Of a DNA stretch of 64,000 nt, positions 1 to 64,000 are shown piece by piece. A program made the position numbers and the translations under genes. The first letter of the stretch is position 1. The number at the start of each line of letters is the position of its first letter. The DNA is from an uncultured Gemmataceae bacterium. GTDB lineage: Bacteria; Planctomycetota; Planctomycetia; Gemmatales; Gemmataceae. A model generated the notes under the pieces. That model ran no database searches. It was not told the origin of the DNA and was given only the letters and a program-made list of their open reading frames with translations. Location: assembly GCA_963750165.1 (NCBI GenBank), contig CAVVPN010000001.1:439963-503962 (forward strand). Direction: 5' to 3'.

Positions 1-421
1 ACATGATGCCGCCGAGCTGTGGCTCCGCGGCGACGGGCTCGGCCATCGCGACCTGGACCGGGTGGTCGTCGAGATCGACTGTCACTGGGTGGCCGGGGCG
101 GTGGAACTCGAAGGAGTCCGCCTTCTTCTTGCCTTTGGCCCCCTTGCGGAGGACCTTGGTGGACACGGCCTTACCCTTCGGATGGTCCACGTGCAGGCGG
201 CCGCTGATCTTCTTGTTCTTCACATGCACGTGGGCCCGGTGCCCGGAGCTGTGTGAATGCAGCAGGTGCCGGCCGTTGCCCTTGCTGGCCAGGTTGATCA
301 GGTTGGGACCGTGGTGGCTGTGAGCGCCGCCCTGCACCGCCTTCGAGCCGTCGGCCGGGCTCAACGCCAGCACCAGGCTCAACGCCACCGTACTACCGAT
401 CCCAAAAATCGCCTTCGTCAT
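1..421 (-). CDS. Secreted His/Lys-rich hypothetical protein (partial, runs off window)
   Basis: Manual translation from ATG 421: MTKAIFGIGSTVALSLVLALSPADGSKAVQGGAHSHHG..., open to position 1; signal-peptide-like N-terminus; absent from the ORF track, probably because it has no stop in the window. Confidence 0.7.
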   Translation of the reverse strand, partial: MTKAIFGIGSTVALSLVLALSPADGSKAVQGGAHSHHGPNLINLASKGNGRHLLHSHSSGHRAHVHVKNKKISGRLHVDHPKGKAVSTKVLRKGAKGKKKADSFEFHRPGHPVTVDLDDHPVQVAMAEPVAAEPQLGGIM

Positions 422-567
422 GAGAAACTCCTCGTCGGCAGAAAAGTTGAAAGCCCGCGCCGCTCGTCTGCCTGCCGGGCGGGGGCCTTTCTCCCCACAC
501 TCAAAAGGACGCACTGGTAAAAATTTGTTACAGGAAAAAATCGTGACAGTGCCGCCGTTGCCCAAGC

Positions 568-900
568 TCACCCTCCTTTGTCGATCACTTGTTGGTCGGG
601 TTCACTGGCCGTCTTCTTGGGCTGTAGGGGTGCGGGGTCGCCCTGACAGATGAAGGCGCCGAAGAAAAACGGCGACTCAAACGATCGGTGGTCGTCGGGT
701 TTCGTCGCCAACCCCTGAAGACCACGACGAATGTTCGTGCGCCAGACGCGAGGTGTTCGATCCTGGAGGGGGTGAGCCACTCCCGTTTCAATGGGTCGAT
801 GATGGCGTCGCCGGTGCTGCGCTGGGCATTGCTGAGGGCGAAATCACGGTCCATCCTGTTGGTCAGAGATTATCGAAGAAGTGGTTCATCAGACAATCAA
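568..900 (-). pseudogene. Relic of a CHAT-domain C-terminus
   Basis: Frameshifted MDRDFALSNAQR...EWLTP / RRGLQGLATKPDDHRSFESPFFFGAFICQGDP is a diverged copy of the end of ORF 3828..4589. Confidence 0.85.
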
Positions 901-1049
901 GCGGCAGGCCAATTGCTGTTCTTTGCCCAACAAGTTCGGCGGTTCGTCGAACGGGCCCAACTGGTTCGCCAATCAGCGGAAAAAACTCGACCGTCTGCCC
1001 ATTGCGCAGACTTACCTTGGTTCTGAACTGCAAACGCAACAGAAAATGC

Positions 1050-3782
1050 TCAGGGCCGAGACAGAATCGGGTAACGGGTCAGGACGCCCTTGGCGATGGC
1101 CTGGAGCAAGCGTTCGGTTTCCGCCAGCCCCGGATCGTTGATGCGGGTGCGAACCTGCTGGCTTGCTGCCAAGTGATTCACCGCCGTCGCAAGCAATTCG
1201 CGCACTTCGGTAGGTGGATGATCGTTGCAGAAATTAGCCCGGCCCAGCTGTTGGGCCGCGCAGAAGGCAAGTTTCGGCGAGCAGGAAGTGGCCGAGGCCG
1301 ATTCCCCAGGCGTAGTCGCACGCAGGGTCGGCGGCGGCAATCAACGGTGGCTGTGACTTGGGAACAGTTTTCAGGGCCGTCCGTGCGTCGCGCTCGGCGG
1401 CGGCAGCGTCACCTTCCTCCAGCGCCACGGACGCGCGCAGCAACAGCAAGTCGATGTGGATGATCCCGAAGCCTCCCTCCCGGGCAAGCCGAAGTCCCTC
1501 GTCGGCGGCGTGCCGCGCTTCCCGCAGGCAACGGACTGTCTCGGGGCCGGCCGGCCCGTCAGCCTTTCGACGGGCGTCGGCGAGAGCGATGCTACCGCCC
1601 TCCCACGCCACCCAGCACAGTACCTCCCGGGCATCCCGCGCCACCGCCCACTCCTGGGCCTCGTGTTGCAATATGCGCGCAGTCGAGAACTCGCCGCGGA
1701 CGCGGGCCAGGCCAGCAAGCAGCAGATTGCAGCGCGGCAGATAATGGTGCTGTTCGCCGAAAATATGCCGCAGGACCACCTTGTTCGCCTCGGTCAGTTG
1801 CGCCGCTTCTTGATCGCGGCCGAGTCGTGCCAGCAGCCAGGCATGGTGGACGCCGCGCAAACGGTACAGCGGTCGCTCCTGGTGTTCGTCAAGGTGTTGC
1901 CAACGCAGGGCCGTCGCAAAGTCGGCCAGCGCCGCGGAGGTCTCGCCACGCAATGCCCGCGCGTAGCCGCGGTAGGCATAACTGTCCTTGCGCTCGAAGG
2001 CGTAAGAAGCACGTTCGGCCAGGCGGACGGCTTCCTCGGCGGCGGCCAGGCCCTCCGTCAGCCGGCCTGCCGCGAGCAGCAGGTCCGTCAAGTTTTGATT
2101 ACAAATCGACGCATTTTTCCAACTGCCCTCGGCCAATCGCATGGCGAGATTGCGCTTGTAGCAGCTTGCGGCGGCTTCGAGGCGGCCAACCTCCGAGAGG
2201 TAGAGCGCATAATCGTTGAGGAAGAAGCCGTGTTCGTGCGGCCGGAGTTGCTCCGGCAGCGGCGCTGCCTCCGCGGAACGGCCATCGACGAAAGCCCTGC
2301 AGATCCGTTCGCCCCGTTCGTAGGCTCCCAAACGGCGCCCCAGGTTCTCGTAGGCGCCGATCTGATACGAATACATCTCCCAGGCCGCGTCAGCGCAACC
2401 GGCCGCCAGCGTGTGGTAGACGATCTCTTCCAGCAGGTCCAGGGTATGAGCGTCCGAAGGATGCGTTCCTCGGCCAGGCAGTCCACCGAGCGATAGGATC
2501 AACCCCTCACGGGCGGCGTCGTGGCCAAGGCGGGCCGCTTCTTCATCCAGGTGTTTGAGAAAGCCATCGCGCACGGCCGGGTGAACCGTGTAGGTGGCGT
2601 CAACCACGCCGGAGAAGGCTGCGGGCCGAGCGACGGCGGAATCATGCGGCTGGTGTCGCGCGCGTGGCCCAAGCGCCGTCGCCTCCAACAACCGCATCCC
2701 CACCAGTTTGTCCATCCGCGCGCACACGTCGGGGAACGACAGCGCTGCCAGTTCGGGACCGGAGAGTTTGTCCTTGCCCGGCCCGGTGAAGACCAATGTC
2801 AGGAGTTCAGCATCGACGCCCAGCCGGAAGAGGCAAACCCGCTCCAGCAAAGCGAGGGCGGCGCGGTCCGTCCGCTCCAGCGCTTCGCAGTAGCGCTGGG
2901 CCACGCGCTCGAACCGGGCCGTTTGCTCGGCCACAGCGCGCAGCCGGTCGCCCGGAACAGCTGTCTCTTCGCCGCGCACTTCCGGCACAGCCCAGTCGCT
3001 GGTCACTCCAGTGTCGCCGGCCTCGAAGTGGGCAAGGTAGCCCCCGGCCAGATCCACCGTCAGGGCGTGGCGGCCGCAGTGGTGCGCCAGGCGTGCCAGT
3101 TCGGCGTCGGTCCCCTGGACACCGCGCTGCCGCAGCAGGGCAATGCAGGCCTCCTCGCTGATGTGCTCGACGGCGATCTCGCGGTAATTCAGGCCGGGAC
3201 GATCGCGCAGGTCGTCGAGGGCGAAACGAGTCGTGAGCAGGACGGCGGCCTCTCCGAGCCTGCCCTCGGCGGCGCGAAGGATGAAGCTACGCAGTCTGCC
3301 GTCCGCAATGAGCCCGAACGGCGCTCCGCGTAACCCGTCCTCCTGCACTTTCTCCAGACCGTCGAGGACCAGCAGGCACGGACCGGCGTAGTCGAGCAGA
3401 CGTACCACTTGCTCGTATGACGGTTGCGTCGTCTCGACCCGGTTGACGCGGTCCGTTAGCCAAGCGGCCAGTTGGCTGAAGAAGCCGTCCGGCGTCGGCG
3501 CGTCGTAGAAGGAAAAGACGAAGAGCCGGCGCGGCCGCGGCAGGGTCTCCTGTTTGCGCACGCCGAGTTCCACGGGTAGCACCCCCGGCAACACGCGTAG
3601 GAAGCGCTCCACGACAGCGGTCTTGCCGGCGCCGCCGATGCCGACGAGGGCACAGACCCCCTTGCCAATCTTCTGCCACCAATCGGCCAGGTGCGCAACT
3701 CGGGCCGATCCTGCCAGTCGCGGGCACGCAGCAGGGGGTGGGCGAAATGGAAGAGCTGTTTCTTCGGAGTTCGATCAGTCAT
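1050..3782 (-). CDS. STAND-like P-loop NTPase with C-terminal TPR repeats (two frameshifts, ~3695 and ~1260)
   Basis: Joining 3456..3782, 1234..3612 and 1050..1340 gives Walker A GIGGAGKT, Walker B CLLVLDGLE, GxP-like CGRHALTV and TPR helices. Confidence 0.85.
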
Positions 3783-3827
3783 GGGACACCTTTTCAGGGA
3801 ACGCCGCGAAGACCCCCTGACGGCTTG

Positions 3828-4975
3828 TCAGGGAAAGAGAGGTTTTTCAACGACCGCCTTGACCGCAGGCAATGGCGATGGGTCGCCCTGACAGATGAAG
3901 GCACCCCAGTAAAACGGCGCTGCAAACGGTCGGTGGTCGTCGGCTTTCGCCGCCAGTTCCTGAAGGCCACGACGGCTGTCCAAATTGCCAGAGGCGAGGC
4001 GTTCGATCTTGGCGGGGGTGAGCCACTCCTGTTTCAGTTGACCGATGGTGGCATCGCGGGTACATCGCTGCGCATCGCTGAGGGCGAGGTCGCGATCCAT
4101 GCGACGGTTGAGCAGGTTGTCGTAGAAGCGGTCCATAAGGAAGGCGGTTGCCAGGTCGGGCACCTTCCACAGGCTCATCACCAGCGTCTTCGCTCCGGCG
4201 ACGATGAAGGCTCGCCGCAGGCCGAAAACACCTTCCCCGGCATGGACCGCGCCCAGACCGGTGTCGCAGGCGGACAGCACGACCAACTCGGTGTCGAGCA
4301 AGTCGAGGCCGGAGACGTCCTCGGCGGTCAGCAGGCCGTCCTCGGCGTCCGGAGGCAGAGGATCACCCCTGAGGAAGGTGTTGGCTCCGGCCAGGGCCAG
4401 GCCGGAACGCAGCATCGGGTTTTCCATCCCCGGACCGGCGAGACGCCCGAAACCGCCGTCCTGTCCGCCGAGGAGTTCCAGGTTGCGGAAGTCGCGATTG
4501 GGGTCGCGCGTCTGATCCGGAAGGAAGAAACCGTGGGTGGCGAGATGCATGACACGCGGTGATCGATACGCCTTGAGCCGACCTTCCAAGGCGGCGCCAG
4601 CCAGCAGCGGTTCGACGCCGAGTCGTCGGGCAATCTGCTCGCCTTCAATGCGTGTTCCGGGGAGACGGTGGAAGTGGAACCGGTTGCTGCCCAGGTCGCG
4701 CGAGAGGCGACCGGCAGGGGCGCCGTTGGAACGACGATCGGGGTGGGCCTGGCGACTGGTACCGTCTGGCGGCGACCAAACAGCCGGCTCCAGAACCCTC
4801 GCCGTGGTGCTGGTTCGGCACCCTGCGGATGTTCGGTTCGAGCGGACTCGGATTCCAAACGGAGGTCAAAATCCGGATCAGTGACGACCGATGGTTCAGC
4901 AGGTTGCCGTCCGGACGGGGATTGAAAGGGCAGCACGTCGTGGCCGACACTCACATAGTGGATGTCCGCAAATTC
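3828..4975 (-). CDS. CHAT (caspase-like) domain protein, 5'-truncated, frameshift ~4700
   Basis: HLATHGFF, ENPMLRSGLALAGAN, LVVLSACDTG, PFYWGAF; the upstream part (HYVSVGHDVL...DPDFD) is in another frame; no N-terminal TPR region. Confidence 0.85.
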
Positions 4976-5139
4976 AATCGGGCGGCTCGAAGCGCGTCCT
5001 CACTCGACTCCCCTCCACTAACCTCCGGTAGAACTCCAACAGCAATCCCGCCGTGCCTCGTCCGGCTCCGGCCATAACGCCATCACCACTGCCCGCGCTC
5101 CCGCTAGCACGAAAGCCCGCGGCACGCCCACAGCAGTTA

Positions 5140-6328
5140 TTACCTCGGCAACTAACATCGTCACGTTACTCCGGCTGCCGCATATTGCGTCATCGGGTGC
5201 CTGAAGTAACTCATGATCCGTCCGGGGAGGCCGGTCAAGTGCTCCATGAATTCCTCCAGCTTGGTGCGCAACTCCTGCCGGTCCCTGGGCAACCCGCGCG
5301 CGTAGACGTTCCCCTTCAGGTCGTTGTTCAGGTACTCCACCGGGTTCCGCTCCGGCGTCTTGACCGGCAGCGTGAACAACTCGATCTGCTCCTCATGCGC
5401 CCAGACCCAGTCCTGCACCGCCGCCGCCAGGTGCGCCGGCAGCGGGTCCACGATCAGGAACACCTTCCGCGCCGAAGCGGCCACCAACCGCTCCAGGAAC
5501 CCCAGGAACAGCGCCGCGTTCATCATGGCCGTGTACACCTGGAAGTGCAACTCCCCGTCGTTGGTCACGGTGGACAGCAGGTTGACCCGGGCCTTGTCCC
5601 CCGACACCGGCAACTCCGGCGTCTGCCCCACGCGCGCGTAGCCGCGCCCCGGGTGGTCGTTGCCGCTCAGGCCCGTCTCGTCCCCCCAGTGGATCTCCGC
5701 GCCCTCCCGGGCGGCCCGGGCCTCGATCTCCGGGTAGGTGCTGTCCAACCACTCGCGGACCTCGTCGGCGTCCTGGCCGCGGGCGTGCCGCCCGGGCCGC
5801 TTGCTGGTGTAGCCCCAGCGCCGCAGGTACTCCCCGACCGTGCGCACTGGCACCCAGCGGCCGTACTCCCGCGCGATCAGGTCGCGGACGGCGCGGCGCG
5901 TCCAGAGCGGGGCGGCGATGTCGAGTTGCTCGGGGCTGTGGTGGTCGATCAGGTCTTGCAGGTGGCGGGCCTGGGCGTCGTCGAGCACCCGGCCCGAGCC
6001 CGTGGGTCGGCCGGTGCGGTCGCCGGGCAGGGCGTCCCGGCCGCCGGTGCGGTAGGCGCTCCACCAGCGGCAGACGGTCTCGCGGGCCACGCCGAGGGCG
6101 TCGGCGATGGTGGTTTGGGGCAGGCCCATGCTGCAGGCGCGGACAGCGCGCAGGCGGAACGCCTTCAGGGTCTCGTCGGACAGCTGGCGCGTGTTGGGGA
6201 TGGAGATGGCCATGATGCTTGCTCCTCCCGCTGGCGCGGGAATGGCGAAAGTCACCCCCTGATAGTATTGTAGGCGACACCCGAGGTCTGGACCGCGAAG
6301 CTGGTGACAATGTTAGACGCCGGGGTAA
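5140..6328 (-). mobile_element. IS630-family insertion sequence
   Basis: Imperfect ~25-bp inverted repeats (TTACCTCGGCAACTAACATCGTCAC / GTGACAATGTTAGACGCCGGGGTAA); TA duplication at 5138-5139 and 6329-6330. Confidence 0.95.
5161..6213 (-). CDS. IS630-family transposase
   Basis: HTH region, [24 protein letters not shown] motifs; GGAGGAG RBS before ATG 6213. Confidence 0.95.
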
Positions 6329-6690
6329 TACATCGACCCACCTCACCTCCACCTGCAGATCCGCCGACAGCACGACCACTTTCGTCTGTCTCAGGTCGAG
6401 CCCGATCACATCCCACGCCGTCAACCGGCCTTCCGCAGCGTCCCGGTTAGCGCCTGCCAGGGCGACCCTACCCCTCTCGGCGCCGGCTGAGCTGACTCTG
6501 ACCTCCCGGTTTCCACTGTAATTGATCCGTCCCCGGTGCGTCTTTCCATCACAGTGGATGAAGAGCGTCACTGCCCGAAACCTGTTATGCCCCGCGATTC
6601 AAGGAGTCCACATGACCACGAACATGCCACTGCTGAACAGGTCCGAGTTTCTGGAGTGCCTGGGTCTCGATGGATCACCTCGAAGGGCCA

Positions 6691-8000
6691 TCACGCCGGC
6701 CGGGCGCTGACGTGGGGCACGGGGATCACCAGGATGCGCCGGTCCCTTTCTGGGGCCGGCCCTTTCTTCGCGACCAGAATTTCCATACCCCGCACCGGTG
6801 TCCTGCGCCCCGCGTCAGCGTCCTCCGAGACAAGCCCAATCAGTTCCATCCAGTGGAGCCACTCCAACGGCGTTCGTCTCACATCCTGTGCGGACCAGTG
6901 AATCAGGAGGCGTTCGGTCCCTGCGGGGGGTGTCAGCCGGAAGACCAGGCCACAGCGCTGCCCTGCCCGGTACAGGTTTTCCGGTTCATTTGGCTTCGGC
7001 AAGCCGACCTGCACATTGCCGGAGGAATCAAGGACCAGCACCGTGAGGTAGCCATCGACGGAGGCCAGAGCTTCGACTTTCACCAAGTCACCCGTCGTCG
7101 CCGGCTCCGGCCGGCCTTCTTTCACGAGAGGACGGAATGTCGTAGGTTCGTCGGCACGGGCGACCGCGATGGCGGCCTGCAATTTCACCGGCACTAGCAT
7201 GTCCGAGTTACTGTTCAGCACGTGCTCCGTGAGCGCCTGCCAGCGCACCTCGCGGAGCTGGGTGAGGAAAGTGGGAAGGTCGGCACGTCGCTGGGGATCG
7301 GGCTCCAGGCCACTGGAGATGACCTGGCGCAGTTCTTCGGGAAGAGACGGCCAGTTGGCGTGCTCGGCCGGCGGGGCGTGTTCTCGGGGGCGTGTACCCG
7401 TCACCAGGTGCAGCAAAGTGGCGGCCAGCGAAAAGACATCCGATTTGGGCGACGCACCGCCGTGGTAGACCTCCGGGGCGATGTAGCCCCTCGTTCCGGC
7501 GCCCGGCCTGCCTGATCCACGGCAATGGCGATGCCAAAATCGGCGAGAACCGCCTCGTCGGTGTCCACGTTCAACAAGATGTTGTCGGGCTTGATGTCCC
7601 GGTGCAGCATGCCCTGAGCATGGACATCGAACAGGGCATCGGCCACGCCGGCCGCATAGCGGGCGGCCTGGGCCCATGGCATGGGCCGCCCAGGAGATGT
7701 CAGTTTTGCCAGGCAGCCGCCCGAAAGATAGTCCATGACCAGAAAGCAGTTCGTGACGCCATCCTTGAGATAGTGAACCTCCACACGGTTGCGGTGCCTG
7801 GGAAGCTGGGCTAACCTCTGCGCTTCCTCGATCAATCGCCGGACCTCGCGCTCGCTGAAGCTCACCTTGTGAAGAACCTTGATGGCACGGAACACCTTCA
7901 TCTTCACATCCAGAGCCTTCCAGACCTGGCCAAAGGCGCCGCCGCCGAGGTTGTCGAGAAACTCGAAGCCGTCGAGTTTCGGTTTGTTCGCGAGAGTCAT
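6691..8000 (-). CDS. Ser/Thr protein kinase with C-terminal DUF4384-like domain (frameshift ~7505)
   Basis: LGGGAFGQVW, RAIK, HRDIKPDN, DFG, GYIAPE; tail TGDLVKVE...DGYLTV...LTPPAGTERL is paralogous to 21221..22894. Confidence 0.9.
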
Positions 8001-8056
8001 GTCATGTCTCCGGAATTATGGAAAGTGGCGAGGAGTCGCCCTGGCAAGATCCCGAT

Positions 8057-11000
8057 TTACGTCGGAAATCGGAACCGATGCCTCCTTTGCCGGTAACGGG
8101 CCAGCAAGCCCCACAAATACCCGGGAGCCGGCAGAGCGGCCGGATCGCCGAACAGGGTCAAGGGTGCCCAGAACAAGGGAAAAGTACCAACGGCAATGGC
8201 CTCGCGCTGAGCCAACGCAAGGGCCGTTGGCAGTTCGTGCAGCAGGAGGTGACGGTAGAAGGACCACATGAGCGGCACCGTCTCCTCGTCGGCTAAGGGC
8301 CACAGACCCCCCAGCACCGAACGCACCCCAGCGCCGATCAACCCCGTGACCTGGCCGAACATCCCCAGTCCCTCCAATGCCCCAACTTCTCCCGAGTGAC
8401 AGGCGCTGAGCGTAACCAGTGCCAGACCTTGGACCGGTTCTTCCAACCATTCGAGGGCGTGAATGACTTCTCCCGATGGCAAGAGAAGTTCAGCCGCCAG
8501 CGGGTGTGCGCTGGGGGAGTCGGCGTGGCAGGCGAAGTGAACCACGCGGGCTCGAGCCAGCCAGCGGCGCAGTCGGGGACGGTCGAGAGTCTCCGACTGC
8601 AAGATCCGGCCACGCAGAAACGCAGCCGCCACCCCTTCGGCTTCTCGACTCGCACCGAGGAGCTTATTGGGAGTTACGATTGATGTCACCATAGTGATGA
8701 CTTGGCCCTTCTCGCTCCTGCTGAGATCATGGGGAGGCCACAAATTCTTGAGCCGATCTCGGAGATCTTTGATTTGCTGTACTTGTTCCAGACGCTGGTT
8801 CTCATTCGTGTCTGCGACCATCTTCCCGTTACGGTCAAAAATGCGGAAGTGAAGCACGTTTTTTACGCTGGCCACAATGATCAGGTTCTTGCCCTCAGTT
8901 GGGATATCCTTTTCTTCATTCGGCGCGAACATCAAATGCAGATTACGCTCCATATTGGAGCTTTCGGCCACGGCGATCACCGAACGCCAGGCGCCCCGGC
9001 ACTGCCGACGTTTACGGTGCTGGTGAACGAATAGCGATCCACTAAAGGTGGTGACCACCGCAACTGATTCGATCAGGTAACGCCCCGCCAATCGCAGCGC
9101 GTGCAAGGGCACGCCGTGGAGGTCTCCCTCGGGTACCCACAAAAGGGAACCCGGAGAACCCGAGAGGTCGGCGATGGTCGCGGCAAGCGCCGCTCCCAGG
9201 GGACCTCGGCCGAGTGCTTCCAAATGGCCGTCGAATTCCGCTCGTCGGCGCGGCCCCAGGTCGACGCGATCTTGGTAGTCGTTTATTTGATTGCGGACGC
9301 AGTTGCGCAGCCCGTTCAGCTGCGAGCGCACCTCCTCCGCCGACCCGGGTGCGAAATGCACGCAAGCGCGGGCATTTCTACTGACAGCGAGCGCGTAGAC
9401 ACCCTCCTCAGCCAGAACCGGTGCGAAATAGCGCGTAGCCGGGTGCAGTAGCCGCTGAAGATCGTCCAGATCGACCACCGCGGGCAGCAAGCCGCTCACG
9501 GGTCGTTCCCGGTCGATCAGGTGACGCTCGAATAGTCGATCTCGTTCGGCGAGCAATTCTCCCTTGCGGGTTTCAAGCCAGACCCGGCGTTGTTCCGGCA
9601 AGTGGGTTCCGAGTTCACCATGGACTGCTGTTAGTTCACACATCAGTCGGGCCACCTCCGGACGGGTCATCAAAGAGTCCTGAGTGCTTGCGGAGCCGAG
9701 CAACTCGAGAAGCAGCCGGCCACGCTCGCGCTCCTGCCAGCGAAACACGGCAGCCGCATCCCCTCGGCGACAGGCCGCGAGTAGGAGGTGGCGTAACACA
9801 CTGACCCGTTGCCGGCGGTAGCCTTCGACAATGCCGATCGATTCCGGCAGACGCGCCGCTTGTTGCTCAGTGAGCTCAACCACCTCCTCGAATAACCTCC
9901 GCGCCAGGCCCTCGTCACCCTCCACAGAGGCGGCCAGGTGGCCCTGAGCTTGGAGTGACCTTGCCAGCACCTCGGGCAGGCGCAAGGACCGTCCCAGCGT
10001 CTCCGCCTGTCGCAACCAGGACCGGGCCTCGTCAGCCGTAGCCGTCAACAGCCCCAGCGCGAGGCTCAGGCGGGCGCGCCGTTCGGGTCCTTCTGCCTCC
10101 TGAAGGGCCGCGGCGTAGAGCTCCAATGCGCGGGCGGTATCGCCCTGGTTGGCCGCGAGTTGGGCTTGTAGTTCAACCGATGCATCGGCCACCTCGCCCC
10201 CCTTGATCAGGAGACGCACCATTTGAAAAAGGGGTTGGAGTTCATCGGGCAATTGCGCGGGTGACAAACGGGAGAGAAATTGGTCGGCCTCGTTGCGAAC
10301 GGAGCGGTGCTGGCCCAGGTCGAGCAATACGAGAATCCGACGCAGGGCAGCTTCCTGTACCTGGAATGGCAGGCCGTATGACTGGACTTGCTGGTAGTGC
10401 TTCAGAGCATCCCCCAGATGCCCGCGGAGATGATCGATCCGCCCGAGTTGTAAGAAGGCATCCGCCCGAACCGGATCGAGGACCGCTCCCCGGCAGCGTT
10501 CCACGGCGCGCAGCCAGCAAGCCCGGGCTCGACCAAGGTCGCCTGCTCGGTCCCAGGCGCGCCCCTCCTCACAATCGAGCAGCGCCAATTTTTCATGTTG
10601 CTCTGCTTCCTCCAGACGAATCCGGCAGCGGTGTAACTCCTCAGTCAGCACTGAAACATCGCCTACCATCAGACGCACTCGCGAGGCACGCAATAGCAGT
10701 TCGGGGGCGGCGGCGAATCCATGTTGCGGCACCTCGGCCAGAAGTTGCCTTGCCTCCGCGGGCCGACGGCTGCGCGCATAGGCCTCGGCCAGCAGCAAGC
10801 GCACGCGGCAACTGAGGTCGGACGAAACAGACCCGCAATAGGGCAACAGAGGCTCCAAGAATTCGGCGCTCTGGCGCGGTCGGCCAGCCAGAAGGGCGAC
10901 CGGAGCGGAGACAAAGGCAGCCCGAAAGGGTGGCGACTTGTCTGGGAAACGGGGATCGAGAGGGGTATTGGCGGCCTCATTGCGATAGTCGGAGGCCCGG

Positions 11001-11080
11001 CCCTCCGCGCCGGCAATGTCCCAGGCATCCAGGGCGGACTGGATGCCGCGTTCGTGTGCGCGCATGGCAGAGGGGGTCAT
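8057..11080 (-). CDS. TPR-CHAT caspase-like protease (catalytic His/Cys intact)
   Basis: N-terminal TPRs; PEGDLHGVPLHAL, VVHFACHA, LVTLSACHSG, PLFWAPLTLFG. Confidence 0.92.
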   Translation of the reverse strand: MTPSAMRAHERGIQSALDAWDIAGAEGRASDYRNEAANTPLDPRFPDKSPPFRAAFVSAPVALLAGRPRQSAEFLEPLLPYCGSVSSDLSCRVRLLLAEAYARSRRPAEARQLLAEVPQHGFAAAPELLLRASRVRLMVGDVSVLTEELHRCRIRLEEAEQHEKLALLDCEEGRAWDRAGDLGRARACWLRAVERCRGAVLDPVRADAFLQLGRIDHLRGHLGDALKHYQQVQSYGLPFQVQEAALRRILVLLDLGQHRSVRNEADQFLSRLSPAQLPDELQPLFQMVRLLIKGGEVADASVELQAQLAANQGDTARALELYAAALQEAEGPERRARLSLALGLLTATADEARSWLRQAETLGRSLRLPEVLARSLQAQGHLAASVEGDEGLARRLFEEVVELTEQQAARLPESIGIVEGYRRQRVSVLRHLLLAACRRGDAAAVFRWQERERGRLLLELLGSASTQDSLMTRPEVARLMCELTAVHGELGTHLPEQRRVWLETRKGELLAERDRLFERHLIDRERPVSGLLPAVVDLDDLQRLLHPATRYFAPVLAEEGVYALAVSRNARACVHFAPGSAEEVRSQLNGLRNCVRNQINDYQDRVDLGPRRRAEFDGHLEALGRGPLGAALAATIADLSGSPGSLLWVPEGDLHGVPLHALRLAGRYLIESVAVVTTFSGSLFVHQHRKRRQCRGAWRSVIAVAESSNMERNLHLMFAPNEEKDIPTEGKNLIIVASVKNVLHFRIFDRNGKMVADTNENQRLEQVQQIKDLRDRLKNLWPPHDLSRSEKGQVITMVTSIVTPNKLLGASREAEGVAAAFLRGRILQSETLDRPRLRRWLARARVVHFACHADSPSAHPLAAELLLPSGEVIHALEWLEEPVQGLALVTLSACHSGEVGALEGLGMFGQVTGLIGAGVRSVLGGLWPLADEETVPLMWSFYRHLLLHELPTALALAQREAIAVGTFPLFWAPLTLFGDPAALPAPGYLWGLLARYRQRRHRFRFPT

Positions 11081-11775
11081 GGCAAACTTTCCTCCGCCCG
11101 TGCCGGCTCGCTGGCCCGGTCACGCAGCGCCAGAAAGAAGATCAGTCTGAACAGAGTAATGAGTATGCTGGCGACCGTCGAGTGCAAGAGAATCCATCGC
11201 TCGTAAGGTGCCAGGACTGCGTCCATTTGGTCATCACCGACGGCCGGGTTGTCGGCAACCTCCAGCAAAGTGAAAATGGGAACGCACTTAATGCCCAGCC
11301 AACTCACCAGGGTAAGCAACTCCACCACCGCGAGGGCTACCGCTGTGCCGCCGAGTTGCCTGCGCAGCCGCAACAGGCTGACAGTGAACCAGAGACTGTA
11401 CCCGATATCCGCGATCAACAACAACAGTGAGAGCAGGCCCACGATTAGCTCCAGATCGCTGCCCTTCGGGGGGTTGGCCAGGTAGATCAACTTTTTTAGG
11501 GAAATTGTGATCCAATAGCCCAGGCTGCTCCGGTACAGTGACTTGCTGCTGGTTGCCTGGCTCAAATGGAGCCACGTCAACAGGACCACGACTCCTGGCG
11601 CGATGGTGGCTGCATCCAGGAGCCCGTGCATCGTCAAACCGGCTTGTGGCCGCCCCTGGAGCCACTCGATTGCGAACGAAGCGGCTGACAAACCTCCGGT
11701 GAGCAGTGTCGCCAGCGCGCCCCAGAGCAGGAGGCGGGCCAAAGATGGGGAGGGAACAAACGGTTGCGTGATCAT
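11077..11775 (-). CDS. Multi-pass membrane protein
   Basis: About 6 hydrophobic segments; overlaps both neighbours by 4 bp (operon-like). Confidence 0.75.
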   Translation of the reverse strand: MITQPFVPSPSLARLLLWGALATLLTGGLSAASFAIEWLQGRPQAGLTMHGLLDAATIAPGVVVLLTWLHLSQATSSKSLYRSSLGYWITISLKKLIYLANPPKGSDLELIVGLLSLLLLIADIGYSLWFTVSLLRLRRQLGGTAVALAVVELLTLVSWLGIKCVPIFTLLEVADNPAVGDDQMDAVLAPYERWILLHSTVASILITLFRLIFFLALRDRASEPARAEESLP

Positions 11776-13891
11776 TCCTTGGGCTCCTTGTCAGAGATAA
11801 GAGCATCTACCCGGCGGGCCAGGCGCGGATCAAGGCGGAAGGCTTCGTCCAGGCTGCGGCGCGCACCGCGGTAATCGGAGATTTCACCGAGCAACAACCC
11901 GCGCTCAAAGTGTGCCAGCGCGTCCTTCGGATCAATCTTGATGACCTGCTCGAGGTCGCTCAGGCAACCGGGGCAATCACCATGGCGCTGGCGGACCATG
12001 GCGCGCAGCCACCAGCCTTCCTTGCTCGCAGGAACCAGTCGCACCAGCGCTTCGACATCGGTCCGGGCGAGGTCGAAGCGGCCACGGCGGATCATGATCC
12101 GGGCTCGCCGCGCCAGGAAAGTCTCACTTTTCGGGTCCCGGCGGTCGGGATCTCCGTGAAGGACGGCGGCGCACTCGGCAAGCTCCTTTTCGGCCCCGTC
12201 GAGACTCCACCATTGCACCACTGCGAGACTCCCTTTTCCGTCCCCTGCTGCTACCAGAGCGTGGCGTCCATCAGGGGCCTGGGACAAGGCCAAGGGCTTC
12301 TCCGGTGCGACGCGACAGGATCGCAACTTCGCGCCGCTGCCGGTATCATAAAGTGTCACCCAACCCGCATCATCCAATGCGGCCAACCACGGCCCCTGCG
12401 GAGCGAAGCGGAGCGTGTGAATCTTGTGCGGGGCGTCGAGAAATCGCCCCTCGGTTGCCGGGGTGCCTGGCTGGAGCTGCCACAACTGGATTCCTTTGGC
12501 ACTGCCGACCGCAAGCGTCCGGCCGTCGGGAGAAAATGCAAGGGGGGCGGCCTTCACACCGACGCTCAAGGTGTCGAACTGGTAGCGCGTCGGGCCCCAC
12601 ACGGTCAGCAGCCACAACGAGCTGCAAAGGAGTAATCCGAGTACCGCGAGCGCCCCCCGATCCGCAACGTCCAGCGCAGCCGGCGCGTGTCGGACAACCG
12701 ACCGCGGAACAGCACGCCCGCCAGCAAGACGGCGAGCAGGAATGTCGTCGCCCAACGAAGTTCGGGGAATACTGGGACTGGCAGGAGGTTCCACAGTAAA
12801 ACCTCCTGCTCGGATGTCGCCACCGCGAGTGTTTGCCCGTCCGGGGAGATGGCCATCGAGTGCAAAGGGGTCACTCCCTCGTCGAGATCGGCTTCCTTTT
12901 TGAGACTACCCGTGATGACACGCCACCGGGTCAGGCGATGACTGCGCTCCTGAACCTCGTTGCCCAACACTATCTCGATCGGGTCGCCGGCGACGATCAG
13001 TTCGCCGGTCGGCGTGAAAGCGAGGGCGCGGACGCCGACGATATCGTATTTGGAACCGCCAGCCACGATCTCCTTGTCCTCCAATTTCCAGACCTGGAGC
13101 CAACCCCCGGGGCCGCCGTCCTGCGGATAGCCGCCCCCCGCCACCAGCACCTTGCCCGCCGCATCAAAAGCCAGCGCGCGGACGGGACCGGGATGTTCTC
13201 CCAGGCCCCCCGCTAACTGCACGGTGCCGGTCCTCCACACCTGGACAGTGGATCCCAGGCCCGCAGCCAACCACTCGCCGTCGGGGCTGATCGCCAGGCA
13301 CAACGGCGGGTCACTGCGACCGTGTTCCAGTACGCCGATCAATTCAACAGGGGCGAAGGTGCCGCGATCTTGCGGTAAAGATGCCGGATCAAACCGGTCG
13401 AACGGCGACTCGACAAGGGGAGGGGTTTCCGCCGGTGGTGTGGGGACCGCAGCGTACTCTGCCAGAGTGGCAACCGTGGCCGAGTACAAACTCCAGCCAG
13501 TCAGCGAAGCAAGGAGCCCAACCATGATCCAGCTACCCACGCCGCCCGAGCGGATCGGGGGACTGGGCTTTGTTTGTGGGGATGGTGGCGCAGTGGGACT
13601 TCCAGAGGCGGACTCGAACGGCGGCTCAGGCTCAGGGACCGGTTGCGCGGAACTCTCTGGCAGGGATGGGCCGATGGGCTCTTGGTCACTCGTTTCCTCT
13701 TGCGGGTCCTGAACTTCCAGGGGATGGCAACTCTCGAGATTCACCACAGCTGCACAATGGGGACAGGTTACGACCTGGTCTGCCAACTCGGTCACGAAAA
13801 CCGGGATCGCACAAGCGGGACAGGGGATTGATCGCGTCGTGGGCATATCGTGGAACTCCGGAACATCAGGGTTGGGGTTCTCACCGTTCAT
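11772..13891 (-). CDS. Zn-ribbon/WD40/TPR membrane protein (frameshift in G-run ~12655)
   Basis: CPAC...CPHC, Pro-rich linker, TM helix, WD40 repeats (AISPDGEWLA, AFSPDGRTLA), TM pair, C-terminal TPRs. Confidence 0.8.
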
Positions 13892-15075
13892 TATCTATCT
13901 GCGGCCATCAATTTTTGCGCGACCTGTTTGGCATTTTGATTGGTGTTGAGTTGGCAAACCAGGACCCGTTCCGACAGGGTCAGTTTCCGTGGCATGTTCT
14001 GTTCGATGTTCGCCAACCACTGGCGCCGTTCCTGCTGCGTTGGTTTGCGAAATTCATCTTCCTGAGCAGGCTGACCGGCGACGTCCTGGAGGCTCTTCGG
14101 GGAGGAGAGAGCGAGATGGTAATATCCAGATCTCAACGTCGAGTGGAAGTCGTGATGCCAGTCGAGTTGAAAGTGCAGTTGCCTCCGCATTTGGCCGGCT
14201 TCGGTGACGACGTCTCCTCCAAGAGCAGCCAGCCCCCGGGTCACATCCCCGCGTTGACCGGCCTGTGAGCCGGGCGGAGCTTCCGGGATCACCGGCCTGG
14301 CACCCACCTGGGGAACCGGCCCGATTCTGGGTTCTTCAGCGGGGGGCGGTACGAGTTGCATGTTGCGCAGGCGCCGTGCGATTTCGGGCTGGTCTTCTTG
14401 CAGGGCCCTGGCGATGAGCCCAAGTTGAAGCTTCTTGGCCAGTTTCGGGAATCCTGCCTCAGTGATTTCCTGGAGGTCCTTGATGAGGTCCGCCGGGTCG
14501 GGAGGCGTCTTCCAGGACTTTGCTTGCCATTGGGCAGCGTCTTCGGTCGCGAGCACCCCACGCCACAGACGGCGCGATCTCGCCGGCAGCACCTCGGCGC
14601 TCTCCTGAAGGAGGGAACCGACGGCCAGCACTTTCTTTAAGCTGGTCAACCCGTCCAACTGTTCTTCGTGGACGAGTCCCGCCAGCAGCTTGCTCCGTTG
14701 TCTGCCGTTGTCAGGAAGGTTGAAGAGAATTTGACGTCGGGACAACAGTGCTCGTTCTGTCCCGGCGGTGGGCACGCCCTCCACCCTGCTGATCAAGCGG
14801 GTGACGGGCATCTTGCCGAAAGCAACTTTCGAGGTAATTCCGCCGAGAGACGGGCGCAGAGTAACCCGGAGGTTTCCCGGAGGGAAGTTAGGCCGAGGCC
14901 GCCCGGCACCGGGACCCGGGTTGACGTGGATCCCGGCACCCCGATTAAACCGCACCCCGGCACCGAACGGTGGTTTGGGGAGAGGCACAGGCCTGCGGAA
15001 GATCCGCGACCAGTCCGCGCCACCAACCATGCCGACACACACCAACAATGCAACAACGGCGGTCCATTTCTTCAT
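13891..15075 (-). CDS. Exported hypothetical protein
   Basis: Signal peptide MKKWTAVVALLVCVGMVGGA, Pro/Gly-rich N-terminus; stop abuts next start. Confidence 0.7.
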   Translation of the reverse strand: MKKWTAVVALLVCVGMVGGADWSRIFRRPVPLPKPPFGAGVRFNRGAGIHVNPGPGAGRPRPNFPPGNLRVTLRPSLGGITSKVAFGKMPVTRLISRVEGVPTAGTERALLSRRQILFNLPDNGRQRSKLLAGLVHEEQLDGLTSLKKVLAVGSLLQESAEVLPARSRRLWRGVLATEDAAQWQAKSWKTPPDPADLIKDLQEITEAGFPKLAKKLQLGLIARALQEDQPEIARRLRNMQLVPPPAEEPRIGPVPQVGARPVIPEAPPGSQAGQRGDVTRGLAALGGDVVTEAGQMRRQLHFQLDWHHDFHSTLRSGYYHLALSSPKSLQDVAGQPAQEDEFRKPTQQERRQWLANIEQNMPRKLTLSERVLVCQLNTNQNAKQVAQKLMAADR

Positions 15076-15205
15076 GAGCGTTTCTCCTCATCCCATCATG
15101 GAAGGCGATTCTGTTACGTGTAACCACAGCCGGAGGGCACACTTTTCCGTCGCTTACGCTGGCGAATTGTATACCCACTTTAGGTCCCCTGATTCTGCAC
15201 CCGCG

Positions 15206-18200
15206 TTACCCCAACCCATAAAGGGTCAGGGCTCCCCATACCGTTGGGTCAGCGTGCGTTGTCCGCGAATGCAATTGGGCAGCGCGAAGCGCATCCCTGC
15301 TCGACTGCCCCTCCACTAACCTCCGGTAGAACTCCCCTAGCAACTCCCTCCGGGCCTCGTCCGGCACCGGCCACGACGCCGTCACCACTGCCCGCGCCCC
15401 GGCCACCACGAAGGCCCGCGGCAAGCCCACCGCGCCCACCTCGGCCCCCGGTTCCTCCACCGGCAGGCTTGCGGACAGCACGACCACCTCGGTCTGCCCC
15501 AGTGCGATGGCGGTGACATCCCACGCCGTCAACCGTCCTTCCGAGGCGTCCTGGTTCGCGTTCGCCAGGGCCAGGCCTATTCGGCTCAACGGATTCTCCC
15601 ACGCCGCCGGTCTCACCGTTGCCGGTGCCGTCTCCTTCGGGGGGACGGTTTCGCTCGCCGCCTCTCCCACGGCGAAAGCGTGCGTCGCCAGATGCAGAAC
15701 GCGCGGCGCACCGCACTCCACCAACCGCGACTTCGCCGCCTCTCCGTCCACCCAGGCGCGCACGCCGAGCACCTTGGCGATTTGCTCGGCCTCCGCGCGC
15801 GTCCCGGGCAGGGCAGTGAAACGCAGCCGCGCGACGGCACTGGGGCACTGGTTCGGAACTCGATCAGACTGATAAAAGCCAAGCTTAATCAGGCGCAGAA
15901 CCGCTGTCCACAGCCGACTCCACAATTTTCTCCCCGATTGCTGCAATGGCTCAACCGCGTCGTGCCGCTGTGGCGTCACCGGGCCGAAATCCGCAGCGCC
16001 AATGACCACGGCCGCCCCAGCTTCCCCCTCCGCCGGCACCGTCCGTAGCAGGTCGCGGCCGGTATACACCTGGCTAATCGTGTAACGGTCGATGAGATAG
16101 CCGCCGTCCTCCGTCGGCAGGAGGTTGAAGGGCACGCGGTGCAGTTCGCTGTCGGGTGCCAGCACCAACCTTTGACAGCCGTCCAGGGCCGGTATCAGCC
16201 TGTCAAAGACCACAGAGCGCAGGGCCGAACCCTGCACTCGCAGAGCCGCCGTGCGCTCCGGTCCCGCCACGCTGGTCAACACACGGCGGTAGTCGGTCAC
16301 CAGACGGTCGATGATCTCCGCCGAACCGAGGTCGATCAGCCGCACTGCATCGGGACGACCTGCCGGCAGCACGAACGCCAGGTAACGGGCCGGCGGCCGC
16401 GGTGCCTCGGCCTGCGTGAACAGTGTCCGGAAGTCCCAATCCGGCGAGCGGACGAACTCGACCAAGACGCTCCCCTCCGGCAGAGCTGCCGCAACCGTCC
16501 GCCGGTCTGCAGTCCGCAGCCGCCGCCCAACGGCCAACTCCGGCACCCGTTCGGCCAACTCCGCCTCCAGACTTTCCGCTCGTGTTTCCCAGTCCTCCAG
16601 CAAGCGCTGGTGCGTCACCTGACCTTCCGCCCCCGGACCATTGCGGCGCCGAACCAACGCTTGGCGACGCAGCCAGTACAGGCTGCGTCAGCCGCTCCGC
16701 CTGGGCCGGGTGCTTCGCCTCCATCACTGTTTTGCGACAGGCCGACAGCAACTCGACCCAAAGCGACTTGCGCCGCAGCACCACGTCGAAAACCTTGCCC
16801 GCCGCCTCAGGCGTGTCGGCCAGGCGCCGCGCGACCAGCGACAGGTACGTCTCGTAACGGATGTTCAGACCCTGCCCGCAGCTGGCTCGCGATTTACCGG
16901 AGTGCAGGGCCAACAGAGAAGGCAATAAGGCGTCGTCGAGGGCGGCCAACTGCTCCAACAGCGTCACCGCTTCCGCCTCCCGTCCCGTGGTCGCACACAG
17001 TCCCGCAAGCAGGTGCAAACTGACGGCGAAATCCGGATGCTCTTGCCCCATCGCCGTCCGCTCCAGACGCAATGTCTGCCGCAGCAGTGGTTCCGCCGTC
17101 GCGATCTGCCCCTGGCTGAGGGAGACCTGGGCCAGCCCCTTCAACAGCGGCGCGTGCAGCCGACCCTCTTCGGGAGCCGACCGCCGCACCATCTGCAGCG
17201 CCTCCCGGTAGGTTGCCTCCGCCGCCCGGAAATCGCGCCGTGTCCACTCGTGGTCGCCACGCAGCTGCAGCGCGCCCGCCAGAACCGGGTGATCCTCCGG
17301 ACACAGCCGCCGCAGCACCTCCAGGTGCTGCCGGACGTACGGCTCGGCCGCCCGCCCGTCGCCGTAATTGACGTACAGATCGGCCAGGACGCGCAAACCG
17401 TCGGCGTACTCGATGTGATCCTTGCCCAAGGCCTTGCGCAGGATCGCCAAGGCCTGCTGGCAGTGGGCCTCGGCCTCCTGCCGCCGGTCCAGCGTCCATT
17501 TCAGCCCCGCCAGTTCGGTCAGCCAGCGGGCCAGGACCGGCTGGTTCGGGCCGTGGGCCGCCTGGAGGATGTCCAACGCCTGTTGGTACAACGGCTCCGC
17601 CCGCTCGTACCGTTCTGTGGCATGGTACAGTCTGGCCAGCGCGATCAGGTAGAACGCCGTGTCTGGGTGGTCGTCTCCGCGTAGTGCCTGGATCACTTCA
17701 ACGGCCTGGCGGAGCAACGGCTCAGCCTGCGCCGGCTCTCCCAGTGCGTGGTATGTTAGCGCCAGGTTCATGTGGTCGGCGGCATGGAGGGGGTGGCCTT
17801 CGCCCGGCGTGGTCTGGGCGGCTTCCAGCACGTGGCGCAACAACGGTTCAGCCGCCAGGTGGTCGCCGACGGCAGCGTACAGTCGGGCGAGGTCGCTCGT
17901 TATTGGTATCAGGGGAGCTTCGTTACCCCTGAAAACCTTGCGGCCCAACTCCAGCGTCCTCCGCAACCCCGCCTCCGCCCGCTCGAAGTTGCCCCGGTCC
18001 TGGTAGACAAGGGCCTGCGTCCACGTGCTGCGGACGTAGCCGAGCGACTCCTCGCCTCCAACGGCGCGGAACACCTCCACAGCCTGATGGGACAGCGACT
18101 CGGCCTCGTCGAGCCGGCCCGCGAGGCGACACCACTCTGCCAGGGATTGCAAACTTTCGGCGAACTCAACCGAGGTCTCCCCTGGATCGGACCGACGAAT

Positions 18201-20074
18201 CTCCAGCGCCTTGCGAAGATACTGCTCCGCCGTCGTCAGGTCGCCGACCTGCTGGTGGAGAATGCCAAGGTCGGTGCAACTCTCCGCGACAGCGGGATGG
18301 TGCTCACACTCCATCTCAACGCGCAGGGTCAGGACCTGGCGAAAGCGCACTTCGGCTGCCTGCAGGTTGCCCACGGCAAGGTAGAAATTCGCCAGGTCGC
18401 GCAGAGCACGAGCGAACTCGGCGCTACGTTCGCCGCGCTGACGCTCGAGATTGACCACCTGGCTAAACAGCGATTCCGCTGTGGTCGTGTCACCCAAATC
18501 CTGATACATGCTGGCCTGATAACGCAACCACTCGATCCGTTCTGGATGCGTCTCACCGCGCGCCTGAAGAAGGAGTTCGCCGAGTTCGCGGGCCAGCGGT
18601 TCCGCCTGGTGCAACTTACCTGTCTCCATGTACAGGACAATCAATTGGCGCAATGCGTGCCGGTAGGTTGATTGTTCCTCCGGCGCCGCCGCGACGCAAG
18701 CGGCCTGTGCCTGCCGGTACAGCCCTTCGGCCTCCGCGTTTTCGCCGGCGTCCCGGTAGGCCTGGCCCAGGGCGCCCAGGGCAGCGGCCAGCAGACCGGG
18801 ATGTCCCTCACTATCGGCCCTGGCTCGTTCCACGGCCTCGAAGGCAAGGGAGCGGGCCGACGCGAAGTCCTGGCGGTTGAGCAACACTTCACTCAAACCC
18901 AGCAACACGGGGACTACGTCGGCAGCGACGGCGTCGGGGGAGTTGACGACGATGTCCTGGGCCTGGTGCAGCAGCGGTTCGGCCTCGGCATGTCGGTTCT
19001 GCGCCACAGGTTAATGGCCAACCGGACCAAGGAAGTGCTCAGTGAAGGTGACGACCCGAACCATTCGCGATCCAGATCGACGGCCTGGCGAAAGAGCGGT
19101 TCAGCCTCTGCGCACTTACCGCCTTCCTGTAGAACGGCAGCCAGCGTCTGCAGACTATCGCTGAAATAGATGTGCTTCTCGCCCAGGGCGCGGCGGGTGA
19201 TCTCCAGGGCGCGACGGGCAATGGGCTCAGCTGCGGCTGCAGTTTCAGGATCCTGCTGGCAGCGCACCAGGGCCAGCGTTTCGAGGCTGCTAGCGTAATC
19301 GGCGTGGTACTCGCCCAGAAGGCGGGCGCGGATGTCAACGCTGCGCGCGGCGAGTCGTTCGGCTGCAGCCAAATCGCCCCGGTCCAGGGCGAACCCGGCC
19401 AGAGCGTTCAGGCTACGGGCGAATTCCGGGTGCTCTTCGCCCAGCGTCGTTCGGAAGATGTCCCTTGAGCGGAGGAGTAGCCGTTCCCCCTCGGCAAGAC
19501 GGCCGCGCGCCAGGGCGATACGTGCGAGGATGGCCAAACTGCGAGCGAAGTCGGGGTGCTCCTCGCCCAGGGCTCGCTGGCGGATTTCCAGCGCTCGCCG
19601 GCTCAGGGCTTCGGCTTCGCCCCACCGGCCCAACAGGTCGTACAGGGTTCCGAGATCATGTAGTGTGCTAGCGCAGTGAAGGTGTTCGTCGCCCAGTGTG
19701 CGGCGGCGGATGTCAAGGACTCGCTGGAAGAGGGTCTCGGCCTGCTTGCACTTGCCCATCGCCTGGCACAACCGACCCAGGTCGTTGAGGGCGGCGGCGT
19801 ACTCGGGATGGTCCTTACCCTGAGTCGCACTGCGGATGTTGAGGGCCTCCAAACAGAGCGGCTCGGCCTGGCTGTGCTGGCCCAGTTCGCGGTTGGCTTC
19901 GGCTAACTGGCTCAGCATGTCGGCAAGTTGTGGCGAGCCTTCGCCGTACTCCAAACGGGCCTGTCCGCAAGCCTGTTGGGCCAGGAGAAGGGCCTGGGCG
20001 TAGCGGCCCTGCCGTAGTAGGTCCGTAACCTGTTCGTTCAAGTTGTGTATCATCTTGTCAGCCAGGATGGTCAT
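15206..20074 (-). CDS. Giant TPR-CHAT protein (~1600 aa; frameshifts ~19005 and ~16675), catalytic Cys replaced by Ser
   Basis: Many 42-aa TPRs (LGEEHPDFARSL), then CHAT: LVEFV, PDSELHRVPF, HLATHAF, VVVLSASLP, PTVWGALTLYG. Confidence 0.88.
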
Positions 20075-20214
20075 TTGCGCCTCCTCAATGGGTGCGTTTC
20101 AGCGCGCGAACTGGAGGACGTGCTCTCGGCACCAAAGAGACGGACAAAGGACTGACATGTTACAAAGAAATGTTCGACGTGGCGAAAAAGGATAAGGAAG
20201 CCGCGAGCAGGCGT

Positions 20215-20432
20215 TCAGGTTACGGGCCCTTCGCCCTTTTCCGGCGGCGGGGTCGGTCGGCCGAAGGAAAACAGGCGCAGGAAACGGTGCCAGAGGCTGG
20301 GCTTCTTGCAGGAGACGGGCTGACCACCAAGCCAGCGCCCGAGGTCGTCGGCCAATGCGGAGGCGCTCGGATAGCGTCGGGTGGGATCTTTTTCCAGGCA
20401 CTTCAGACAGATGCTGTCCAGGTCAAGCGGTG
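20215..20432 (-). pseudogene. Relic C-terminal lobe of a Ser/Thr kinase
   Basis: Manual translation [39 protein letters not shown] (kinase subdomain XI); no upstream kinase sequence. Confidence 0.8.
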
Positions 20433-20631
20433 TGCATGGATATGCGAATGTTCCGAAGAAAAGACAGGGTCCGATCTGGGATCAAAACTGGACAAACTTC
20501 CTTGTCGGCTGACGGGTCCGGCGGTTATCATACCAGGGTGCGATGACTTCGAGATGCGAAGCGGTAGAGATTTTCTACCGTAACATCTGTCCCCCAATGA
20601 GTTCTTTACAGCAGAGAACCGGGAAACCGAA

Positions 20632-21231
20632 ATGGCGAACCTCGATCAGCACCAATTGCTGCCACTGCTCCACCAGGCGTTGGCCGGGGATGCCTGCGCC
20701 TGGAACGACTTCTTCGGACATATTCGCAGGTATGTGGCCGCCGAGGTCCACAAGGCGCTCGGGTCGAACGGCGACTGGCCCCTCGACCATTCCAACCTGA
20801 TCCAGAGCACTCTGCGGCGGGTCTGGGAGCGGATCGGCAAACAGTTCGCCGGTGGTGCCGAGGAAGCGACGCTCCGCCGCTTCCTCGCCTGGGTGAGCAC
20901 AATCGTAAGCAACCGCGTCCATGATGAATGGCGGAGGATCCGAATCGTCGCCGGGGGCGATGCCGTGGACGACATCCCCCAGCCAAGCCGGAGCGGATCC
21001 GCGGCCAGGCGCGACCGCATCGCCGCAGAGTTGGCCGGGGCCCTGGCTGAACTCCCGGAGCGGCAGCGCCAGGTCGTCGAACTGTTCTGGTTCGAGGGGC
21101 TGTCGGACGTCGCCATCGGCGCCCGTCTGGGATGCCAACCGCGGACGGCCAGCGTCATGCGCTGCCGAGCACTCCGCACCCTGCGAAACCCGAGGCTCCA
21201 GGCTCTACTGGAGGAAATTCATGACAGTTGA
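20632..21231 (+). CDS. ECF-type RNA polymerase sigma factor
   Basis: Region 2 (AGDACAWNDFF...FLAWVSTIVSNRVHDEWR) and region 4 (LAELPERQRQVVELFWFEGLSDVAIGARLG). Confidence 0.9.
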   Translation: MANLDQHQLLPLLHQALAGDACAWNDFFGHIRRYVAAEVHKALGSNGDWPLDHSNLIQSTLRRVWERIGKQFAGGAEEATLRRFLAWVSTIVSNRVHDEWRRIRIVAGGDAVDDIPQPSRSGSAARRDRIAAELAGALAELPERQRQVVELFWFEGLSDVAIGARLGCQPRTASVMRCRALRTLRNPRLQALLEEIHDS

Positions 21232-22894
21232 CGAAGAACTGGCCGCCTGGGGGGAACCTCCCGTGAGTCCCGACGAAGAGCCTCTCCTGGCTTTCCTTGA
21301 CCACTTCCTGGAAAAAAGGGCGCGCGGCGAACTTATTGACGTGGAGGAATTGGTCACGGTGTTCCCGGGTCTGCCGCCGGAAGGCCCCGCCCTGGCCCGC
21401 ACGGCGACGGGACTCGAAGAACTCGTAGCCAGCGTCCTGGACCACTCATCCGTCCAGCATGGCAGGAACGCTCCGCCGGACGCGCCGACCGAACTCTTCG
21501 AGCAGCCCACTCTTCCCGAGGGATTTCCGGGTCCAGCGCCGGCCGGCTTCCGAGTCCGGGCCTGCATCGGAGAGGGCTGCTTCAGCAAGGTCTGGCTGGC
21601 CGACCATCAGCGCCTCGGTATTCCCGTGGCGCTGAAGGCCCTGCACCTAGGCGCCACAGAAGAGACGCGGGCACTAGCGCTTGGTGTGCTGCAGAGCGAG
21701 GCGCGGGCCCTTGCCCGGCTCAACCATCCCAACATCGTCCGCGTCTATGGCCTGGAGCAGGTTGAGGGCGAACACTACCTTGTCCTACAGTTTGTGGACG
21801 GTGGTTCACTTCAGGCCCGCTTGACGAAAGACGGTCCGCTGGGCTGGGAGACTGCGGCACGCTACCTCGCCGATGTCGGCGAAGCTCTAATCCACGTGCA
21901 TGCTGCCGGAGTCGTGCATCGCGACATCAAGCCAGCTAACATCCTGTGGGACTCCTTGCAGGACGAGGCGTTGCTAACCGATTTTGGCCTGGCGACACGG
22001 CTCACAGAGACAAAAGAGGCAGCGGGAACGCCATTGTACATGGCCCCAGAGGCATTCGCCGGACGCAGCACCCCGGCGAGTGAGGTGTACGGTCTGGCAG
22101 CCACCTTATTCGCCCTGGTGACCGGTCAGGTGCCGTTCCCGGCCATGACGCGACGCGAACTGTTAGAGCGCATTCAGCACGGTCTGCCCGATCGCGAGCC
22201 GCTGTTCGCAGGCGTTCCCGAAGCGCTGGAACGTCTCATCCGCGCCGGCCTCGCGGCAGCGCCCGAGCGCCGTCCTGAGTTGCCCTTGTTTGTGGAAACT
22301 TTGCGTGGCGCGTTGAACCAACTCCTGGCCGACTCGCTCCTGCTGCCGACCGCCGGAACGACCATGCCAGCCGCGGTTGACCTGCGTCTGCGAGTTTCCC
22401 GACTGGACAGCCGCGGCGGCTGGACCCAGGTGGCCTCGACCCATCCTGAGCCCGCTGGACTTACACGCGACATGACCAAGGTGCCGCCCAAGCCGGAATA
22501 CGTCGGCGTACGGACTGGCGACCGGGTTCGTGTCGAAGTTCTGACCAACCGCGATGGTTTCGTGACCGTATTCAACGTCGGGCCAACGGGTCAGTTGAAT
22601 CTACTTCACCCCGACCCCGACGCATCTGCGGCCGTGCAGGCGAACCGGAACCTGCAGGTTCTCGACGTGGCCCTGACGCCACCGGCAGGCCGCGAGCGAT
22701 TGTTTGCCGTCTGGAGCCAGGCGCCGCTGCCACTGTCGCTCGCCGATCTGGTGCATCTGACCCAAGGCAGCGTGCCGGTGTCGGCGTGCTACCGGTCCAC
22801 CCGCAACATGGAACGCGTGCAGGCATCAGTTCAGCAATTACATCGGGAGGATTGGCAAGCAACGGTGCTTGAATTAGACCACCGAGATTGTTGA
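21221..22894 (+). CDS. Ser/Thr protein kinase with C-terminal DUF4384-like domain
   Basis: GGAGG RBS, ATG 21221 overlapping the sigma gene end; IGEGCFSKVW, VALK, HRDIKPAN, DFG, YMAPE; tail GDRVRVEV..DGFVTVFNVGPTGQLNLLHP. Confidence 0.92.
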   Translation: MTVDEELAAWGEPPVSPDEEPLLAFLDHFLEKRARGELIDVEELVTVFPGLPPEGPALARTATGLEELVASVLDHSSVQHGRNAPPDAPTELFEQPTLPEGFPGPAPAGFRVRACIGEGCFSKVWLADHQRLGIPVALKALHLGATEETRALALGVLQSEARALARLNHPNIVRVYGLEQVEGEHYLVLQFVDGGSLQARLTKDGPLGWETAARYLADVGEALIHVHAAGVVHRDIKPANILWDSLQDEALLTDFGLATRLTETKEAAGTPLYMAPEAFAGRSTPASEVYGLAATLFALVTGQVPFPAMTRRELLERIQHGLPDREPLFAGVPEALERLIRAGLAAAPERRPELPLFVETLRGALNQLLADSLLLPTAGTTMPAAVDLRLRVSRLDSRGGWTQVASTHPEPAGLTRDMTKVPPKPEYVGVRTGDRVRVEVLTNRDGFVTVFNVGPTGQLNLLHPDPDASAAVQANRNLQVLDVALTPPAGRERLFAVWSQAPLPLSLADLVHLTQGSVPVSACYRSTRNMERVQASVQQLHREDWQATVLELDHRDC

Positions 22895-22904
22895 TTGCAA
22901 GGGC

Positions 22905-23038
22905 TCGACTTGGCTGGCTTGATGCCGTGCAGTCCATATCAAGCGAGCCGCAACATGGTGCGCGTCAAGCAATCGGTGCAGCAGTTGCCGGCTGAGGATT
23001 GGCAGGTTGTGGTGCTGGAGCTGGAGCATCATGGGTAG
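22905..23038 (+). pseudogene. Diverged duplicate of the kinase C-terminal ~40 codons
   Basis: PCSPYQASRNMVRVKQSVQQLPAEDWQVVVLELEHHG* versus VSACYRSTRNMERVQASVQQLHREDWQATVLELDHRDC*. Confidence 0.8.
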
Positions 23039-23093
23039 CGATCCGCGACCAGTGCGAGGAACTAAACTATCCAATATCCAGTAGAGACTTCCC

Positions 23094-24044
23094 ATGCACG
23101 AAAATGACGTTTTAACAAAGCTCGACATGCTCAACCAAACAACGGTGGAACTGTATGAGCAAGGTCAAATTCAGCAAGCGTTTGCAATTGCCCGCCAGAA
23201 GTTGCAATTGGCGCAAACGTATTTAGGACCCAACAATCTCCGTACCGTTGCCAGCCTCGACAACCTTGGGGAAATGCTACAGTCCATGGGCGAACTGGCG
23301 GAAGCGCGGACCTACTTCGAGCGGTCCTTGGCCATCACGGAAATGGTGCTTGGCCCCGAGCATCCCCACACCGCCGTCAGGCTTAACAACCTAGGTAATT
23401 TACTGCATGAAATGGACGAATTGGCGGGAGCGCTGCCCTGCCACGAGCGCGCCTTGACGATCTTGGAGAAGGTGCATGGCCCAGAGCATCCCGATACTGC
23501 CACCAGCCTCAACAGCCTGGGTTTATTGCTGCGAAACATGGGTGACTTGGTGGGAGCGCAGGCCCACCTCGAACGTGCCCTGGCCATCAGGGAGAAGGTG
23601 CTGGGCCCTGAACATCCCAGAACCGCCACCAGTTTCAACAGCCTGGGTGAATTGTTACGTGACATGGGCGACCTTGCGGGAGCGCAGGCCTACCTCGAAC
23701 GTGCCCTGGCCATCAGGGAGAAGGTGCTGGGCCCCGAGCATTTCGAGACCGCCATCAGCCTCAACAACCTAGGCGCCCTGCTGCAGGCCATGGGCGACCT
23801 GCCAGGAGCGCGGGTCCACCTTGAGGTGGCGTTGACGATCAGGGAGGAGATGCTGGGTCCCGAGCATCCCTCCACCGCGGCCACCTTGAACAACCTGGGT
23901 GAACTATTAAATGACATGGACGACCTGGCGGGAGCGCGGCTCTACTACGAGCGTGCCTTGATTATTTGTGAGAAAGTGCTGGGCCCTGAGCATTCAGATA
24001 ACGCCACCTGTCTCAGCAATCTGGGCGGCCTTATGGGAGGCTGA
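23094..24044 (+). CDS. Tetratricopeptide repeat protein (42-aa repeats), possibly 3'-truncated
   Basis: Repeated ALAIREKVLGPEHPxTAxSLNNLG; ends mid-repeat. Confidence 0.9.
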   Translation: MHENDVLTKLDMLNQTTVELYEQGQIQQAFAIARQKLQLAQTYLGPNNLRTVASLDNLGEMLQSMGELAEARTYFERSLAITEMVLGPEHPHTAVRLNNLGNLLHEMDELAGALPCHERALTILEKVHGPEHPDTATSLNSLGLLLRNMGDLVGAQAHLERALAIREKVLGPEHPRTATSFNSLGELLRDMGDLAGAQAYLERALAIREKVLGPEHFETAISLNNLGALLQAMGDLPGARVHLEVALTIREEMLGPEHPSTAATLNNLGELLNDMDDLAGARLYYERALIICEKVLGPEHSDNATCLSNLGGLMGG

Positions 24045-24239
24045 ATTTGCGGGGCTTCGATTTGCGACACTAGCGATCCGGTAGTCGCCACTTGGGGATA
24101 ATTTGGGGATAATGTTGATCAACGCGAACACAACGCCGCCCCTGTGTTTCGCCGGCAGGAATCTTCACAACCACCTGAAATTACAAGAGTTTGAAGTGCG
24201 AATGCAACATGCCTGCGATGTGCCGAAAGGCACTGTTAC

Positions 24240-24287
<48 letters not shown>

Positions 24288-24295
24288 TAGTAAGT

Positions 24296-24332
24296 GCAAG
24301 AGCCGCAAGTAGTTGCGGCTCTTGCCGTTTTT
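24296..24332 (+). terminator. Intrinsic terminator after tRNA fragment
   Basis: 13-bp stem GCAAGAGCCGCAA/TTGCGGCTCTTGC followed by T-tract. Confidence 0.8.
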
Positions 24333-24486
24333 ACACTTCGTCGCAACCGAGTGGATTTCACAGGATTTCACAGAAACGGGGCGAAACAGGCCAACTCTCG
24401 TACTGCGTGCGAGGGGGACTTCAGGCCCGTTGTCGGGCAACTGGCGGTCGCTGACCTTGACGCACCGGCACCCCAGCAGCGCAACG

Positions 24487-24512
24487 AAAAGGCCACCGTT
24501 CGGTGGCCTTTT
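24487..24512. terminator. Bidirectional terminator downstream of integrase
   Basis: AAAAGGCCACC-GTTC-GGTGGCCTTTT. Confidence 0.75.
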
Positions 24513-24535
24513 GCACGCCCTTCTTCAGCCACGGC

Positions 24536-25942
24536 TTACCCGGTGTTCGACTCCCGCATCGCCTCGGTCGCCTGCGCCGTTTCCAGCTTGGTGACGAGCC
24601 TCCGGGCCAGTGACCAGTCTTTCGCCGCCGTCGCCGCAAGCAACTGCTGCTCCAGGCGGTCGGTGGCCGACTCGACGTAGCCGTACCGCCGAGCCACGTC
24701 GAGGAGCAGGCTCGCCACGATCCGCCAGAAGGTTCGGTTGCTCCGGTGCCGCAGTTCCTCGTCCTCCTCCGTGACGTAGGAAGTCATCATCACCGCCTCG
24801 CCAACCCTGGCATCCTCGGCCACTCGCCGGTTGATGTCCTCGCCCCGGCGTGCCTGCTGCAACATCGTCTTGCGGAAGTGGTGGACGTAGGGCCGCCCGT
24901 TCGGGCTGCCCTCGGACCACTCCTTCACCCTGCGGTAGAACCAGTCGGCGAAGTTCTCCGGGTCGAACTCCCGGCGAATCTTCTTGAGCGTCCCCGCTCG
25001 GTCCTGGTGTACACGCTGAATCTGGTCACTGTAGGCGGCGAAGACGAACGGGCTGTCGGTCCTTGCGGCCAGAAGTTCTCGATGCACGCTATCCGGGACG
25101 CGGAACCAGCGCTTCACCCCATTCTTGCCGACGATCTCGAAGTGGACCTCCCGCCCGACGATGCGCTGGGCTTCCCACGTCAGGCTCGCAATCTCGCTCT
25201 TGCGGCAGCCTGACCATAGGAAGACCTTCGCCGCCAAGGGGCCGACGCCGACGCCCGACCAGGACGTTTGCAAGTGGTCCAGAAGGGACAGCAGTTCCTC
25301 GCCCGTGAACCGGCGCTTGGGCTTTTGCAGGCCGTCGATCCAGGTGAACTGGCTCCACGGGTTCGACGTGAGCAGCTTCTTCTCCCCGACGACGCCCCGG
25401 ACGCATTTCCTCCCTGCGTTGCGGTTGGCCCGCTCGAACGCCGCCAGCAGCGACCGGCTCCACTTCAGCACGGTGTTCGGACTCAGGCACTCGGTCGTTT
25501 CCTGCTTCCGGGGGTAATCCCGCCGCCAGTTCTTTTTCAACCGCAGCGCCTCCCGTTGGAACCGCTCACACTCGTCTGGCGTGGCGAGGGTGACGGGCTT
25601 CAGCCCGGTGATCTGCCGGAAGGCGGCGATGGCGTCCAGGCAGTCCTCCAGCGTCTTTTCCGCCCGCCTCCGGGCCGAGGGGTCGGTCTTCTTCTGGTAG
25701 TGCCGGCGCTGGATTTCCTCGAAGTCCTCGTCCGACAGCACCGTCTCTCCCAGGTCGGGCCGCTTGCCCCCGTTCCTGAGCATGTTCTCCACCACACGAA
25801 CGGCGTCGTCCCGGTCTGCCGTGCCGGTGCTTTTGCTCGTGACCAGGCCAGGCCAGAAGGCGTACCAGGAGGCACGAGTTCCGGTTGGCGGGTGGAGGGT
25901 GACCGAAACGGGCGTGCCGTCCACCAGCACGGTTATCTTCAC
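24536..25942 (-). CDS. Tyrosine recombinase/integrase
   Basis: WSGCRKSEI (Arg), GKNG (Lys), HHFRKT (HxxR), MMTSY (Tyr); N-terminal arm-binding-like KSTGTADRDDA. Confidence 0.88.
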   Translation of the reverse strand: MKITVLVDGTPVSVTLHPPTGTRASWYAFWPGLVTSKSTGTADRDDAVRVVENMLRNGGKRPDLGETVLSDEDFEEIQRRHYQKKTDPSARRRAEKTLEDCLDAIAAFRQITGLKPVTLATPDECERFQREALRLKKNWRRDYPRKQETTECLSPNTVLKWSRSLLAAFERANRNAGRKCVRGVVGEKKLLTSNPWSQFTWIDGLQKPKRRFTGEELLSLLDHLQTSWSGVGVGPLAAKVFLWSGCRKSEIASLTWEAQRIVGREVHFEIVGKNGVKRWFRVPDSVHRELLAARTDSPFVFAAYSDQIQRVHQDRAGTLKKIRREFDPENFADWFYRRVKEWSEGSPNGRPYVHHFRKTMLQQARRGEDINRRVAEDARVGEAVMMTSYVTEEDEELRHRSNRTFWRIVASLLLDVARRYGYVESATDRLEQQLLAATAAKDWSLARRLVTKLETAQATEAMRESNTG

Positions 25943-26007
25943 CGTTCGCTGCTTCGGTTTGCGGGGCCTGGGTCGTTACTCTTGAAGCCAGGTCGTGTTG
26001 CCGAATT

Positions 26008-26736
26008 CTAGTTGCGGGTCAAGCGCCTCTTCCGTGGCCGTGCCTCGATCCACGGCTCGATCTTCGACCGGAAGAACTTCCAGTACGTCCCGTGGCCGGT
26101 GCCAGGGACGATGCAGTGCGCCGGGATTTCGCCGGCAAGCGCCATCTGTGAAATCCGCTTCACCGTCAGGCCCAACTTTTCGGCGACGTACACCGTGTCC
26201 ACGATGTCGGACGGGGGTGGGTCGAGACGGTCGGCGATCCGGCGAACGTCTGCTGCGACCGACGCCAAGGGAGCGGCCAGAAGCCCGGCGAGTGCCTTTG
26301 CCGTTGCATGGGCCTCGTCGTCCAGTGGGCCGAACCTCGTGAGGAAGTGCTGCGTCACGAGCAATATCGCCCGGTCAATGGCAGCGTGACGGTCGAGTGC
26401 GGAGCGACGAATCTCGGCGGCAATCGCCTGCAATTCTGGCGAACGGTCCAACAGGGCTTGGGCAGTGGCCTCGTGAGGCGGCGACTGCCCGCCGCCCTTG
26501 AACCCGACGATGCCAACGAACTCCAGCACATCGCCAGCAGCCAGAACATGCTGGACGCCAACTGCTTCCCCGTTGACGAACGGCAAGGCGAAGTAGGGAA
26601 TGTTGAAGGCGCTCTTCACCGAGGAGCGGACGCTCTCGACCGTTGCGCCTGCGACCATGAAGAGGTCGTCGTTCGCTCCGTGAATCACCTTCACAGCATC
26701 CAGATCAGTCAGTAGGTGTTGAAGGAGTGGGACCAT
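26008..26736 (-). CDS. Ubiquitin-like domain fused to excisionase-like HTH
   Basis: N-terminal VKVIHGAN...VNGEAVGVQHVLAAGDVLEFVGIVGFKGG; C-terminal DTVYVAEKLGLTVKRISQMALAGEIP...WKFFRSKIEPWIE; GGAGG RBS before ATG 26736; directly upstream of integrase. Confidence 0.7.
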   Translation of the reverse strand: MVPLLQHLLTDLDAVKVIHGANDDLFMVAGATVESVRSSVKSAFNIPYFALPFVNGEAVGVQHVLAAGDVLEFVGIVGFKGGGQSPPHEATAQALLDRSPELQAIAAEIRRSALDRHAAIDRAILLVTQHFLTRFGPLDDEAHATAKALAGLLAAPLASVAADVRRIADRLDPPPSDIVDTVYVAEKLGLTVKRISQMALAGEIPAHCIVPGTGHGTYWKFFRSKIEPWIEARPRKRRLTRN

Positions 26737-27220
26737 TTCCAGACAACCTCCCATCCACGCCGTCCAGCGTGGTGATCGAGATTGCCTGGTCGGTTTCGGG
26801 CCGTCGTCCGTCTGAGGTGGGAAAGCTGAGAGCGATGTGTGAAGCGGCCACAAGAAAACGTCCCGGTGATGAAGATACTACCACGATTTGTGTGAGTTGT
26901 AAATCACGGCAGGCGAGAGGCCCGCTTTTCTCGTCGATCTTGGAACAAGTGCTTGTACTGGTAAGGCGCTTTTGTCGGCTTCGGCTCCTTGGCCGTCGCC
27001 GGCACGAGGTTGTGTTGGCGCACAGCTACTTCGTCCTTTTCTTGAGAACCTGACTCCTGAGCCGTGGTGGGGCTGTCGAGCAGGTGCGGTGGAGAGGGGG
27101 CAGCCTCGACACGCTCTCGTCGTCGATGATTCATTCCAGACCATCGTACCCGTGTTTTTCGAGAACTGTAAGCTGTCAGATGAAGATTCGTTGTCGAGCG
27201 AGGACCGAGAGGGAGCGACC

Positions 27221-27907
27221 GTGGCACGAGAAGAGGAAAAGCTGAAGCTGGGCAAGGGCGCTGCCTTCGTCAAGAGCCGCTTCAAGCGTCTGCGCCAGGA
27301 GGGCGAAACCTGGGAAGCTGACTTCCGGGCCTTGCCCAAGCCGATCACGCAGAGCCAGACGCACTACCTCGGCCTGGTCGTCACCCAGCCAGACGGCCCC
27401 CTCCTGGCCGATTCCCACGTCGAGGGCAGGCCCAGCGTCAACGACCTCGCCATGCTGCTGGCCCACGCCATGCGCCGCCCGCTGACCGGGAAATCACACC
27501 GGCCCCGGCGCATCCACGTCCGGGGGCACCACCAATGGCGAGAGCTATTCCCGCACCTGGCGGAAATCGGCATCGAGGTCGCCGTGCAGAAAGAACTGCC
27601 CCAGGTCCAGGAAGCCTACGAGGCCCACCTGCGGCGGCTGCGAGAGGCCCACCGTGTCGGCATGGTCAAACCCACCAGGGAGCAGGCCGGCGTCGAGAAG
27701 ATGTTCCCGGCCATCGCCATGTGGGTCCGGGCCTACGGCCATGTCGAGATCGGCGATCAGGAGATGTTTGGATTCGTCGTGCGGGCGCTGGACTACGGCG
27801 GCATGATCTTCGAGGACGACAAGCCCGACACGCTGGCCGAGGCGATGGCGGCGCTGGAGAAGGGGTTGACGGAGTATTTCGAGCGTGAAGGAATTGAGAT
27901 CGAGTAG
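27221..27907 (+). CDS. Hypothetical protein (DUF6930-like)
   Basis: GTG start with GAGGGAG RBS; ETWEADFR...LAHAMRRP...RPRRIHVR; typical codon usage. Confidence 0.7.
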   Translation: MAREEEKLKLGKGAAFVKSRFKRLRQEGETWEADFRALPKPITQSQTHYLGLVVTQPDGPLLADSHVEGRPSVNDLAMLLAHAMRRPLTGKSHRPRRIHVRGHHQWRELFPHLAEIGIEVAVQKELPQVQEAYEAHLRRLREAHRVGMVKPTREQAGVEKMFPAIAMWVRAYGHVEIGDQEMFGFVVRALDYGGMIFEDDKPDTLAEAMAALEKGLTEYFEREGIEIE

Positions 27908-27934
27908 TCGCTGGGGAGCGGCATTTTCTAACGA

Positions 27935-28552
27935 CTACCGGCCTGGACCATCCTTTAGCCGCTTCAGCCTGGCATGTACGCCGTCCCACAAGTCCCGACG
28001 TGCCTCCAGGGCCGTCACTGCCGCCTCTTCTGCTTCCTGCCAACGAGCCTCGTCGTTACCACACAAGGACATGACGAGCCTGACCGCCATCGGGCCATGC
28101 TCGCCCTCGTCCAGCCCGATGTGACGGCGCAGATAGTAACGGACGCCGGCCAGCGGGTCATGATGTGTCAGGCGGGCCTCGGCCATGGCACAACAGGCAA
28201 GGTCTTCGTCGGTGATGGCGGCAAGCACCGACAGGGGCCATGATCGGTGCGCCGGGTTGCAACCCGCCGTCTTGCCGCCGAACTCTCGGTGGACCTGCGC
28301 CGTGGCTTCCGGGGCCGGCACACCAGCCGCTACGAGGGCGAGCGCCCGTGCGCTGACCGGGCCGGTGTCGAACGCCCCCTCCCGCCACCAGTGCAGGTAG
28401 CGCTCCAGGATGTTCGCCGGGGCGAAGTAGCCGCAATCGAGCAGGCTCTCGGCCAGCCGCACGGCCATGCGAATCGGCCCGCCGTTCCGGTCGCCGGCAG
28501 CCAGCCCGACCAGCACTCCTTGACACCGATCTGCTGCGGCCGCCTCGGTCAT
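27935..28552 (-). pseudogene. Chimera: ADP-ribosylglycohydrolase N-terminus joined to a DUF3050-like C-terminus
   Basis: DRCQGVLVGLAAGD...EARLTHHDPLAG switches at ~28145 to YYLRRHIGLDEGEHGPMA...ARRDLWDGV. Confidence 0.7.
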
Positions 28553-28588
28553 CGCCCCTGCTCCCGGCCCACTCGAAACCCTGTTCCC

Positions 28589-29500
28589 TTACGCTTCGGC
28601 AGGCCAGTGGTCCCGCAGAGCCTTGTAGAAATCGTCCACGTCGGCGTGTTCAGGCAGCCCGGCGACCTGGGCATCGCCGAGTTCCACAATCAGCCAGTCC
28701 CCACCCCGTCGCTGTGCCACGTCCATCGTGAAGAAGCGACTCCGCACGCCCTCGGCCAGTGTTGCGAACCGCTCCACGGGCGGCACCGAACCCTGGTAGT
28801 TCGCCCCCTCCCAATACGGCGTCCAGAAGACCAACTGGCCGTCGAGGAAGAACAGCCGGAACTCCTTGGTCAGCGGCATCCCGCTCTTGGGGTGCCGCCC
28901 CAGGGGCTCGAACTCGATGAATTCCCGGAAGACCAGCCCTTCGCTGAGGTCGTCGCCCTGTAGCTCCAGAAAGCGGCGCACAACTCGCTCCACCGAAGCA
29001 CGGTCGGACGCAGACGGGATGAAGCACGCCTCGGCCCACTCGTGCTTCCTCGACTTGACGAAATCCTTCACCACGACCGGGGCTGACCCGAACGGGCGCA
29101 ATAGCTCCATGATCTCGTCCGTCGAAACGTCGCCTGTTGTCTTGATCCAGACCGACCGGGGCGTGTGCGGCTCGATGACCGAGTACGATTCGGGTAGGTA
29201 ATGGCAGTGCCGATAGGCAGTGGGGTGGTTGAGGAGCCGCAACCCTTTGGCTGCCAACGCCTCGTACATGAGCCGATATTGCTCCGGTGTCAGCGTCCAG
29301 CCCCGATAGACGCCGAGGCCGGGGTCGGGTTGCGGCAGCACCCGGCGCACCGCCTTCGCCGGGTCGTTGTCATGGGCCAGCGCATCGTGATCGACCAAGG
29401 TGAACGGAATACCCAGGCGTTCGGCAGCAGCGGCCTCGGCCTGGTACGCCTCGTCGGGCTGCCGGGGATTCAACGGGTCGGAACAGAACACGGGCTTCAT
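28589..29500 (-). CDS. ATP-grasp domain protein (R2K-like)
   Basis: YRGWTL, VKDFVKSRKHEW, EFRLFFLDG, FFTMDVA, WLIVELGDAQVAG. Confidence 0.85.
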   Translation of the reverse strand: MKPVFCSDPLNPRQPDEAYQAEAAAAERLGIPFTLVDHDALAHDNDPAKAVRRVLPQPDPGLGVYRGWTLTPEQYRLMYEALAAKGLRLLNHPTAYRHCHYLPESYSVIEPHTPRSVWIKTTGDVSTDEIMELLRPFGSAPVVVKDFVKSRKHEWAEACFIPSASDRASVERVVRRFLELQGDDLSEGLVFREFIEFEPLGRHPKSGMPLTKEFRLFFLDGQLVFWTPYWEGANYQGSVPPVERFATLAEGVRSRFFTMDVAQRRGGDWLIVELGDAQVAGLPEHADVDDFYKALRDHWPAEA

Positions 29501-29661
29501 GGTACACAGCACGCTTCATAGATTGCGGACATGGCGGACGATCCGCTCGTCCACCCGATAGCCAACCGCCTCCCAAAAGTTCATGTAGACAAAGGAAAAG
29601 CGACAGGCTGCAACGCCATCGTAGACCCACATCAGAATACTATTCACTGGCGGTCAACAAC

Positions 29662-29692
29662 GACGCCCCCGGACTCTTCATCCGGGGGCGTC
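29662..29692. terminator. GC-rich hairpin, probable terminator for minus-strand transcript
   Basis: GACGCCCCCGGA-N7-TCCGGGGGCGTC, followed by GTTGTT on the minus strand. Confidence 0.6.
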
Positions 29693-29703
29693 TGCATGAA
29701 TAG

Positions 29704-29874
29704 CACGGCTGGCAGGCGGCAAAGCGAATCAGGAAGAGAGGAGTCTTGCACCTTGCGGTCTGCTTCTTGAACCAATGAACTGTGCGCCTTGACGCTCAGG
29801 ATCGGCAAGAAGGTTCACCTTACAAGGGTGGATTGGGGTTCCTCCCTCTTCACCTTACCAACGAGCCAGCCGTG
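29704..29874 (-). ncRNA. Candidate structured ncRNA downstream of DIP1984-like gene
   Basis: Nested long-range stems plus five YAAGR-core repeats; bounded by a stop codon and a hairpin. Confidence 0.55.
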
Positions 29875-29878
29875 TGGC

Positions 29879-30352
29879 TCAAGAGGCCAGTTCCAGGATG
29901 CGACCGTCAACCTCGATCTTGTGGACGTGGTTGAACTGGTCCAGCTTGTCCTGCAACTGGTCGATCTCGTTTTCCAGGCGGACCACCAGGGCGTCCACGT
30001 CGGCCTTCTTCAAGGCGGCGACGTAGGTGACTTCCGTGGTGGACGGGTAGACGGCGGGCTGAGGGCCGTGCCGGGTGTTGACACCGGCAAGGAACTGCGC
30101 CGTGGCCTTCTTCTCGGCGAGGTCGTAGATGTCCCGCTGCGCTTCCCGGTTGGCGTCGTTGATGGCCGTCTTGAGGCTCACCAGCGCCCCGACCAGTTCC
30201 TCACGAGTCTTCATCAGGGCCGGGACGTTGACCTGATCGGCCTGGCCTTCGGGCACGCTGTTGTACGCCAGGATGTCGGCCTGGACCTTCGCCAGCCGAC
30301 CCGTCAGCCGGTTCTTGATCTTGAGTGCCTTGCCGAGCGTGATTTCTGCCAT
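29879..30352 (-). CDS. DIP1984/DUF6847-like coiled-coil protein
   Basis: ITLGKALKIKNRL...LKTAINDAN...EIDQLQDKLDQFNH; GGAGG RBS. Confidence 0.75.
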   Translation of the reverse strand: MAEITLGKALKIKNRLTGRLAKVQADILAYNSVPEGQADQVNVPALMKTREELVGALVSLKTAINDANREAQRDIYDLAEKKATAQFLAGVNTRHGPQPAVYPSTTEVTYVAALKKADVDALVVRLENEIDQLQDKLDQFNHVHKIEVDGRILELAS

Positions 30353-30506
30353 CGGTGCCTCCTCTCTGCTCAATGCAACACCTTCACAGACGCCCGGCGC
30401 ATCGAGCAGGTTCGCAGGGGACTTCGGGCACAGGCACGGCGACCCACCGCCACGTCTCGGCTAGAATGACGCCCGAAGGCGCTCAACACATGACGAGGAC
30501 CGGCCC

Positions 30507-31244
30507 ATGCCTGAAACTGCCGTCGAAATCCGTGCTGCCGTCGAGCAACGGTTCGCTGCCGTCGCCACCTCTCCCGGCCAGGAGAAGAAGTTTCCGGTCG
30601 GCCCCGGCAGCGCCAAAAAGCTGGACTTCGACCCCATGGAGATCGACGCCCTGCCGGCCTCCGTGACCGATTCCTTCTGCGGCGTCGGCAACCCGCTCGG
30701 CCTGGGCGAAGCCCTGCCAGGGCAGACCGTCCTCGACCTGGGCAGCGGGGCGGGCCTGGACAGCTTGCTCGCCGCCGAAAGGGTTGGGCCGAGCGGCAAG
30801 GTTATCGGCGTCGATCTGTGCCCGGAGATGGTCGAGAAGGCCAGCCGCAACGCCTTGTTCATGGGTCTACACAACGCCGAGTTCGTGAATGCCGGGATCG
30901 AGAAGCTGCCGCTGCCGAACGGGGCGGTGGACGTGGTGACCTCCAACGGTGTCTTCAACCTCTGCCCGGACAAGCCGGGCGTGCTGGCCGAAGCCTTCCG
31001 GGTGCTGCGGCCCGGCGCACGGCTCCAGATGGCCGACATCCTGCTGCACGACGACGTGAGGCCGGAGGAAGTGGCGCAGAGAGGCGAGTGGTCCGACTGA
31101 ATCGCCGGGGCCGTGTGGGGGCGGTCGCTCCTGCAAATGCTGGGCGAGGCCGGGTTTGCCGAGGGCCGCATCCACGGCTGGACCGGCTACCACTCGTCGT
31201 CCTGCACCGAGGGAGCGCTCATCACGGCCCGGAAACCGGCGTGA
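30507..31244 (+). CDS. Arsenite methyltransferase-like protein, probable selenoprotein (UGA 31098-31100)
   Basis: SFCGVGNP, VLDLGSGAG, SNGVFNL; WSD-UGA-IAGA aligns with the ArsM WxxCIAGA motif; frame stays open 47 more codons. Confidence 0.8.
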
Positions 31245-31269
31245 GCGAAGCGGGAAAAAGGGGAGTATC

Positions 31270-31360
31270 ATGCAACTCAAGACCGTGAAAATCGAGAAGC
31301 CCGACGACGCCAACATCATCCTCGACCAGACGCACTTTATAAAGTCGGTCGAGGACATCA
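31270..31360 (+). pseudogene. N-terminal stub of adenosine-specific kinase (DUF355) family gene
   Basis: MQLKTVKIEKPDDANIILDQTHFIKSVEDI, then abrupt junction with the opposing gene. Confidence 0.7.
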
Positions 31361-32089
31361 CCCCATCTGTTCGCTGCGGAAGATGCGTTCCGACTCCTTG
31401 ATCGTCAACAACCCCCGAATGCCCCAGCGCTTGAGGACGTGCCAGATGGCCGACAACTGACCGAGGATGCCCAGCCGTTTTTTGAACTCCTTCGTCCACT
31501 TCGGAATCAGGTTGGACTTGTCTACGGCCACGACATCGACCAGGCCCACTCGCTGCGCCAGATGCTTCCAGCCATCCATCGTCTCTGGATACTCTTCCTC
31601 GATCTCGGCAAGGCGGCGTTTCAGCGGCTCCGGGGCGGTGTCCTTCCAGCACAGGTCATGGAAGCCGACGTATCCGCCCGACTTAACCACCCGCACCATC
31701 TCTTTTAGCGCCGTCTCCTTGTCCAGTAGGCAGATCGTGCATTCGGAGATCGCCACGTCGAACGTGTCGGCGTCGAAGGGCAGGTGGTGAGCATCCCCTT
31801 GCTGGAATACCACCTGGAGATGTCTTTCCTCGGCCTTTTGCTGCGCCCGCCGCACCATCGCCTCTGAGGAATCCACGCCGACTCCCTGGCAATGAAACGT
31901 CTCAACCAGGAAGCAGAGGGGTTCTCCGGTGCCCGATGCCACGTCCAGAACTCGTGACGTACTTCCAACATGGCAGAGTTCGGCCAGTTCTCTGGTAGTG
32001 TTCAGACCGCCAGGGTGCAGGACTTCCTCGCCCAAATCGAGCGTTTCGATCAGGTTCTCCAGCGACGGGGCGTTCCTGTCTGGCGTCAT
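31358..32089 (-). CDS. Class I SAM-dependent methyltransferase (3' end probably clipped)
   Basis: LHPGG, VLDVASGTG, GDAHHLPF, VVKSGG. Confidence 0.88.
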   Translation of the reverse strand: MTPDRNAPSLENLIETLDLGEEVLHPGGLNTTRELAELCHVGSTSRVLDVASGTGEPLCFLVETFHCQGVGVDSSEAMVRRAQQKAEERHLQVVFQQGDAHHLPFDADTFDVAISECTICLLDKETALKEMVRVVKSGGYVGFHDLCWKDTAPEPLKRRLAEIEEEYPETMDGWKHLAQRVGLVDVVAVDKSNLIPKWTKEFKKRLGILGQLSAIWHVLKRWGIRGLLTIKESERIFRSEQMG

Positions 32090-32257
32090 GAATCCTGTCC
32101 TTGGCGATGGCACGGTGAATCAGCGTGCGCTCCCAGCCTGGATCGAGTGCTGTCCCGCCGATAAAATGACCGCTGTTTCACCGGCAGGTCGTGGAGCGCC
32201 GCTGCTTTTACCCTACACGCTGATTGGCGATCTGGCGAACGTGGTCGAGCGCCGGCG

Positions 32258-32719
32258 ATGATAGTCCTGTTTCTCCACGGCTGGCAGTCGGTCCCTGGTG
32301 GCGTCAAACCGACGTTCCTGGGGGCGCACGGCCACGAGGTCGTCAAACCGAAGCTGCCGGATGAAGACTTCAACGAGGCGGTCAGGATCGCCCAGTCCGA
32401 GTTCGACAAACACCAGCCGCAGGTGGTTGTCGGATCGTCGAGGGGCGGTGCCGTGGCGATGAACATCAACAGCGGCGAGGCGAAACTCGTCCTGCTCTGC
32501 CCGGCCTGGAAGAAATGGGGGACGGCCAGAACGGTCAAACCCGGCACGGTGATCCTGCACAGCCGGGCGGACGCCGTAGTTCCCTTCGCTGACTCCGAAG
32601 AACTGGTCAGGAACAGTGGGCTGCCAGCCTCGGCGCTGGTCGAGGTCGGCGACGATCACCGGCTCGCCGACCCGGAGCCACTTGCGGCGATGGTGAAGGC
32701 GTGCGTTGGAGAGGAGTAG
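32258..32719 (+). CDS. Alpha/beta hydrolase
   Basis: [25 protein letters not shown]. Confidence 0.88.
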
Positions 32720-32763
32720 CAGAACTCTCCAAACAAGAACGTGACGAACGAAAGGCCATCCTG

Positions 32764-33201
32764 ATGTCTCGGAAAAAGGTGTCTCGCAACGATCCTTGTC
32801 CTTGTGGGAGCGGCAAGAAGTACAAGCATTGCTGCTACGGCAAGGGCGTCGAGGATGACCTGGGCCTGCGGTCGGGACGGCAGCAGCCGCAGTACCCCAT
32901 CGGCACGGTGGCGATGTACGGCCCCGACGACAAGACCACCACCAAGATCGCCGCTGCGGTGATCCTCCATGACGGTGCCGAGGCGATCATGCAGCGGTGG
33001 GTGGCGACGGACGTGACGACCAACCCGAAAGTGCAGCAGGAGTTGAAGGACTTCTTCCTCCAGCACGGGGTCAAGCAGGTGGCGATGAGCCAGGGGAACA
33101 TGGGCTGCCCGCATGAGGAGGGCGAGGACTTTCCCCACGGCGAGGATTGCCCGGTTTGCCCCTTCTGGAAGGGCAAACAGGGTAGCAACAGAAAGGATTG
33201 A
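32764..33201 (+). CDS. SEC-C motif protein
   Basis: [18 protein letters not shown]-terminal GCPHEEG...CPVCPFW. Confidence 0.85.
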
Positions 33202-33204
33202 CCA

Positions 33205-33618
33205 ATGGCAAAACAACGAAAAGCCTGGACGTTTAACCCTGGCAAGAAGCCCAAGACGGCCTTGCCCGGCACGCTCAAGGACGAAGTGGACAACAAGGCC
33301 AGGGAACTGATCGAAACGGTCCTCAAGCCCAAGCACGTCCAACCGTCGCCCACGGGCCACCAGTTGAACTACGTCACCGACATCACGACCAAGTGGCTCG
33401 GATCGAAGTGCTACTTCGTTTCGATCTACGCCTGCCCTGGCCCGAACGCCATCGCCCCCACTTTCGAGACGAAGTTCGCCCGCCTGGAGTGCGTCGGCAA
33501 CGCCAAGTTCGCCCTGTCGTTCATGCGCCACACCGGCCAGTGGGTCGAACTGTACGATGGCCTTTCCTTGGATGAGTGCCTGAAGGCGATTCAGGATGAT
33601 CCCTGGTTCGTGCCGTGA
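33205..33618 (+). CDS. Hypothetical protein (DUF3024-like)
   Basis: KFARLE...FMRHTGQWVELY; operon spacing. Confidence 0.75.
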   Translation: MAKQRKAWTFNPGKKPKTALPGTLKDEVDNKARELIETVLKPKHVQPSPTGHQLNYVTDITTKWLGSKCYFVSIYACPGPNAIAPTFETKFARLECVGNAKFALSFMRHTGQWVELYDGLSLDECLKAIQDDPWFVP

Positions 33619-33667
33619 GTGTCTGACAGAACTGAGCCGGTCAACCAACAAACGATGGAGCTTTCAC

Positions 33668-33994
33668 ATGAGCGTACCTGACGAAGTGCGGCGTGACGCT
33701 GAGAAGACGGGTGAGCTTGTCCGCAAGAAGCTAATGGAAATGATGGATTTGCAGGCCGACATCGACGCCCTGTTGCGAGACAAGCATCCCACACCGTTCG
33801 GGTCGAAGAGCTGGCAGTACGCCGACATCGAATCCTTGCAGCGGCTTGTGGCGATGACGGCGATCCAGTTCATCCTTTTCGAGCCAGTGGAGAGGGTAAA
33901 GGGCAACGAGGAAGTCAATCTTGCTGCGGGAAAGTTGGTGTCGCTGCTTTCGGAGCAATTGAAAACGCTCAAGACGAAGAAATCCGATTGGTGA
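33668..33994 (+). CDS. Hypothetical protein
   Basis: GGAG RBS before ATG 33668; collinear with neighbours. Confidence 0.55.
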   Translation: MSVPDEVRRDAEKTGELVRKKLMEMMDLQADIDALLRDKHPTPFGSKSWQYADIESLQRLVAMTAIQFILFEPVERVKGNEEVNLAAGKLVSLLSEQLKTLKTKKSDW

Positions 33995-34188
33995 AGTCTA
34001 TGGACCAGATGACCGTCGAGAAGCTGGAAGTGAAGATCGAGGAAGCCTTCGCCGAGATCATCGTGAAGATGGGCCTCAAGAAGCTGCCGCTCCTGCCGGC
34101 CCGCCATACCATGCACGTGATGGCGAAGGCTGCCGTGACGGTCTACGAGGCGGCGGTGGAGAATCAGCGACGAGAGGAAGACCAATGA
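33988..34188 (+). CDS. Small hypothetical protein
   Basis: 66-aa ORF overlapping both neighbours; start uncertain. Confidence 0.6.
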   Translation: MVKSMDQMTVEKLEVKIEEAFAEIIVKMGLKKLPLLPARHTMHVMAKAAVTVYEAAVENQRREEDQ

Positions 34189-34670
34189 GCATGGCGCATC
34201 AACCAACCCTGCGACAACTCGGCGAAGGCCGCACCGTTGCCGTCGTCGGCGATGTGTACCGCTTCCTGGCGACCGGCGAGGACACGAACGGCAAGTACGC
34301 CGTGTGGGAAGCCATCGTACCTCCGGGCGGCGGTCCACCCCCACACGTCCACAGCCGGGAGGAAGAGGGGTTCTACATCCTCGAAGGCGAGATCACACTC
34401 CAGGTCGGCGACAAGCGCCTCGTGGCGAGCGCCGGGATGTTCGCCAACATGCCGGTCGGAACGCCTCACTCCTTCAAGAACGAGAGCGGCAAACCGGCCA
34501 AAATGCTCATTTCTGTAGCGCCTGCGGGGCTGGACAAGATGTTCTTCGAGTTCGGCGTGCCGCTGCCCGAAGGTTCAACGACGGCCCTGCCGCCCACGAA
34601 AGAGGAAATCGAGAAACTGCTGGCAGTCGCACCGAGGTACGGGATCGAGATCAGGCTGCCGCAGTCATGA
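34185..34670 (+). CDS. Cupin domain protein
   Basis: PPGGGPPPHVHSREEEGFYILEG...PHSFKN. Confidence 0.9.
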   Translation: MSMAHQPTLRQLGEGRTVAVVGDVYRFLATGEDTNGKYAVWEAIVPPGGGPPPHVHSREEEGFYILEGEITLQVGDKRLVASAGMFANMPVGTPHSFKNESGKPAKMLISVAPAGLDKMFFEFGVPLPEGSTTALPPTKEEIEKLLAVAPRYGIEIRLPQS

Positions 34671-35081
34671 GCCTGCTCGGTGAACGGGCCGGGCGAGAAA
34701 GTAAACCAACGCCCCAACAGGCACGGCCCCTGGCCCCTCCAAGGCCGTCCACCACCAGGGCATCCCCGCTGCCAGATCGACGCCCGTGAAGACAATGCCG
34801 AGCAGTGCGAGGCACACACCAAAGAACCGCACCAGAGGACGGTAGCGATCCAGATCAGACGCCATCACCAGGCAAAGAGCGCCGAACAAGGCATAGAAGG
34901 CCGAGAGGGAGCGGGCCAGGTACTCCACAATGGGGCCGGTTGGCATCTCGCCCAGCCCCAGCCAGCGATGCGTAGCGGCCATCCACGACCACGGCATAAC
35001 CACGGGGACCAGGGCGAACAGGCTGCCGATGCCCAGGAGATAGCGAAAGAGGATCACCAACGCCTTGTCGGATTTCGTCAT
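34665..35081 (-). CDS. Membrane protein
   Basis: About 4 TM segments. Confidence 0.75.
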   Translation of the reverse strand: MTKSDKALVILFRYLLGIGSLFALVPVVMPWSWMAATHRWLGLGEMPTGPIVEYLARSLSAFYALFGALCLVMASDLDRYRPLVRFFGVCLALLGIVFTGVDLAAGMPWWWTALEGPGAVPVGALVYFLARPVHRAGS

Positions 35082-35182
35082 CGCCCGTTACTCCTGGCCG
35101 TCTTCAAGCTGCGTCCTCGGTCTGCCCACACCGCTAGAATATTGGCTGGTTGACCGACGAAAAATGTCGATGAGAGTCATCA

Positions 35183-35518
35183 ATGGCCTTCAGCGAAGCC
35201 CCGGCCGGGCGCATCCGGCAACGCCTGGCCCGGCGCAAGAACGTCGAGGAGAAGAAGATGTTCGGCGGCGTCGGCTTCCTGCTCAACGGCAACCTGCTCG
35301 TGGGCGTGTGGAAGGACTCCCTCTGCGTGCGGCTTGGCCAGGACCAGGCTGAGGAGGCGCTACCTGAGCCGCACGTCAAGGAGTTTGACATCACCGGCAG
35401 GCCGATGAAGGGCTGGGTGCTGGTCGAGGCGGAAGGCGTCGAGGACGATGACCAGTTGAAGGGCTGGATTCAGCGGGCCGTGAAGTTCATGACGGCGTTG
35501 CCGGCGAAGGAGAAGTAA
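35183..35518 (+). CDS. TfoX N-terminal domain protein
   Basis: EKKMFGGVGFLLNG...PMKGWV. Confidence 0.88.
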   Translation: MAFSEAPAGRIRQRLARRKNVEEKKMFGGVGFLLNGNLLVGVWKDSLCVRLGQDQAEEALPEPHVKEFDITGRPMKGWVLVEAEGVEDDDQLKGWIQRAVKFMTALPAKEK

Positions 35519-35548
35519 TCGTGCGTCGTCGGCATACGGAGGGAAGCG

Positions 35549-35836
35549 ATGCTCTTCATGGTGATCGAGAGGTTCCGGGATCACGACGGGGCAGCCGTCT
35601 ACCGGCGCTTTCGGGAGAAAGGACGCCTGTTGCCCGAAGGGTTGAAGTACGTCGATAGTTGGGTGGAAGTGAGCGGCAACCGCTGTTTCCAGTTGATGGA
35701 GTGCGACGATGAGCAGTTGTTTCAGCAGTGGGTCGCCCGTTGGAATGACCTGGTGGACTTCGAGATCGTCCCTGTTTGTACCTCCAGGGAGGCAGCAGCC
35801 GGCCACGAAAAGGGAACCCAGGGAGGCGGTGGTTGA
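35549..35836 (+). CDS. DUF3303-like protein
   Basis: MLFMVIERF...WNDLVDFEIVPV. Confidence 0.85.
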   Translation: MLFMVIERFRDHDGAAVYRRFREKGRLLPEGLKYVDSWVEVSGNRCFQLMECDDEQLFQQWVARWNDLVDFEIVPVCTSREAAAGHEKGTQGGGG

Positions 35837-35943
35837 GTTCCAGAACGTCGTGCCGGCCAAGCAGGAATCTGGTGATACCACCACCGGCGTCCGCTTCAAG
35901 CCGTCACCCGATTCAACAAAGGGTCGCAACTGAGGAACGAAGC

Positions 35944-36421
35944 ATGAGCCGCAATCCCATCATCAACACCCGGCCCCAAGGCCGCACCATCGCCGTCGTC
36001 GGTGACGTGTACCGATTCCTGGCGACCGGCGACGACACCAACGGCAAGTACGCCCTGTTTGAAGCGCTCGTGGGGCCGGGCGGCGCCACCCCCGCACGTC
36101 CACAGCCGGGAGGAGGAAGGGTTCTACATCCTCGAAGGCGAGATCACGTTCACGATCAACGGCGAGCGGGTCGTGGCGACGGCGGGGATGTTCGCCAACA
36201 TGCCGGTCGGCACCCCGCATAGCTTCAAGAATGAAAGCAACAAACCGGCGAAGATGCTGATCTCGGTCGCACCGGCTGGCCTGGAGAAGATGTTCATGGA
36301 GGTCGGTGTCCCGCTTGCCGAAGGAGCGACTACGGCGTTTCCTCCGACCAAGGAAGAGATCGAGAAATTGCTGGCGATTGCGCCGAGCTACGGCATCGAG
36401 ATCAGGCTACCCGGACATTGA
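35944..36421 (+). CDS. Cupin domain protein (frameshift ~36085), paralog of 34185..34670
   Basis: Near-identical HVHSREEEGFYILEG...GIEIRLP. Confidence 0.88.
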
Positions 36422-36435
36422 GAGAGGACACGACC

Positions 36436-36753
36436 ATGACCACCGCCTACACCCACATCCTTGATCTCGCCAAGGAAGCCGAGCCGCCTGCGGACGGCAT
36501 CTTGAGCCGCACCGTCTTCCAGGACGAGCGGATCAAGGCCGTGGTCTTCGGCTTCGGCCAGGGCCAGGAGCTTTCCGAACACACGGCGGCGAAGCCGGCC
36601 ATGCTGTACTTCGTGAAGGGCGAGGCCGGCGTCGGCCTGGGCGAGGACGTGCAGGAGGCTCAGGCCGGCACCTGGGTCCACATGCCCGCCAACCTGAAGC
36701 ACTCGATCAAGGCGAAGACGCCGGTGGTCATGCTGCTGGTGTTGTTGAAATGA
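36436..36753 (+). CDS. Cupin domain protein
   Basis: FGQGQELSEHTA...HMPANLKHSIKA. Confidence 0.88.
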   Translation: MTTAYTHILDLAKEAEPPADGILSRTVFQDERIKAVVFGFGQGQELSEHTAAKPAMLYFVKGEAGVGLGEDVQEAQAGTWVHMPANLKHSIKAKTPVVMLLVLLK

Positions 36754-36766
36754 GGTTCATCCCGAA

Positions 36767-37160
36767 ATGGCAAAGGCACAGAACATCGACGGCTACAACT
36801 CACAGTTCCCCGCTGACGTTCAGGCCGTTCTTCAGGAAGTACGGGAAACGATCCGCCAGGTTGCCCCCGAAGCGAAGGAAACCATCAGTTACCAGATGCC
36901 CGCCTTCAGGCAGCACGGGATTCTGGTCTACTTCGCGGCGTGGAAGCAGCACATCGGGATGTACCCGCCGATCTCTGGAGACAAAGCTCTGGAGACAGCC
37001 CTCGCACGGTATGCTGGGCCGAAGGGCAATCTCCAGTTTCCACTCGACGAGCCGATGCCCCCTCGACCTGATCGAGCGCATCGTAAAGCTGCGAGTCAAG
37101 CAGGACTCAGCGAAAGCGGCGGCACGGGGCAGGAAGCGGCAGGTCGGCCAGAAAGACTGA
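36767..37160 (+). CDS. DUF1801/YdhG-like protein (frameshift ~37060)
   Basis: PEAKETISYQMPAF...KGNLQFPLDEP / LDLIERIVK. Confidence 0.85.
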
Positions 37161-37188
37161 TTGACAAGTCGGGAGGTTCCGATATAAT
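37161..37188 (+). promoter_or_regulatory. Consensus sigma70 promoter for ArsR operon
   Basis: TTGACA-N16-TATAAT, ~20 bp upstream of ATG 37208. Confidence 0.7.
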
Positions 37189-37207
37189 TGAGTATCGGAG
37201 GCACACG

Positions 37208-37531
37208 ATGACCACCAAGACGAAATCGCCGCTACCCGCCCTCACCGACCTGGAGGCTCTGGAACAGGCGGCGGAATGCCTCAAGACGCTGGCCCACCCG
37301 CACCGCCTGCGCATGGTCCAGATGCTCCTGCGGGGCCGCTACACGGTCGGCGAACTGGCCGAGGCGTGCGGCATCCCCAGCCACATGGCCTCCGAACACC
37401 TGCGCCTCATGCAGCGCTGCGGCTTCCTGACCAGCGAGAAGGACGGGCGTAACGTGTACTACCAGATCGCCGAACCCCACCTGGCGAACATCATGGCCTG
37501 CATCGAGGCCCGGTTCGACTGCAAGCGGTGA
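37208..37531 (+). CDS. ArsR/SmtB-family regulator (BigR/SqrR-like two-Cys pattern)
   Basis: AAECLKTLAHPHRL...SEHLRLM...IMACIEARF. Confidence 0.9.
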   Translation: MTTKTKSPLPALTDLEALEQAAECLKTLAHPHRLRMVQMLLRGRYTVGELAEACGIPSHMASEHLRLMQRCGFLTSEKDGRNVYYQIAEPHLANIMACIEARFDCKR

Positions 37532-37537
37532 TTTTTT

Positions 37538-39315
37538 CTAGGACAGCAAAGCCGGCTAGACAGCTAACCTGGGTTTGGGTTACGCTTTAGCGCCCCAACC
37601 CGGCTTTGATACGTAATGTAATTTCGTCCCGCGGTTGGTCCCGTTCGTCACGGAACGTTACCGAGGCGTACCGCGAAAAACGAGTTGCGTAGCAAAGCCC
37701 CCCAACCCAGGAGCTTGCCATGGCCAGGAAGGCGCCCCGCCCCGAACCCACCTTCACCCAACACCTGGACGCCTTGTACCAGGACTGCCCCGCCTGCCAC
37801 CGACGGATGTGGTCCGACTACCGGAACGACCGCACCGTCGTCACCCTGCTGGGCCTGACACGGCTGGTGCTCCACATCCGCCGCTGCCACACCGCCGACT
37901 GCCCACGCCACCTGCAGCCCTACCGGCCCGAGGCCGAGGGCCGCCACGCCCTGCCCCAGCACGAGTTCGGCCTGGACGTCATCGCCCACCTCGGCGCCCT
38001 CCGCTACGCCGAGCACCGCTCCGTCCCCGAGATCCACCAGCACCTGGTCGCCCGGGGCCTGGCCATCGCCGAGCGGACGGTCACCAACCTCCTGGAGCGC
38101 TACGACGAACTGCTGGCCGTCACCCTGACCGACGCCGGCCGCCTGCGCGGGTTGCTGGCCGCGCAGGGCCGCGTCATCCTGGCCATCGACGGCCTGCAGC
38201 CCGACGTCGGCCACGAGGTGCTCTGGGTGTTGCGCGACTGCCTCTCCGGCACCGTCCTGCTGCGCGCAGCCTGTTGTCCAGCCGGCAGCAGGACCTGGCC
38301 GAACTCATCGGCCAGGTGCGCGACGGCCTGGCGGTGCCGATCACCGGGGTGGTCTCCGACGGCCAGCACTCCATCCGCAAGGCCGTGGCCGAAGCCTTGC
38401 CCGGCGTGCCGCACCAACTCTGCCACTTCCACTACCTCCGCGAAGCCGCCCGGCCCATCTACGAGGCCGACCGCCACGCCAAGAAGGAACTCAAGAAGCG
38501 CGTCCGCGGCGTGCGGCCCCTCGAGCGCCAGGTGGAGGGCCGCACCGACCCCGAGGCCCAGGCCATCCAGGGGTACTGCGACGCGGTCCGCAGTGCCGTG
38601 ACCGACGACGGCCGGCCGCCCCTGGAAGCGTCCGGGCTGAAACTCCACGACCGCCTGAGCGCCGTGGTGGCCAGCCTGGACGGGGTGGCCGAAAAAGGGG
38701 CTCCCGAAAGAACTCGTCCGGCTGAGGCTGCTGCTCGTGGCGGCGTTGGCGGCCACGGCGCCGCTGTGGCCCCCGGTGCGCGTGGCCTTCGCCTGGGTCT
38801 GGCAGGCGGCGCACCTGCTGGGCGAACACGGCCCCGGGGTGGCCCCAGCCGTGCGGCAGCGCCTGGGTGGTCTGCTCGGGGCGATGACCCGCCACCGCGG
38901 GCTGGTCGGGGCGCTGGCGAGCGGGGTCGAGCACTTCGTGAAGGTCACCCGGAGCTACTGGCCGGGGCTGTTCCACTGCTACGCCGTCGCGGACCTACCG
39001 CGGACGAACAACGACCTGGAGCAGTTCTTCGGCAGCCATCGCTACCACGAGCGCCGGGCCAGCGGCCGCACGGGGGCGTCCCCGAGTCTGGTGCTCCGTG
39101 GGGAGGCCCGCGTGTTGGCGGCCGCGGCGACCCGGCAGCACGTCTACACAGCGGAAGAGTTGGCGGAGGCAGACCCGGTCAGGCAGGCGGAACTCCGCCA
39201 ACACCTGGAGTCCCGCCGCCGCCGCCGAGTCAACCGCACACGGTTCCGTCGCAATCCCCGGGCGTTCCTCCAACAGTTGGAGGAAAAACTGCTCCAGCCG
39301 GCTTTGCTGTCCTAG
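37538..39315 (+). mobile_element. Insertion sequence copy 1 (ISNCY-like transposase 37720..39315, frameshifted)
   Basis: Terminal IR CTAGGACAGCAAAGCCGGCT; IDGLQPD, VSDGQ, CHFH, RTNNDLEQFFG; T-run target. Confidence 0.9.
37602..37699. mobile_element. 98-bp MITE (IS5/IS903-like ends) inside IS copy 1
   Basis: IRs GGCTTTGATACGTAA / TTGCGTAGCAAAGCC; 9-bp duplication CCCCAACCC at 37593-37601 and 37700-37708; absent from IS copy 2. Confidence 0.88.
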
Positions 39316-39323
39316 ATTTTTTT

Positions 39324-40997
39324 CTAGGACAGCAAAGTCGGCTGGACAGTTAACCTGGCTTTTGGATACGCTTTAGCGTTCCCAACCCAGGAGCTTGCCA
39401 TGGCCAGGAAGGTGTCCCGTCCCGAACCGACCCACCTCGAGCATTTGCAGGTGCTGTACCAGCATTGCCCCGACTGCCAGCAGCCGATGTGGGCCGACTA
39501 CTGCAACCGCCGGACGGTCGCCACACTCCTGGGCCTGACGCGGCTTGTGCTCCACGTCCGCCGCTGCCACCACGCCGACTGCCCACGCTACCTGCAGCCC
39601 TACCGCCCCGAGGCCGAGGGCCGCCACGCTCTGCCCCAGCACGAGTTCGGCCTGGACGTCATCGCCCAGGTCGGTGCCCTGCGCTACGCCGAACACCGCT
39701 CCGTCCCCGAAATCCACCAGCACCTGGTCGCCCGGGGCCTGGCCATCGCCGAGCGCACCGCCACTAACCTCCTGGAGCGCTACGACGAGTTGCTGGCCGT
39801 CACCCTGACCGACGCCGGCCGCCTGCACGGCCTGCTCGCCGCGCAGGGCCGAGTCCTCCTGGCCATCGACGGCCTGCAGCCCGACGTCGGCCACGAAGTG
39901 CTCTGGGTGTTGCGCGACTGCCTGTCCGGCACCGTCCTGCTGGCCCGCAGCCTGTTGTCCAGCCGGCAGCAGGACCTGGCGGCCCTGCTCGGCCAGGTGC
40001 GCGACGGCCTGGCGGTGCCGATCACGGGCGTGGTCTCCGACGGCCAACACTCCATCCGTAAGGCCGTGGCCGAAGCCTTGCCCGGCGTGCCGCACCAACT
40101 CTGCCACTTCCACTACCTCCGCGAGGCCGCCCGGCCGATCTACGAGGCCGACCGTCATGCCAAGAAGGAACTCAAGAAGCGCGTCCGCGGCGTGCGCCCG
40201 CTCGAACGGCAACTGGAGGGCCGCACCGACCCGGAAGCCCCGGCCATCCAGGGGTACTGCGACGCCGTCCGCAGCGCCGTGACCGACGACGGCCGGCCGC
40301 CCCTGGAAGCCTCCGGTCTGCAACTCCACGACCGCCTGTCCGCCGTGGTGGCCAGCCTGGACGGGGTGGCCGAAAAAAGGGGCTCCCCAAAGAACTCGTC
40401 CGGCTGAGGCAATTGCTGGTGGTGGCGTTGGCGGCGACGGCGCCCCTGTGGCCGCCCGTGCGCGTGGCCTACGCCTGGGTGTGGCAAGTGGCCCCCCTGC
40501 TGGGCGAGCACGGCCCCGGGGTGGCGGTGACGGTGCGCCGACGTTTGGGCGGCCTGCTGGGGGCGATGACGCGGCAGCGCCGGTTGGCAGGGGTGTTGGC
40601 CAGCGGGGTCGAGCACTTCGTGAAGGTCACCCGGAGTTACTGGCCGGGGTTGTTCCACTGCTACGCGGTAGCCGACTTGCCGCGGACCAACAACGACCTG
40701 GAGCAGTTCTTCGGCAGCCATCGCTACCACGAGCGCCGGGCCAGCGGCCGCAAAGGGGCATCCCCGAGTCTGGTGCTCCGTGGGGAGGCCCGCGTGTTGG
40801 CGGCCGCGGCGACCCGGCAGCACGTCTACACAGCGGAAGAGTTGGCGGAGGCAGACCCGGCCAGGCAGGCGGAACTCCGCCAACACCTGGAGTCCCGCCG
40901 CCGCCGCCGAGTCAACCGCACACGGTTCCGTCGCAATCCCCGGGCGTTCCTCCAACAGTTGGAGGAAAAACTGCTCCAGCCGACTTTGCTGTCCTAG
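39324..40997 (+). mobile_element. Insertion sequence copy 2 (ISNCY-like transposase 39400..40997, probable programmed -1 frameshift)
   Basis: Same IRs; slippery GAAAAAAGGGG at 40372-40382 links ORF1 to ORF2; stop codon lies inside the right IR. Confidence 0.92.
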
Positions 40998-41080
40998 TTT
41001 TTCACCCAACGTATCGTAATGTCGGGACATAAACAACTATGAGCCACAACTTCACACCTGCAAAGGGAGGAGGCAGAACG

Positions 41081-41260
41081 ATGGAAGTCCTGATTCCCCT
41101 GGGCGTTCTCCTGGTCTGGAGCATCCTGCAAGCCTGAGTTCTGCCCCGCCTGGGCGTGAAGACCTGAATGAGCGGAACCTGCGAGCCGAGTTCGGCTCCT
41201 CACCGTGTCAAAAGCCAGAACCTCCCAGCCGATTCCGAAGACGAAAGGGGATCGCCATGA
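41081..41260 (+). CDS. Candidate small membrane selenoprotein (UxxxC), with an extra in-frame UGA
   Basis: GGAGGAGG RBS; MEVLIPLGVLLVWSILQA*VLPRLGVKT-U-MSGTCEPS...; SECIS-like hairpin; ATGA overlap with rhodanese gene. Confidence 0.6.
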
Positions 41261-41829
41261 CCATCACGACCATCAGCCCTCAGCAGCTTGCCGAGTTGTG
41301 CAAGAGCGGGAAGATCGACCTCATCGACGTGCGGACGCCGGTAGAGTTCCCAGAGGTCCACGCCACTAACGCCCGCAATCTGACCCTGGACCGGCTCGAC
41401 CCGGCGACGGTGATGCAGGCCCGTAACGGCAACAAAGACGAACCGCTGTACCTCATCTGCCGCTCCGGGAGCCGGGGCCGGCAGGCGTGCGAGAAGTTCC
41501 TGGCGGCGGGCTTCACGAACGTCGTCAACGTCGAGGGCGGCACCCTGGCGTGCGTCAAAGCCGGCCTGCCGGTCGTCCGGGGCAAGAAGGCCATCTCGCT
41601 GGAACGCCAGGTCCGTATTGCGGCGGGGTCGCTCGTGCTGCTGGGCGTGCTGCTCGGCTGGCTCGTTCACCCCGCTCTTTTCGGCCTGTCCGCTTTCATC
41701 GGGGCCGGGCTGGTCTTTGCCGGCGTCACCGACACCTGCGGCATGGGGATGATGCTGGCCCGGATGCCGTGGAACCAGGTCAAGGATGCCTCGACCGGCT
41801 GTTGTGCGACGAAGGAAGTCTGCTCATGA
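41257..41829 (+). CDS. Rhodanese domain protein with DUF2892 (YgaP-like)
   Basis: LIDVRTPVEF, ICRSGSRG, SLERQVRIAAG, TCGMG. Confidence 0.92.
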   Translation: MTITTISPQQLAELCKSGKIDLIDVRTPVEFPEVHATNARNLTLDRLDPATVMQARNGNKDEPLYLICRSGSRGRQACEKFLAAGFTNVVNVEGGTLACVKAGLPVVRGKKAISLERQVRIAAGSLVLLGVLLGWLVHPALFGLSAFIGAGLVFAGVTDTCGMGMMLARMPWNQVKDASTGCCATKEVCS

Positions 41830-43486
41830 AACTGCTCATCGTCGGTAGCGTGGCCGGGGGCGCATCGGCAGCCGCCCGTGCCCGCCGCCTGTCGGAAGAC
41901 GCCCACATCATCGTGTTCTAGCGGGGCCGGACGTGTCGTTCGCCAACTGCGGACTGCCGTACTACCTCGGCGGCGAAATCGCCGAGCGGGACAAGCTGCT
42001 GGTCGTCACGCCGGATCGGCTGCGGACCCGCTTCAACCTCGACGTGCGGGTGCGGACCTCCGTGGAGCGGATCGACCGGGCGGCCAAGAAGGTCCATGTG
42101 CGTGACCTCGCTTCGGGCCGGGAGTACGAGGAAACCTTCGACAAGTTGATCCTCGCTCCGGGAGCCGCACCGCTGCGACCGCCGCTGCCCGGAATCGACC
42201 TGCCCGGCATCTTCACCCTGCGGAACCTGCAAGACGTGGACCGCATCAAGGCCCGCATGGACCAGGGCGTGAAGCAGGCCGTCGTGATCGGGGCCGGCTT
42301 CATCGGCCTGGAACTGGTCGAGAACTTCGTGCGCCGGGGCATCGCAACCACGGTGGTCGAGTTGCAGGACCAGGTGTTGCCGCCGTTCGACAAGGAGATG
42401 ACGACGCCCATCGCCCAGGAGTTGGCGAGCAAGGGCGTGGCGCTGCTGCTCGGCCAGTCCGCCGAGGCGTTCAAGCAGAGGCCGGACGGCCTGGTAGTTC
42501 GGTTGAAGTCGGGCCAACGGCTCCCGGCGCAACTGGTCGTCCTCGGCGTCGGCGTGCGCCCGGAGAACAAGCTGGCGGTCGAGGCGGGTCTGGAAGCCGG
42601 TCCCGTGGCGGCATCCGGGTGAACGATCACCTTCAGACCAGCGACCCGGACATCTACGCCGTGGGGGGACGCCATCGAGGTCAAGGACTTCGTGACGGGC
42701 GACCCGACGCAGGTGCCGCTGGCGGGTCCGGCGAACCGCCAGGGGCGCATCGCCGCCGACAACATTTTCGGACGGTCGGCCCGCTACCGGGGCACGCAAG
42801 GCACGGCCATCGTCCGGGTCTTCGACAAGACGGCGGCGATGACCGGCGCTTCGGAGAAGGTGTTGAAGCGGTCGAAGTGCTCCTACCGCAAGGTCTACGT
42901 TCACCCCACGAACCACGCCGGCTACTACCCCGGTGCCCAGGCGATGACCCTGAAGTTGCTCTTCGACCCCGGCGACGGGAAGGTGCTGGGGGCGCAGGCC
43001 GTGGGCGGTGACGGCGTGGACAAGCGGATCGACGTGCTGGCGGTGGCGATCCAGGCGGGCATGACGGTGTTCGATCTGGAGGAGATGGAATTGGCGTACT
43101 CGCCACAGTACGGCTCGGCCAAAGACCCGATCAACATGGCAGGCTTCGTAGCGGGCGGACTGCTCCGTGGCGACCATCCTCAAGTGGATGTCGAGGCGGT
43201 CCTGGCCGCTCCTGCTGGCGAGTCTCCGTATCTCGTGGACGTGCGAACGGCGCAGGAGTATGCGGACGGTCACATCCCCGGAGCCGTCAACCTCTCGGTG
43301 GACGACCTGCGGCCCCGGCTGGGCGAACTGCCCCGTGACCGTCAGATCGCCGTGTACTGTCAGGTCGGGCAGCGGGGCTACCTGGCGACTCGCATCTTGC
43401 GGCAAGCGGGGTTCCAGGCGGCGAACGTCAGTGGCGGATACAAAACCTACCGGCTGCTGCACCCGACATCGAACGGGGTCCAGTGA
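41826..43486 (+). pseudogene. CoA-disulfide reductase-rhodanese fusion (TAG at ~41918 plus frameshifts)
   Basis: VAGGASAAARARRL, SFANCGLPY, GAGFIGLE, YSPQYGSAKDP, YCQVGQRGY. Confidence 0.85.
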
Positions 43487-43640
43487 GTGGACTGACGGTG
43501 CCGTTCGCCCTGGCGGCGGGCCTGTCCGGCGCAGTCGAAGCAACTACCATCATCATCACTGCGGGACGCCTATCTCGACCACGACGCCGACGCCGTGGTG
43601 ATGTGACCACGCCGCCGACGCCGTAGTTCAGCGTAACGGC

Positions 43641-44087
43641 TCAACACGGCTTTGGAACCAGAGGGTTCCCGCCTTCGAGCAGGCTCTTGAGGTTGGACAG
43701 CACCGCAGGCCAGCCCTGGCTGATGCCCTTGTAAAATTTGTCATCCTTCTCGTCCAGTTCGTCGTGGGTAAGCGTCAGCTTCACCACCGGCCCGTGTTGT
43801 TCAAGCTGGAACACGACACGGGAGAAATGCTCCGAACTCCCCAACACTCGAAAAGTGTAGGAGAGCAGGCGGGGCGGGTCGCATTGCAGCACTTCGCCCT
43901 GCCAGTCCTTGTCGGCGACTCCGGTGTGGATTTTGAAGGGCGAGCCGACTTTCCAATCGGACTCGATGCGACTGCCGAACCAATACTTCTCGGTGAAGTC
44001 GCCGCTCGTCAGCGCCTTCCAGAGCTTTTCCGGGGTCGTGGCGATGTAGGTGACGTACACGAACTTCGGCTTAATCGTCGTTTCCAT
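43641..44087 (-). CDS. SRPBCC/AHSA1 domain protein
   Basis: YVTYIATTPEKLWKALT...GWPAVLSNLKSLLE. Confidence 0.92.
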   Translation of the reverse strand: METTIKPKFVYVTYIATTPEKLWKALTSGDFTEKYWFGSRIESDWKVGSPFKIHTGVADKDWQGEVLQCDPPRLLSYTFRVLGSSEHFSRVVFQLEQHGPVVKLTLTHDELDEKDDKFYKGISQGWPAVLSNLKSLLEGGNPLVPKPC

Positions 44088-44397
44088 CGGTCTTGTCCTC
44101 CAGGATTTTCTTGAGTTGGTGAATCGCTTCCAGGCGGTGACGCTCGAACTTGTTGATCCAGCGTTCGTAAATCTCGTGGATCGGGACCGGGTTGAGGTAA
44201 TGCAGTTTCTCCCGGCCCTTTCGTACCGTGACAACAAGATTGGCCTCTTCCAGCAGGACAAGGTGCTTTGTGACCGCCTGCCTTGTCATGTTCAGGTGTT
44301 CGCACAATGCCCCCAAAGTCTGCCCGTTGTCGGCGTGAAGCCGGTCGAGTAGCTTTCGTCGGGTCGGGTCGGCGAGCGCCTTGAACACGTTATCCAT
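44071..44397 (-). CDS. ArsR-family transcriptional regulator
   Basis: VFKALADPTRRKLLDRL...RQAVTKHL. Confidence 0.92.
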   Translation of the reverse strand: MDNVFKALADPTRRKLLDRLHADNGQTLGALCEHLNMTRQAVTKHLVLLEEANLVVTVRKGREKLHYLNPVPIHEIYERWINKFERHRLEAIHQLKKILEDKTDGNDD

Positions 44398-44415
44398 GTC
44401 GGTCGTCCTCTCCCC

Positions 44416-44445
44416 ATAATATGCAACCATTTGGTTGCATGTCAA
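44416..44445 (-). promoter_or_regulatory. Promoter with palindromic ArsR operator
   Basis: Minus strand TTGACA-N18-TATTAT enclosing ATGCAACCA-TT-TGGTTGCAT (44421-44440). Confidence 0.8.
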
Positions 44446-44614
44446 GGGCGGTCGCTGGGTTTTCGACATTTTTTGTTATGGCCCTCTGCGGTGCAGTGGC
44501 CAGGCTTGCTTCCCACCACAAGTGGGACGAGCCCGACCCCACCTACTCGCTGGAGGCGGCGAAGCGAGGGGGCTGATCGCTACCTTGCCGGGCCGGAATC
44601 GTCAAAGAATCCCC

Positions 44615-44644
44615 TTGACTCCCGCCGATAATTGCATATACAAT
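44615..44644 (+). promoter_or_regulatory. Promoter/operator of MarR gene
   Basis: TTGACT-N18-TACAAT overlapping ATTGCATATACAAT; similar box TTGCATACGCAA at ~45147. Confidence 0.6.
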
Positions 44645-44673
44645 AGTCCCGACGGTCACGGGCCCGCACGATC

Positions 44674-45120
44674 ATGGACAAGCCGACCACGAGCATCGAC
44701 ACCATCGCCCGCACCTGCGTCGCCGTGCGCCTGCGGCTGCTGAATCGTGTGGTAACGAACTTCTACGACGATGCCCTGCGGCCTTTGGGCCTGAAGGTCA
44801 GCCAGTTGAACATCCTGATCGTTACGGCCCGTCTTGGCATCGCCCGGCCCGCACAGGTCTGCGAGATTCTGCAACTGGATGCGTCCACCCTCAGCCGCAA
44901 CGTCAAGCCGTTGCAGTCCCACGGCTGGCTGGAGGTCGTGCCGGAAGAAGATGCCCGTGTCCAGCCCTTCCGCTTAACGTCACAGGGGAAGCGGCTGATC
45001 GAGAAGGCGGTGCCGGCCTGGGAAAATGCCCAGCGCCAGGCCACCGAATTGCTGGGGAGCGAAGGGGTCGCCTTGCTCGACAAAGCCGCCGGGAAGGTGG
45101 GCTTGGCTCAGGCGCACTGA
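44674..45120 (+). CDS. MarR-family regulator
   Basis: YDDALRPLGLKVSQ...STLSRNVKPL. Confidence 0.9.
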   Translation: MDKPTTSIDTIARTCVAVRLRLLNRVVTNFYDDALRPLGLKVSQLNILIVTARLGIARPAQVCEILQLDASTLSRNVKPLQSHGWLEVVPEEDARVQPFRLTSQGKRLIEKAVPAWENAQRQATELLGSEGVALLDKAAGKVGLAQAH

Positions 45121-45174
45121 TAACAGATTTTTTCTTGGGATGATTCTTGCATACGCAATAAACGAGGGGCCGTC

Positions 45175-46513
45175 ATGAACCTGGACGAACACCCGACCGT
45201 GCGGCGCTTCCGTGACAGCGACCGCCCCGACAACGCCGAGCCGCCGAAACCGCTCGATGCGGCGTGGCTGCGGCAGTTGTGCCTGGACTGCGGGGCCGAC
45301 GACGCCGGCCTGGTCGAGACCAGCCCGTCCGGCCCTGGACGATCAGCGGGCCGACATCCTCCGCTACTTCCCGCACGCCCGGACGCTCCTCAGCTTCGTC
45401 TGCCGCATGAACCGGGGGCCGATCCGTAGCCCGGCCCGTTCCGCCTCGAACCTGGAGTTCCATGCCAGCTACCACCACGCCAACGAGGTCGCCCGCAAGG
45501 TCGTCACCGCCCTGGAAGAACGGGGCATTCGGGCCATGAATCCCTCGGCGGGCTTCCCGATGGAGCAGGACAACTACCCCGGCAAGATTTGGGTCGTGTC
45601 CCACAAGCCCGTCGCCGTGGCCGCCGGCCTGGGCCGCATGGGCATCCACCGCAACGTCATCCACCCCAAGTTCGGCAACTTCATCGTCCTGGACACGGTG
45701 CTGCTCGACACCGAGGCTGACGCCTACGGCCAGCCCCTCGACTACAACCCCTGCCTGGAGTGCAAGCTGTGCGTGGCGGCGTGCCCGGTCGGGGCCATCT
45801 CGCCGGAAGGTGACTTCCAGTTCTCCACCTGCCTGACGCACAACTACCGGGAGTTCATGGGCGGCTTCAGCGATTGGGTGGAGAAGGTGGCGAGCAGCAA
45901 CACCGCCCTGAGCTACCGGGAGAAGGTCAGCTTGTCGGAGACGGCCTCGATGTGGCAATCCCTTTCGTTCGGTGCCAACTACAAGGCGGCGTACTGCCTG
46001 GCCGTCTGCCCCGCTGGGGAGGACGTGATCGGCCCCTTCCTGACCGACCGCAAGACCTTCCTCAAGGACACCGTGCGCCCGCTCACCGAGAAGGAGGAGA
46101 CGGTGTACGTCATCGCCGGTTCGGATGCGGAGGAGTACGCTCCACGCCGCTTCCCGAAGAAGAAGGTCAAGCGGGTGGGCAGCGGCATTCGGGCGACCTC
46201 CATCCGGGGCTTTCTGTTCGGGCTGAAGCTGCTGTTTCAGCCGGGCAAGGCGACGAAACTGAATGCCGTGTATCACTTCACGTTCACCGGCAAGGAGCCG
46301 AAGGAGGGGACCGTGGTGATCCGGGACGGCATCGTGCAGGTCAAGGACGGCCACGAGGGCGAGGCCGACCTGCGGGTGACAGCAGACAGCGAGACGTGGC
46401 TGGGGTTCCTGGCGAAAGAGCGGAGCCTGTTGTGGGCGCTTCTCCGCAGAAAAATCCGCATCAAGGGGTCGCCGAAATTACTGATCGCCTTCGGGAAATG
46501 TTTCCCCTCGTGA
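45175..46513 (+). CDS. QueG-like 4Fe-4S protein with C-terminal SCP2 domain (frameshift ~45325)
   Basis: SHKPVAVAAGLG, CLECKLCVAACP, CLAVCP; SCP2-like tail. Confidence 0.85.
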
Positions 46514-46558
46514 GAGGGACGTTGGACGAAAATGCTCGATCCTGAAAGGAGTGGGACG

Positions 46559-47014
46559 ATGCTAAACGACAAGCCGGTTCAGGGGACCAACTTCACCTGC
46601 TTCCATGCCGGCCCGATGGAGGGCTGGGTGCAGTTCCGCCTGGAGCCGCCCGACGTGCCCCTGCCGGCCAGGGGCAAGCTGTTCCTGCGGGGCGTGCTGG
46701 GGTCGGTGGGCCTGGAGTTGTCGCTCAACGTCGTGCCGCCCGGCAAGGGCATCCCCTTCCTGCACCGTCACCGGGAGAACGACGAGGTTTACGTCGTCGT
46801 CGGGGGCCGGGGGCAGTTCCTCGTGGACGGCGAGTGCATCGACGTGGCGGAAGGCTCGGCCCTGCGCCTCGGCCCACTGGCGGCACGGGCCTGGCGGAAC
46901 AACTCCGATGCGCCGTTGTACTTCCTGTGCCTCCAGTACCGGGCCGACAGCGTGATCCAGGGCGGCACGGTTGACGGCCAGAAGGTCGAAGGAAAGCCCG
47001 CCTGGCCGAACTGA
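46559..47014 (+). CDS. Cupin domain protein
   Basis: PFLHRHRENDEVYVV...RAWRN. Confidence 0.85.
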   Translation: MLNDKPVQGTNFTCFHAGPMEGWVQFRLEPPDVPLPARGKLFLRGVLGSVGLELSLNVVPPGKGIPFLHRHRENDEVYVVVGGRGQFLVDGECIDVAEGSALRLGPLAARAWRNNSDAPLYFLCLQYRADSVIQGGTVDGQKVEGKPAWPN

Positions 47015-47042
47015 CAGCCACATGGCGTGAGAGAGAGGAGGC

Positions 47043-47480
47043 ATGGCAACGATTCTTGAACTCGCTCGGAAGATATGGCGTGGAGAAGCGCCCCCGCCGC
47101 CCATTGGCCGGCTGCTGGGCTTCGTGCTGAAGGAGATCGAGCCGGGCCGTGCGGTCTTCGAGATGGAGGCCGGCGAGCGGCACCACAACCCGATGGGCAC
47201 GCTGCACGGCGGCGTCTACTGCGACCTGGCCGATGCGGCGATGGGCTACGCCTACGCCGCCACGCTGGCCGAAGGCGAGACGTTCACGACCGTCGAGTTG
47301 AAGATCAACTTCCTGCGCCCCGTTCGCAAGGGGAGGCTGATCGCCGAGGCGAGGGTCATCAAAGCGGGCAGCGCCCTGGGCTACGTCGAGTGCGATGTCA
47401 CCGACCAGGACGACAAGCTGGTGGCACGGGCGTCGAGTACCTGCATGAAACTGCGGCAGGATCGCCCGCCCACGGCGTAG
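47043..47480 (+). CDS. PaaI-family thioesterase
   Basis: NPMGTLHGGVYCDLAD, ELKINFLRP. Confidence 0.92.
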   Translation: MATILELARKIWRGEAPPPPIGRLLGFVLKEIEPGRAVFEMEAGERHHNPMGTLHGGVYCDLADAAMGYAYAATLAEGETFTTVELKINFLRPVRKGRLIAEARVIKAGSALGYVECDVTDQDDKLVARASSTCMKLRQDRPPTA

Positions 47481-47509
47481 CGCTCGGCCCGGTTTGTTGA
47501 AGGGAACCA

Positions 47510-48115
47510 CGATGACGACGAACCGCTGCCTGATCCTGCTGACCTACCTGGTGGTGCTGTCCGGGGGCGTCCTCGGCGGTTTCCTCATTTCTGGCCGGCT
47601 GTCCGAGCAGCGCCGAGGGGAGAACGAGATGAGCGACAATCACTTCACGGTGGACCACGTTCGCCGGACGACCGACAAGCCGTTCAGGGACGTGACCACG
47701 GCCTTCGAGCGGCAGTTGGGGCGCTTCGAGCCGGGCCTGTACCAGTCGCTCGCAGCGGGCGGGGACGCCGAGGGGGCCAGGGCGAGGATCGAGGCGATGG
47801 CGGGGCCGAGCGGATTCATGCTGTTCGGCGCAAGACCACGGGGCGCTGCTGCGGCTCGCCGGCCAGAAGCGCAAGGCGGTCCAGTACGTCGTCGGCAACC
47901 CGCTGTTCGCCCTCCAGATGACGCAACACGACATCCGGGCGAGCCTGTACGCCCCGCTGCGGGTGCTGATCTACGAGGACGGGCAGGGCAAGACGTGTGT
48001 GGAGTACGACAGGCCGTCCTCACTGTTCGGCCAGTTCGGGAACGACCGGATCGCCCCCACCGCCGCCATGCTCGACCGGAAGCTGGAGGCGCTGGTGGCG
48101 GCATCCTTCGAGTGA
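47510..48115 (+). CDS. DUF302 domain protein (frameshift ~47832)
   Basis: VGNPLFALQM...YAPLRVLIYED...YDRPS; start uncertain. Confidence 0.8.
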
Positions 48116-48133
48116 GCCCTGGAGGGCAACATC

Positions 48134-48652
48134 ATGCCAGCGCCAACGACGGTCGCCGACGCCCAGCGGGACGACCCCGCCCTCACCCCCGCCGACCTGA
48201 TCTCGGCCTACGAGAGAGGCGTCGAGGAACTGCGCCTCGCCGTCGCCGGGATGACGGTCGAGCAACTGCGTTCCAGGCCCGTGGCCGGCAGGTGGAGTAC
48301 GCTCGAAGTAGTCTGCCACGTCGCCGACTGCGAGCAGTTCTTCGCCGACCGCCTCAAGCGCACCATTGCGCTGGACAGGCCGCTCCTGCTCGGTGCGGAC
48401 GGCTCCCGCTACCCGGAGCCGCTGCGCTACCAGGAACACGACCTGGAGGAAGAACTCGAACTGGTGGCCGTCACCCGGCGGCAGACGGCCCGCACGCTGC
48501 GGCTGGTCGCCCCCGACGCCTGGCAACGCACCGCCGTCCACAGCGAAACGGGCCTGGTGACGCTACGGCAACTGCTGCTGCACGCCATCAACCACCTGCG
48601 CCACCACCTGCGGTTCGTGGCCGAGAAACGGGTGGCAATGGCAACGCTCTGA
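48134..48652 (+). CDS. DinB-family protein
   Basis: WSTLEVVCHVAD...HLRHH. Confidence 0.9.
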   Translation: MPAPTTVADAQRDDPALTPADLISAYERGVEELRLAVAGMTVEQLRSRPVAGRWSTLEVVCHVADCEQFFADRLKRTIALDRPLLLGADGSRYPEPLRYQEHDLEEELELVAVTRRQTARTLRLVAPDAWQRTAVHSETGLVTLRQLLLHAINHLRHHLRFVAEKRVAMATL

Positions 48653-48733
48653 ACGCCTCCCGTGGCCTGCGGGGAGAAACTGGCGTGCCAAGCTGCGTGC
48701 CTTCAACTTGGCCCCTTTCCGTCATGCCTCTCT

Positions 48734-48915
48734 TCACTTCTTCGTGCGGGCTTTCTTCCGCTTCGCATGGGCGGCTTCGAGGTCGCCCCGGTGCGCTTGT
48801 GCCCAGGCACAGAGCGCAGTCACCGGCTCCAGGAATACCCGGCCCAGCGGGGTCAGGTCGTAGTCCACCCTCGGCGGCACTTCGGCGTACACCTTCCGTT
48901 TCACCAGGCCGTCCC
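48734..48915 (-). pseudogene. C-terminal relic of HxlR-family regulator
   Basis: DGLVKRKVYAEVPPRVDYDLTPLG. Confidence 0.82.
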
Positions 48916-49366
48916 GCGTGCGGATCGGGTCGGCATCAAGATCGCCCCCGGCTTCACGGTCAACGATACCTTCGACGACGATCCTGCCGAGACGTACACG
49001 TACCTCGCCCGCCGTCTGAACCCGCTGGGGCTGGCCTACCTTCACGTTGGCTACGACAGCAGTTACGGGCGGGGGACCGCCCCGCCGTTCAACCCCATCG
49101 ACCTCCTCCGTCCAGTGTACGCCGGCACGCTGCTGGCAGTCGGCGGGTTCAACAAGGTAACGGGAGAGGCGGCGCTGGCGGCGGGCCGGGCCGATGCCGT
49201 GGTCTATGCCAGGCCGTTCATCTCCAATCCCGACCTCGTGGAGCGGTTTCGGCTCGACGCCCCGGTGAACCCCTGGGACGTGCGGACGTTCTACGGTGGG
49301 GACGATCACGGCTACACGGACTACCCGACTTTGGCTGAACAGGGGTGGCTTCGGAAGGCTCCGTAA
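48916..49366 (+). pseudogene. C-terminal relic of old-yellow-enzyme (alkene reductase)
   Basis: ADRVGIKIAP...LAYLH...RPFISNPDLVER...GYTDYP. Confidence 0.85.
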
Positions 49367-49388
49367 CGGGTTGCTGCGCCAGGTAGCG

Positions 49389-49712
49389 CTACCGCCTACC
49401 AGTGCTGCGTGCCGCCAGTTCTCGCTTTCGTTCCGCCGTGTACTTCCACCACGCCAACTTCGGCGCTCCCTCCATGTACCGAACAGCGGCGATGAAGGTG
49501 TCGAGCAGGCAGGGGTCGTGCCGCTGGCCGGTGAGGCGGCACAGGTCGTCGTACATCAGATACGGGTCACGCCCCGGCAACTCGTCGGGCGTCGTGATCC
49601 CCAAGCGGCGCAGGTCGGCGGCGACGGCGGGGCCGACGTTGGGGATGTCCTCCAGGTGGGCGATGTCGGCCCGGCTGGGGGACGGTCGGGTGGTCGATGA
49701 TTTCTTCGTCAT
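49389..49712 (-). CDS. Helix-hairpin-helix protein (Cdd1/mitomycin-resistance type)
   Basis: LEDIPNVGPAVAADL...HDPCLLDTF...WWKYT. Confidence 0.85.
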   Translation of the reverse strand: MTKKSSTTRPSPSRADIAHLEDIPNVGPAVAADLRRLGITTPDELPGRDPYLMYDDLCRLTGQRHDPCLLDTFIAAVRYMEGAPKLAWWKYTAERKRELAARSTGRR

Positions 49713-50290
49713 TTCTGCTCCCGTCTCGTCGCCACGCCCGTCCGAGGGAGTCGTCGCTTGCTTTGGCCGTGATCGTTCACCATACCCACCGCCTGCATAA
49801 AGGCGTAGCAGATGGTGCTGCCCACGAACTTGAACCCCCGCCGCTTCAAGTCCTTGCTCATGGCATCCGATTCTGAGGTCTTGGCCGGCACGTCCTTGAT
49901 CGAGTTCCAGGCATTCTGCTTCGGCTCTCTGCCGACGAATCCCCAAATGTACTCGTCAAACGTGCCGAACTCCTGCTGCACGGCCAGGAACATCTGCGCA
50001 TTTTGGATCGCAGCTTCGATCTTCAGTCGATTGCGGACGATTCCAGCATCCGACAGCAAGTTCTTTCGCTTCTTCTGGCCGTATTTGGCGACCGTGGCGG
50101 GGTCGAAATGGTCGAAGGCTGCACGATAGCTCTCTCGCTTGTTGAGAATCGTCTCCCAACTCAGACCCGCCTGCGCTCCTTCGAGGATCAGGAACTCGAA
50201 CAGGAGCCGGTCGTCATGGACCGGCACGCCCCATTCCGTGTCGTGATAATGCACATACAGGTCGGTCTTCGCCCACGGGCAACGGTCCAT
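49709..50290 (-). CDS. tag: DNA-3-methyladenine glycosylase I (C-terminus altered)
   Basis: RCPW, YHDTEWG, EGAQAGLSW, GMVNDH; the usual Zn-ligand Cys after NDH is missing. Confidence 0.9.
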   Translation of the reverse strand: MDRCPWAKTDLYVHYHDTEWGVPVHDDRLLFEFLILEGAQAGLSWETILNKRESYRAAFDHFDPATVAKYGQKKRKNLLSDAGIVRNRLKIEAAIQNAQMFLAVQQEFGTFDEYIWGFVGREPKQNAWNSIKDVPAKTSESDAMSKDLKRRGFKFVGSTICYAFMQAVGMVNDHGQSKRRLPRTGVATRREQK

Positions 50291-50291
50291 C

Positions 50292-51044
50292 TCAGCCCCC
50301 GACCCGCTTGACCTTGTAGCCCAGCCTCTCCAACTCGGCGACGATGCGCTCCCGCTGGTCGCCCTGAATCTCGATCCGCCCGGCCTTGACCGTTCCCCCG
50401 GTGCCGCACCGCTGCTTGAGCAGGGCGGCGAGTTCCCGCACGCCGTCCTCGTCGAACGGCAGGTCGAACACCGTGGTCACGCCCTTGCCACGCCGGCCCG
50501 CCGTCTCCCTGCCGACCTTCAAGGTGACGGGTTTCCTGGCCGGCTCCTTCAGGGGTTGGGACGCCGGGGCGGTGGCTTCGGTCGGCTGAACCTCCTGACG
50601 CTGGCCCCCGCCGAGGATGCGGGCGACGAGGCCCATGACCTCCTGCTCGATCAGGCCCAGCACTTCCGGGGCATCGTCAACGTGCCAGAACTCGACCTTC
50701 TCGGCCCAGTCCGGGAACCGCTCTTGCAGCAGCGGCAGGTGTTCGGCGTGCTTCAGGGCGACGATCAGCGCCGCACCTTCCAGGTCGTCGGTCGTGACCT
50801 GCGCCGGCATCCGGGTGATGGCGTCCCCGGCTCGGACGCCCATCGCCTCCAGCGTCTTGACCGCCGACGCCGCCATCGGGCCGACGTTGTGGACGCCCCG
50901 CTCCAGGGCCAGCCCCCTGGACGACGCCCGCCACGGCAGCCCCATCCTGCCAGCCACCGAGTTGAACAGGGCTTCGGCGAACCGGCTGCGGTAGTAGTTG
51001 CCGGTGCAGAGGAACAGGACCGTCTTTTCGCTGCGCTTCGCCAT
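50292..51044 (-). CDS. LMW phosphatase (ArsC/PTP fold) fused to SUI1/YciH domain
   Basis: FLCTGNYYRSRFAE; C-terminal GRRGKGVT...LKQRCGTGGTVK...IQGDQR. Confidence 0.88.
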   Translation of the reverse strand: MAKRSEKTVLFLCTGNYYRSRFAEALFNSVAGRMGLPWRASSRGLALERGVHNVGPMAASAVKTLEAMGVRAGDAITRMPAQVTTDDLEGAALIVALKHAEHLPLLQERFPDWAEKVEFWHVDDAPEVLGLIEQEVMGLVARILGGGQRQEVQPTEATAPASQPLKEPARKPVTLKVGRETAGRRGKGVTTVFDLPFDEDGVRELAALLKQRCGTGGTVKAGRIEIQGDQRERIVAELERLGYKVKRVGG

Positions 51045-51101
51045 TGAGTGCCTTGTAGTCGGTGCCGGGTGTGGGCGACGGTCACTCGCAAAGGTGCCCG
51101 G

Positions 51102-51594
51102 TCACGGTTGCTTCATGCCTTCAATCTCTCGCAGAAGGGCATTGACCACTTCGTAAGCACGGCGCTGCTCCAGTTCGAGATCGAAGGCGGTCCCGGTGGT
51201 GGCCTCTTCCGCAACTTGTGCTGCCCACACCGGGCCAATGCTGTCCAGCCGAGAAAACTTGTCACGAAGGATGGCGATGCCCTCAGTAATCAGGCTGTTG
51301 TCCAATTTCCCTCGAAACTCAGCCGCCAGAGCCTTGTACCCGCCGGGATAGTTGTCGATGCTGAAGTAGATGTCCTACGCATCCTTCTTCTTCATCCTCT
51401 CGCTTAGGGTGATCGCCTTGATACACAGGGTAGGCAGAAATCAGCGGCAGTCTTGCGACAACCCTGTTATGGCCCCCATCGGGCGGCACGCCCTCGACCG
51501 GCACTTCTTGCTGAAAGGCAAAGGCCAAGTCCACGCCTCGAAGTTTGCAGACGGCCATTTCCTGAATTTGAAGATGCGTGCCTTCTCTGGCAGC
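51102..51594 (-). pseudogene. Nucleotidyltransferase-like (AbiEii-type) relic
   Basis: IKAITLSERMKKKDA*DIYF (KDxYD motif with in-frame TAG); 5' end cut at the IS21-like end. Confidence 0.55.
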
Positions 51595-52220
51595 TGTCAA
51601 GGGACACGAACCTCTACGAGGTTAGGGGACACGAAGTGTTACGAGCCTAACCGATAGCCCCGGAACCCCCAGGCTGCTTCTCTCCCTTCCCTGGCCCTCC
51701 TGGTCACGACTGCCCTTCCTGTTTACCAGCCGCCGACGAACTCCTGCTGTTGCAGGCCCCCGACCTCCTTGCCCGACCGCCCGGCTGTGCAACCCTGGCC
51801 CCGCCGGGTCAAACGGAGGCGGGCTCTGCGGGCGCGCAACCCGACCGAGGGATAACCCGGCCAACATTGTACCGAGCGTAGCACCTCAAGGTGGCCCAAC
51901 CACGCTGGTGGCTGGGGGCCCTGTTTCCTGGACGCCCCGCTCGGTCACCGGAGCCATGCTTGCAAAAACGCACCTCCGCCTGCTCAGGTGGCTCCCTGCC
52001 ATCCGCTACTTCAGCAGCTTCTCCAGCTCCTGCAGCCGATAGCTGCGGCCCCGGATGTTCAGCACCACGCTCTTGTGCAGCAGCCGGTCCAGCACGGCTG
52101 CCGTCATCGCCTCATCGCCCGCCAGGATCCCCGGCCAGTCCTTGACCGCCTTGTTGGTCGTGATCGCCGTGCTCCCCCGCCGGTAGCGGTAGTTCACCAG
52201 GTGGAAGAACAGGCTGGCGT
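51595..52220 (-). mobile_element. IS21-family relic (istB 3' end 52006..~52220 plus terminal repeats)
   Basis: ITTNK..W...AAVLDRLLH...IRGRSYRL; end TGTCAA followed by tandem GGGACACGAA..TACGAG repeats. Confidence 0.8.
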
Positions 52221-52341
52221 ACTACCTCGTCAAGTGCGCGATGCACTACCACCATCACACGCTGGCCCGGCGACTGGCGAGCAGTGAGGAGCCGGTGCTG
52301 AACTCGTTTTGACTCCCGGCCGTGGCCGGGCGGCGCCGCCG

Positions 52342-53085
52342 TCACGTGAACCACAAATCGTGGCACGCTTGCTCGTAGCTCTGCTCCAGATCGAGCGGAA
52401 TGACCAGCGCGTCCGCCAACCACAGCGGCAGCGTCGGCAGCGGCTGGCCGATGGTCAGAGTGTGGGACCAGGCCTTCAGTCGCGCGCGCGTGCCCTTCGT
52501 CACCCAGCGGCAGGAGGCCGCGTAGGTCGCTGGTTCGTCGGCCGTCATGAACGGGTCCGGATGGCCGATGAACGCCATCAACTGGGCGTACAGGTTGAAA
52601 CGCCGAATCGTGACGAGATCGACGATACTGACGGCGACGCCCTTGCGCAGCAGGGCGGCGCACTTCGCGACAAAGGCCTCCCGCGACTCTCGGCGATCCT
52701 TGTTCGCCGGGCTAACGAATTCGACTGCGGCGACCAGTTGGCGTTCGCGCTCGACATCGAAGATGCGGACCTCGTACTCGAACTCGTCGGGCGGTTCCGT
52801 ATCAACTACGACCGCTGGAAGGGTGGCGGTCCAGACCGCGGTTGCCGTGCCGCCATTGCCGTTACCGTTGCCGCTTGACGCCACCACTCGCGGCGGGTCG
52901 TCCGATTCCAGTGCCCCCACCTCGATCTCCATCAGGGTGCCCAGGTGGACGCGCGGCTCGGCGACGAAACCGGGCGGAAGTTGATTCCGCAACTGCTGGA
53001 CGATGCAAGTCGGCCACATGGCGTGGAAGCCCTCCCACGACGATTTCTTGCTCACCGGGGGTCGAAAATGATCGCGGACTGGCAT
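52342..53085 (-). CDS. DUF4058-family protein
   Basis: WEGFHAMW, LVAAVEFVSPANK, LPTLPLWL...LDLEQSYE. Confidence 0.85.
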   Translation of the reverse strand: MPVRDHFRPPVSKKSSWEGFHAMWPTCIVQQLRNQLPPGFVAEPRVHLGTLMEIEVGALESDDPPRVVASSGNGNGNGGTATAVWTATLPAVVVDTEPPDEFEYEVRIFDVERERQLVAAVEFVSPANKDRRESREAFVAKCAALLRKGVAVSIVDLVTIRRFNLYAQLMAFIGHPDPFMTADEPATYAASCRWVTKGTRARLKAWSHTLTIGQPLPTLPLWLADALVIPLDLEQSYEQACHDLWFT

Positions 53086-53181
53086 GGGATCCTCCTTCAA
53101 CACCACTGTATCACGATGACCCTCCCTTTTTCTTCCCCGGTAGGGGGGCTCGGGTGGCTTCTTCGCCTCAACATACGGCCG

Positions 53182-56100
53182 TCAGTTCTTCTCCTGTTTG
53201 GGTGACTTCGCCTGTTCGCGCACGGTCAGGGTGAAGGCGCCGGCGCCCTGGTTGAACGCGGTCGCCTGGACGCGGTAGGTGCCGGCCTGCGCGGCGCGGA
53301 AGGTTATGCGCGCGTTGAGGCCGCCGCCGCTGTCGTCGTCCTCGGCCAGCTTCTTGCCGGCGGCATCGGTGAGCACCAGGTACGGGTCGAGCGCTTTCGG
53401 GTTGGGGCTGACCATGTCGATGACGTAGGTCTTGCCGGCCGCCAGCTTGATCTGGTAGACCAGGGCGGGGGTTTGCTTGTCGAGCTGGCCGCGCAGTTCC
53501 AGGCCCTTGCCGACTTCGTGAACGGGGCCGACCAACTTCGGCGGCGGGATCCGCTTCTCCAGGTTCGCGACCAGCTTCTTGAAGTCGTCCCTGCCGCGCA
53601 GCGGGTCGAGGTCGGTGTCCGTCTTCAGGTGGGCGGCGTCCTTCCACCCCGCCTTCACCGCCTGCTGCAGAAGCTCCATCGCCCGGTCGGCGTATTCGGC
53701 CTTCTTCTCGGCGATCTTGCCGCTGGCCACGGCGTACACGCAGGCGAAGTCGTACCACTGGCCGACGTTCCAGTTCGACGATTTCGTCAACTCGGCGGCC
53801 TCGGCCACCGCTTCGGTCACCATCCCAGCTTGCAGCCGCGACGTGGCCCGGCGCGCGCGAAAGAACGGTTGCTGGGCGGGCGGGCTGAGCGCGATCGCCC
53901 GGTCCCAGTCCTTCACCGCCGCGGCGAACTTCTGGAGCCGGTCGTGAGCCCGGGCACGGCCCCAGTGGCTGTTCAGCAGGAATTGCCTGGCGGTGACGTC
54001 GCGCGGCTCCTTCTGGTGAACGGCTTGCAAACAGTTGATGGCCCGGCCGAACCATTTCAGACTCCCGGCCGGATCGCCGCTATCGCGGATCAAGCTGCCG
54101 AAGTTGCAGTTACTGCCACCGAGATCGACCTGATACGCGGGCACGGCGGGGAAGTCGGCGGCCAGTTTCTCCTGGATCGCCAGGGCCTTACGGTACTGCT
54201 CCGCCGCCGCCGCACCCTGGCCGAGACCAGCGAGCAGGAGCCCCAGGTTGTTGTGGCTTTTGGCCAGATCCCGGCGATAGTCGGGCACGGCGGGGAAGTC
54301 GGCGGCCAGTTTCTCCTGGATCGCCAGGGCCTGGCGGTACTGCTCCTCCGCCGCCGCACGCTGGCCGAGACCGGCGAGCAGGACCCCCAGGTTGCCGTGG
54401 CTCCCAGCCAGTTCCTGGCGATACGCGGGCACGGCGGGGAAGTCGGCGGCCAGTTTCTCCCGGATCGCCAGGGCCTGGCGGTACTGCTCCGCCGCCGCCG
54501 CACCCTGGCCGAGACCGGCGAGCAGGACCCCCAGGTTGTTGTGGCTCAGGGCTAGTGACTGGCGATAGTCGGGCGCGGCGAGGAAGTCGGCGGCCAGTTT
54601 CTCCTGGATCGCCAGGGCCTTACGGTACTGCTCCGCCGCCGCCGCACCCTGGCCGAGACCAGCGAGCAGGAGCCCCAGGTTGTTGTGGCTCACGGCCAGT
54701 TCCTGGCGATACGCGGGCACGGCGGGGAAGTCGGCGGCGAGTTTCTCATCGATCGCCAGGGCCTGGCGGTATTGCTCCTCCGCCGCCGCACGCTGGCCGA
54801 GATCTCTGAGCAGGAGCCCCAGGTTGTTGTGGCTCACGGCCAGTTTCTGGCGGTACTCGGGCACGGCGGGGAAGTCGGCGGCCAGTTTCTCCCGGATCGC
54901 CAGGGCCTGGCGGACCTGCTCCGCCGCCGCCGCACGCCGGCCGAGATCTCTGAGCAGGATCCCCAGGTTGTTGTGGCTCCCGGCCAGTTCCTGGCGATAC
55001 GCGGGCACGGCGGGGAAGTCGGCGGCCAGTTTCTCCTGGATCGCCAGGGCCTTACGGTACTGCTCCGCCGCCGCCGCACCCTGGCCGAGACCAGCGAGCA
55101 GGAGCCCCAGGCCGTAGTGGCTCACGGCCAGGTCCGAGCGATACTCGGGCACGGCGGGGAACTCGGCGGCGAGCGACGCGTAGCCATCCCGAGCGATGCG
55201 GATAGCCGCTGCCGATTCCTCCTTCCGCCCCAGGCGGTACTCGATCGTTCCCACGCGATACGCGGTCCGTGCGTGGCGCGCGCGGGAGCGTTCGTCGTCG
55301 GGATTCTCGCCGGCGAACTCGCGGTAGTAGCCCAGCACACTCTCCAGGAACTTCTTCTGCTCCGCGCTGATCTCCTTCTGCGTGGCCAGCGAATCGCCGG
55401 TGACGTCCGAGACCATGGCGTCCAGCACGGCGCGGGTGCGGTCGCGGGCCTTCTCGGCCGCGGCCCGCTGGGTCGCCTCCCGTTCCCTGGCCGTCTTCTC
55501 CCTGGCCGCCGCCGCTTTCTCCTTCCCCGCCGCCTCTTTCTCCTTGACCGCCGACTCCTGGGCCGCGAGCTTCGCCGCGCGCTCCTTCGCCTCGGCGTGC
55601 TCGGCCGCGGTGCGGGCGGCCTGGGCGGCGGCGTTGGCGTCGCGCTCCTTCTGGGCGGCCGCGGTCGCCTGCACCAGGCCGAGGCTCGTGCCGACCACCC
55701 CGCCCACCAGCGCCAGCAGCACCAGACTCGCCGCCAGCACCTGCCCCTTGTGCCGGCGGACGAACTTCTGCAGCCGATACCCCGCGCTCGGCGGCCGGGC
55801 CTCCACCACCTCATCCGCGAGGTAGCGCTGGACGTCGCGGGCCAGCCCGTTGGCCGTGTCGTAGCGCCGGCTGCGGTCCTTCTCCAGCGCCTTGAGCACC
55901 AGCCAGTCGAGTTCGCCTTTCAGCAACTTCGACAGCTTCGCCGGCTCGGTCCCGCGGTTGGCGGCGACGCTCGGCAGGGTGTCGGTGGTGCTCAGCCGGG
56001 CGCTCGGCTTCGGGGCCTCGACTTCGCGGACGATCCGCAGGATTTCCAGCAGCGCCGCTTTGCCAAGGGCTTTCCTGTCCACCGGCGTGGTGCCGGTGAG

Positions 56101-56976
56101 CAGTTCGTACAGCAGCACGCCGAGCGAATACACGTCACTGCGCGTGTCGATGTCCAGGTTGTTCAGGTTCGCCTGTTCCGGCGACATGTACTCCGGCGTG
56201 CCGACCACCGCCCCGAAGCCGGTCATCAGCGTCCTGTCCGTCAGCGCTGGCCCGGCGGCCTTCGCCACGCCGAAGTCGATCACCTTCGGCACCGGCCGGT
56301 CGTCGTACAGCGCGATCAGCACGTTGGACGGCTTGATGTCGCGGTGGATGATGCCCTTCTGATGGGCGTGCTGGATGGCCTGGCACACCGGCACGAACAG
56401 TTCCAGCCGCTGCCGCGGGGTCAGCTTGCGCTCGTCGCAGAACTTGGTGATGGGCTGCCCCTTGACCAGTTCCATGACGAAGAACGGCCGGCCCGATGCC
56501 GTGGTGCCGGCGTCAAGCACCCGGGCGATGTTCGGGTGGTCCATCATGGCCAGGGCCTGCCGCTCGGCTTCAAACCGGGCGAGCACCGCCCTGGAGTCCA
56601 TGCCGGCCTTGATGACCTTGACCGCCACGGCCCGCTTCACCGGTTCGGTCTGCTGGGCCATGAAGACGCTGCCCATGCCGCCCTCGCCGATCTGCTCGAT
56701 CAACTTGTACTTGCCGGCGAGGACCGCGCCGACGCGCTCGTCCTTGCCGGGGAAGTCGGCCGTCGGTTCGGGGTTGCTGCCGTCGGCGCCGCCGAACGAC
56801 GCGGTCCCCTCGTGCGCCACCGCCAGGTCGTTCGCGACCAGCAGCGCGTTGATGCGGGCGCGGAGGGCCGCGTCCTCCCGGCAGCGGTCGCTCACGAGCG
56901 CCGCGCGGGCGGCCGGGTCGTCGAGCGCGGCGGCTTCGAGGAAGATGGCTTTCACGACGGCGGGGTCGGCGGGCAT
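53182..56976 (-). CDS. Ser/Thr kinase-TM-TPR(7x48 aa)-PPC protein, copy 1
   Basis: IGEGGMG, HRDIKPSN, DFG, YMSPEQ; TM helix; TPR array; PPC-like DPYLVL...EDDDSGGGLNARI. Confidence 0.95.
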   Translation of the reverse strand: MPADPAVVKAIFLEAAALDDPAARAALVSDRCREDAALRARINALLVANDLAVAHEGTASFGGADGSNPEPTADFPGKDERVGAVLAGKYKLIEQIGEGGMGSVFMAQQTEPVKRAVAVKVIKAGMDSRAVLARFEAERQALAMMDHPNIARVLDAGTTASGRPFFVMELVKGQPITKFCDERKLTPRQRLELFVPVCQAIQHAHQKGIIHRDIKPSNVLIALYDDRPVPKVIDFGVAKAAGPALTDRTLMTGFGAVVGTPEYMSPEQANLNNLDIDTRSDVYSLGVLLYELLTGTTPVDRKALGKAALLEILRIVREVEAPKPSARLSTTDTLPSVAANRGTEPAKLSKLLKGELDWLVLKALEKDRSRRYDTANGLARDVQRYLADEVVEARPPSAGYRLQKFVRRHKGQVLAASLVLLALVGGVVGTSLGLVQATAAAQKERDANAAAQAARTAAEHAEAKERAAKLAAQESAVKEKEAAGKEKAAAAREKTAREREATQRAAAEKARDRTRAVLDAMVSDVTGDSLATQKEISAEQKKFLESVLGYYREFAGENPDDERSRARHARTAYRVGTIEYRLGRKEESAAAIRIARDGYASLAAEFPAVPEYRSDLAVSHYGLGLLLAGLGQGAAAAEQYRKALAIQEKLAADFPAVPAYRQELAGSHNNLGILLRDLGRRAAAAEQVRQALAIREKLAADFPAVPEYRQKLAVSHNNLGLLLRDLGQRAAAEEQYRQALAIDEKLAADFPAVPAYRQELAVSHNNLGLLLAGLGQGAAAAEQYRKALAIQEKLAADFLAAPDYRQSLALSHNNLGVLLAGLGQGAAAAEQYRQALAIREKLAADFPAVPAYRQELAGSHGNLGVLLAGLGQRAAAEEQYRQALAIQEKLAADFPAVPDYRRDLAKSHNNLGLLLAGLGQGAAAAEQYRKALAIQEKLAADFPAVPAYQVDLGGSNCNFGSLIRDSGDPAGSLKWFGRAINCLQAVHQKEPRDVTARQFLLNSHWGRARAHDRLQKFAAAVKDWDRAIALSPPAQQPFFRARRATSRLQAGMVTEAVAEAAELTKSSNWNVGQWYDFACVYAVASGKIAEKKAEYADRAMELLQQAVKAGWKDAAHLKTDTDLDPLRGRDDFKKLVANLEKRIPPPKLVGPVHEVGKGLELRGQLDKQTPALVYQIKLAAGKTYVIDMVSPNPKALDPYLVLTDAAGKKLAEDDDSGGGLNARITFRAAQAGTYRVQATAFNQGAGAFTLTVREQAKSPKQEKN
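54140..55160 (-). repeat. 144-bp tandem repeat x7
   Basis: GAAGTCGGCGGCCAGTTTCTC recurs at 54151, 54295, ... Confidence 0.9.
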
Positions 56977-57137
56977 GGGAAGTCCTCCTGGGGGTTCACC
57001 TACGGCAAGAGCAAGGGGCCGGCCTGGTCAACGGGGCACGGCTCGGGAGAGCCGTGCCCCGCACGGCATTTTCCCGCCGGGGGCATCGTTAGCGCGGGAC
57101 CGGTCGGCCGCGGGTCCCGGTCGTGGCCGCGCGGTCG

Positions 57138-60100
57138 CTATTTCTTCTGCTCTTGCGGTGCCTGCGCCTGTTCGCGCACGCTCAGGGTGAAGGCGCCGGC
57201 GCCCTGGTTGAACGCGGTCGCCTGGACGCGGTAGGTGCCGGCCTGCGCGGCGCGGAAGGTTATGCGGCGCGTTGCGGCCGCCGCCGCTGTCGTCGTCCTC
57301 GGCCAGCTTCTTGCCGGTGGCGTCCATGAGCACCAGGTAAGGATCGAGCGCCTTCTGGTCGGGGCTGACCATGTCGATCACGTAGGTCTTGCCGGCCGCC
57401 AACTTCACCTGGTAGACGAGGGCGGGGGTTTGCTTGTCGAGCTGGCCGCGCAGTTCCAGGCCCTTGCCGACTTCGTGCACGGGGCCGACCACCTTCGGCG
57501 GCGGGAACCGCTTCTCCAGGTCCGCGACCAGCTTCATGAAGTCGGCCCTGTCCGCGCAGCGGGTCGAGGTCGGTGTCCGTCTTCAGGTGGGCGGCGTCCT
57601 TCCACCCCGCCTTCACCGCCTGCTGCAGAAGCGCCATCGCCCGGTCGGCGTATTCGGCCTTCTTGTCGGCGATCTTGCCGCTGGCCACGGCGTACACGCA
57701 GGCGAAGTCGTACCACTGGCCGACGTTCCAGTTCGACGACTTCGTCAACTCGGCGGCCTCGGCCACCGCTTCGGTCACCATCCCAGCTTGCAGCCGCGAC
57801 GTGGCCCGGCGCGCGCGAATCTGCGGTTGCTGGGCGGGCGGGCTGAGCGCGATCGCCCGGTCCCAGTCCTTCACCGCCGCGGCGAACTTCTGTAACTGGT
57901 CGTGAGCCAGGGCACGGCCCCCGTGGCTGTTCCGCAAGAATTGCCTGGCGGTGACGTCGCGCGGCTCCTTCTCGTGAACGGGTTGCAAACAGTCGATGGC
58001 CCGGCCGAACCATTGCAGACTCCCGGCCGGATCGCCGCCAGCGCGGATCAAGCTGCCGAAGTTGCCGTAACTGCCACCGAGATCGACTTGATACTCGGGC
58101 ACGGCGGGGAAGTCGGCGGCCAGTTTCTCCCGGATCGCCAGGGCCTGGCGGTACTGCTCCGCCGCCGCCGCACGCTGGCCGAGACCGGCGAGCAGGGCCC
58201 CCAGGTTGTTGTGGCTCCCGGCCAGGTTCCTGGCGATACTCGGGCACGGCGGGGAAGTCGGCGGCCAGTTTCTCAAAGATCGCCAGGGCCTGGCGGCACT
58301 GTTCCGCCGCCGCCGCACGCTGGCCGAGATCGGCGAGCAGGTTCCCCAGGTTGTTGTGGCTCCCGGCCAGGTCCTGGCGATACGCGGGCACGGCGGGGAA
58401 GTCGGCGGCCAGTTTCTCCCGGATCGCCAGGGCCTTGCGGAACTGCTCCGCCGCCGCCGCACCCTGGCCGAGACCGGCGAGCAGGAGCCCCAGGTTGTTG
58501 TGGCTCCGGGCCAGGTCCTGGCGATAGGCGGGCACGGCGGGGAAGTCGGCGGCCAGTTTCTCCCGGATCGCCAGGCCCTTGCGGTACTGCTCCTCCGCCG
58601 CCGCACGCTGGCCGAGACCGGCGAGCAGGTCCCCCAGGTTGTTGTGGCTCAGGGCCAGGTCCTGGCGATAGTCGGGCACGGCGGGGAAGTCGGCGGCCAG
58701 TTTCTCCTGGATCGCCAGGGCCTTGCGGTATTGCTCCTCCGCCGCCGCACCCTGGCCGAGACCTTTGAGCAGGACCCCCAGGTTGTTGTGGCTCACGGCC
58801 AGGTCCTGGCGATATCGGGCACGGCGGGGAAGTCGGCGGCCAGTTTCTCCCGGATCGCCAGGGCCTTGCGGTACTGCTCCGCCGCCGCCGCACCCTGGCC
58901 GAGACCGGCGAGCAGGGCTCCCAGGTTGTTGTGGCTCACGGCCAGGTCCGGGCGATAGTCGGGCACGGCGGGGAAGTCGGCGGCCAGTTTCTCCTGGATC
59001 GCCAGGGCCTTGCGGTACTGCTCCGCCGCCGCCGCACCCTGGCCGAGACCGGCGAGCAGGGCTCCCAGGTTGTTGTGGCTCCGGGCCAGGTGCTGGCGAT
59101 AGTCGGGCACAGCGGGGAAGTCGGCAGCCAGTTTCTCCCGGATCGCCAGGGCCTTGCGGTACTGCTCCTCCGCCGCCGCACGCTGGCCGAGACCGTTGAG
59201 CAGGAGCCCCAGGTTGCTGTGGCTCCCGGCCAGGTGCGAGCGATAAGCGGGCACGGCGGGGAAGTCGGCGGCCAGTTTCTCCTGGATCGCCAGGGCCTGG
59301 CGGTACTGCTCCTCCGCCGCCGCACGCTGGCCGAGATCGGTGAGCAGGAGCCCCAGGTTGTAGTGGCTCATGGCCAGTTCCTGGCGATAGTCGGGCACGG
59401 CGGGGAAGTCGGCGGCCAGTTTCTCCCGGATCGCCAGGGCCTGGCGGTACTGCTCCTCCGCCGCCGCACGCTGGCCGAGACCGGCGAGCAGGAGCCCCAG
59501 GTTGTTGTGGCTCCCGGCCAGGTCCGAGCGATACCTGGGCACGGCGGGGAAGTCGGCGGCCAGTTTCTCCTGGATCGCCAGGGCCTTGCGGTACTGCTCC
59601 TCCGCCGCCGCACCCTGACCGAGACCGGCGAGCAGGAGCCCCAGGTTGTTGTGGCTCCCGGCCAGGTCCGAGCGATAAGCGGGCACGGCGGGGAAGTCGG
59701 CGGCCAGTTTCTCCTGGATCGCCAGGGCCTGGCGGTACTGCTCCGCCGCCGCCGCACCCTGGCCGAGATCCACGAGCAGGATCCCCAGGTTGCCGTGGCT
59801 CCGGGCCAGGTAATAGCGATAGTCGGGCACAGCGGGGAACTCGGCGGCGAGCGACGCGTAGCCATCCCGAGCGATGCGGATAGCCGCTGCCGATTCCTCC
59901 TTCCGCCCCAGGCGGTACTCGATCGTTCCTACGCGATACGCGGCCTTTGCATGGTGCGCGCGGGAGCGTTCATCGTCGGGATTCTCGCCGGCGAACTCGC
60001 GGTAGTAGCCGAGCACGCTCTCCAGGAACTTCTTCTGCTCCGCGCTGATCGCCTTCTGCGTGGTCAGCGAATCGCCGGTGACGTCCGAGACCATGGCGTC

Positions 60101-61654
60101 CAGCACGTCGCGGGTGCGGTCGCGGGCCTTCTCGGCCGCGGCCCGCTGGGTCGCCTCCTGCTCCCGGGCCGACTTCTCCCGGGCCGCCGCCGCTTTCTCC
60201 TTCGCCGCCGCCTCTTTCTCCTTGACCGCCGACTCCTGGGCCGCGACCTTCGCCGCGCGCTCCTTCGCCTCGGCGTGCTCGGCCGCGGTGCGGGCGGCCT
60301 GGGCGGCGGCGTTGGCGTCGCGCTCCTTCTGGGCGGCCGCGGTCGCCTGCACCAGGCCGAGGGTCGTGCCGACCACCCCGCCCACCAGCGCCAGCAGCAC
60401 CAGACTCGCCGCCAGCACCTGCCCCTTGTGCCGGCGGACGAACTTCTGCAGCCGATACCCCGCGCTCGGCGGCCGGGCCTCCACCACCTCATCCGCGAGG
60501 TAGCGCTGGATGTCGCGGGCCAGCCCGTTGGCCGTGTCGTAGCGCCGCGTGCGGTCCTTCTCCAGCGCCTTGAGCACCAGCCAGTCGAGTTCGCCTTGCA
60601 GCAACTTCGACAGCTTCGCCGGCTCGGTGCCGCGGTTGGCGGCGACGCTCGGCAGGGCGTCCGCCGTGCTCAATCGTTGGCTCGGCTTCGGGGCCTCGAC
60701 CTCGCGGACGATCCGCAGGATTTCCAGCAGCGCCGCCTTGCCGAGGCTCTTGCGGTCCACCGGCGTGGTGCCGGTCAGCAGTTCGTAGAGCAGCACGCCG
60801 AGCGAGTACACGTCGCTGCGCGTGTCGATGTCCAGGTTGTTCAGGTTCGCCTGCTCCGGCGACATGTACTCCGGCGTGCCGACCACCGCCCCGAAGCCGG
60901 TCATTAGCGTCCTGTCGGTCAGCGCTGGCCCGGTGGCCTTCGCCACGCCGAAGTCGATCACCTTGGGCACCGGCCGGTCGTCGTACAGCGCGATCAGCAC
61001 GTTCGACGGCTTGACGTCGCGGTGGATGATGCCCTTCTGGTGGGCGTGCTGGATGGCCTGGCACACCGGCACGAACAGCTCCAGCCGTTGCCGCGGCGTC
61101 AGCTTGCGCTCGTCGCAGAACTCGGTGATGGGCTGCCCCTTGACCAGTTCCATGACGAAGAACGGCCGGCCCGATGCCGTGGTGCCGGCATCAAGCACCC
61201 TGGCGATGTTCGGGTGATCCATCATGGCCAGGGCCTGCCGCTCGGCTTCAAACCGGGCGAGCACCGCCCTGGAGTCCATGCCGGCCTTGATGACCTTGAC
61301 CGCCACGGCCCGCTTCACCGGCTCGGTCTGCTGGGCCAGGAAGACGCTGCCCATGCCGCCTTCGCCGATCAGCTCGATCAGCTTGTACTTGCCGGCGAGG
61401 ACCGCGCCGACGCGCTCGTCCTTGCCGGGGAAGTCGGCCGTCGGTTCGGGGTCGCTGCCGTTCGCGCCGCCGAACGACGCGGTTTCCTCGTGCGGCACCG
61501 CCAGGTCGTTCGCGGCCAGCAGCGCGTTGACGCGGGCGAGGAGTGCCGCGTCCTCCCGGCAGCGGTCGTTCACGAGCGCCGCGCGGGCGGCCGGGTCGTC
61601 GAGCGCGGCGGCTTCGAGGAAGATGGCTTTCACGGCGGCGGCGTCGGCGGGCAT
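57138..61654 (-). CDS. Ser/Thr kinase-TM-TPR(12x48 aa)-PPC protein, copy 2 (several frameshifts)
   Basis: Near-identical to copy 1; pieces 58793..61654, 57534..58796, 57260..58606, 57028..57537; stop TAG 57138-57140. Confidence 0.9.
58100..59840 (-). repeat. 144-bp tandem repeat x12
   Basis: Same unit, counted from translation. Confidence 0.88.
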
Positions 61655-61807
61655 GGGAAGTCCTCCTGGGGGTTCACCTACGGCAAGATCAAGGGGCCGG
61701 CCTGGTCAACGTGACGGCTCGGGAGAGCGGCCGCACGGCATTTTCCGCCGGGGAATCGTTACCGCGGGACCGGTCGGCCGCGGGTCCCGTTCGTGGCCGT
61801 GCGGCCG

Positions 61808-64000
61808 TTAGTGCTTCTCCGCTTGCGGTGCCTGCGCCTGTTCGCGCACGCTCAGGGTGAAGGCGCCGGCGCCCTGGTTGAACGCGGTCGCCTGGACGCG
61901 GTAGGTGCCGGCCTGCGCGGCGCGGAAGGTTATGCGCGCGTTGAGGCCGCCGCCGCTGTCGTCGTCCTCGGCCAGCTTCTTGCCGGTGGCGTCCATGAGG
62001 ATCAGGTAGGGATCGAGCGCTTTTTGGTTGGGGCTGACCATATCGATGACGTAGGTCTTGCCGGCCGCCAGCTTGACCTGGTAGACGAGGGCGGGGGTTT
62101 GCTGGTCGAGCTGGCCGCGCAGTTCCAGGCCCTTGCCGACCTCGTGCACGGGGCCGACCAACTTCGGCGGCGGGATCCGCTTCTCCAGGTTCGCGACCAG
62201 CTTCTTGAAGTCGTCCCTTCCGCGCAGCGGGTCGAGGTCGGTGTCCGTCTTCAGGTGGGCGGCGTCCTTCCACCCCGCCTTCACCGCCTGCTGCAGAAGC
62301 TCCATTGCCCGGTCGGCGTATTCGGCCTTCTTGTCGGCGATCTTGCCGCTGGCCACGGCGTACACGCAGGCGAAGTCGTACCACTGGCCGACGTTCCAGT
62401 TCGACGATTTCGTCAACTCGGCGGCCTCGACCACCGCTTCGGTCACCATCCCAGCTTGCAGCCGCGACGTGGCCCGGCGCGCGCAAGCTGCGGTTGCTGG
62501 GCGGGCGGGCTGAGCGCGATCGCCCGGTCCCAGTCCTTCACCGCCTCGGCGAACTTCTGGAGCCGGTCGTGAGCCAGGGCACGGTTCACGTGGCTGGTCC
62601 GCAAGTATTGCCTGGCGGTGACGTCGCGCGGCTCCTTCTCGTGAACGGGTTGCAAACAGTCGATGGCCCGGCCGTACCATTTCAAACTCTCGGCCGGATC
62701 TCCGCCAGCGAGGATCAAGTTGCCGAAGTTGCCGTAACTGCCACCGAGTGCGACCTGATAGTCGGGCACGGCGGGGAAGTCGGCGGCCAGTTTCTCAAAG
62801 ATCGCCAGGCCCTTGCGGAACTGCTCCGCCGCCGCCGCACGCTGGCCGAGACCGGCGAGCAGGTTTCCCAGGTTGAGGTGGCTCCCGGCCAGTTCCCGGC
62901 GATACTCGGGGACGGCGGGGAAGTCGGCGGCCAGTTTCTCAAAGATCGCCAGGGCCTTGCGGTACTGCTCGTCCGCCGCCGCACGCTGGCCGAGACCGGC
63001 GAGCAGGAACCCCAGGTTGTTGTGGCTCCCGGCCAGGTCCTGGCGATAGTCGGGCACGGCGGGGAAGTCGGCGGCCAGTTTCTCCTGGATCGCCAGGGCC
63101 TGGCGGACCTGGTCCTCCGCCGCCGCACGCTGGCCGAGATCGGCGAGCAGGAACCCCAGGTTGTTGTGGCTCCCGGCCAGTTCCTGGCGATACGCGGGCA
63201 CGGCGGGGAAGTCGGCGGCCAGTTTCTCCTGGATCGCCAGGGCCTTACGGTACTGCTCCGCCGCCGCCGCACCCTGGCCGAGACCAGCGAGCAGGATCCC
63301 CAGGTTGTTGTGGCTTTTGGCCAGTTCCTGGCGATACGCGGGCACGGCGGGGAAGTCGGCGGCCAGTTTCTCCTGGATCGCCAGGGCCTGGCGGTACTGC
63401 TCCTCCGCCGCCGCACGCTGGCCGAGACCGGCGAGCAGGACCCCCAGGTTGCCGTGGCTCCCAGCCAGTTCCTGGCGATACGCGGGCACGGCGGGGAAGT
63501 CGGCGGCCAGTTTCTCCCGGATCGCCAGGGCCTGGCGGTACTGCTCCGCCGCCGCCGCACCCTGGCCGAGACCGGCGAGCAGGATCCCCAGGTTGTTGTG
63601 GCTCCCGGCCAGTGACTGGCGATAGTCGGGCACGGCGGGGAAGTCGGCGGCCAGTTTCTCCTGGATCGCCAGGGCCTTGCGGTACTGCTCCGCCGCCGCC
63701 GCACCCTGGCCGAGACCGGCGAGCAGGAGCCCCAGGTTGTTGTGGCTCGCGGCCAGGTCCGGCGGTACTCGGGCACGGCGGGGAAGTCGGCGGCCAGTTT
63801 CTCCTGGATCGCCAGGGCCTGGCGGTACTGCTCCTCCGCCGCCGCACCCTGGCCGAGACCGGCGAGCAGGTTCCCCAGGATGTTGTGGCTCCGGGCCAGG
63901 TCCGGCGGTAGTCGGGCACGGCGGGGAAGTCGGCGGCCAGTTTCTCCCGGATCGCCAGGGCCTGGCGGACCTGCTCCGCCGCCGCCGCACCCTGGCCGAG
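61808..64000 (-). CDS. Kinase-TPR-PPC protein, copy 3 (3' part only; at least 8 repeats; frameshifts)
   Basis: Same TPR and PPC tail; 5' part outside the window. Confidence 0.9.
62765..64000 (-). repeat. 144-bp tandem repeat, at least 8 units
   Basis: Same unit, runs off window. Confidence 0.88.

Follow-up and report, generated by a model that had tools for sequence, protein, structure and literature searches.

The window analysed here is a stretch of 64,000 nucleotides from an uncultured Gemmataceae bacterium, and coordinates refer to it unless a contig is named. Sequence analysis recovered every gene type that an earlier note had listed: a STAND NTPase-TPR protein, TPR-CHAT proteins, two kinase-DUF4384 proteins, an ECF sigma factor, and WD40/TPR, membrane and exported proteins. 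Three of the five CHAT matches and both DUF4384 matches of the 9.6-Mb genome sit in this cluster, which therefore is not a chance assembly; random placement puts three of five CHAT genes within 12 kb with P 5e-5, a calculation that ignores local duplication. The att site recognised previously could be identified as the 3' half of tRNA-Asp(GTC) (24237..24289, plus strand), repeating an intact tRNA-Asp gene 33.5 kb upstream (G000:C1:430671-430745). It bounds on the right an island of 33.5 kb in which integrases and IS elements are found.

The tight coupling described for the genes from 15075 to 8057 is evident from three junctions with overlaps of 1-4 bases. The whole of the roughly 23 kb, however, is not the single multi-component machine that had been proposed. 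Two conserved modules, scrambled into a mosaic and mixed with remnants, make up the locus. Module I consists of the ECF sigma factor, a kinase-DUF4384 protein and a TPR-CHAT protease, CHAT(B), which is truncated in this genome. Module II consists of a secreted protein, X, membrane genes and an intact TPR-CHAT protease, CHAT(A). X (13891..15075, minus strand), an all-helical protein with predicted secretion, belongs to an unnamed family; export is predicted for 55 of its 78 full-length members, whereas a cytoplasmic location is predicted for CHAT(A) and the kinases. X lies before CHAT(A) in all eight loci with context and behind a kinase-DUF4384 gene in seven of them; no CHAT gene was found near X in 15 further X stretches. 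The membrane WD40-TPR gene (11772..13891, minus strand; frameshift near 12700) is a single gene in a second genome (G405:C18), in which the four-helix membrane protein (11077..11775, minus strand), without a Pfam match, occupies the same position.

Three proteins pass the Pfam cut-off for CHAT (PF12770). CHAT(A) (8057..11080, minus strand) is intact, as had been noted, and its His852/Cys894 dyad is invariant among 71 aligned sequences; neither a signal peptide nor a membrane helix is predicted. Its CHAT domain bears a 90-residue in-frame insertion (8675..8944, minus strand), a mobile coding element from another family. The "further CHAT" of the earlier note is a C-terminal fragment of CHAT(B) (3828..4957, minus strand), 74% identical to an intact gene in G412:C7, which keeps His and Cys, has lost the entire N-terminal TPR part and the tag loop (see below), and is fused behind an IS630-split remnant of a dead CHAT. 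The giant TPR pseudo-CHAT (15206..20074, minus strand; frameshifts near 19010 and 16670) is indeed Cys-less, with His retained and Ser in place of Cys; it lacks the tag loop and is likewise dead in G412:C7.

The ECF sigma gene (20632..21231, plus strand) overlaps that of K2 (21221..22894, plus strand), which places a Hanks kinase at its +1 position. K2 comprises an anti-sigma-like N-domain (residues 1-75), a kinase with intact motifs that looks active from its sequence, and DUF4384; a membrane helix was found neither in K2 nor in any of 120 kinase homologues. Structure prediction of kinase with sigma factor paired K2 1-75 with sigma 127-196 at a score of 0.81 (runs 0.81, 0.71, 0.86) against 0.00 for the best of three controls, with contact agreement of at least 57% and partner pLDDT of at least 69. 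The mark for this score is reached by 116 of 157 solved pairs and 2 of 215 mismatched pairs. The first 75 residues of K2 are predicted to cap sigma region 4, and the kinase appears, from this model, to hold the sigma factor inactive. At other kinase-DUF4384 places the corresponding N-terminal slot is filled in 21 of 21 with a sigma gene upstream and absent in six of six without, with four places not assessable. The filled slots hold a K2-type domain (15), a diverged one (2) or an HxxxCxxC zinc finger (4); this zinc-finger anti-sigma version occurs at L006 as well. In three kinase-less alleles behind a sigma gene the N-domain is joined directly to DUF4384. The second kinase-DUF4384 protein of the cluster, K1 (6691..8000, minus strand; frameshift near 7505; tag RGM), has no anti-sigma N-domain. 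The 252 genomes of the family hold 31 other kinase-DUF4384 places, and at 18 of them a CHAT or C14 protease is encoded no more than about 10 kb away; the 13 without one nearby include all three kinase-less alleles, and several are on short contigs. The two nearest kin of K2 precede C14 caspase genes instead of CHAT genes.

ECF promoter-type sites precede both divergent units. The motif TGTAAC-N16-CGTC (20139..20164, minus strand) lies 89 nt before the leftward operon and is conserved before the G412 orthologue, and a promoter-like site before the sigma gene (20579..20605, plus strand) has CGTAAC at -35 and a degenerate -10. GTAAC occurs upstream of 12 of 17 module sigmas (1.1 expected). The promoter type is common, with 370 sites in a genome that has about 104 ECF matches. 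A further promoter-like site, TGTAAC and CGTC with a 15-nt spacer (505..532, minus strand), 110 nt before a small secreted-protein gene, marks a possible output of the sigma factor.

The DUF4384 of K2 bears two short tags, at Arg416 (RDM, 22466-22474) and Arg528 (RNM, 22802-22810), and both arginines are invariant in 99 sequences. Sequence comparison locates the same R-[D/N]-[M/L/I] tag in a loop of the partner caspase-fold protease, and in X a long loop begins with RNM (residues 237-239, 14359-14367). Protease and kinase have the same tag in nine of nine sigma-kinase-CHAT(B) operons (permutation P 0.004; 0.024 with one per genus), a count that excludes three CHAT proteins outside the operon order: L115, with RDL beside a K1-type kinase with RGA, and L123 and L150, without a tag. 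The nine matched operons fall into about four lineages in a tag-masked tree, so that the match is statistically weak (1 in 12, hand count). X and kinase match in six of eight cases (P 0.025). The alignment of CHAT(A), the one protease that is intact in this cluster, shows no column with a conserved tag. The linker after the catalytic Cys is the usual processing site of caspase-fold enzymes; a C14 caspase behind a K2 orthologue has RNM just past this Cys, and that kinase also has RNM. Separase and an orthocaspase cleave after Arg.

Conserved neighbourhoods, the predicted sigma-kinase complex, the co-varying tag and shared promoters lend support to CRISPR-independent proteolytic signalling by ECF sigma, kinase-DUF4384 and TPR-CHAT, as had been suggested. 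The best full explanation, to which we give a probability of roughly 0.55, is that the core works as a sigma switch in the cytoplasm under the control of a protease. A cytoplasmic ligand would bind the TPR scaffold and switch on the protease, which would then cut after the tag arginine in itself and in the kinase. Cleavage would free or destabilise the anti-sigma domain and may let the kinase phosphorylate Ser54 of the sigma factor. The sigma factor would transcribe its own operon and the leftward one from TGTAAC-N16-CGTC promoters. The giant dead CHAT may serve as a sensor or decoy, and module I, here without a protease of its own, would be wired to module II by promoter and RNM tag. Several of the observations above count against this scheme: the predicted export of tagged X and its occurrence apart from CHAT genes, the lack of a conserved tag in CHAT(A), the position of Arg528 in a modelled helix, the kinase-DUF4384 places with no protease nearby, the C14 genes next to the closest kin of K2, and the frequency of this promoter type.

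It is also conceivable, but we think it unlikely, that the tag serves for docking or as a pseudo-substrate instead of for cleavage, and that kinase-DUF4384 and X thereby keep the protease shut, as in securin-separase or PCi-PCaspase; phosphorylation and anti-sigma release would switch the sigma factor, and the protease, transcribed by it, would be a downstream effector. Two tags per DUF4384, that at Arg528 within a helix of the structure model, would suit such a role, as would promoters preceding protease operons and the inhibition of PCaspase by PCi (10.1101/2023.06.23.546230). A further point in its favour is that 17 of the 18 module sigmas keep Ser54 of region 2.2, which by our matching of positions corresponds to the phosphorylation place reported for ECF43 (PMC8999054). 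The kinase-less alleles, however, retain the anti-sigma/DUF4384 pair together with both tags, which indicates that the pair does not depend on the kinase, and the tag position in the C14 partner, at a usual processing site, also counts against docking.

The cluster is also partly decayed. Six frameshifts break four genes in the assembly (two each in the STAND and giant genes, one each in K1 and WD40); six in 19.2 kb compare with 4.1 expected from control genes (P 0.24) and are consistent with errors of assembly; the truncations are genuine decay. A degenerate copy of the CHAT(B) 3' end (635..892, minus strand) forms with 3880-4139 a direct repeat (78% nt) flanking the STAND gene. The 3' end of the dead CHAT has a second copy (4963..6560, minus strand; 78-84% nt to 15260-15571), which is degraded and split by an IS630-family element with a DDE_3 transposase and TA-ended inverted repeats (5153..6315, minus strand). 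Further remnants are the C-lobe of another Ser/Thr kinase (20220..20440, minus strand) and a second DUF4384 3' end with tag RNM (22949..23028, plus strand). The TPR-only gene (23094..24044, plus strand) occupies the spot that TPR-CHAT(B) has after the kinase in other genomes, lacks a CHAT domain, ends 190 bases short of the att site, and by this layout is probably a truncated protease. Island recombination might have brought together fragments of related modules, with cooperation among them lost here, whatever intact modules do elsewhere. The losses and duplications just described, the IS630 insertion, the foreign insert in CHAT(A) and the separation of sigma-K2 from X would agree with this. 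We nevertheless regard it as improbable: sigma, K2, X, membrane gene and CHAT(A) are open, catalytic and tag residues are all kept, frameshifts are near expectation, STAND homologues at 69-87% identity are intact, and X bears the rare RN form that matches K2.

The STAND NTPase-TPR gene (1050..3782, minus strand; frameshifts near 3690 and 1258) has Walker A GIGGAGKT and Walker B LLVLDGLE followed by a TPR region, and so shows the NTPase and repeat-sensor build of antiviral, Avs-like STAND proteins. The earlier note took it as part of one signalling or immunity system; as an immune system, STAND-TPR or giant TPR would sense a phage protein and a CHAT cascade kill or arrest the cell. The neighbourhood search suggested there revealed conserved co-occurrence of sigma, kinase-DUF4384 and TPR-CHAT but failed for STAND, with CHAT or DUF4384 at 0 of 14 STAND loci and STAND at 0 of 56 module loci. 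We interpret the gene as probably a passenger of the island. Several features would suit such an immune system: the tRNA-Asp island has integrases and IS elements, spread is patchy (CHAT(A) in 8 of 252 genomes, kinase-DUF4384 in 23 of 252), and one copy (L006) is on a Tundrisphaera plasmid. STAND relatives have C-terminal TIR, PNP, SEFIR or CHAT effectors, the effector-less gene here adjoins CHAT(B) pieces, one STAND and one kinase homologue occur on metagenome contigs of equal size (31,201), and the characterised CHAT-sigma systems are, in the accounts cited here, all defence-linked. Against this, no effector domain was found in the STAND protein or its 13 closest full-length homologues, the Pfam matches of the cluster include no toxin, nuclease, cyclase or pore former, and PADLOC returned generic kinase and TPR matches only, with none to a defence system and none for STAND. 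Because a toxic effector is missing and these matches are generic, the immunity reading is not supported, and a single immune system of this kind is improbable. A defence role without STAND is possible, though we would not favour it.

A wider and rather doubtful extension of the switch would treat the module, cytoplasmic and free-living, as sister or ancestor to the output arm of Craspase. Its TPR-CHATs would sense intracellular danger and recognise targets through a three-residue tag that matches their own; protease, kinase and secreted partner would change this tag together, which would keep separate channels insulated. Planctomycete ECF-linked kinases would in general have an anti-sigma at the N-terminus, and tagged, exported X would trip the protease when present in the cytoplasm after envelope damage. 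For CHAT substrate choice and roles outside CRISPR, the module offers a candidate substrate and a candidate cut site, and it suggests a source of the protease/anti-sigma/sigma arm of type III-E CRISPR. Copies that are intact and soluble (L130, L135, L140, L006) open the module to direct tests.

Since the kinase appears to hold the sigma factor inactive and the tag is common to the proteases, the system probably resembles, by analogy, the CRISPR-linked switch of Csx29, Csx30 and sigma, without CRISPR: no array was found in C1:425000-470000 and no RAMP (Cas7-11) match in the 93%-complete genome (control matched in 5 of 14). As far as described, Craspase comprises Csx29 (TPR-CHAT), Csx30, Csx31 and RpoE/CASP-sigma (10.1101/2022.08.17.504292; PMC10028731); the C-terminal domains of Csx30 include a DUF4384 class (10.1101/2022.08.17.504292), and a cut in the C-terminal part of Csx30 relieves sigma inhibition (PMC10028731). 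Both systems, on these accounts, have a cytoplasmic TPR-CHAT, an ECF sigma and an anti-sigma, predicted in our case, with a sigma-binding N-domain and possible DUF4384 C-domain, a layout that the kinase-less alleles reproduce exactly; a sequence search of one such allele against PDB matched no Csx30 chain. A Ser/Thr kinase between the two domains and a tag common to protease and target set our module apart.

The SAVED-CHAT, PCaspase, PCc-sigma, PCi and PCk system of Haliangium ochraceum, as described (10.1101/2023.06.23.546230), likewise has a single cluster that encodes more than one caspase-fold protease together with a kinase and a sigma factor. There the sigma factor itself is cut, whereas here the likely target is the anti-sigma that the kinase carries; our cluster has TPR scaffolds, and its Pfam scan revealed no SAVED sensor or cyclase. 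SAVED was also unmatched in a genome search whose control was silent, and the locus has no C14 PCaspase, the one C14 match of the genome being on another contig. DdvA-DdvS of Myxococcus xanthus, as far as reported, also ties a TPR-CHAT to anti-sigma control of an ECF sigma, with self-cleavage proposed (PMC11506125). DdvA is a single membrane-bound protein whose CHAT lies in the periplasm, in contrast to the separate, soluble anti-sigma and protease with added kinase found here; its layout of anti-sigma, membrane helix and periplasmic TPR-CHAT in one chain is absent, neither K2 nor CHAT(A) having a membrane helix.

DUF4384 in putative ECF25 anti-sigmas and TPR-CHAT neighbours of ECF54 (listed in the PMC7826278 supplement), as well as EACC2-caspase/ECF/TPR neighbourhoods (PMC8195603), share with our locus DUF4384 on a putative anti-sigma or CHAT/caspase genes beside an ECF sigma. 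In these accounts, the anti-sigmas of ECF25 sit in the membrane and have no kinase, ECF54 comes from actinobacteria and lacks an anti-sigma, and EACC2 systems use a different constant domain. ECF43 (EcfP/PknT, EcfK/PknS) and the planctomycete groups ECF59, 61, 62 and 217 are kinase-linked sigmas that are described as having mostly membrane kinases and no anti-sigmas (PMC7826278; PMC8999054). They share with our module an ECF gene with a Hanks kinase at +1 and Ser/Thr in region 2.2. The kinase here, unlike those described, is soluble, bears a predicted anti-sigma domain and travels with CHAT proteases, which challenges the description of such sigmas as lacking anti-sigmas in a lineage with more than 100 kinases and sigmas per genome.

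Six-frame reading and Pfam bore out the gene types that the earlier note had named (STAND, CHATs, kinases, ECF and others). On the minus strand of the window lie a STAND-TPR gene (3782>1050), a C-terminal TPR-CHAT fragment that retains His and Cys, CHAT(B) (4957>3828), a degraded, IS630-split piece of a dead CHAT, the kinase-DUF4384 gene K1 (8000>6691), the intact TPR-CHAT(A) (11080>8057), a four-helix membrane gene followed by a membrane WD40-TPR gene, the gene of the predicted secreted protein X (15075>13891) and a giant TPR pseudo-CHAT (20074>15206). The ECF sigma gene (20632>21231), the second kinase-DUF4384 gene, K2 (21221>22894), and a TPR-only gene follow on the plus strand. The stretch 11077-11775 was rejected as a sigma factor; its product is a membrane protein. 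A sigma-kinase pair as such is ordinary here, because the genome yields about 170 kinase and 104 ECF matches; the cluster holds three of its five CHAT and both of its DUF4384 matches. The nearest named homologues carry the labels Gemmataceae and Isosphaeraceae.

The proposed att site was likewise recovered, as a tRNA-Asp 3' half (24237-24289) whose intact counterpart lies 33.5 kb upstream. The island so delimited also contains an integrase, IS630 copies and a large GTPase-like gene. The latter, its first cargo, encodes a 760-residue P-loop protein with an integrase-arm-like start (L001:6750-9029, equal to G000:C1:431749-434031 in this genome) and matches nothing in Pfam, NCBIfam or PADLOC at the cut-offs applied. 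Elsewhere on the contig a third, shorter tRNA-Asp 3' piece (G000:C1:243562-243594) is followed by the same TTTGGGGATAAT motif as at both island ends. To the right of the att site lies a second element (24536-29512) with integrase-like, HTH and DUF6930 genes, an ADP-ribosylglycohydrolase fragment and an R2K ATP-grasp ligase, and the regions 37529-41011 and 53176-64000 hold two tandem multi-copy IS elements as well as several paralogous genes with 144-base repeats, which continue up to the contig end.

CHAT(A) has 87 close homologues in 109 matches, and His852 and Cys894 are invariant in the 70 that were aligned. A single-protein query against the genome contigs gave no match; an alignment-based search did, and CHAT(A) is present in 8 of the 252 family genomes. 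X stands upstream of CHAT(A) in all eight other loci with context (four further loci, on contigs that end too early, are outside this count), preceded by a kinase-DUF4384 gene in seven of them. One contig (G405:C18) carries giant TPR, sigma, kinase, X, WD40, membrane gene and CHAT(A) in one run, and the dead CHAT, CHAT(B), K1 and the sigma-K2 pair all have orthologues on another (G412:C7). The set from X to CHAT(A) is one conserved module (module II).

A search with DUF4384 found 32 places across 23 of the 252 genomes. Outside this genome, a CHAT or C14 gene lies no more than about 10 kb away at 18 of 31 places; no protease was found near the other 13, several of which are on short contigs. 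In nine places the order is sigma, kinase-DUF4384 and TPR-CHAT(B) (module I), the sigma gene being out of view on three short or broken contigs. The window's run of sigma, K2, remnant and TPR gene resembles module I minus its CHAT, which would have been lost at the att end. Searched across the phylum, the full kinase alignment gave 1 of 401, a figure that is no measure of range since three candidates were scored per genome, and a plasmid search returned distant CHATs only. Contigs of equal size among CHAT(A) and kinase homologues, a proxy for a common contig, numbered 5 against 0.48 expected. Other arrangements include a C14 caspase joined to two kinase domains behind a K2 orthologue (L114:7536-10694) as well as a kinase-DUF4384 homologue fused to TIR (P0160) and a sigma-K2 fusion (P0126), perhaps an assembly frameshift.

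The structural model of K2 (mean pLDDT 88.9) shows a kinase between a helical N-domain and a beta-sandwich; Foldseek returned kinases only, and the Atlas search DUF4384 clusters, all under 0.9. In the predicted complex, K2 residues 1-75 lie on sigma residues 127-196 and cover the -35 recognition helix, with a score of 0.81 on alignments made for this analysis (116 of 157 solved pairs attain this mark, as do 2 of 215 mismatched ones). The best of three controls scored 0.00, contact agreement between runs was at least 57% and partner pLDDT at least 69. We interpret this as support for a predicted binding of sigma by the kinase N-domain as an anti-sigma factor. An N-terminal domain is present in all 21 places with an upstream sigma gene (15 of this type, 2 diverged, 4 with an HxxxCxxC zinc finger, which locus L006 likewise has) and absent in all six without sigma, four places not being judgeable; K1 lacks both.

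Three genomes carry sigma followed by N-domain and DUF4384 with the kinase missing (L141:6259-6957, L143:9560-10270 and L144 at about 9775-10500), and no protease was found near these pairs. They may be addressed in trans by CHAT(A) modules, since two of the three genomes hold such modules at other loci. These kinase-less alleles share the layout of Csx30, N-domain plus C-terminal domain, and one Csx30 class is described with DUF4384 at the C-terminus (10.1101/2022.08.17.504292). Sigma Ser54 is conserved in 17 of 18 sequences, which would fit an additional control by phosphorylation as described for ECF43 sigmas (PMC8999054).

Kinase and protease share a short tag. Across 99 sequences the K2 residues Arg416 and Arg528 never vary, and both are followed by D or N and then M, L or I; CHAT(B) has the identical three residues in the loop preceding its core. 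The tags of CHAT(B) and kinase agree in nine of nine operons (RNM in six, RDI in two, RDM in one; permutation P 0.004, and 0.024 when each genus contributes a single operon), which collapse to about four lineages in a tag-masked tree from which the too short L146 was left out. Intact pairs of protease and kinase are present at L130 (RDM), L135 (RDI) and L140 (RNM). Three CHATs in a different gene order were excluded from the count: that of L115 has RDL next to a K1-type kinase with RGA, and those of L123 and L150 have no tag. The dead CHAT has no tag loop, and the C14 caspase behind the K2 orthologue carries RNM downstream of its catalytic Cys. At the corresponding site of X, at a helix end before a long loop, 95% of 150 sequences have R and 96% have D; in 6 of 8 loci (P 0.025) the tag is that of the neighbouring kinase, and in the window X has the rare RNM, as does K2.

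We infer a signal, a cleavage and an output; by analogy with separase and an orthocaspase, which are described as cutting after Arg, the cut would fall after the tag Arg. Three points count against a cleavage of the tag: CHAT(A) has no tag column; X looks exported, whereas protease and kinases look cytoplasmic (a hydrophobic segment occurs in none of 120 kinases and in 5 of the 87 CHAT(A) proteins); and X is found with its membrane partner Y without CHAT. X was rejected as CHAT-specific. Its family comprises 286 clusters and has no match in Pfam, NCBIfam, PADLOC, Atlas or Foldseek; VIA-align places generic helical bundles at the top (Z 9.4, rmsd 2.6, 93 aligned), by which the fold is neither named nor excluded. 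X and Y form a conserved, unnamed and CHAT-free pair in several genera (L152-L166), with inverted order and a mostly absent tag in genus g321.

Of 17 module sigmas, 12 have GTAAC within the 120 bases upstream (expected 1.1, maximum 5 in 2000 shuffles), and eight have the complete TGTAAC-N16/18-CGTC form. A complete site lies 89 bases upstream of the giant gene in the window and 114 bases upstream of its G412 orthologue; a near match precedes a small secreted gene at the left window edge, and the site upstream of the window's sigma has a degenerate -10. These ECF-type promoter sites tie the two divergent units together, although the genome holds 370 of the kind. Two small secreted-looking genes behind an ECF-type site (from window position 422 leftwards, and G000:C1:438832-439623), one His/Lys-rich and the other with VRPQA repeats and a PDZ-like end, are candidate sigma outputs.

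The STAND gene, which the earlier note had counted as a part of the system, does not travel with it in the loci compared: CHAT or DUF4384 occurs in 0 of 14 STAND loci, and this STAND in 0 of 56 module loci. A loose link is possible, because one close STAND and one kinase homologue are on contigs of the same size (31,201) and repeats of the CHAT(B) 3' end lie on either side of the window's STAND. In the wider family the NTPase comes first and the C-terminus is TIR, PNP, SEFIR or CHAT; the window's subfamily has no effector. This large family (P0398-P0499), with NTPase, then TPR, then effector, inverts the usual order.

Six frameshifts are spread over four cluster genes. Control genes from other loci, mapped onto the genome, contain 9 frame changes over 41.6 kb (in 9 of 38 genes), some of which may originate in the query sequences; this predicts 4.1 in 19.2 kb (P 0.24 for six). 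As the control rate is similar, the G412 orthologues break at different positions and 13 STAND homologues (69-87% identity) are all whole, the frameshifts are consistent with long-read error, and we reject them as proof of decay. IS copies in the genome also differ by single-base gaps. Genuine decay is seen in the truncations, the duplicated remnants and the inserted IS. CHAT(A) further contains a 90-residue in-frame insert (8675-8944, minus strand; about 49% GC) that is absent in 70 homologues. Of 73 genomes searched in family f107, 25 have it, with as many as 9 matches apiece; of 65 others in the window's family, none does. Its hosts (L182-L186), by eye efflux pump, Calx-beta-like, repeat and signal-peptidase-like proteins, are mutually unrelated, and the insert is a mobile coding element, reminiscent of the Rickettsia palindromic elements.

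No RAMP gene was found in the genome and no CRISPR array near the island, with three array-like repeats elsewhere; SAVED gave no match, its control being likewise without signal, and PADLOC generic matches only. The literature searched on the combination, to which preprint supplements (e.g., Csx30 alignments) and two planctomycete ECF papers did not belong, holds known CHAT/sigma systems only, the module being undescribed there. Both DdvA-DdvS and the PCaspase cluster resemble the window's system, in which their defining features were not found. Those of Csx29/Csx30/CASP-sigma were not found either, but the window's system probably works like it.
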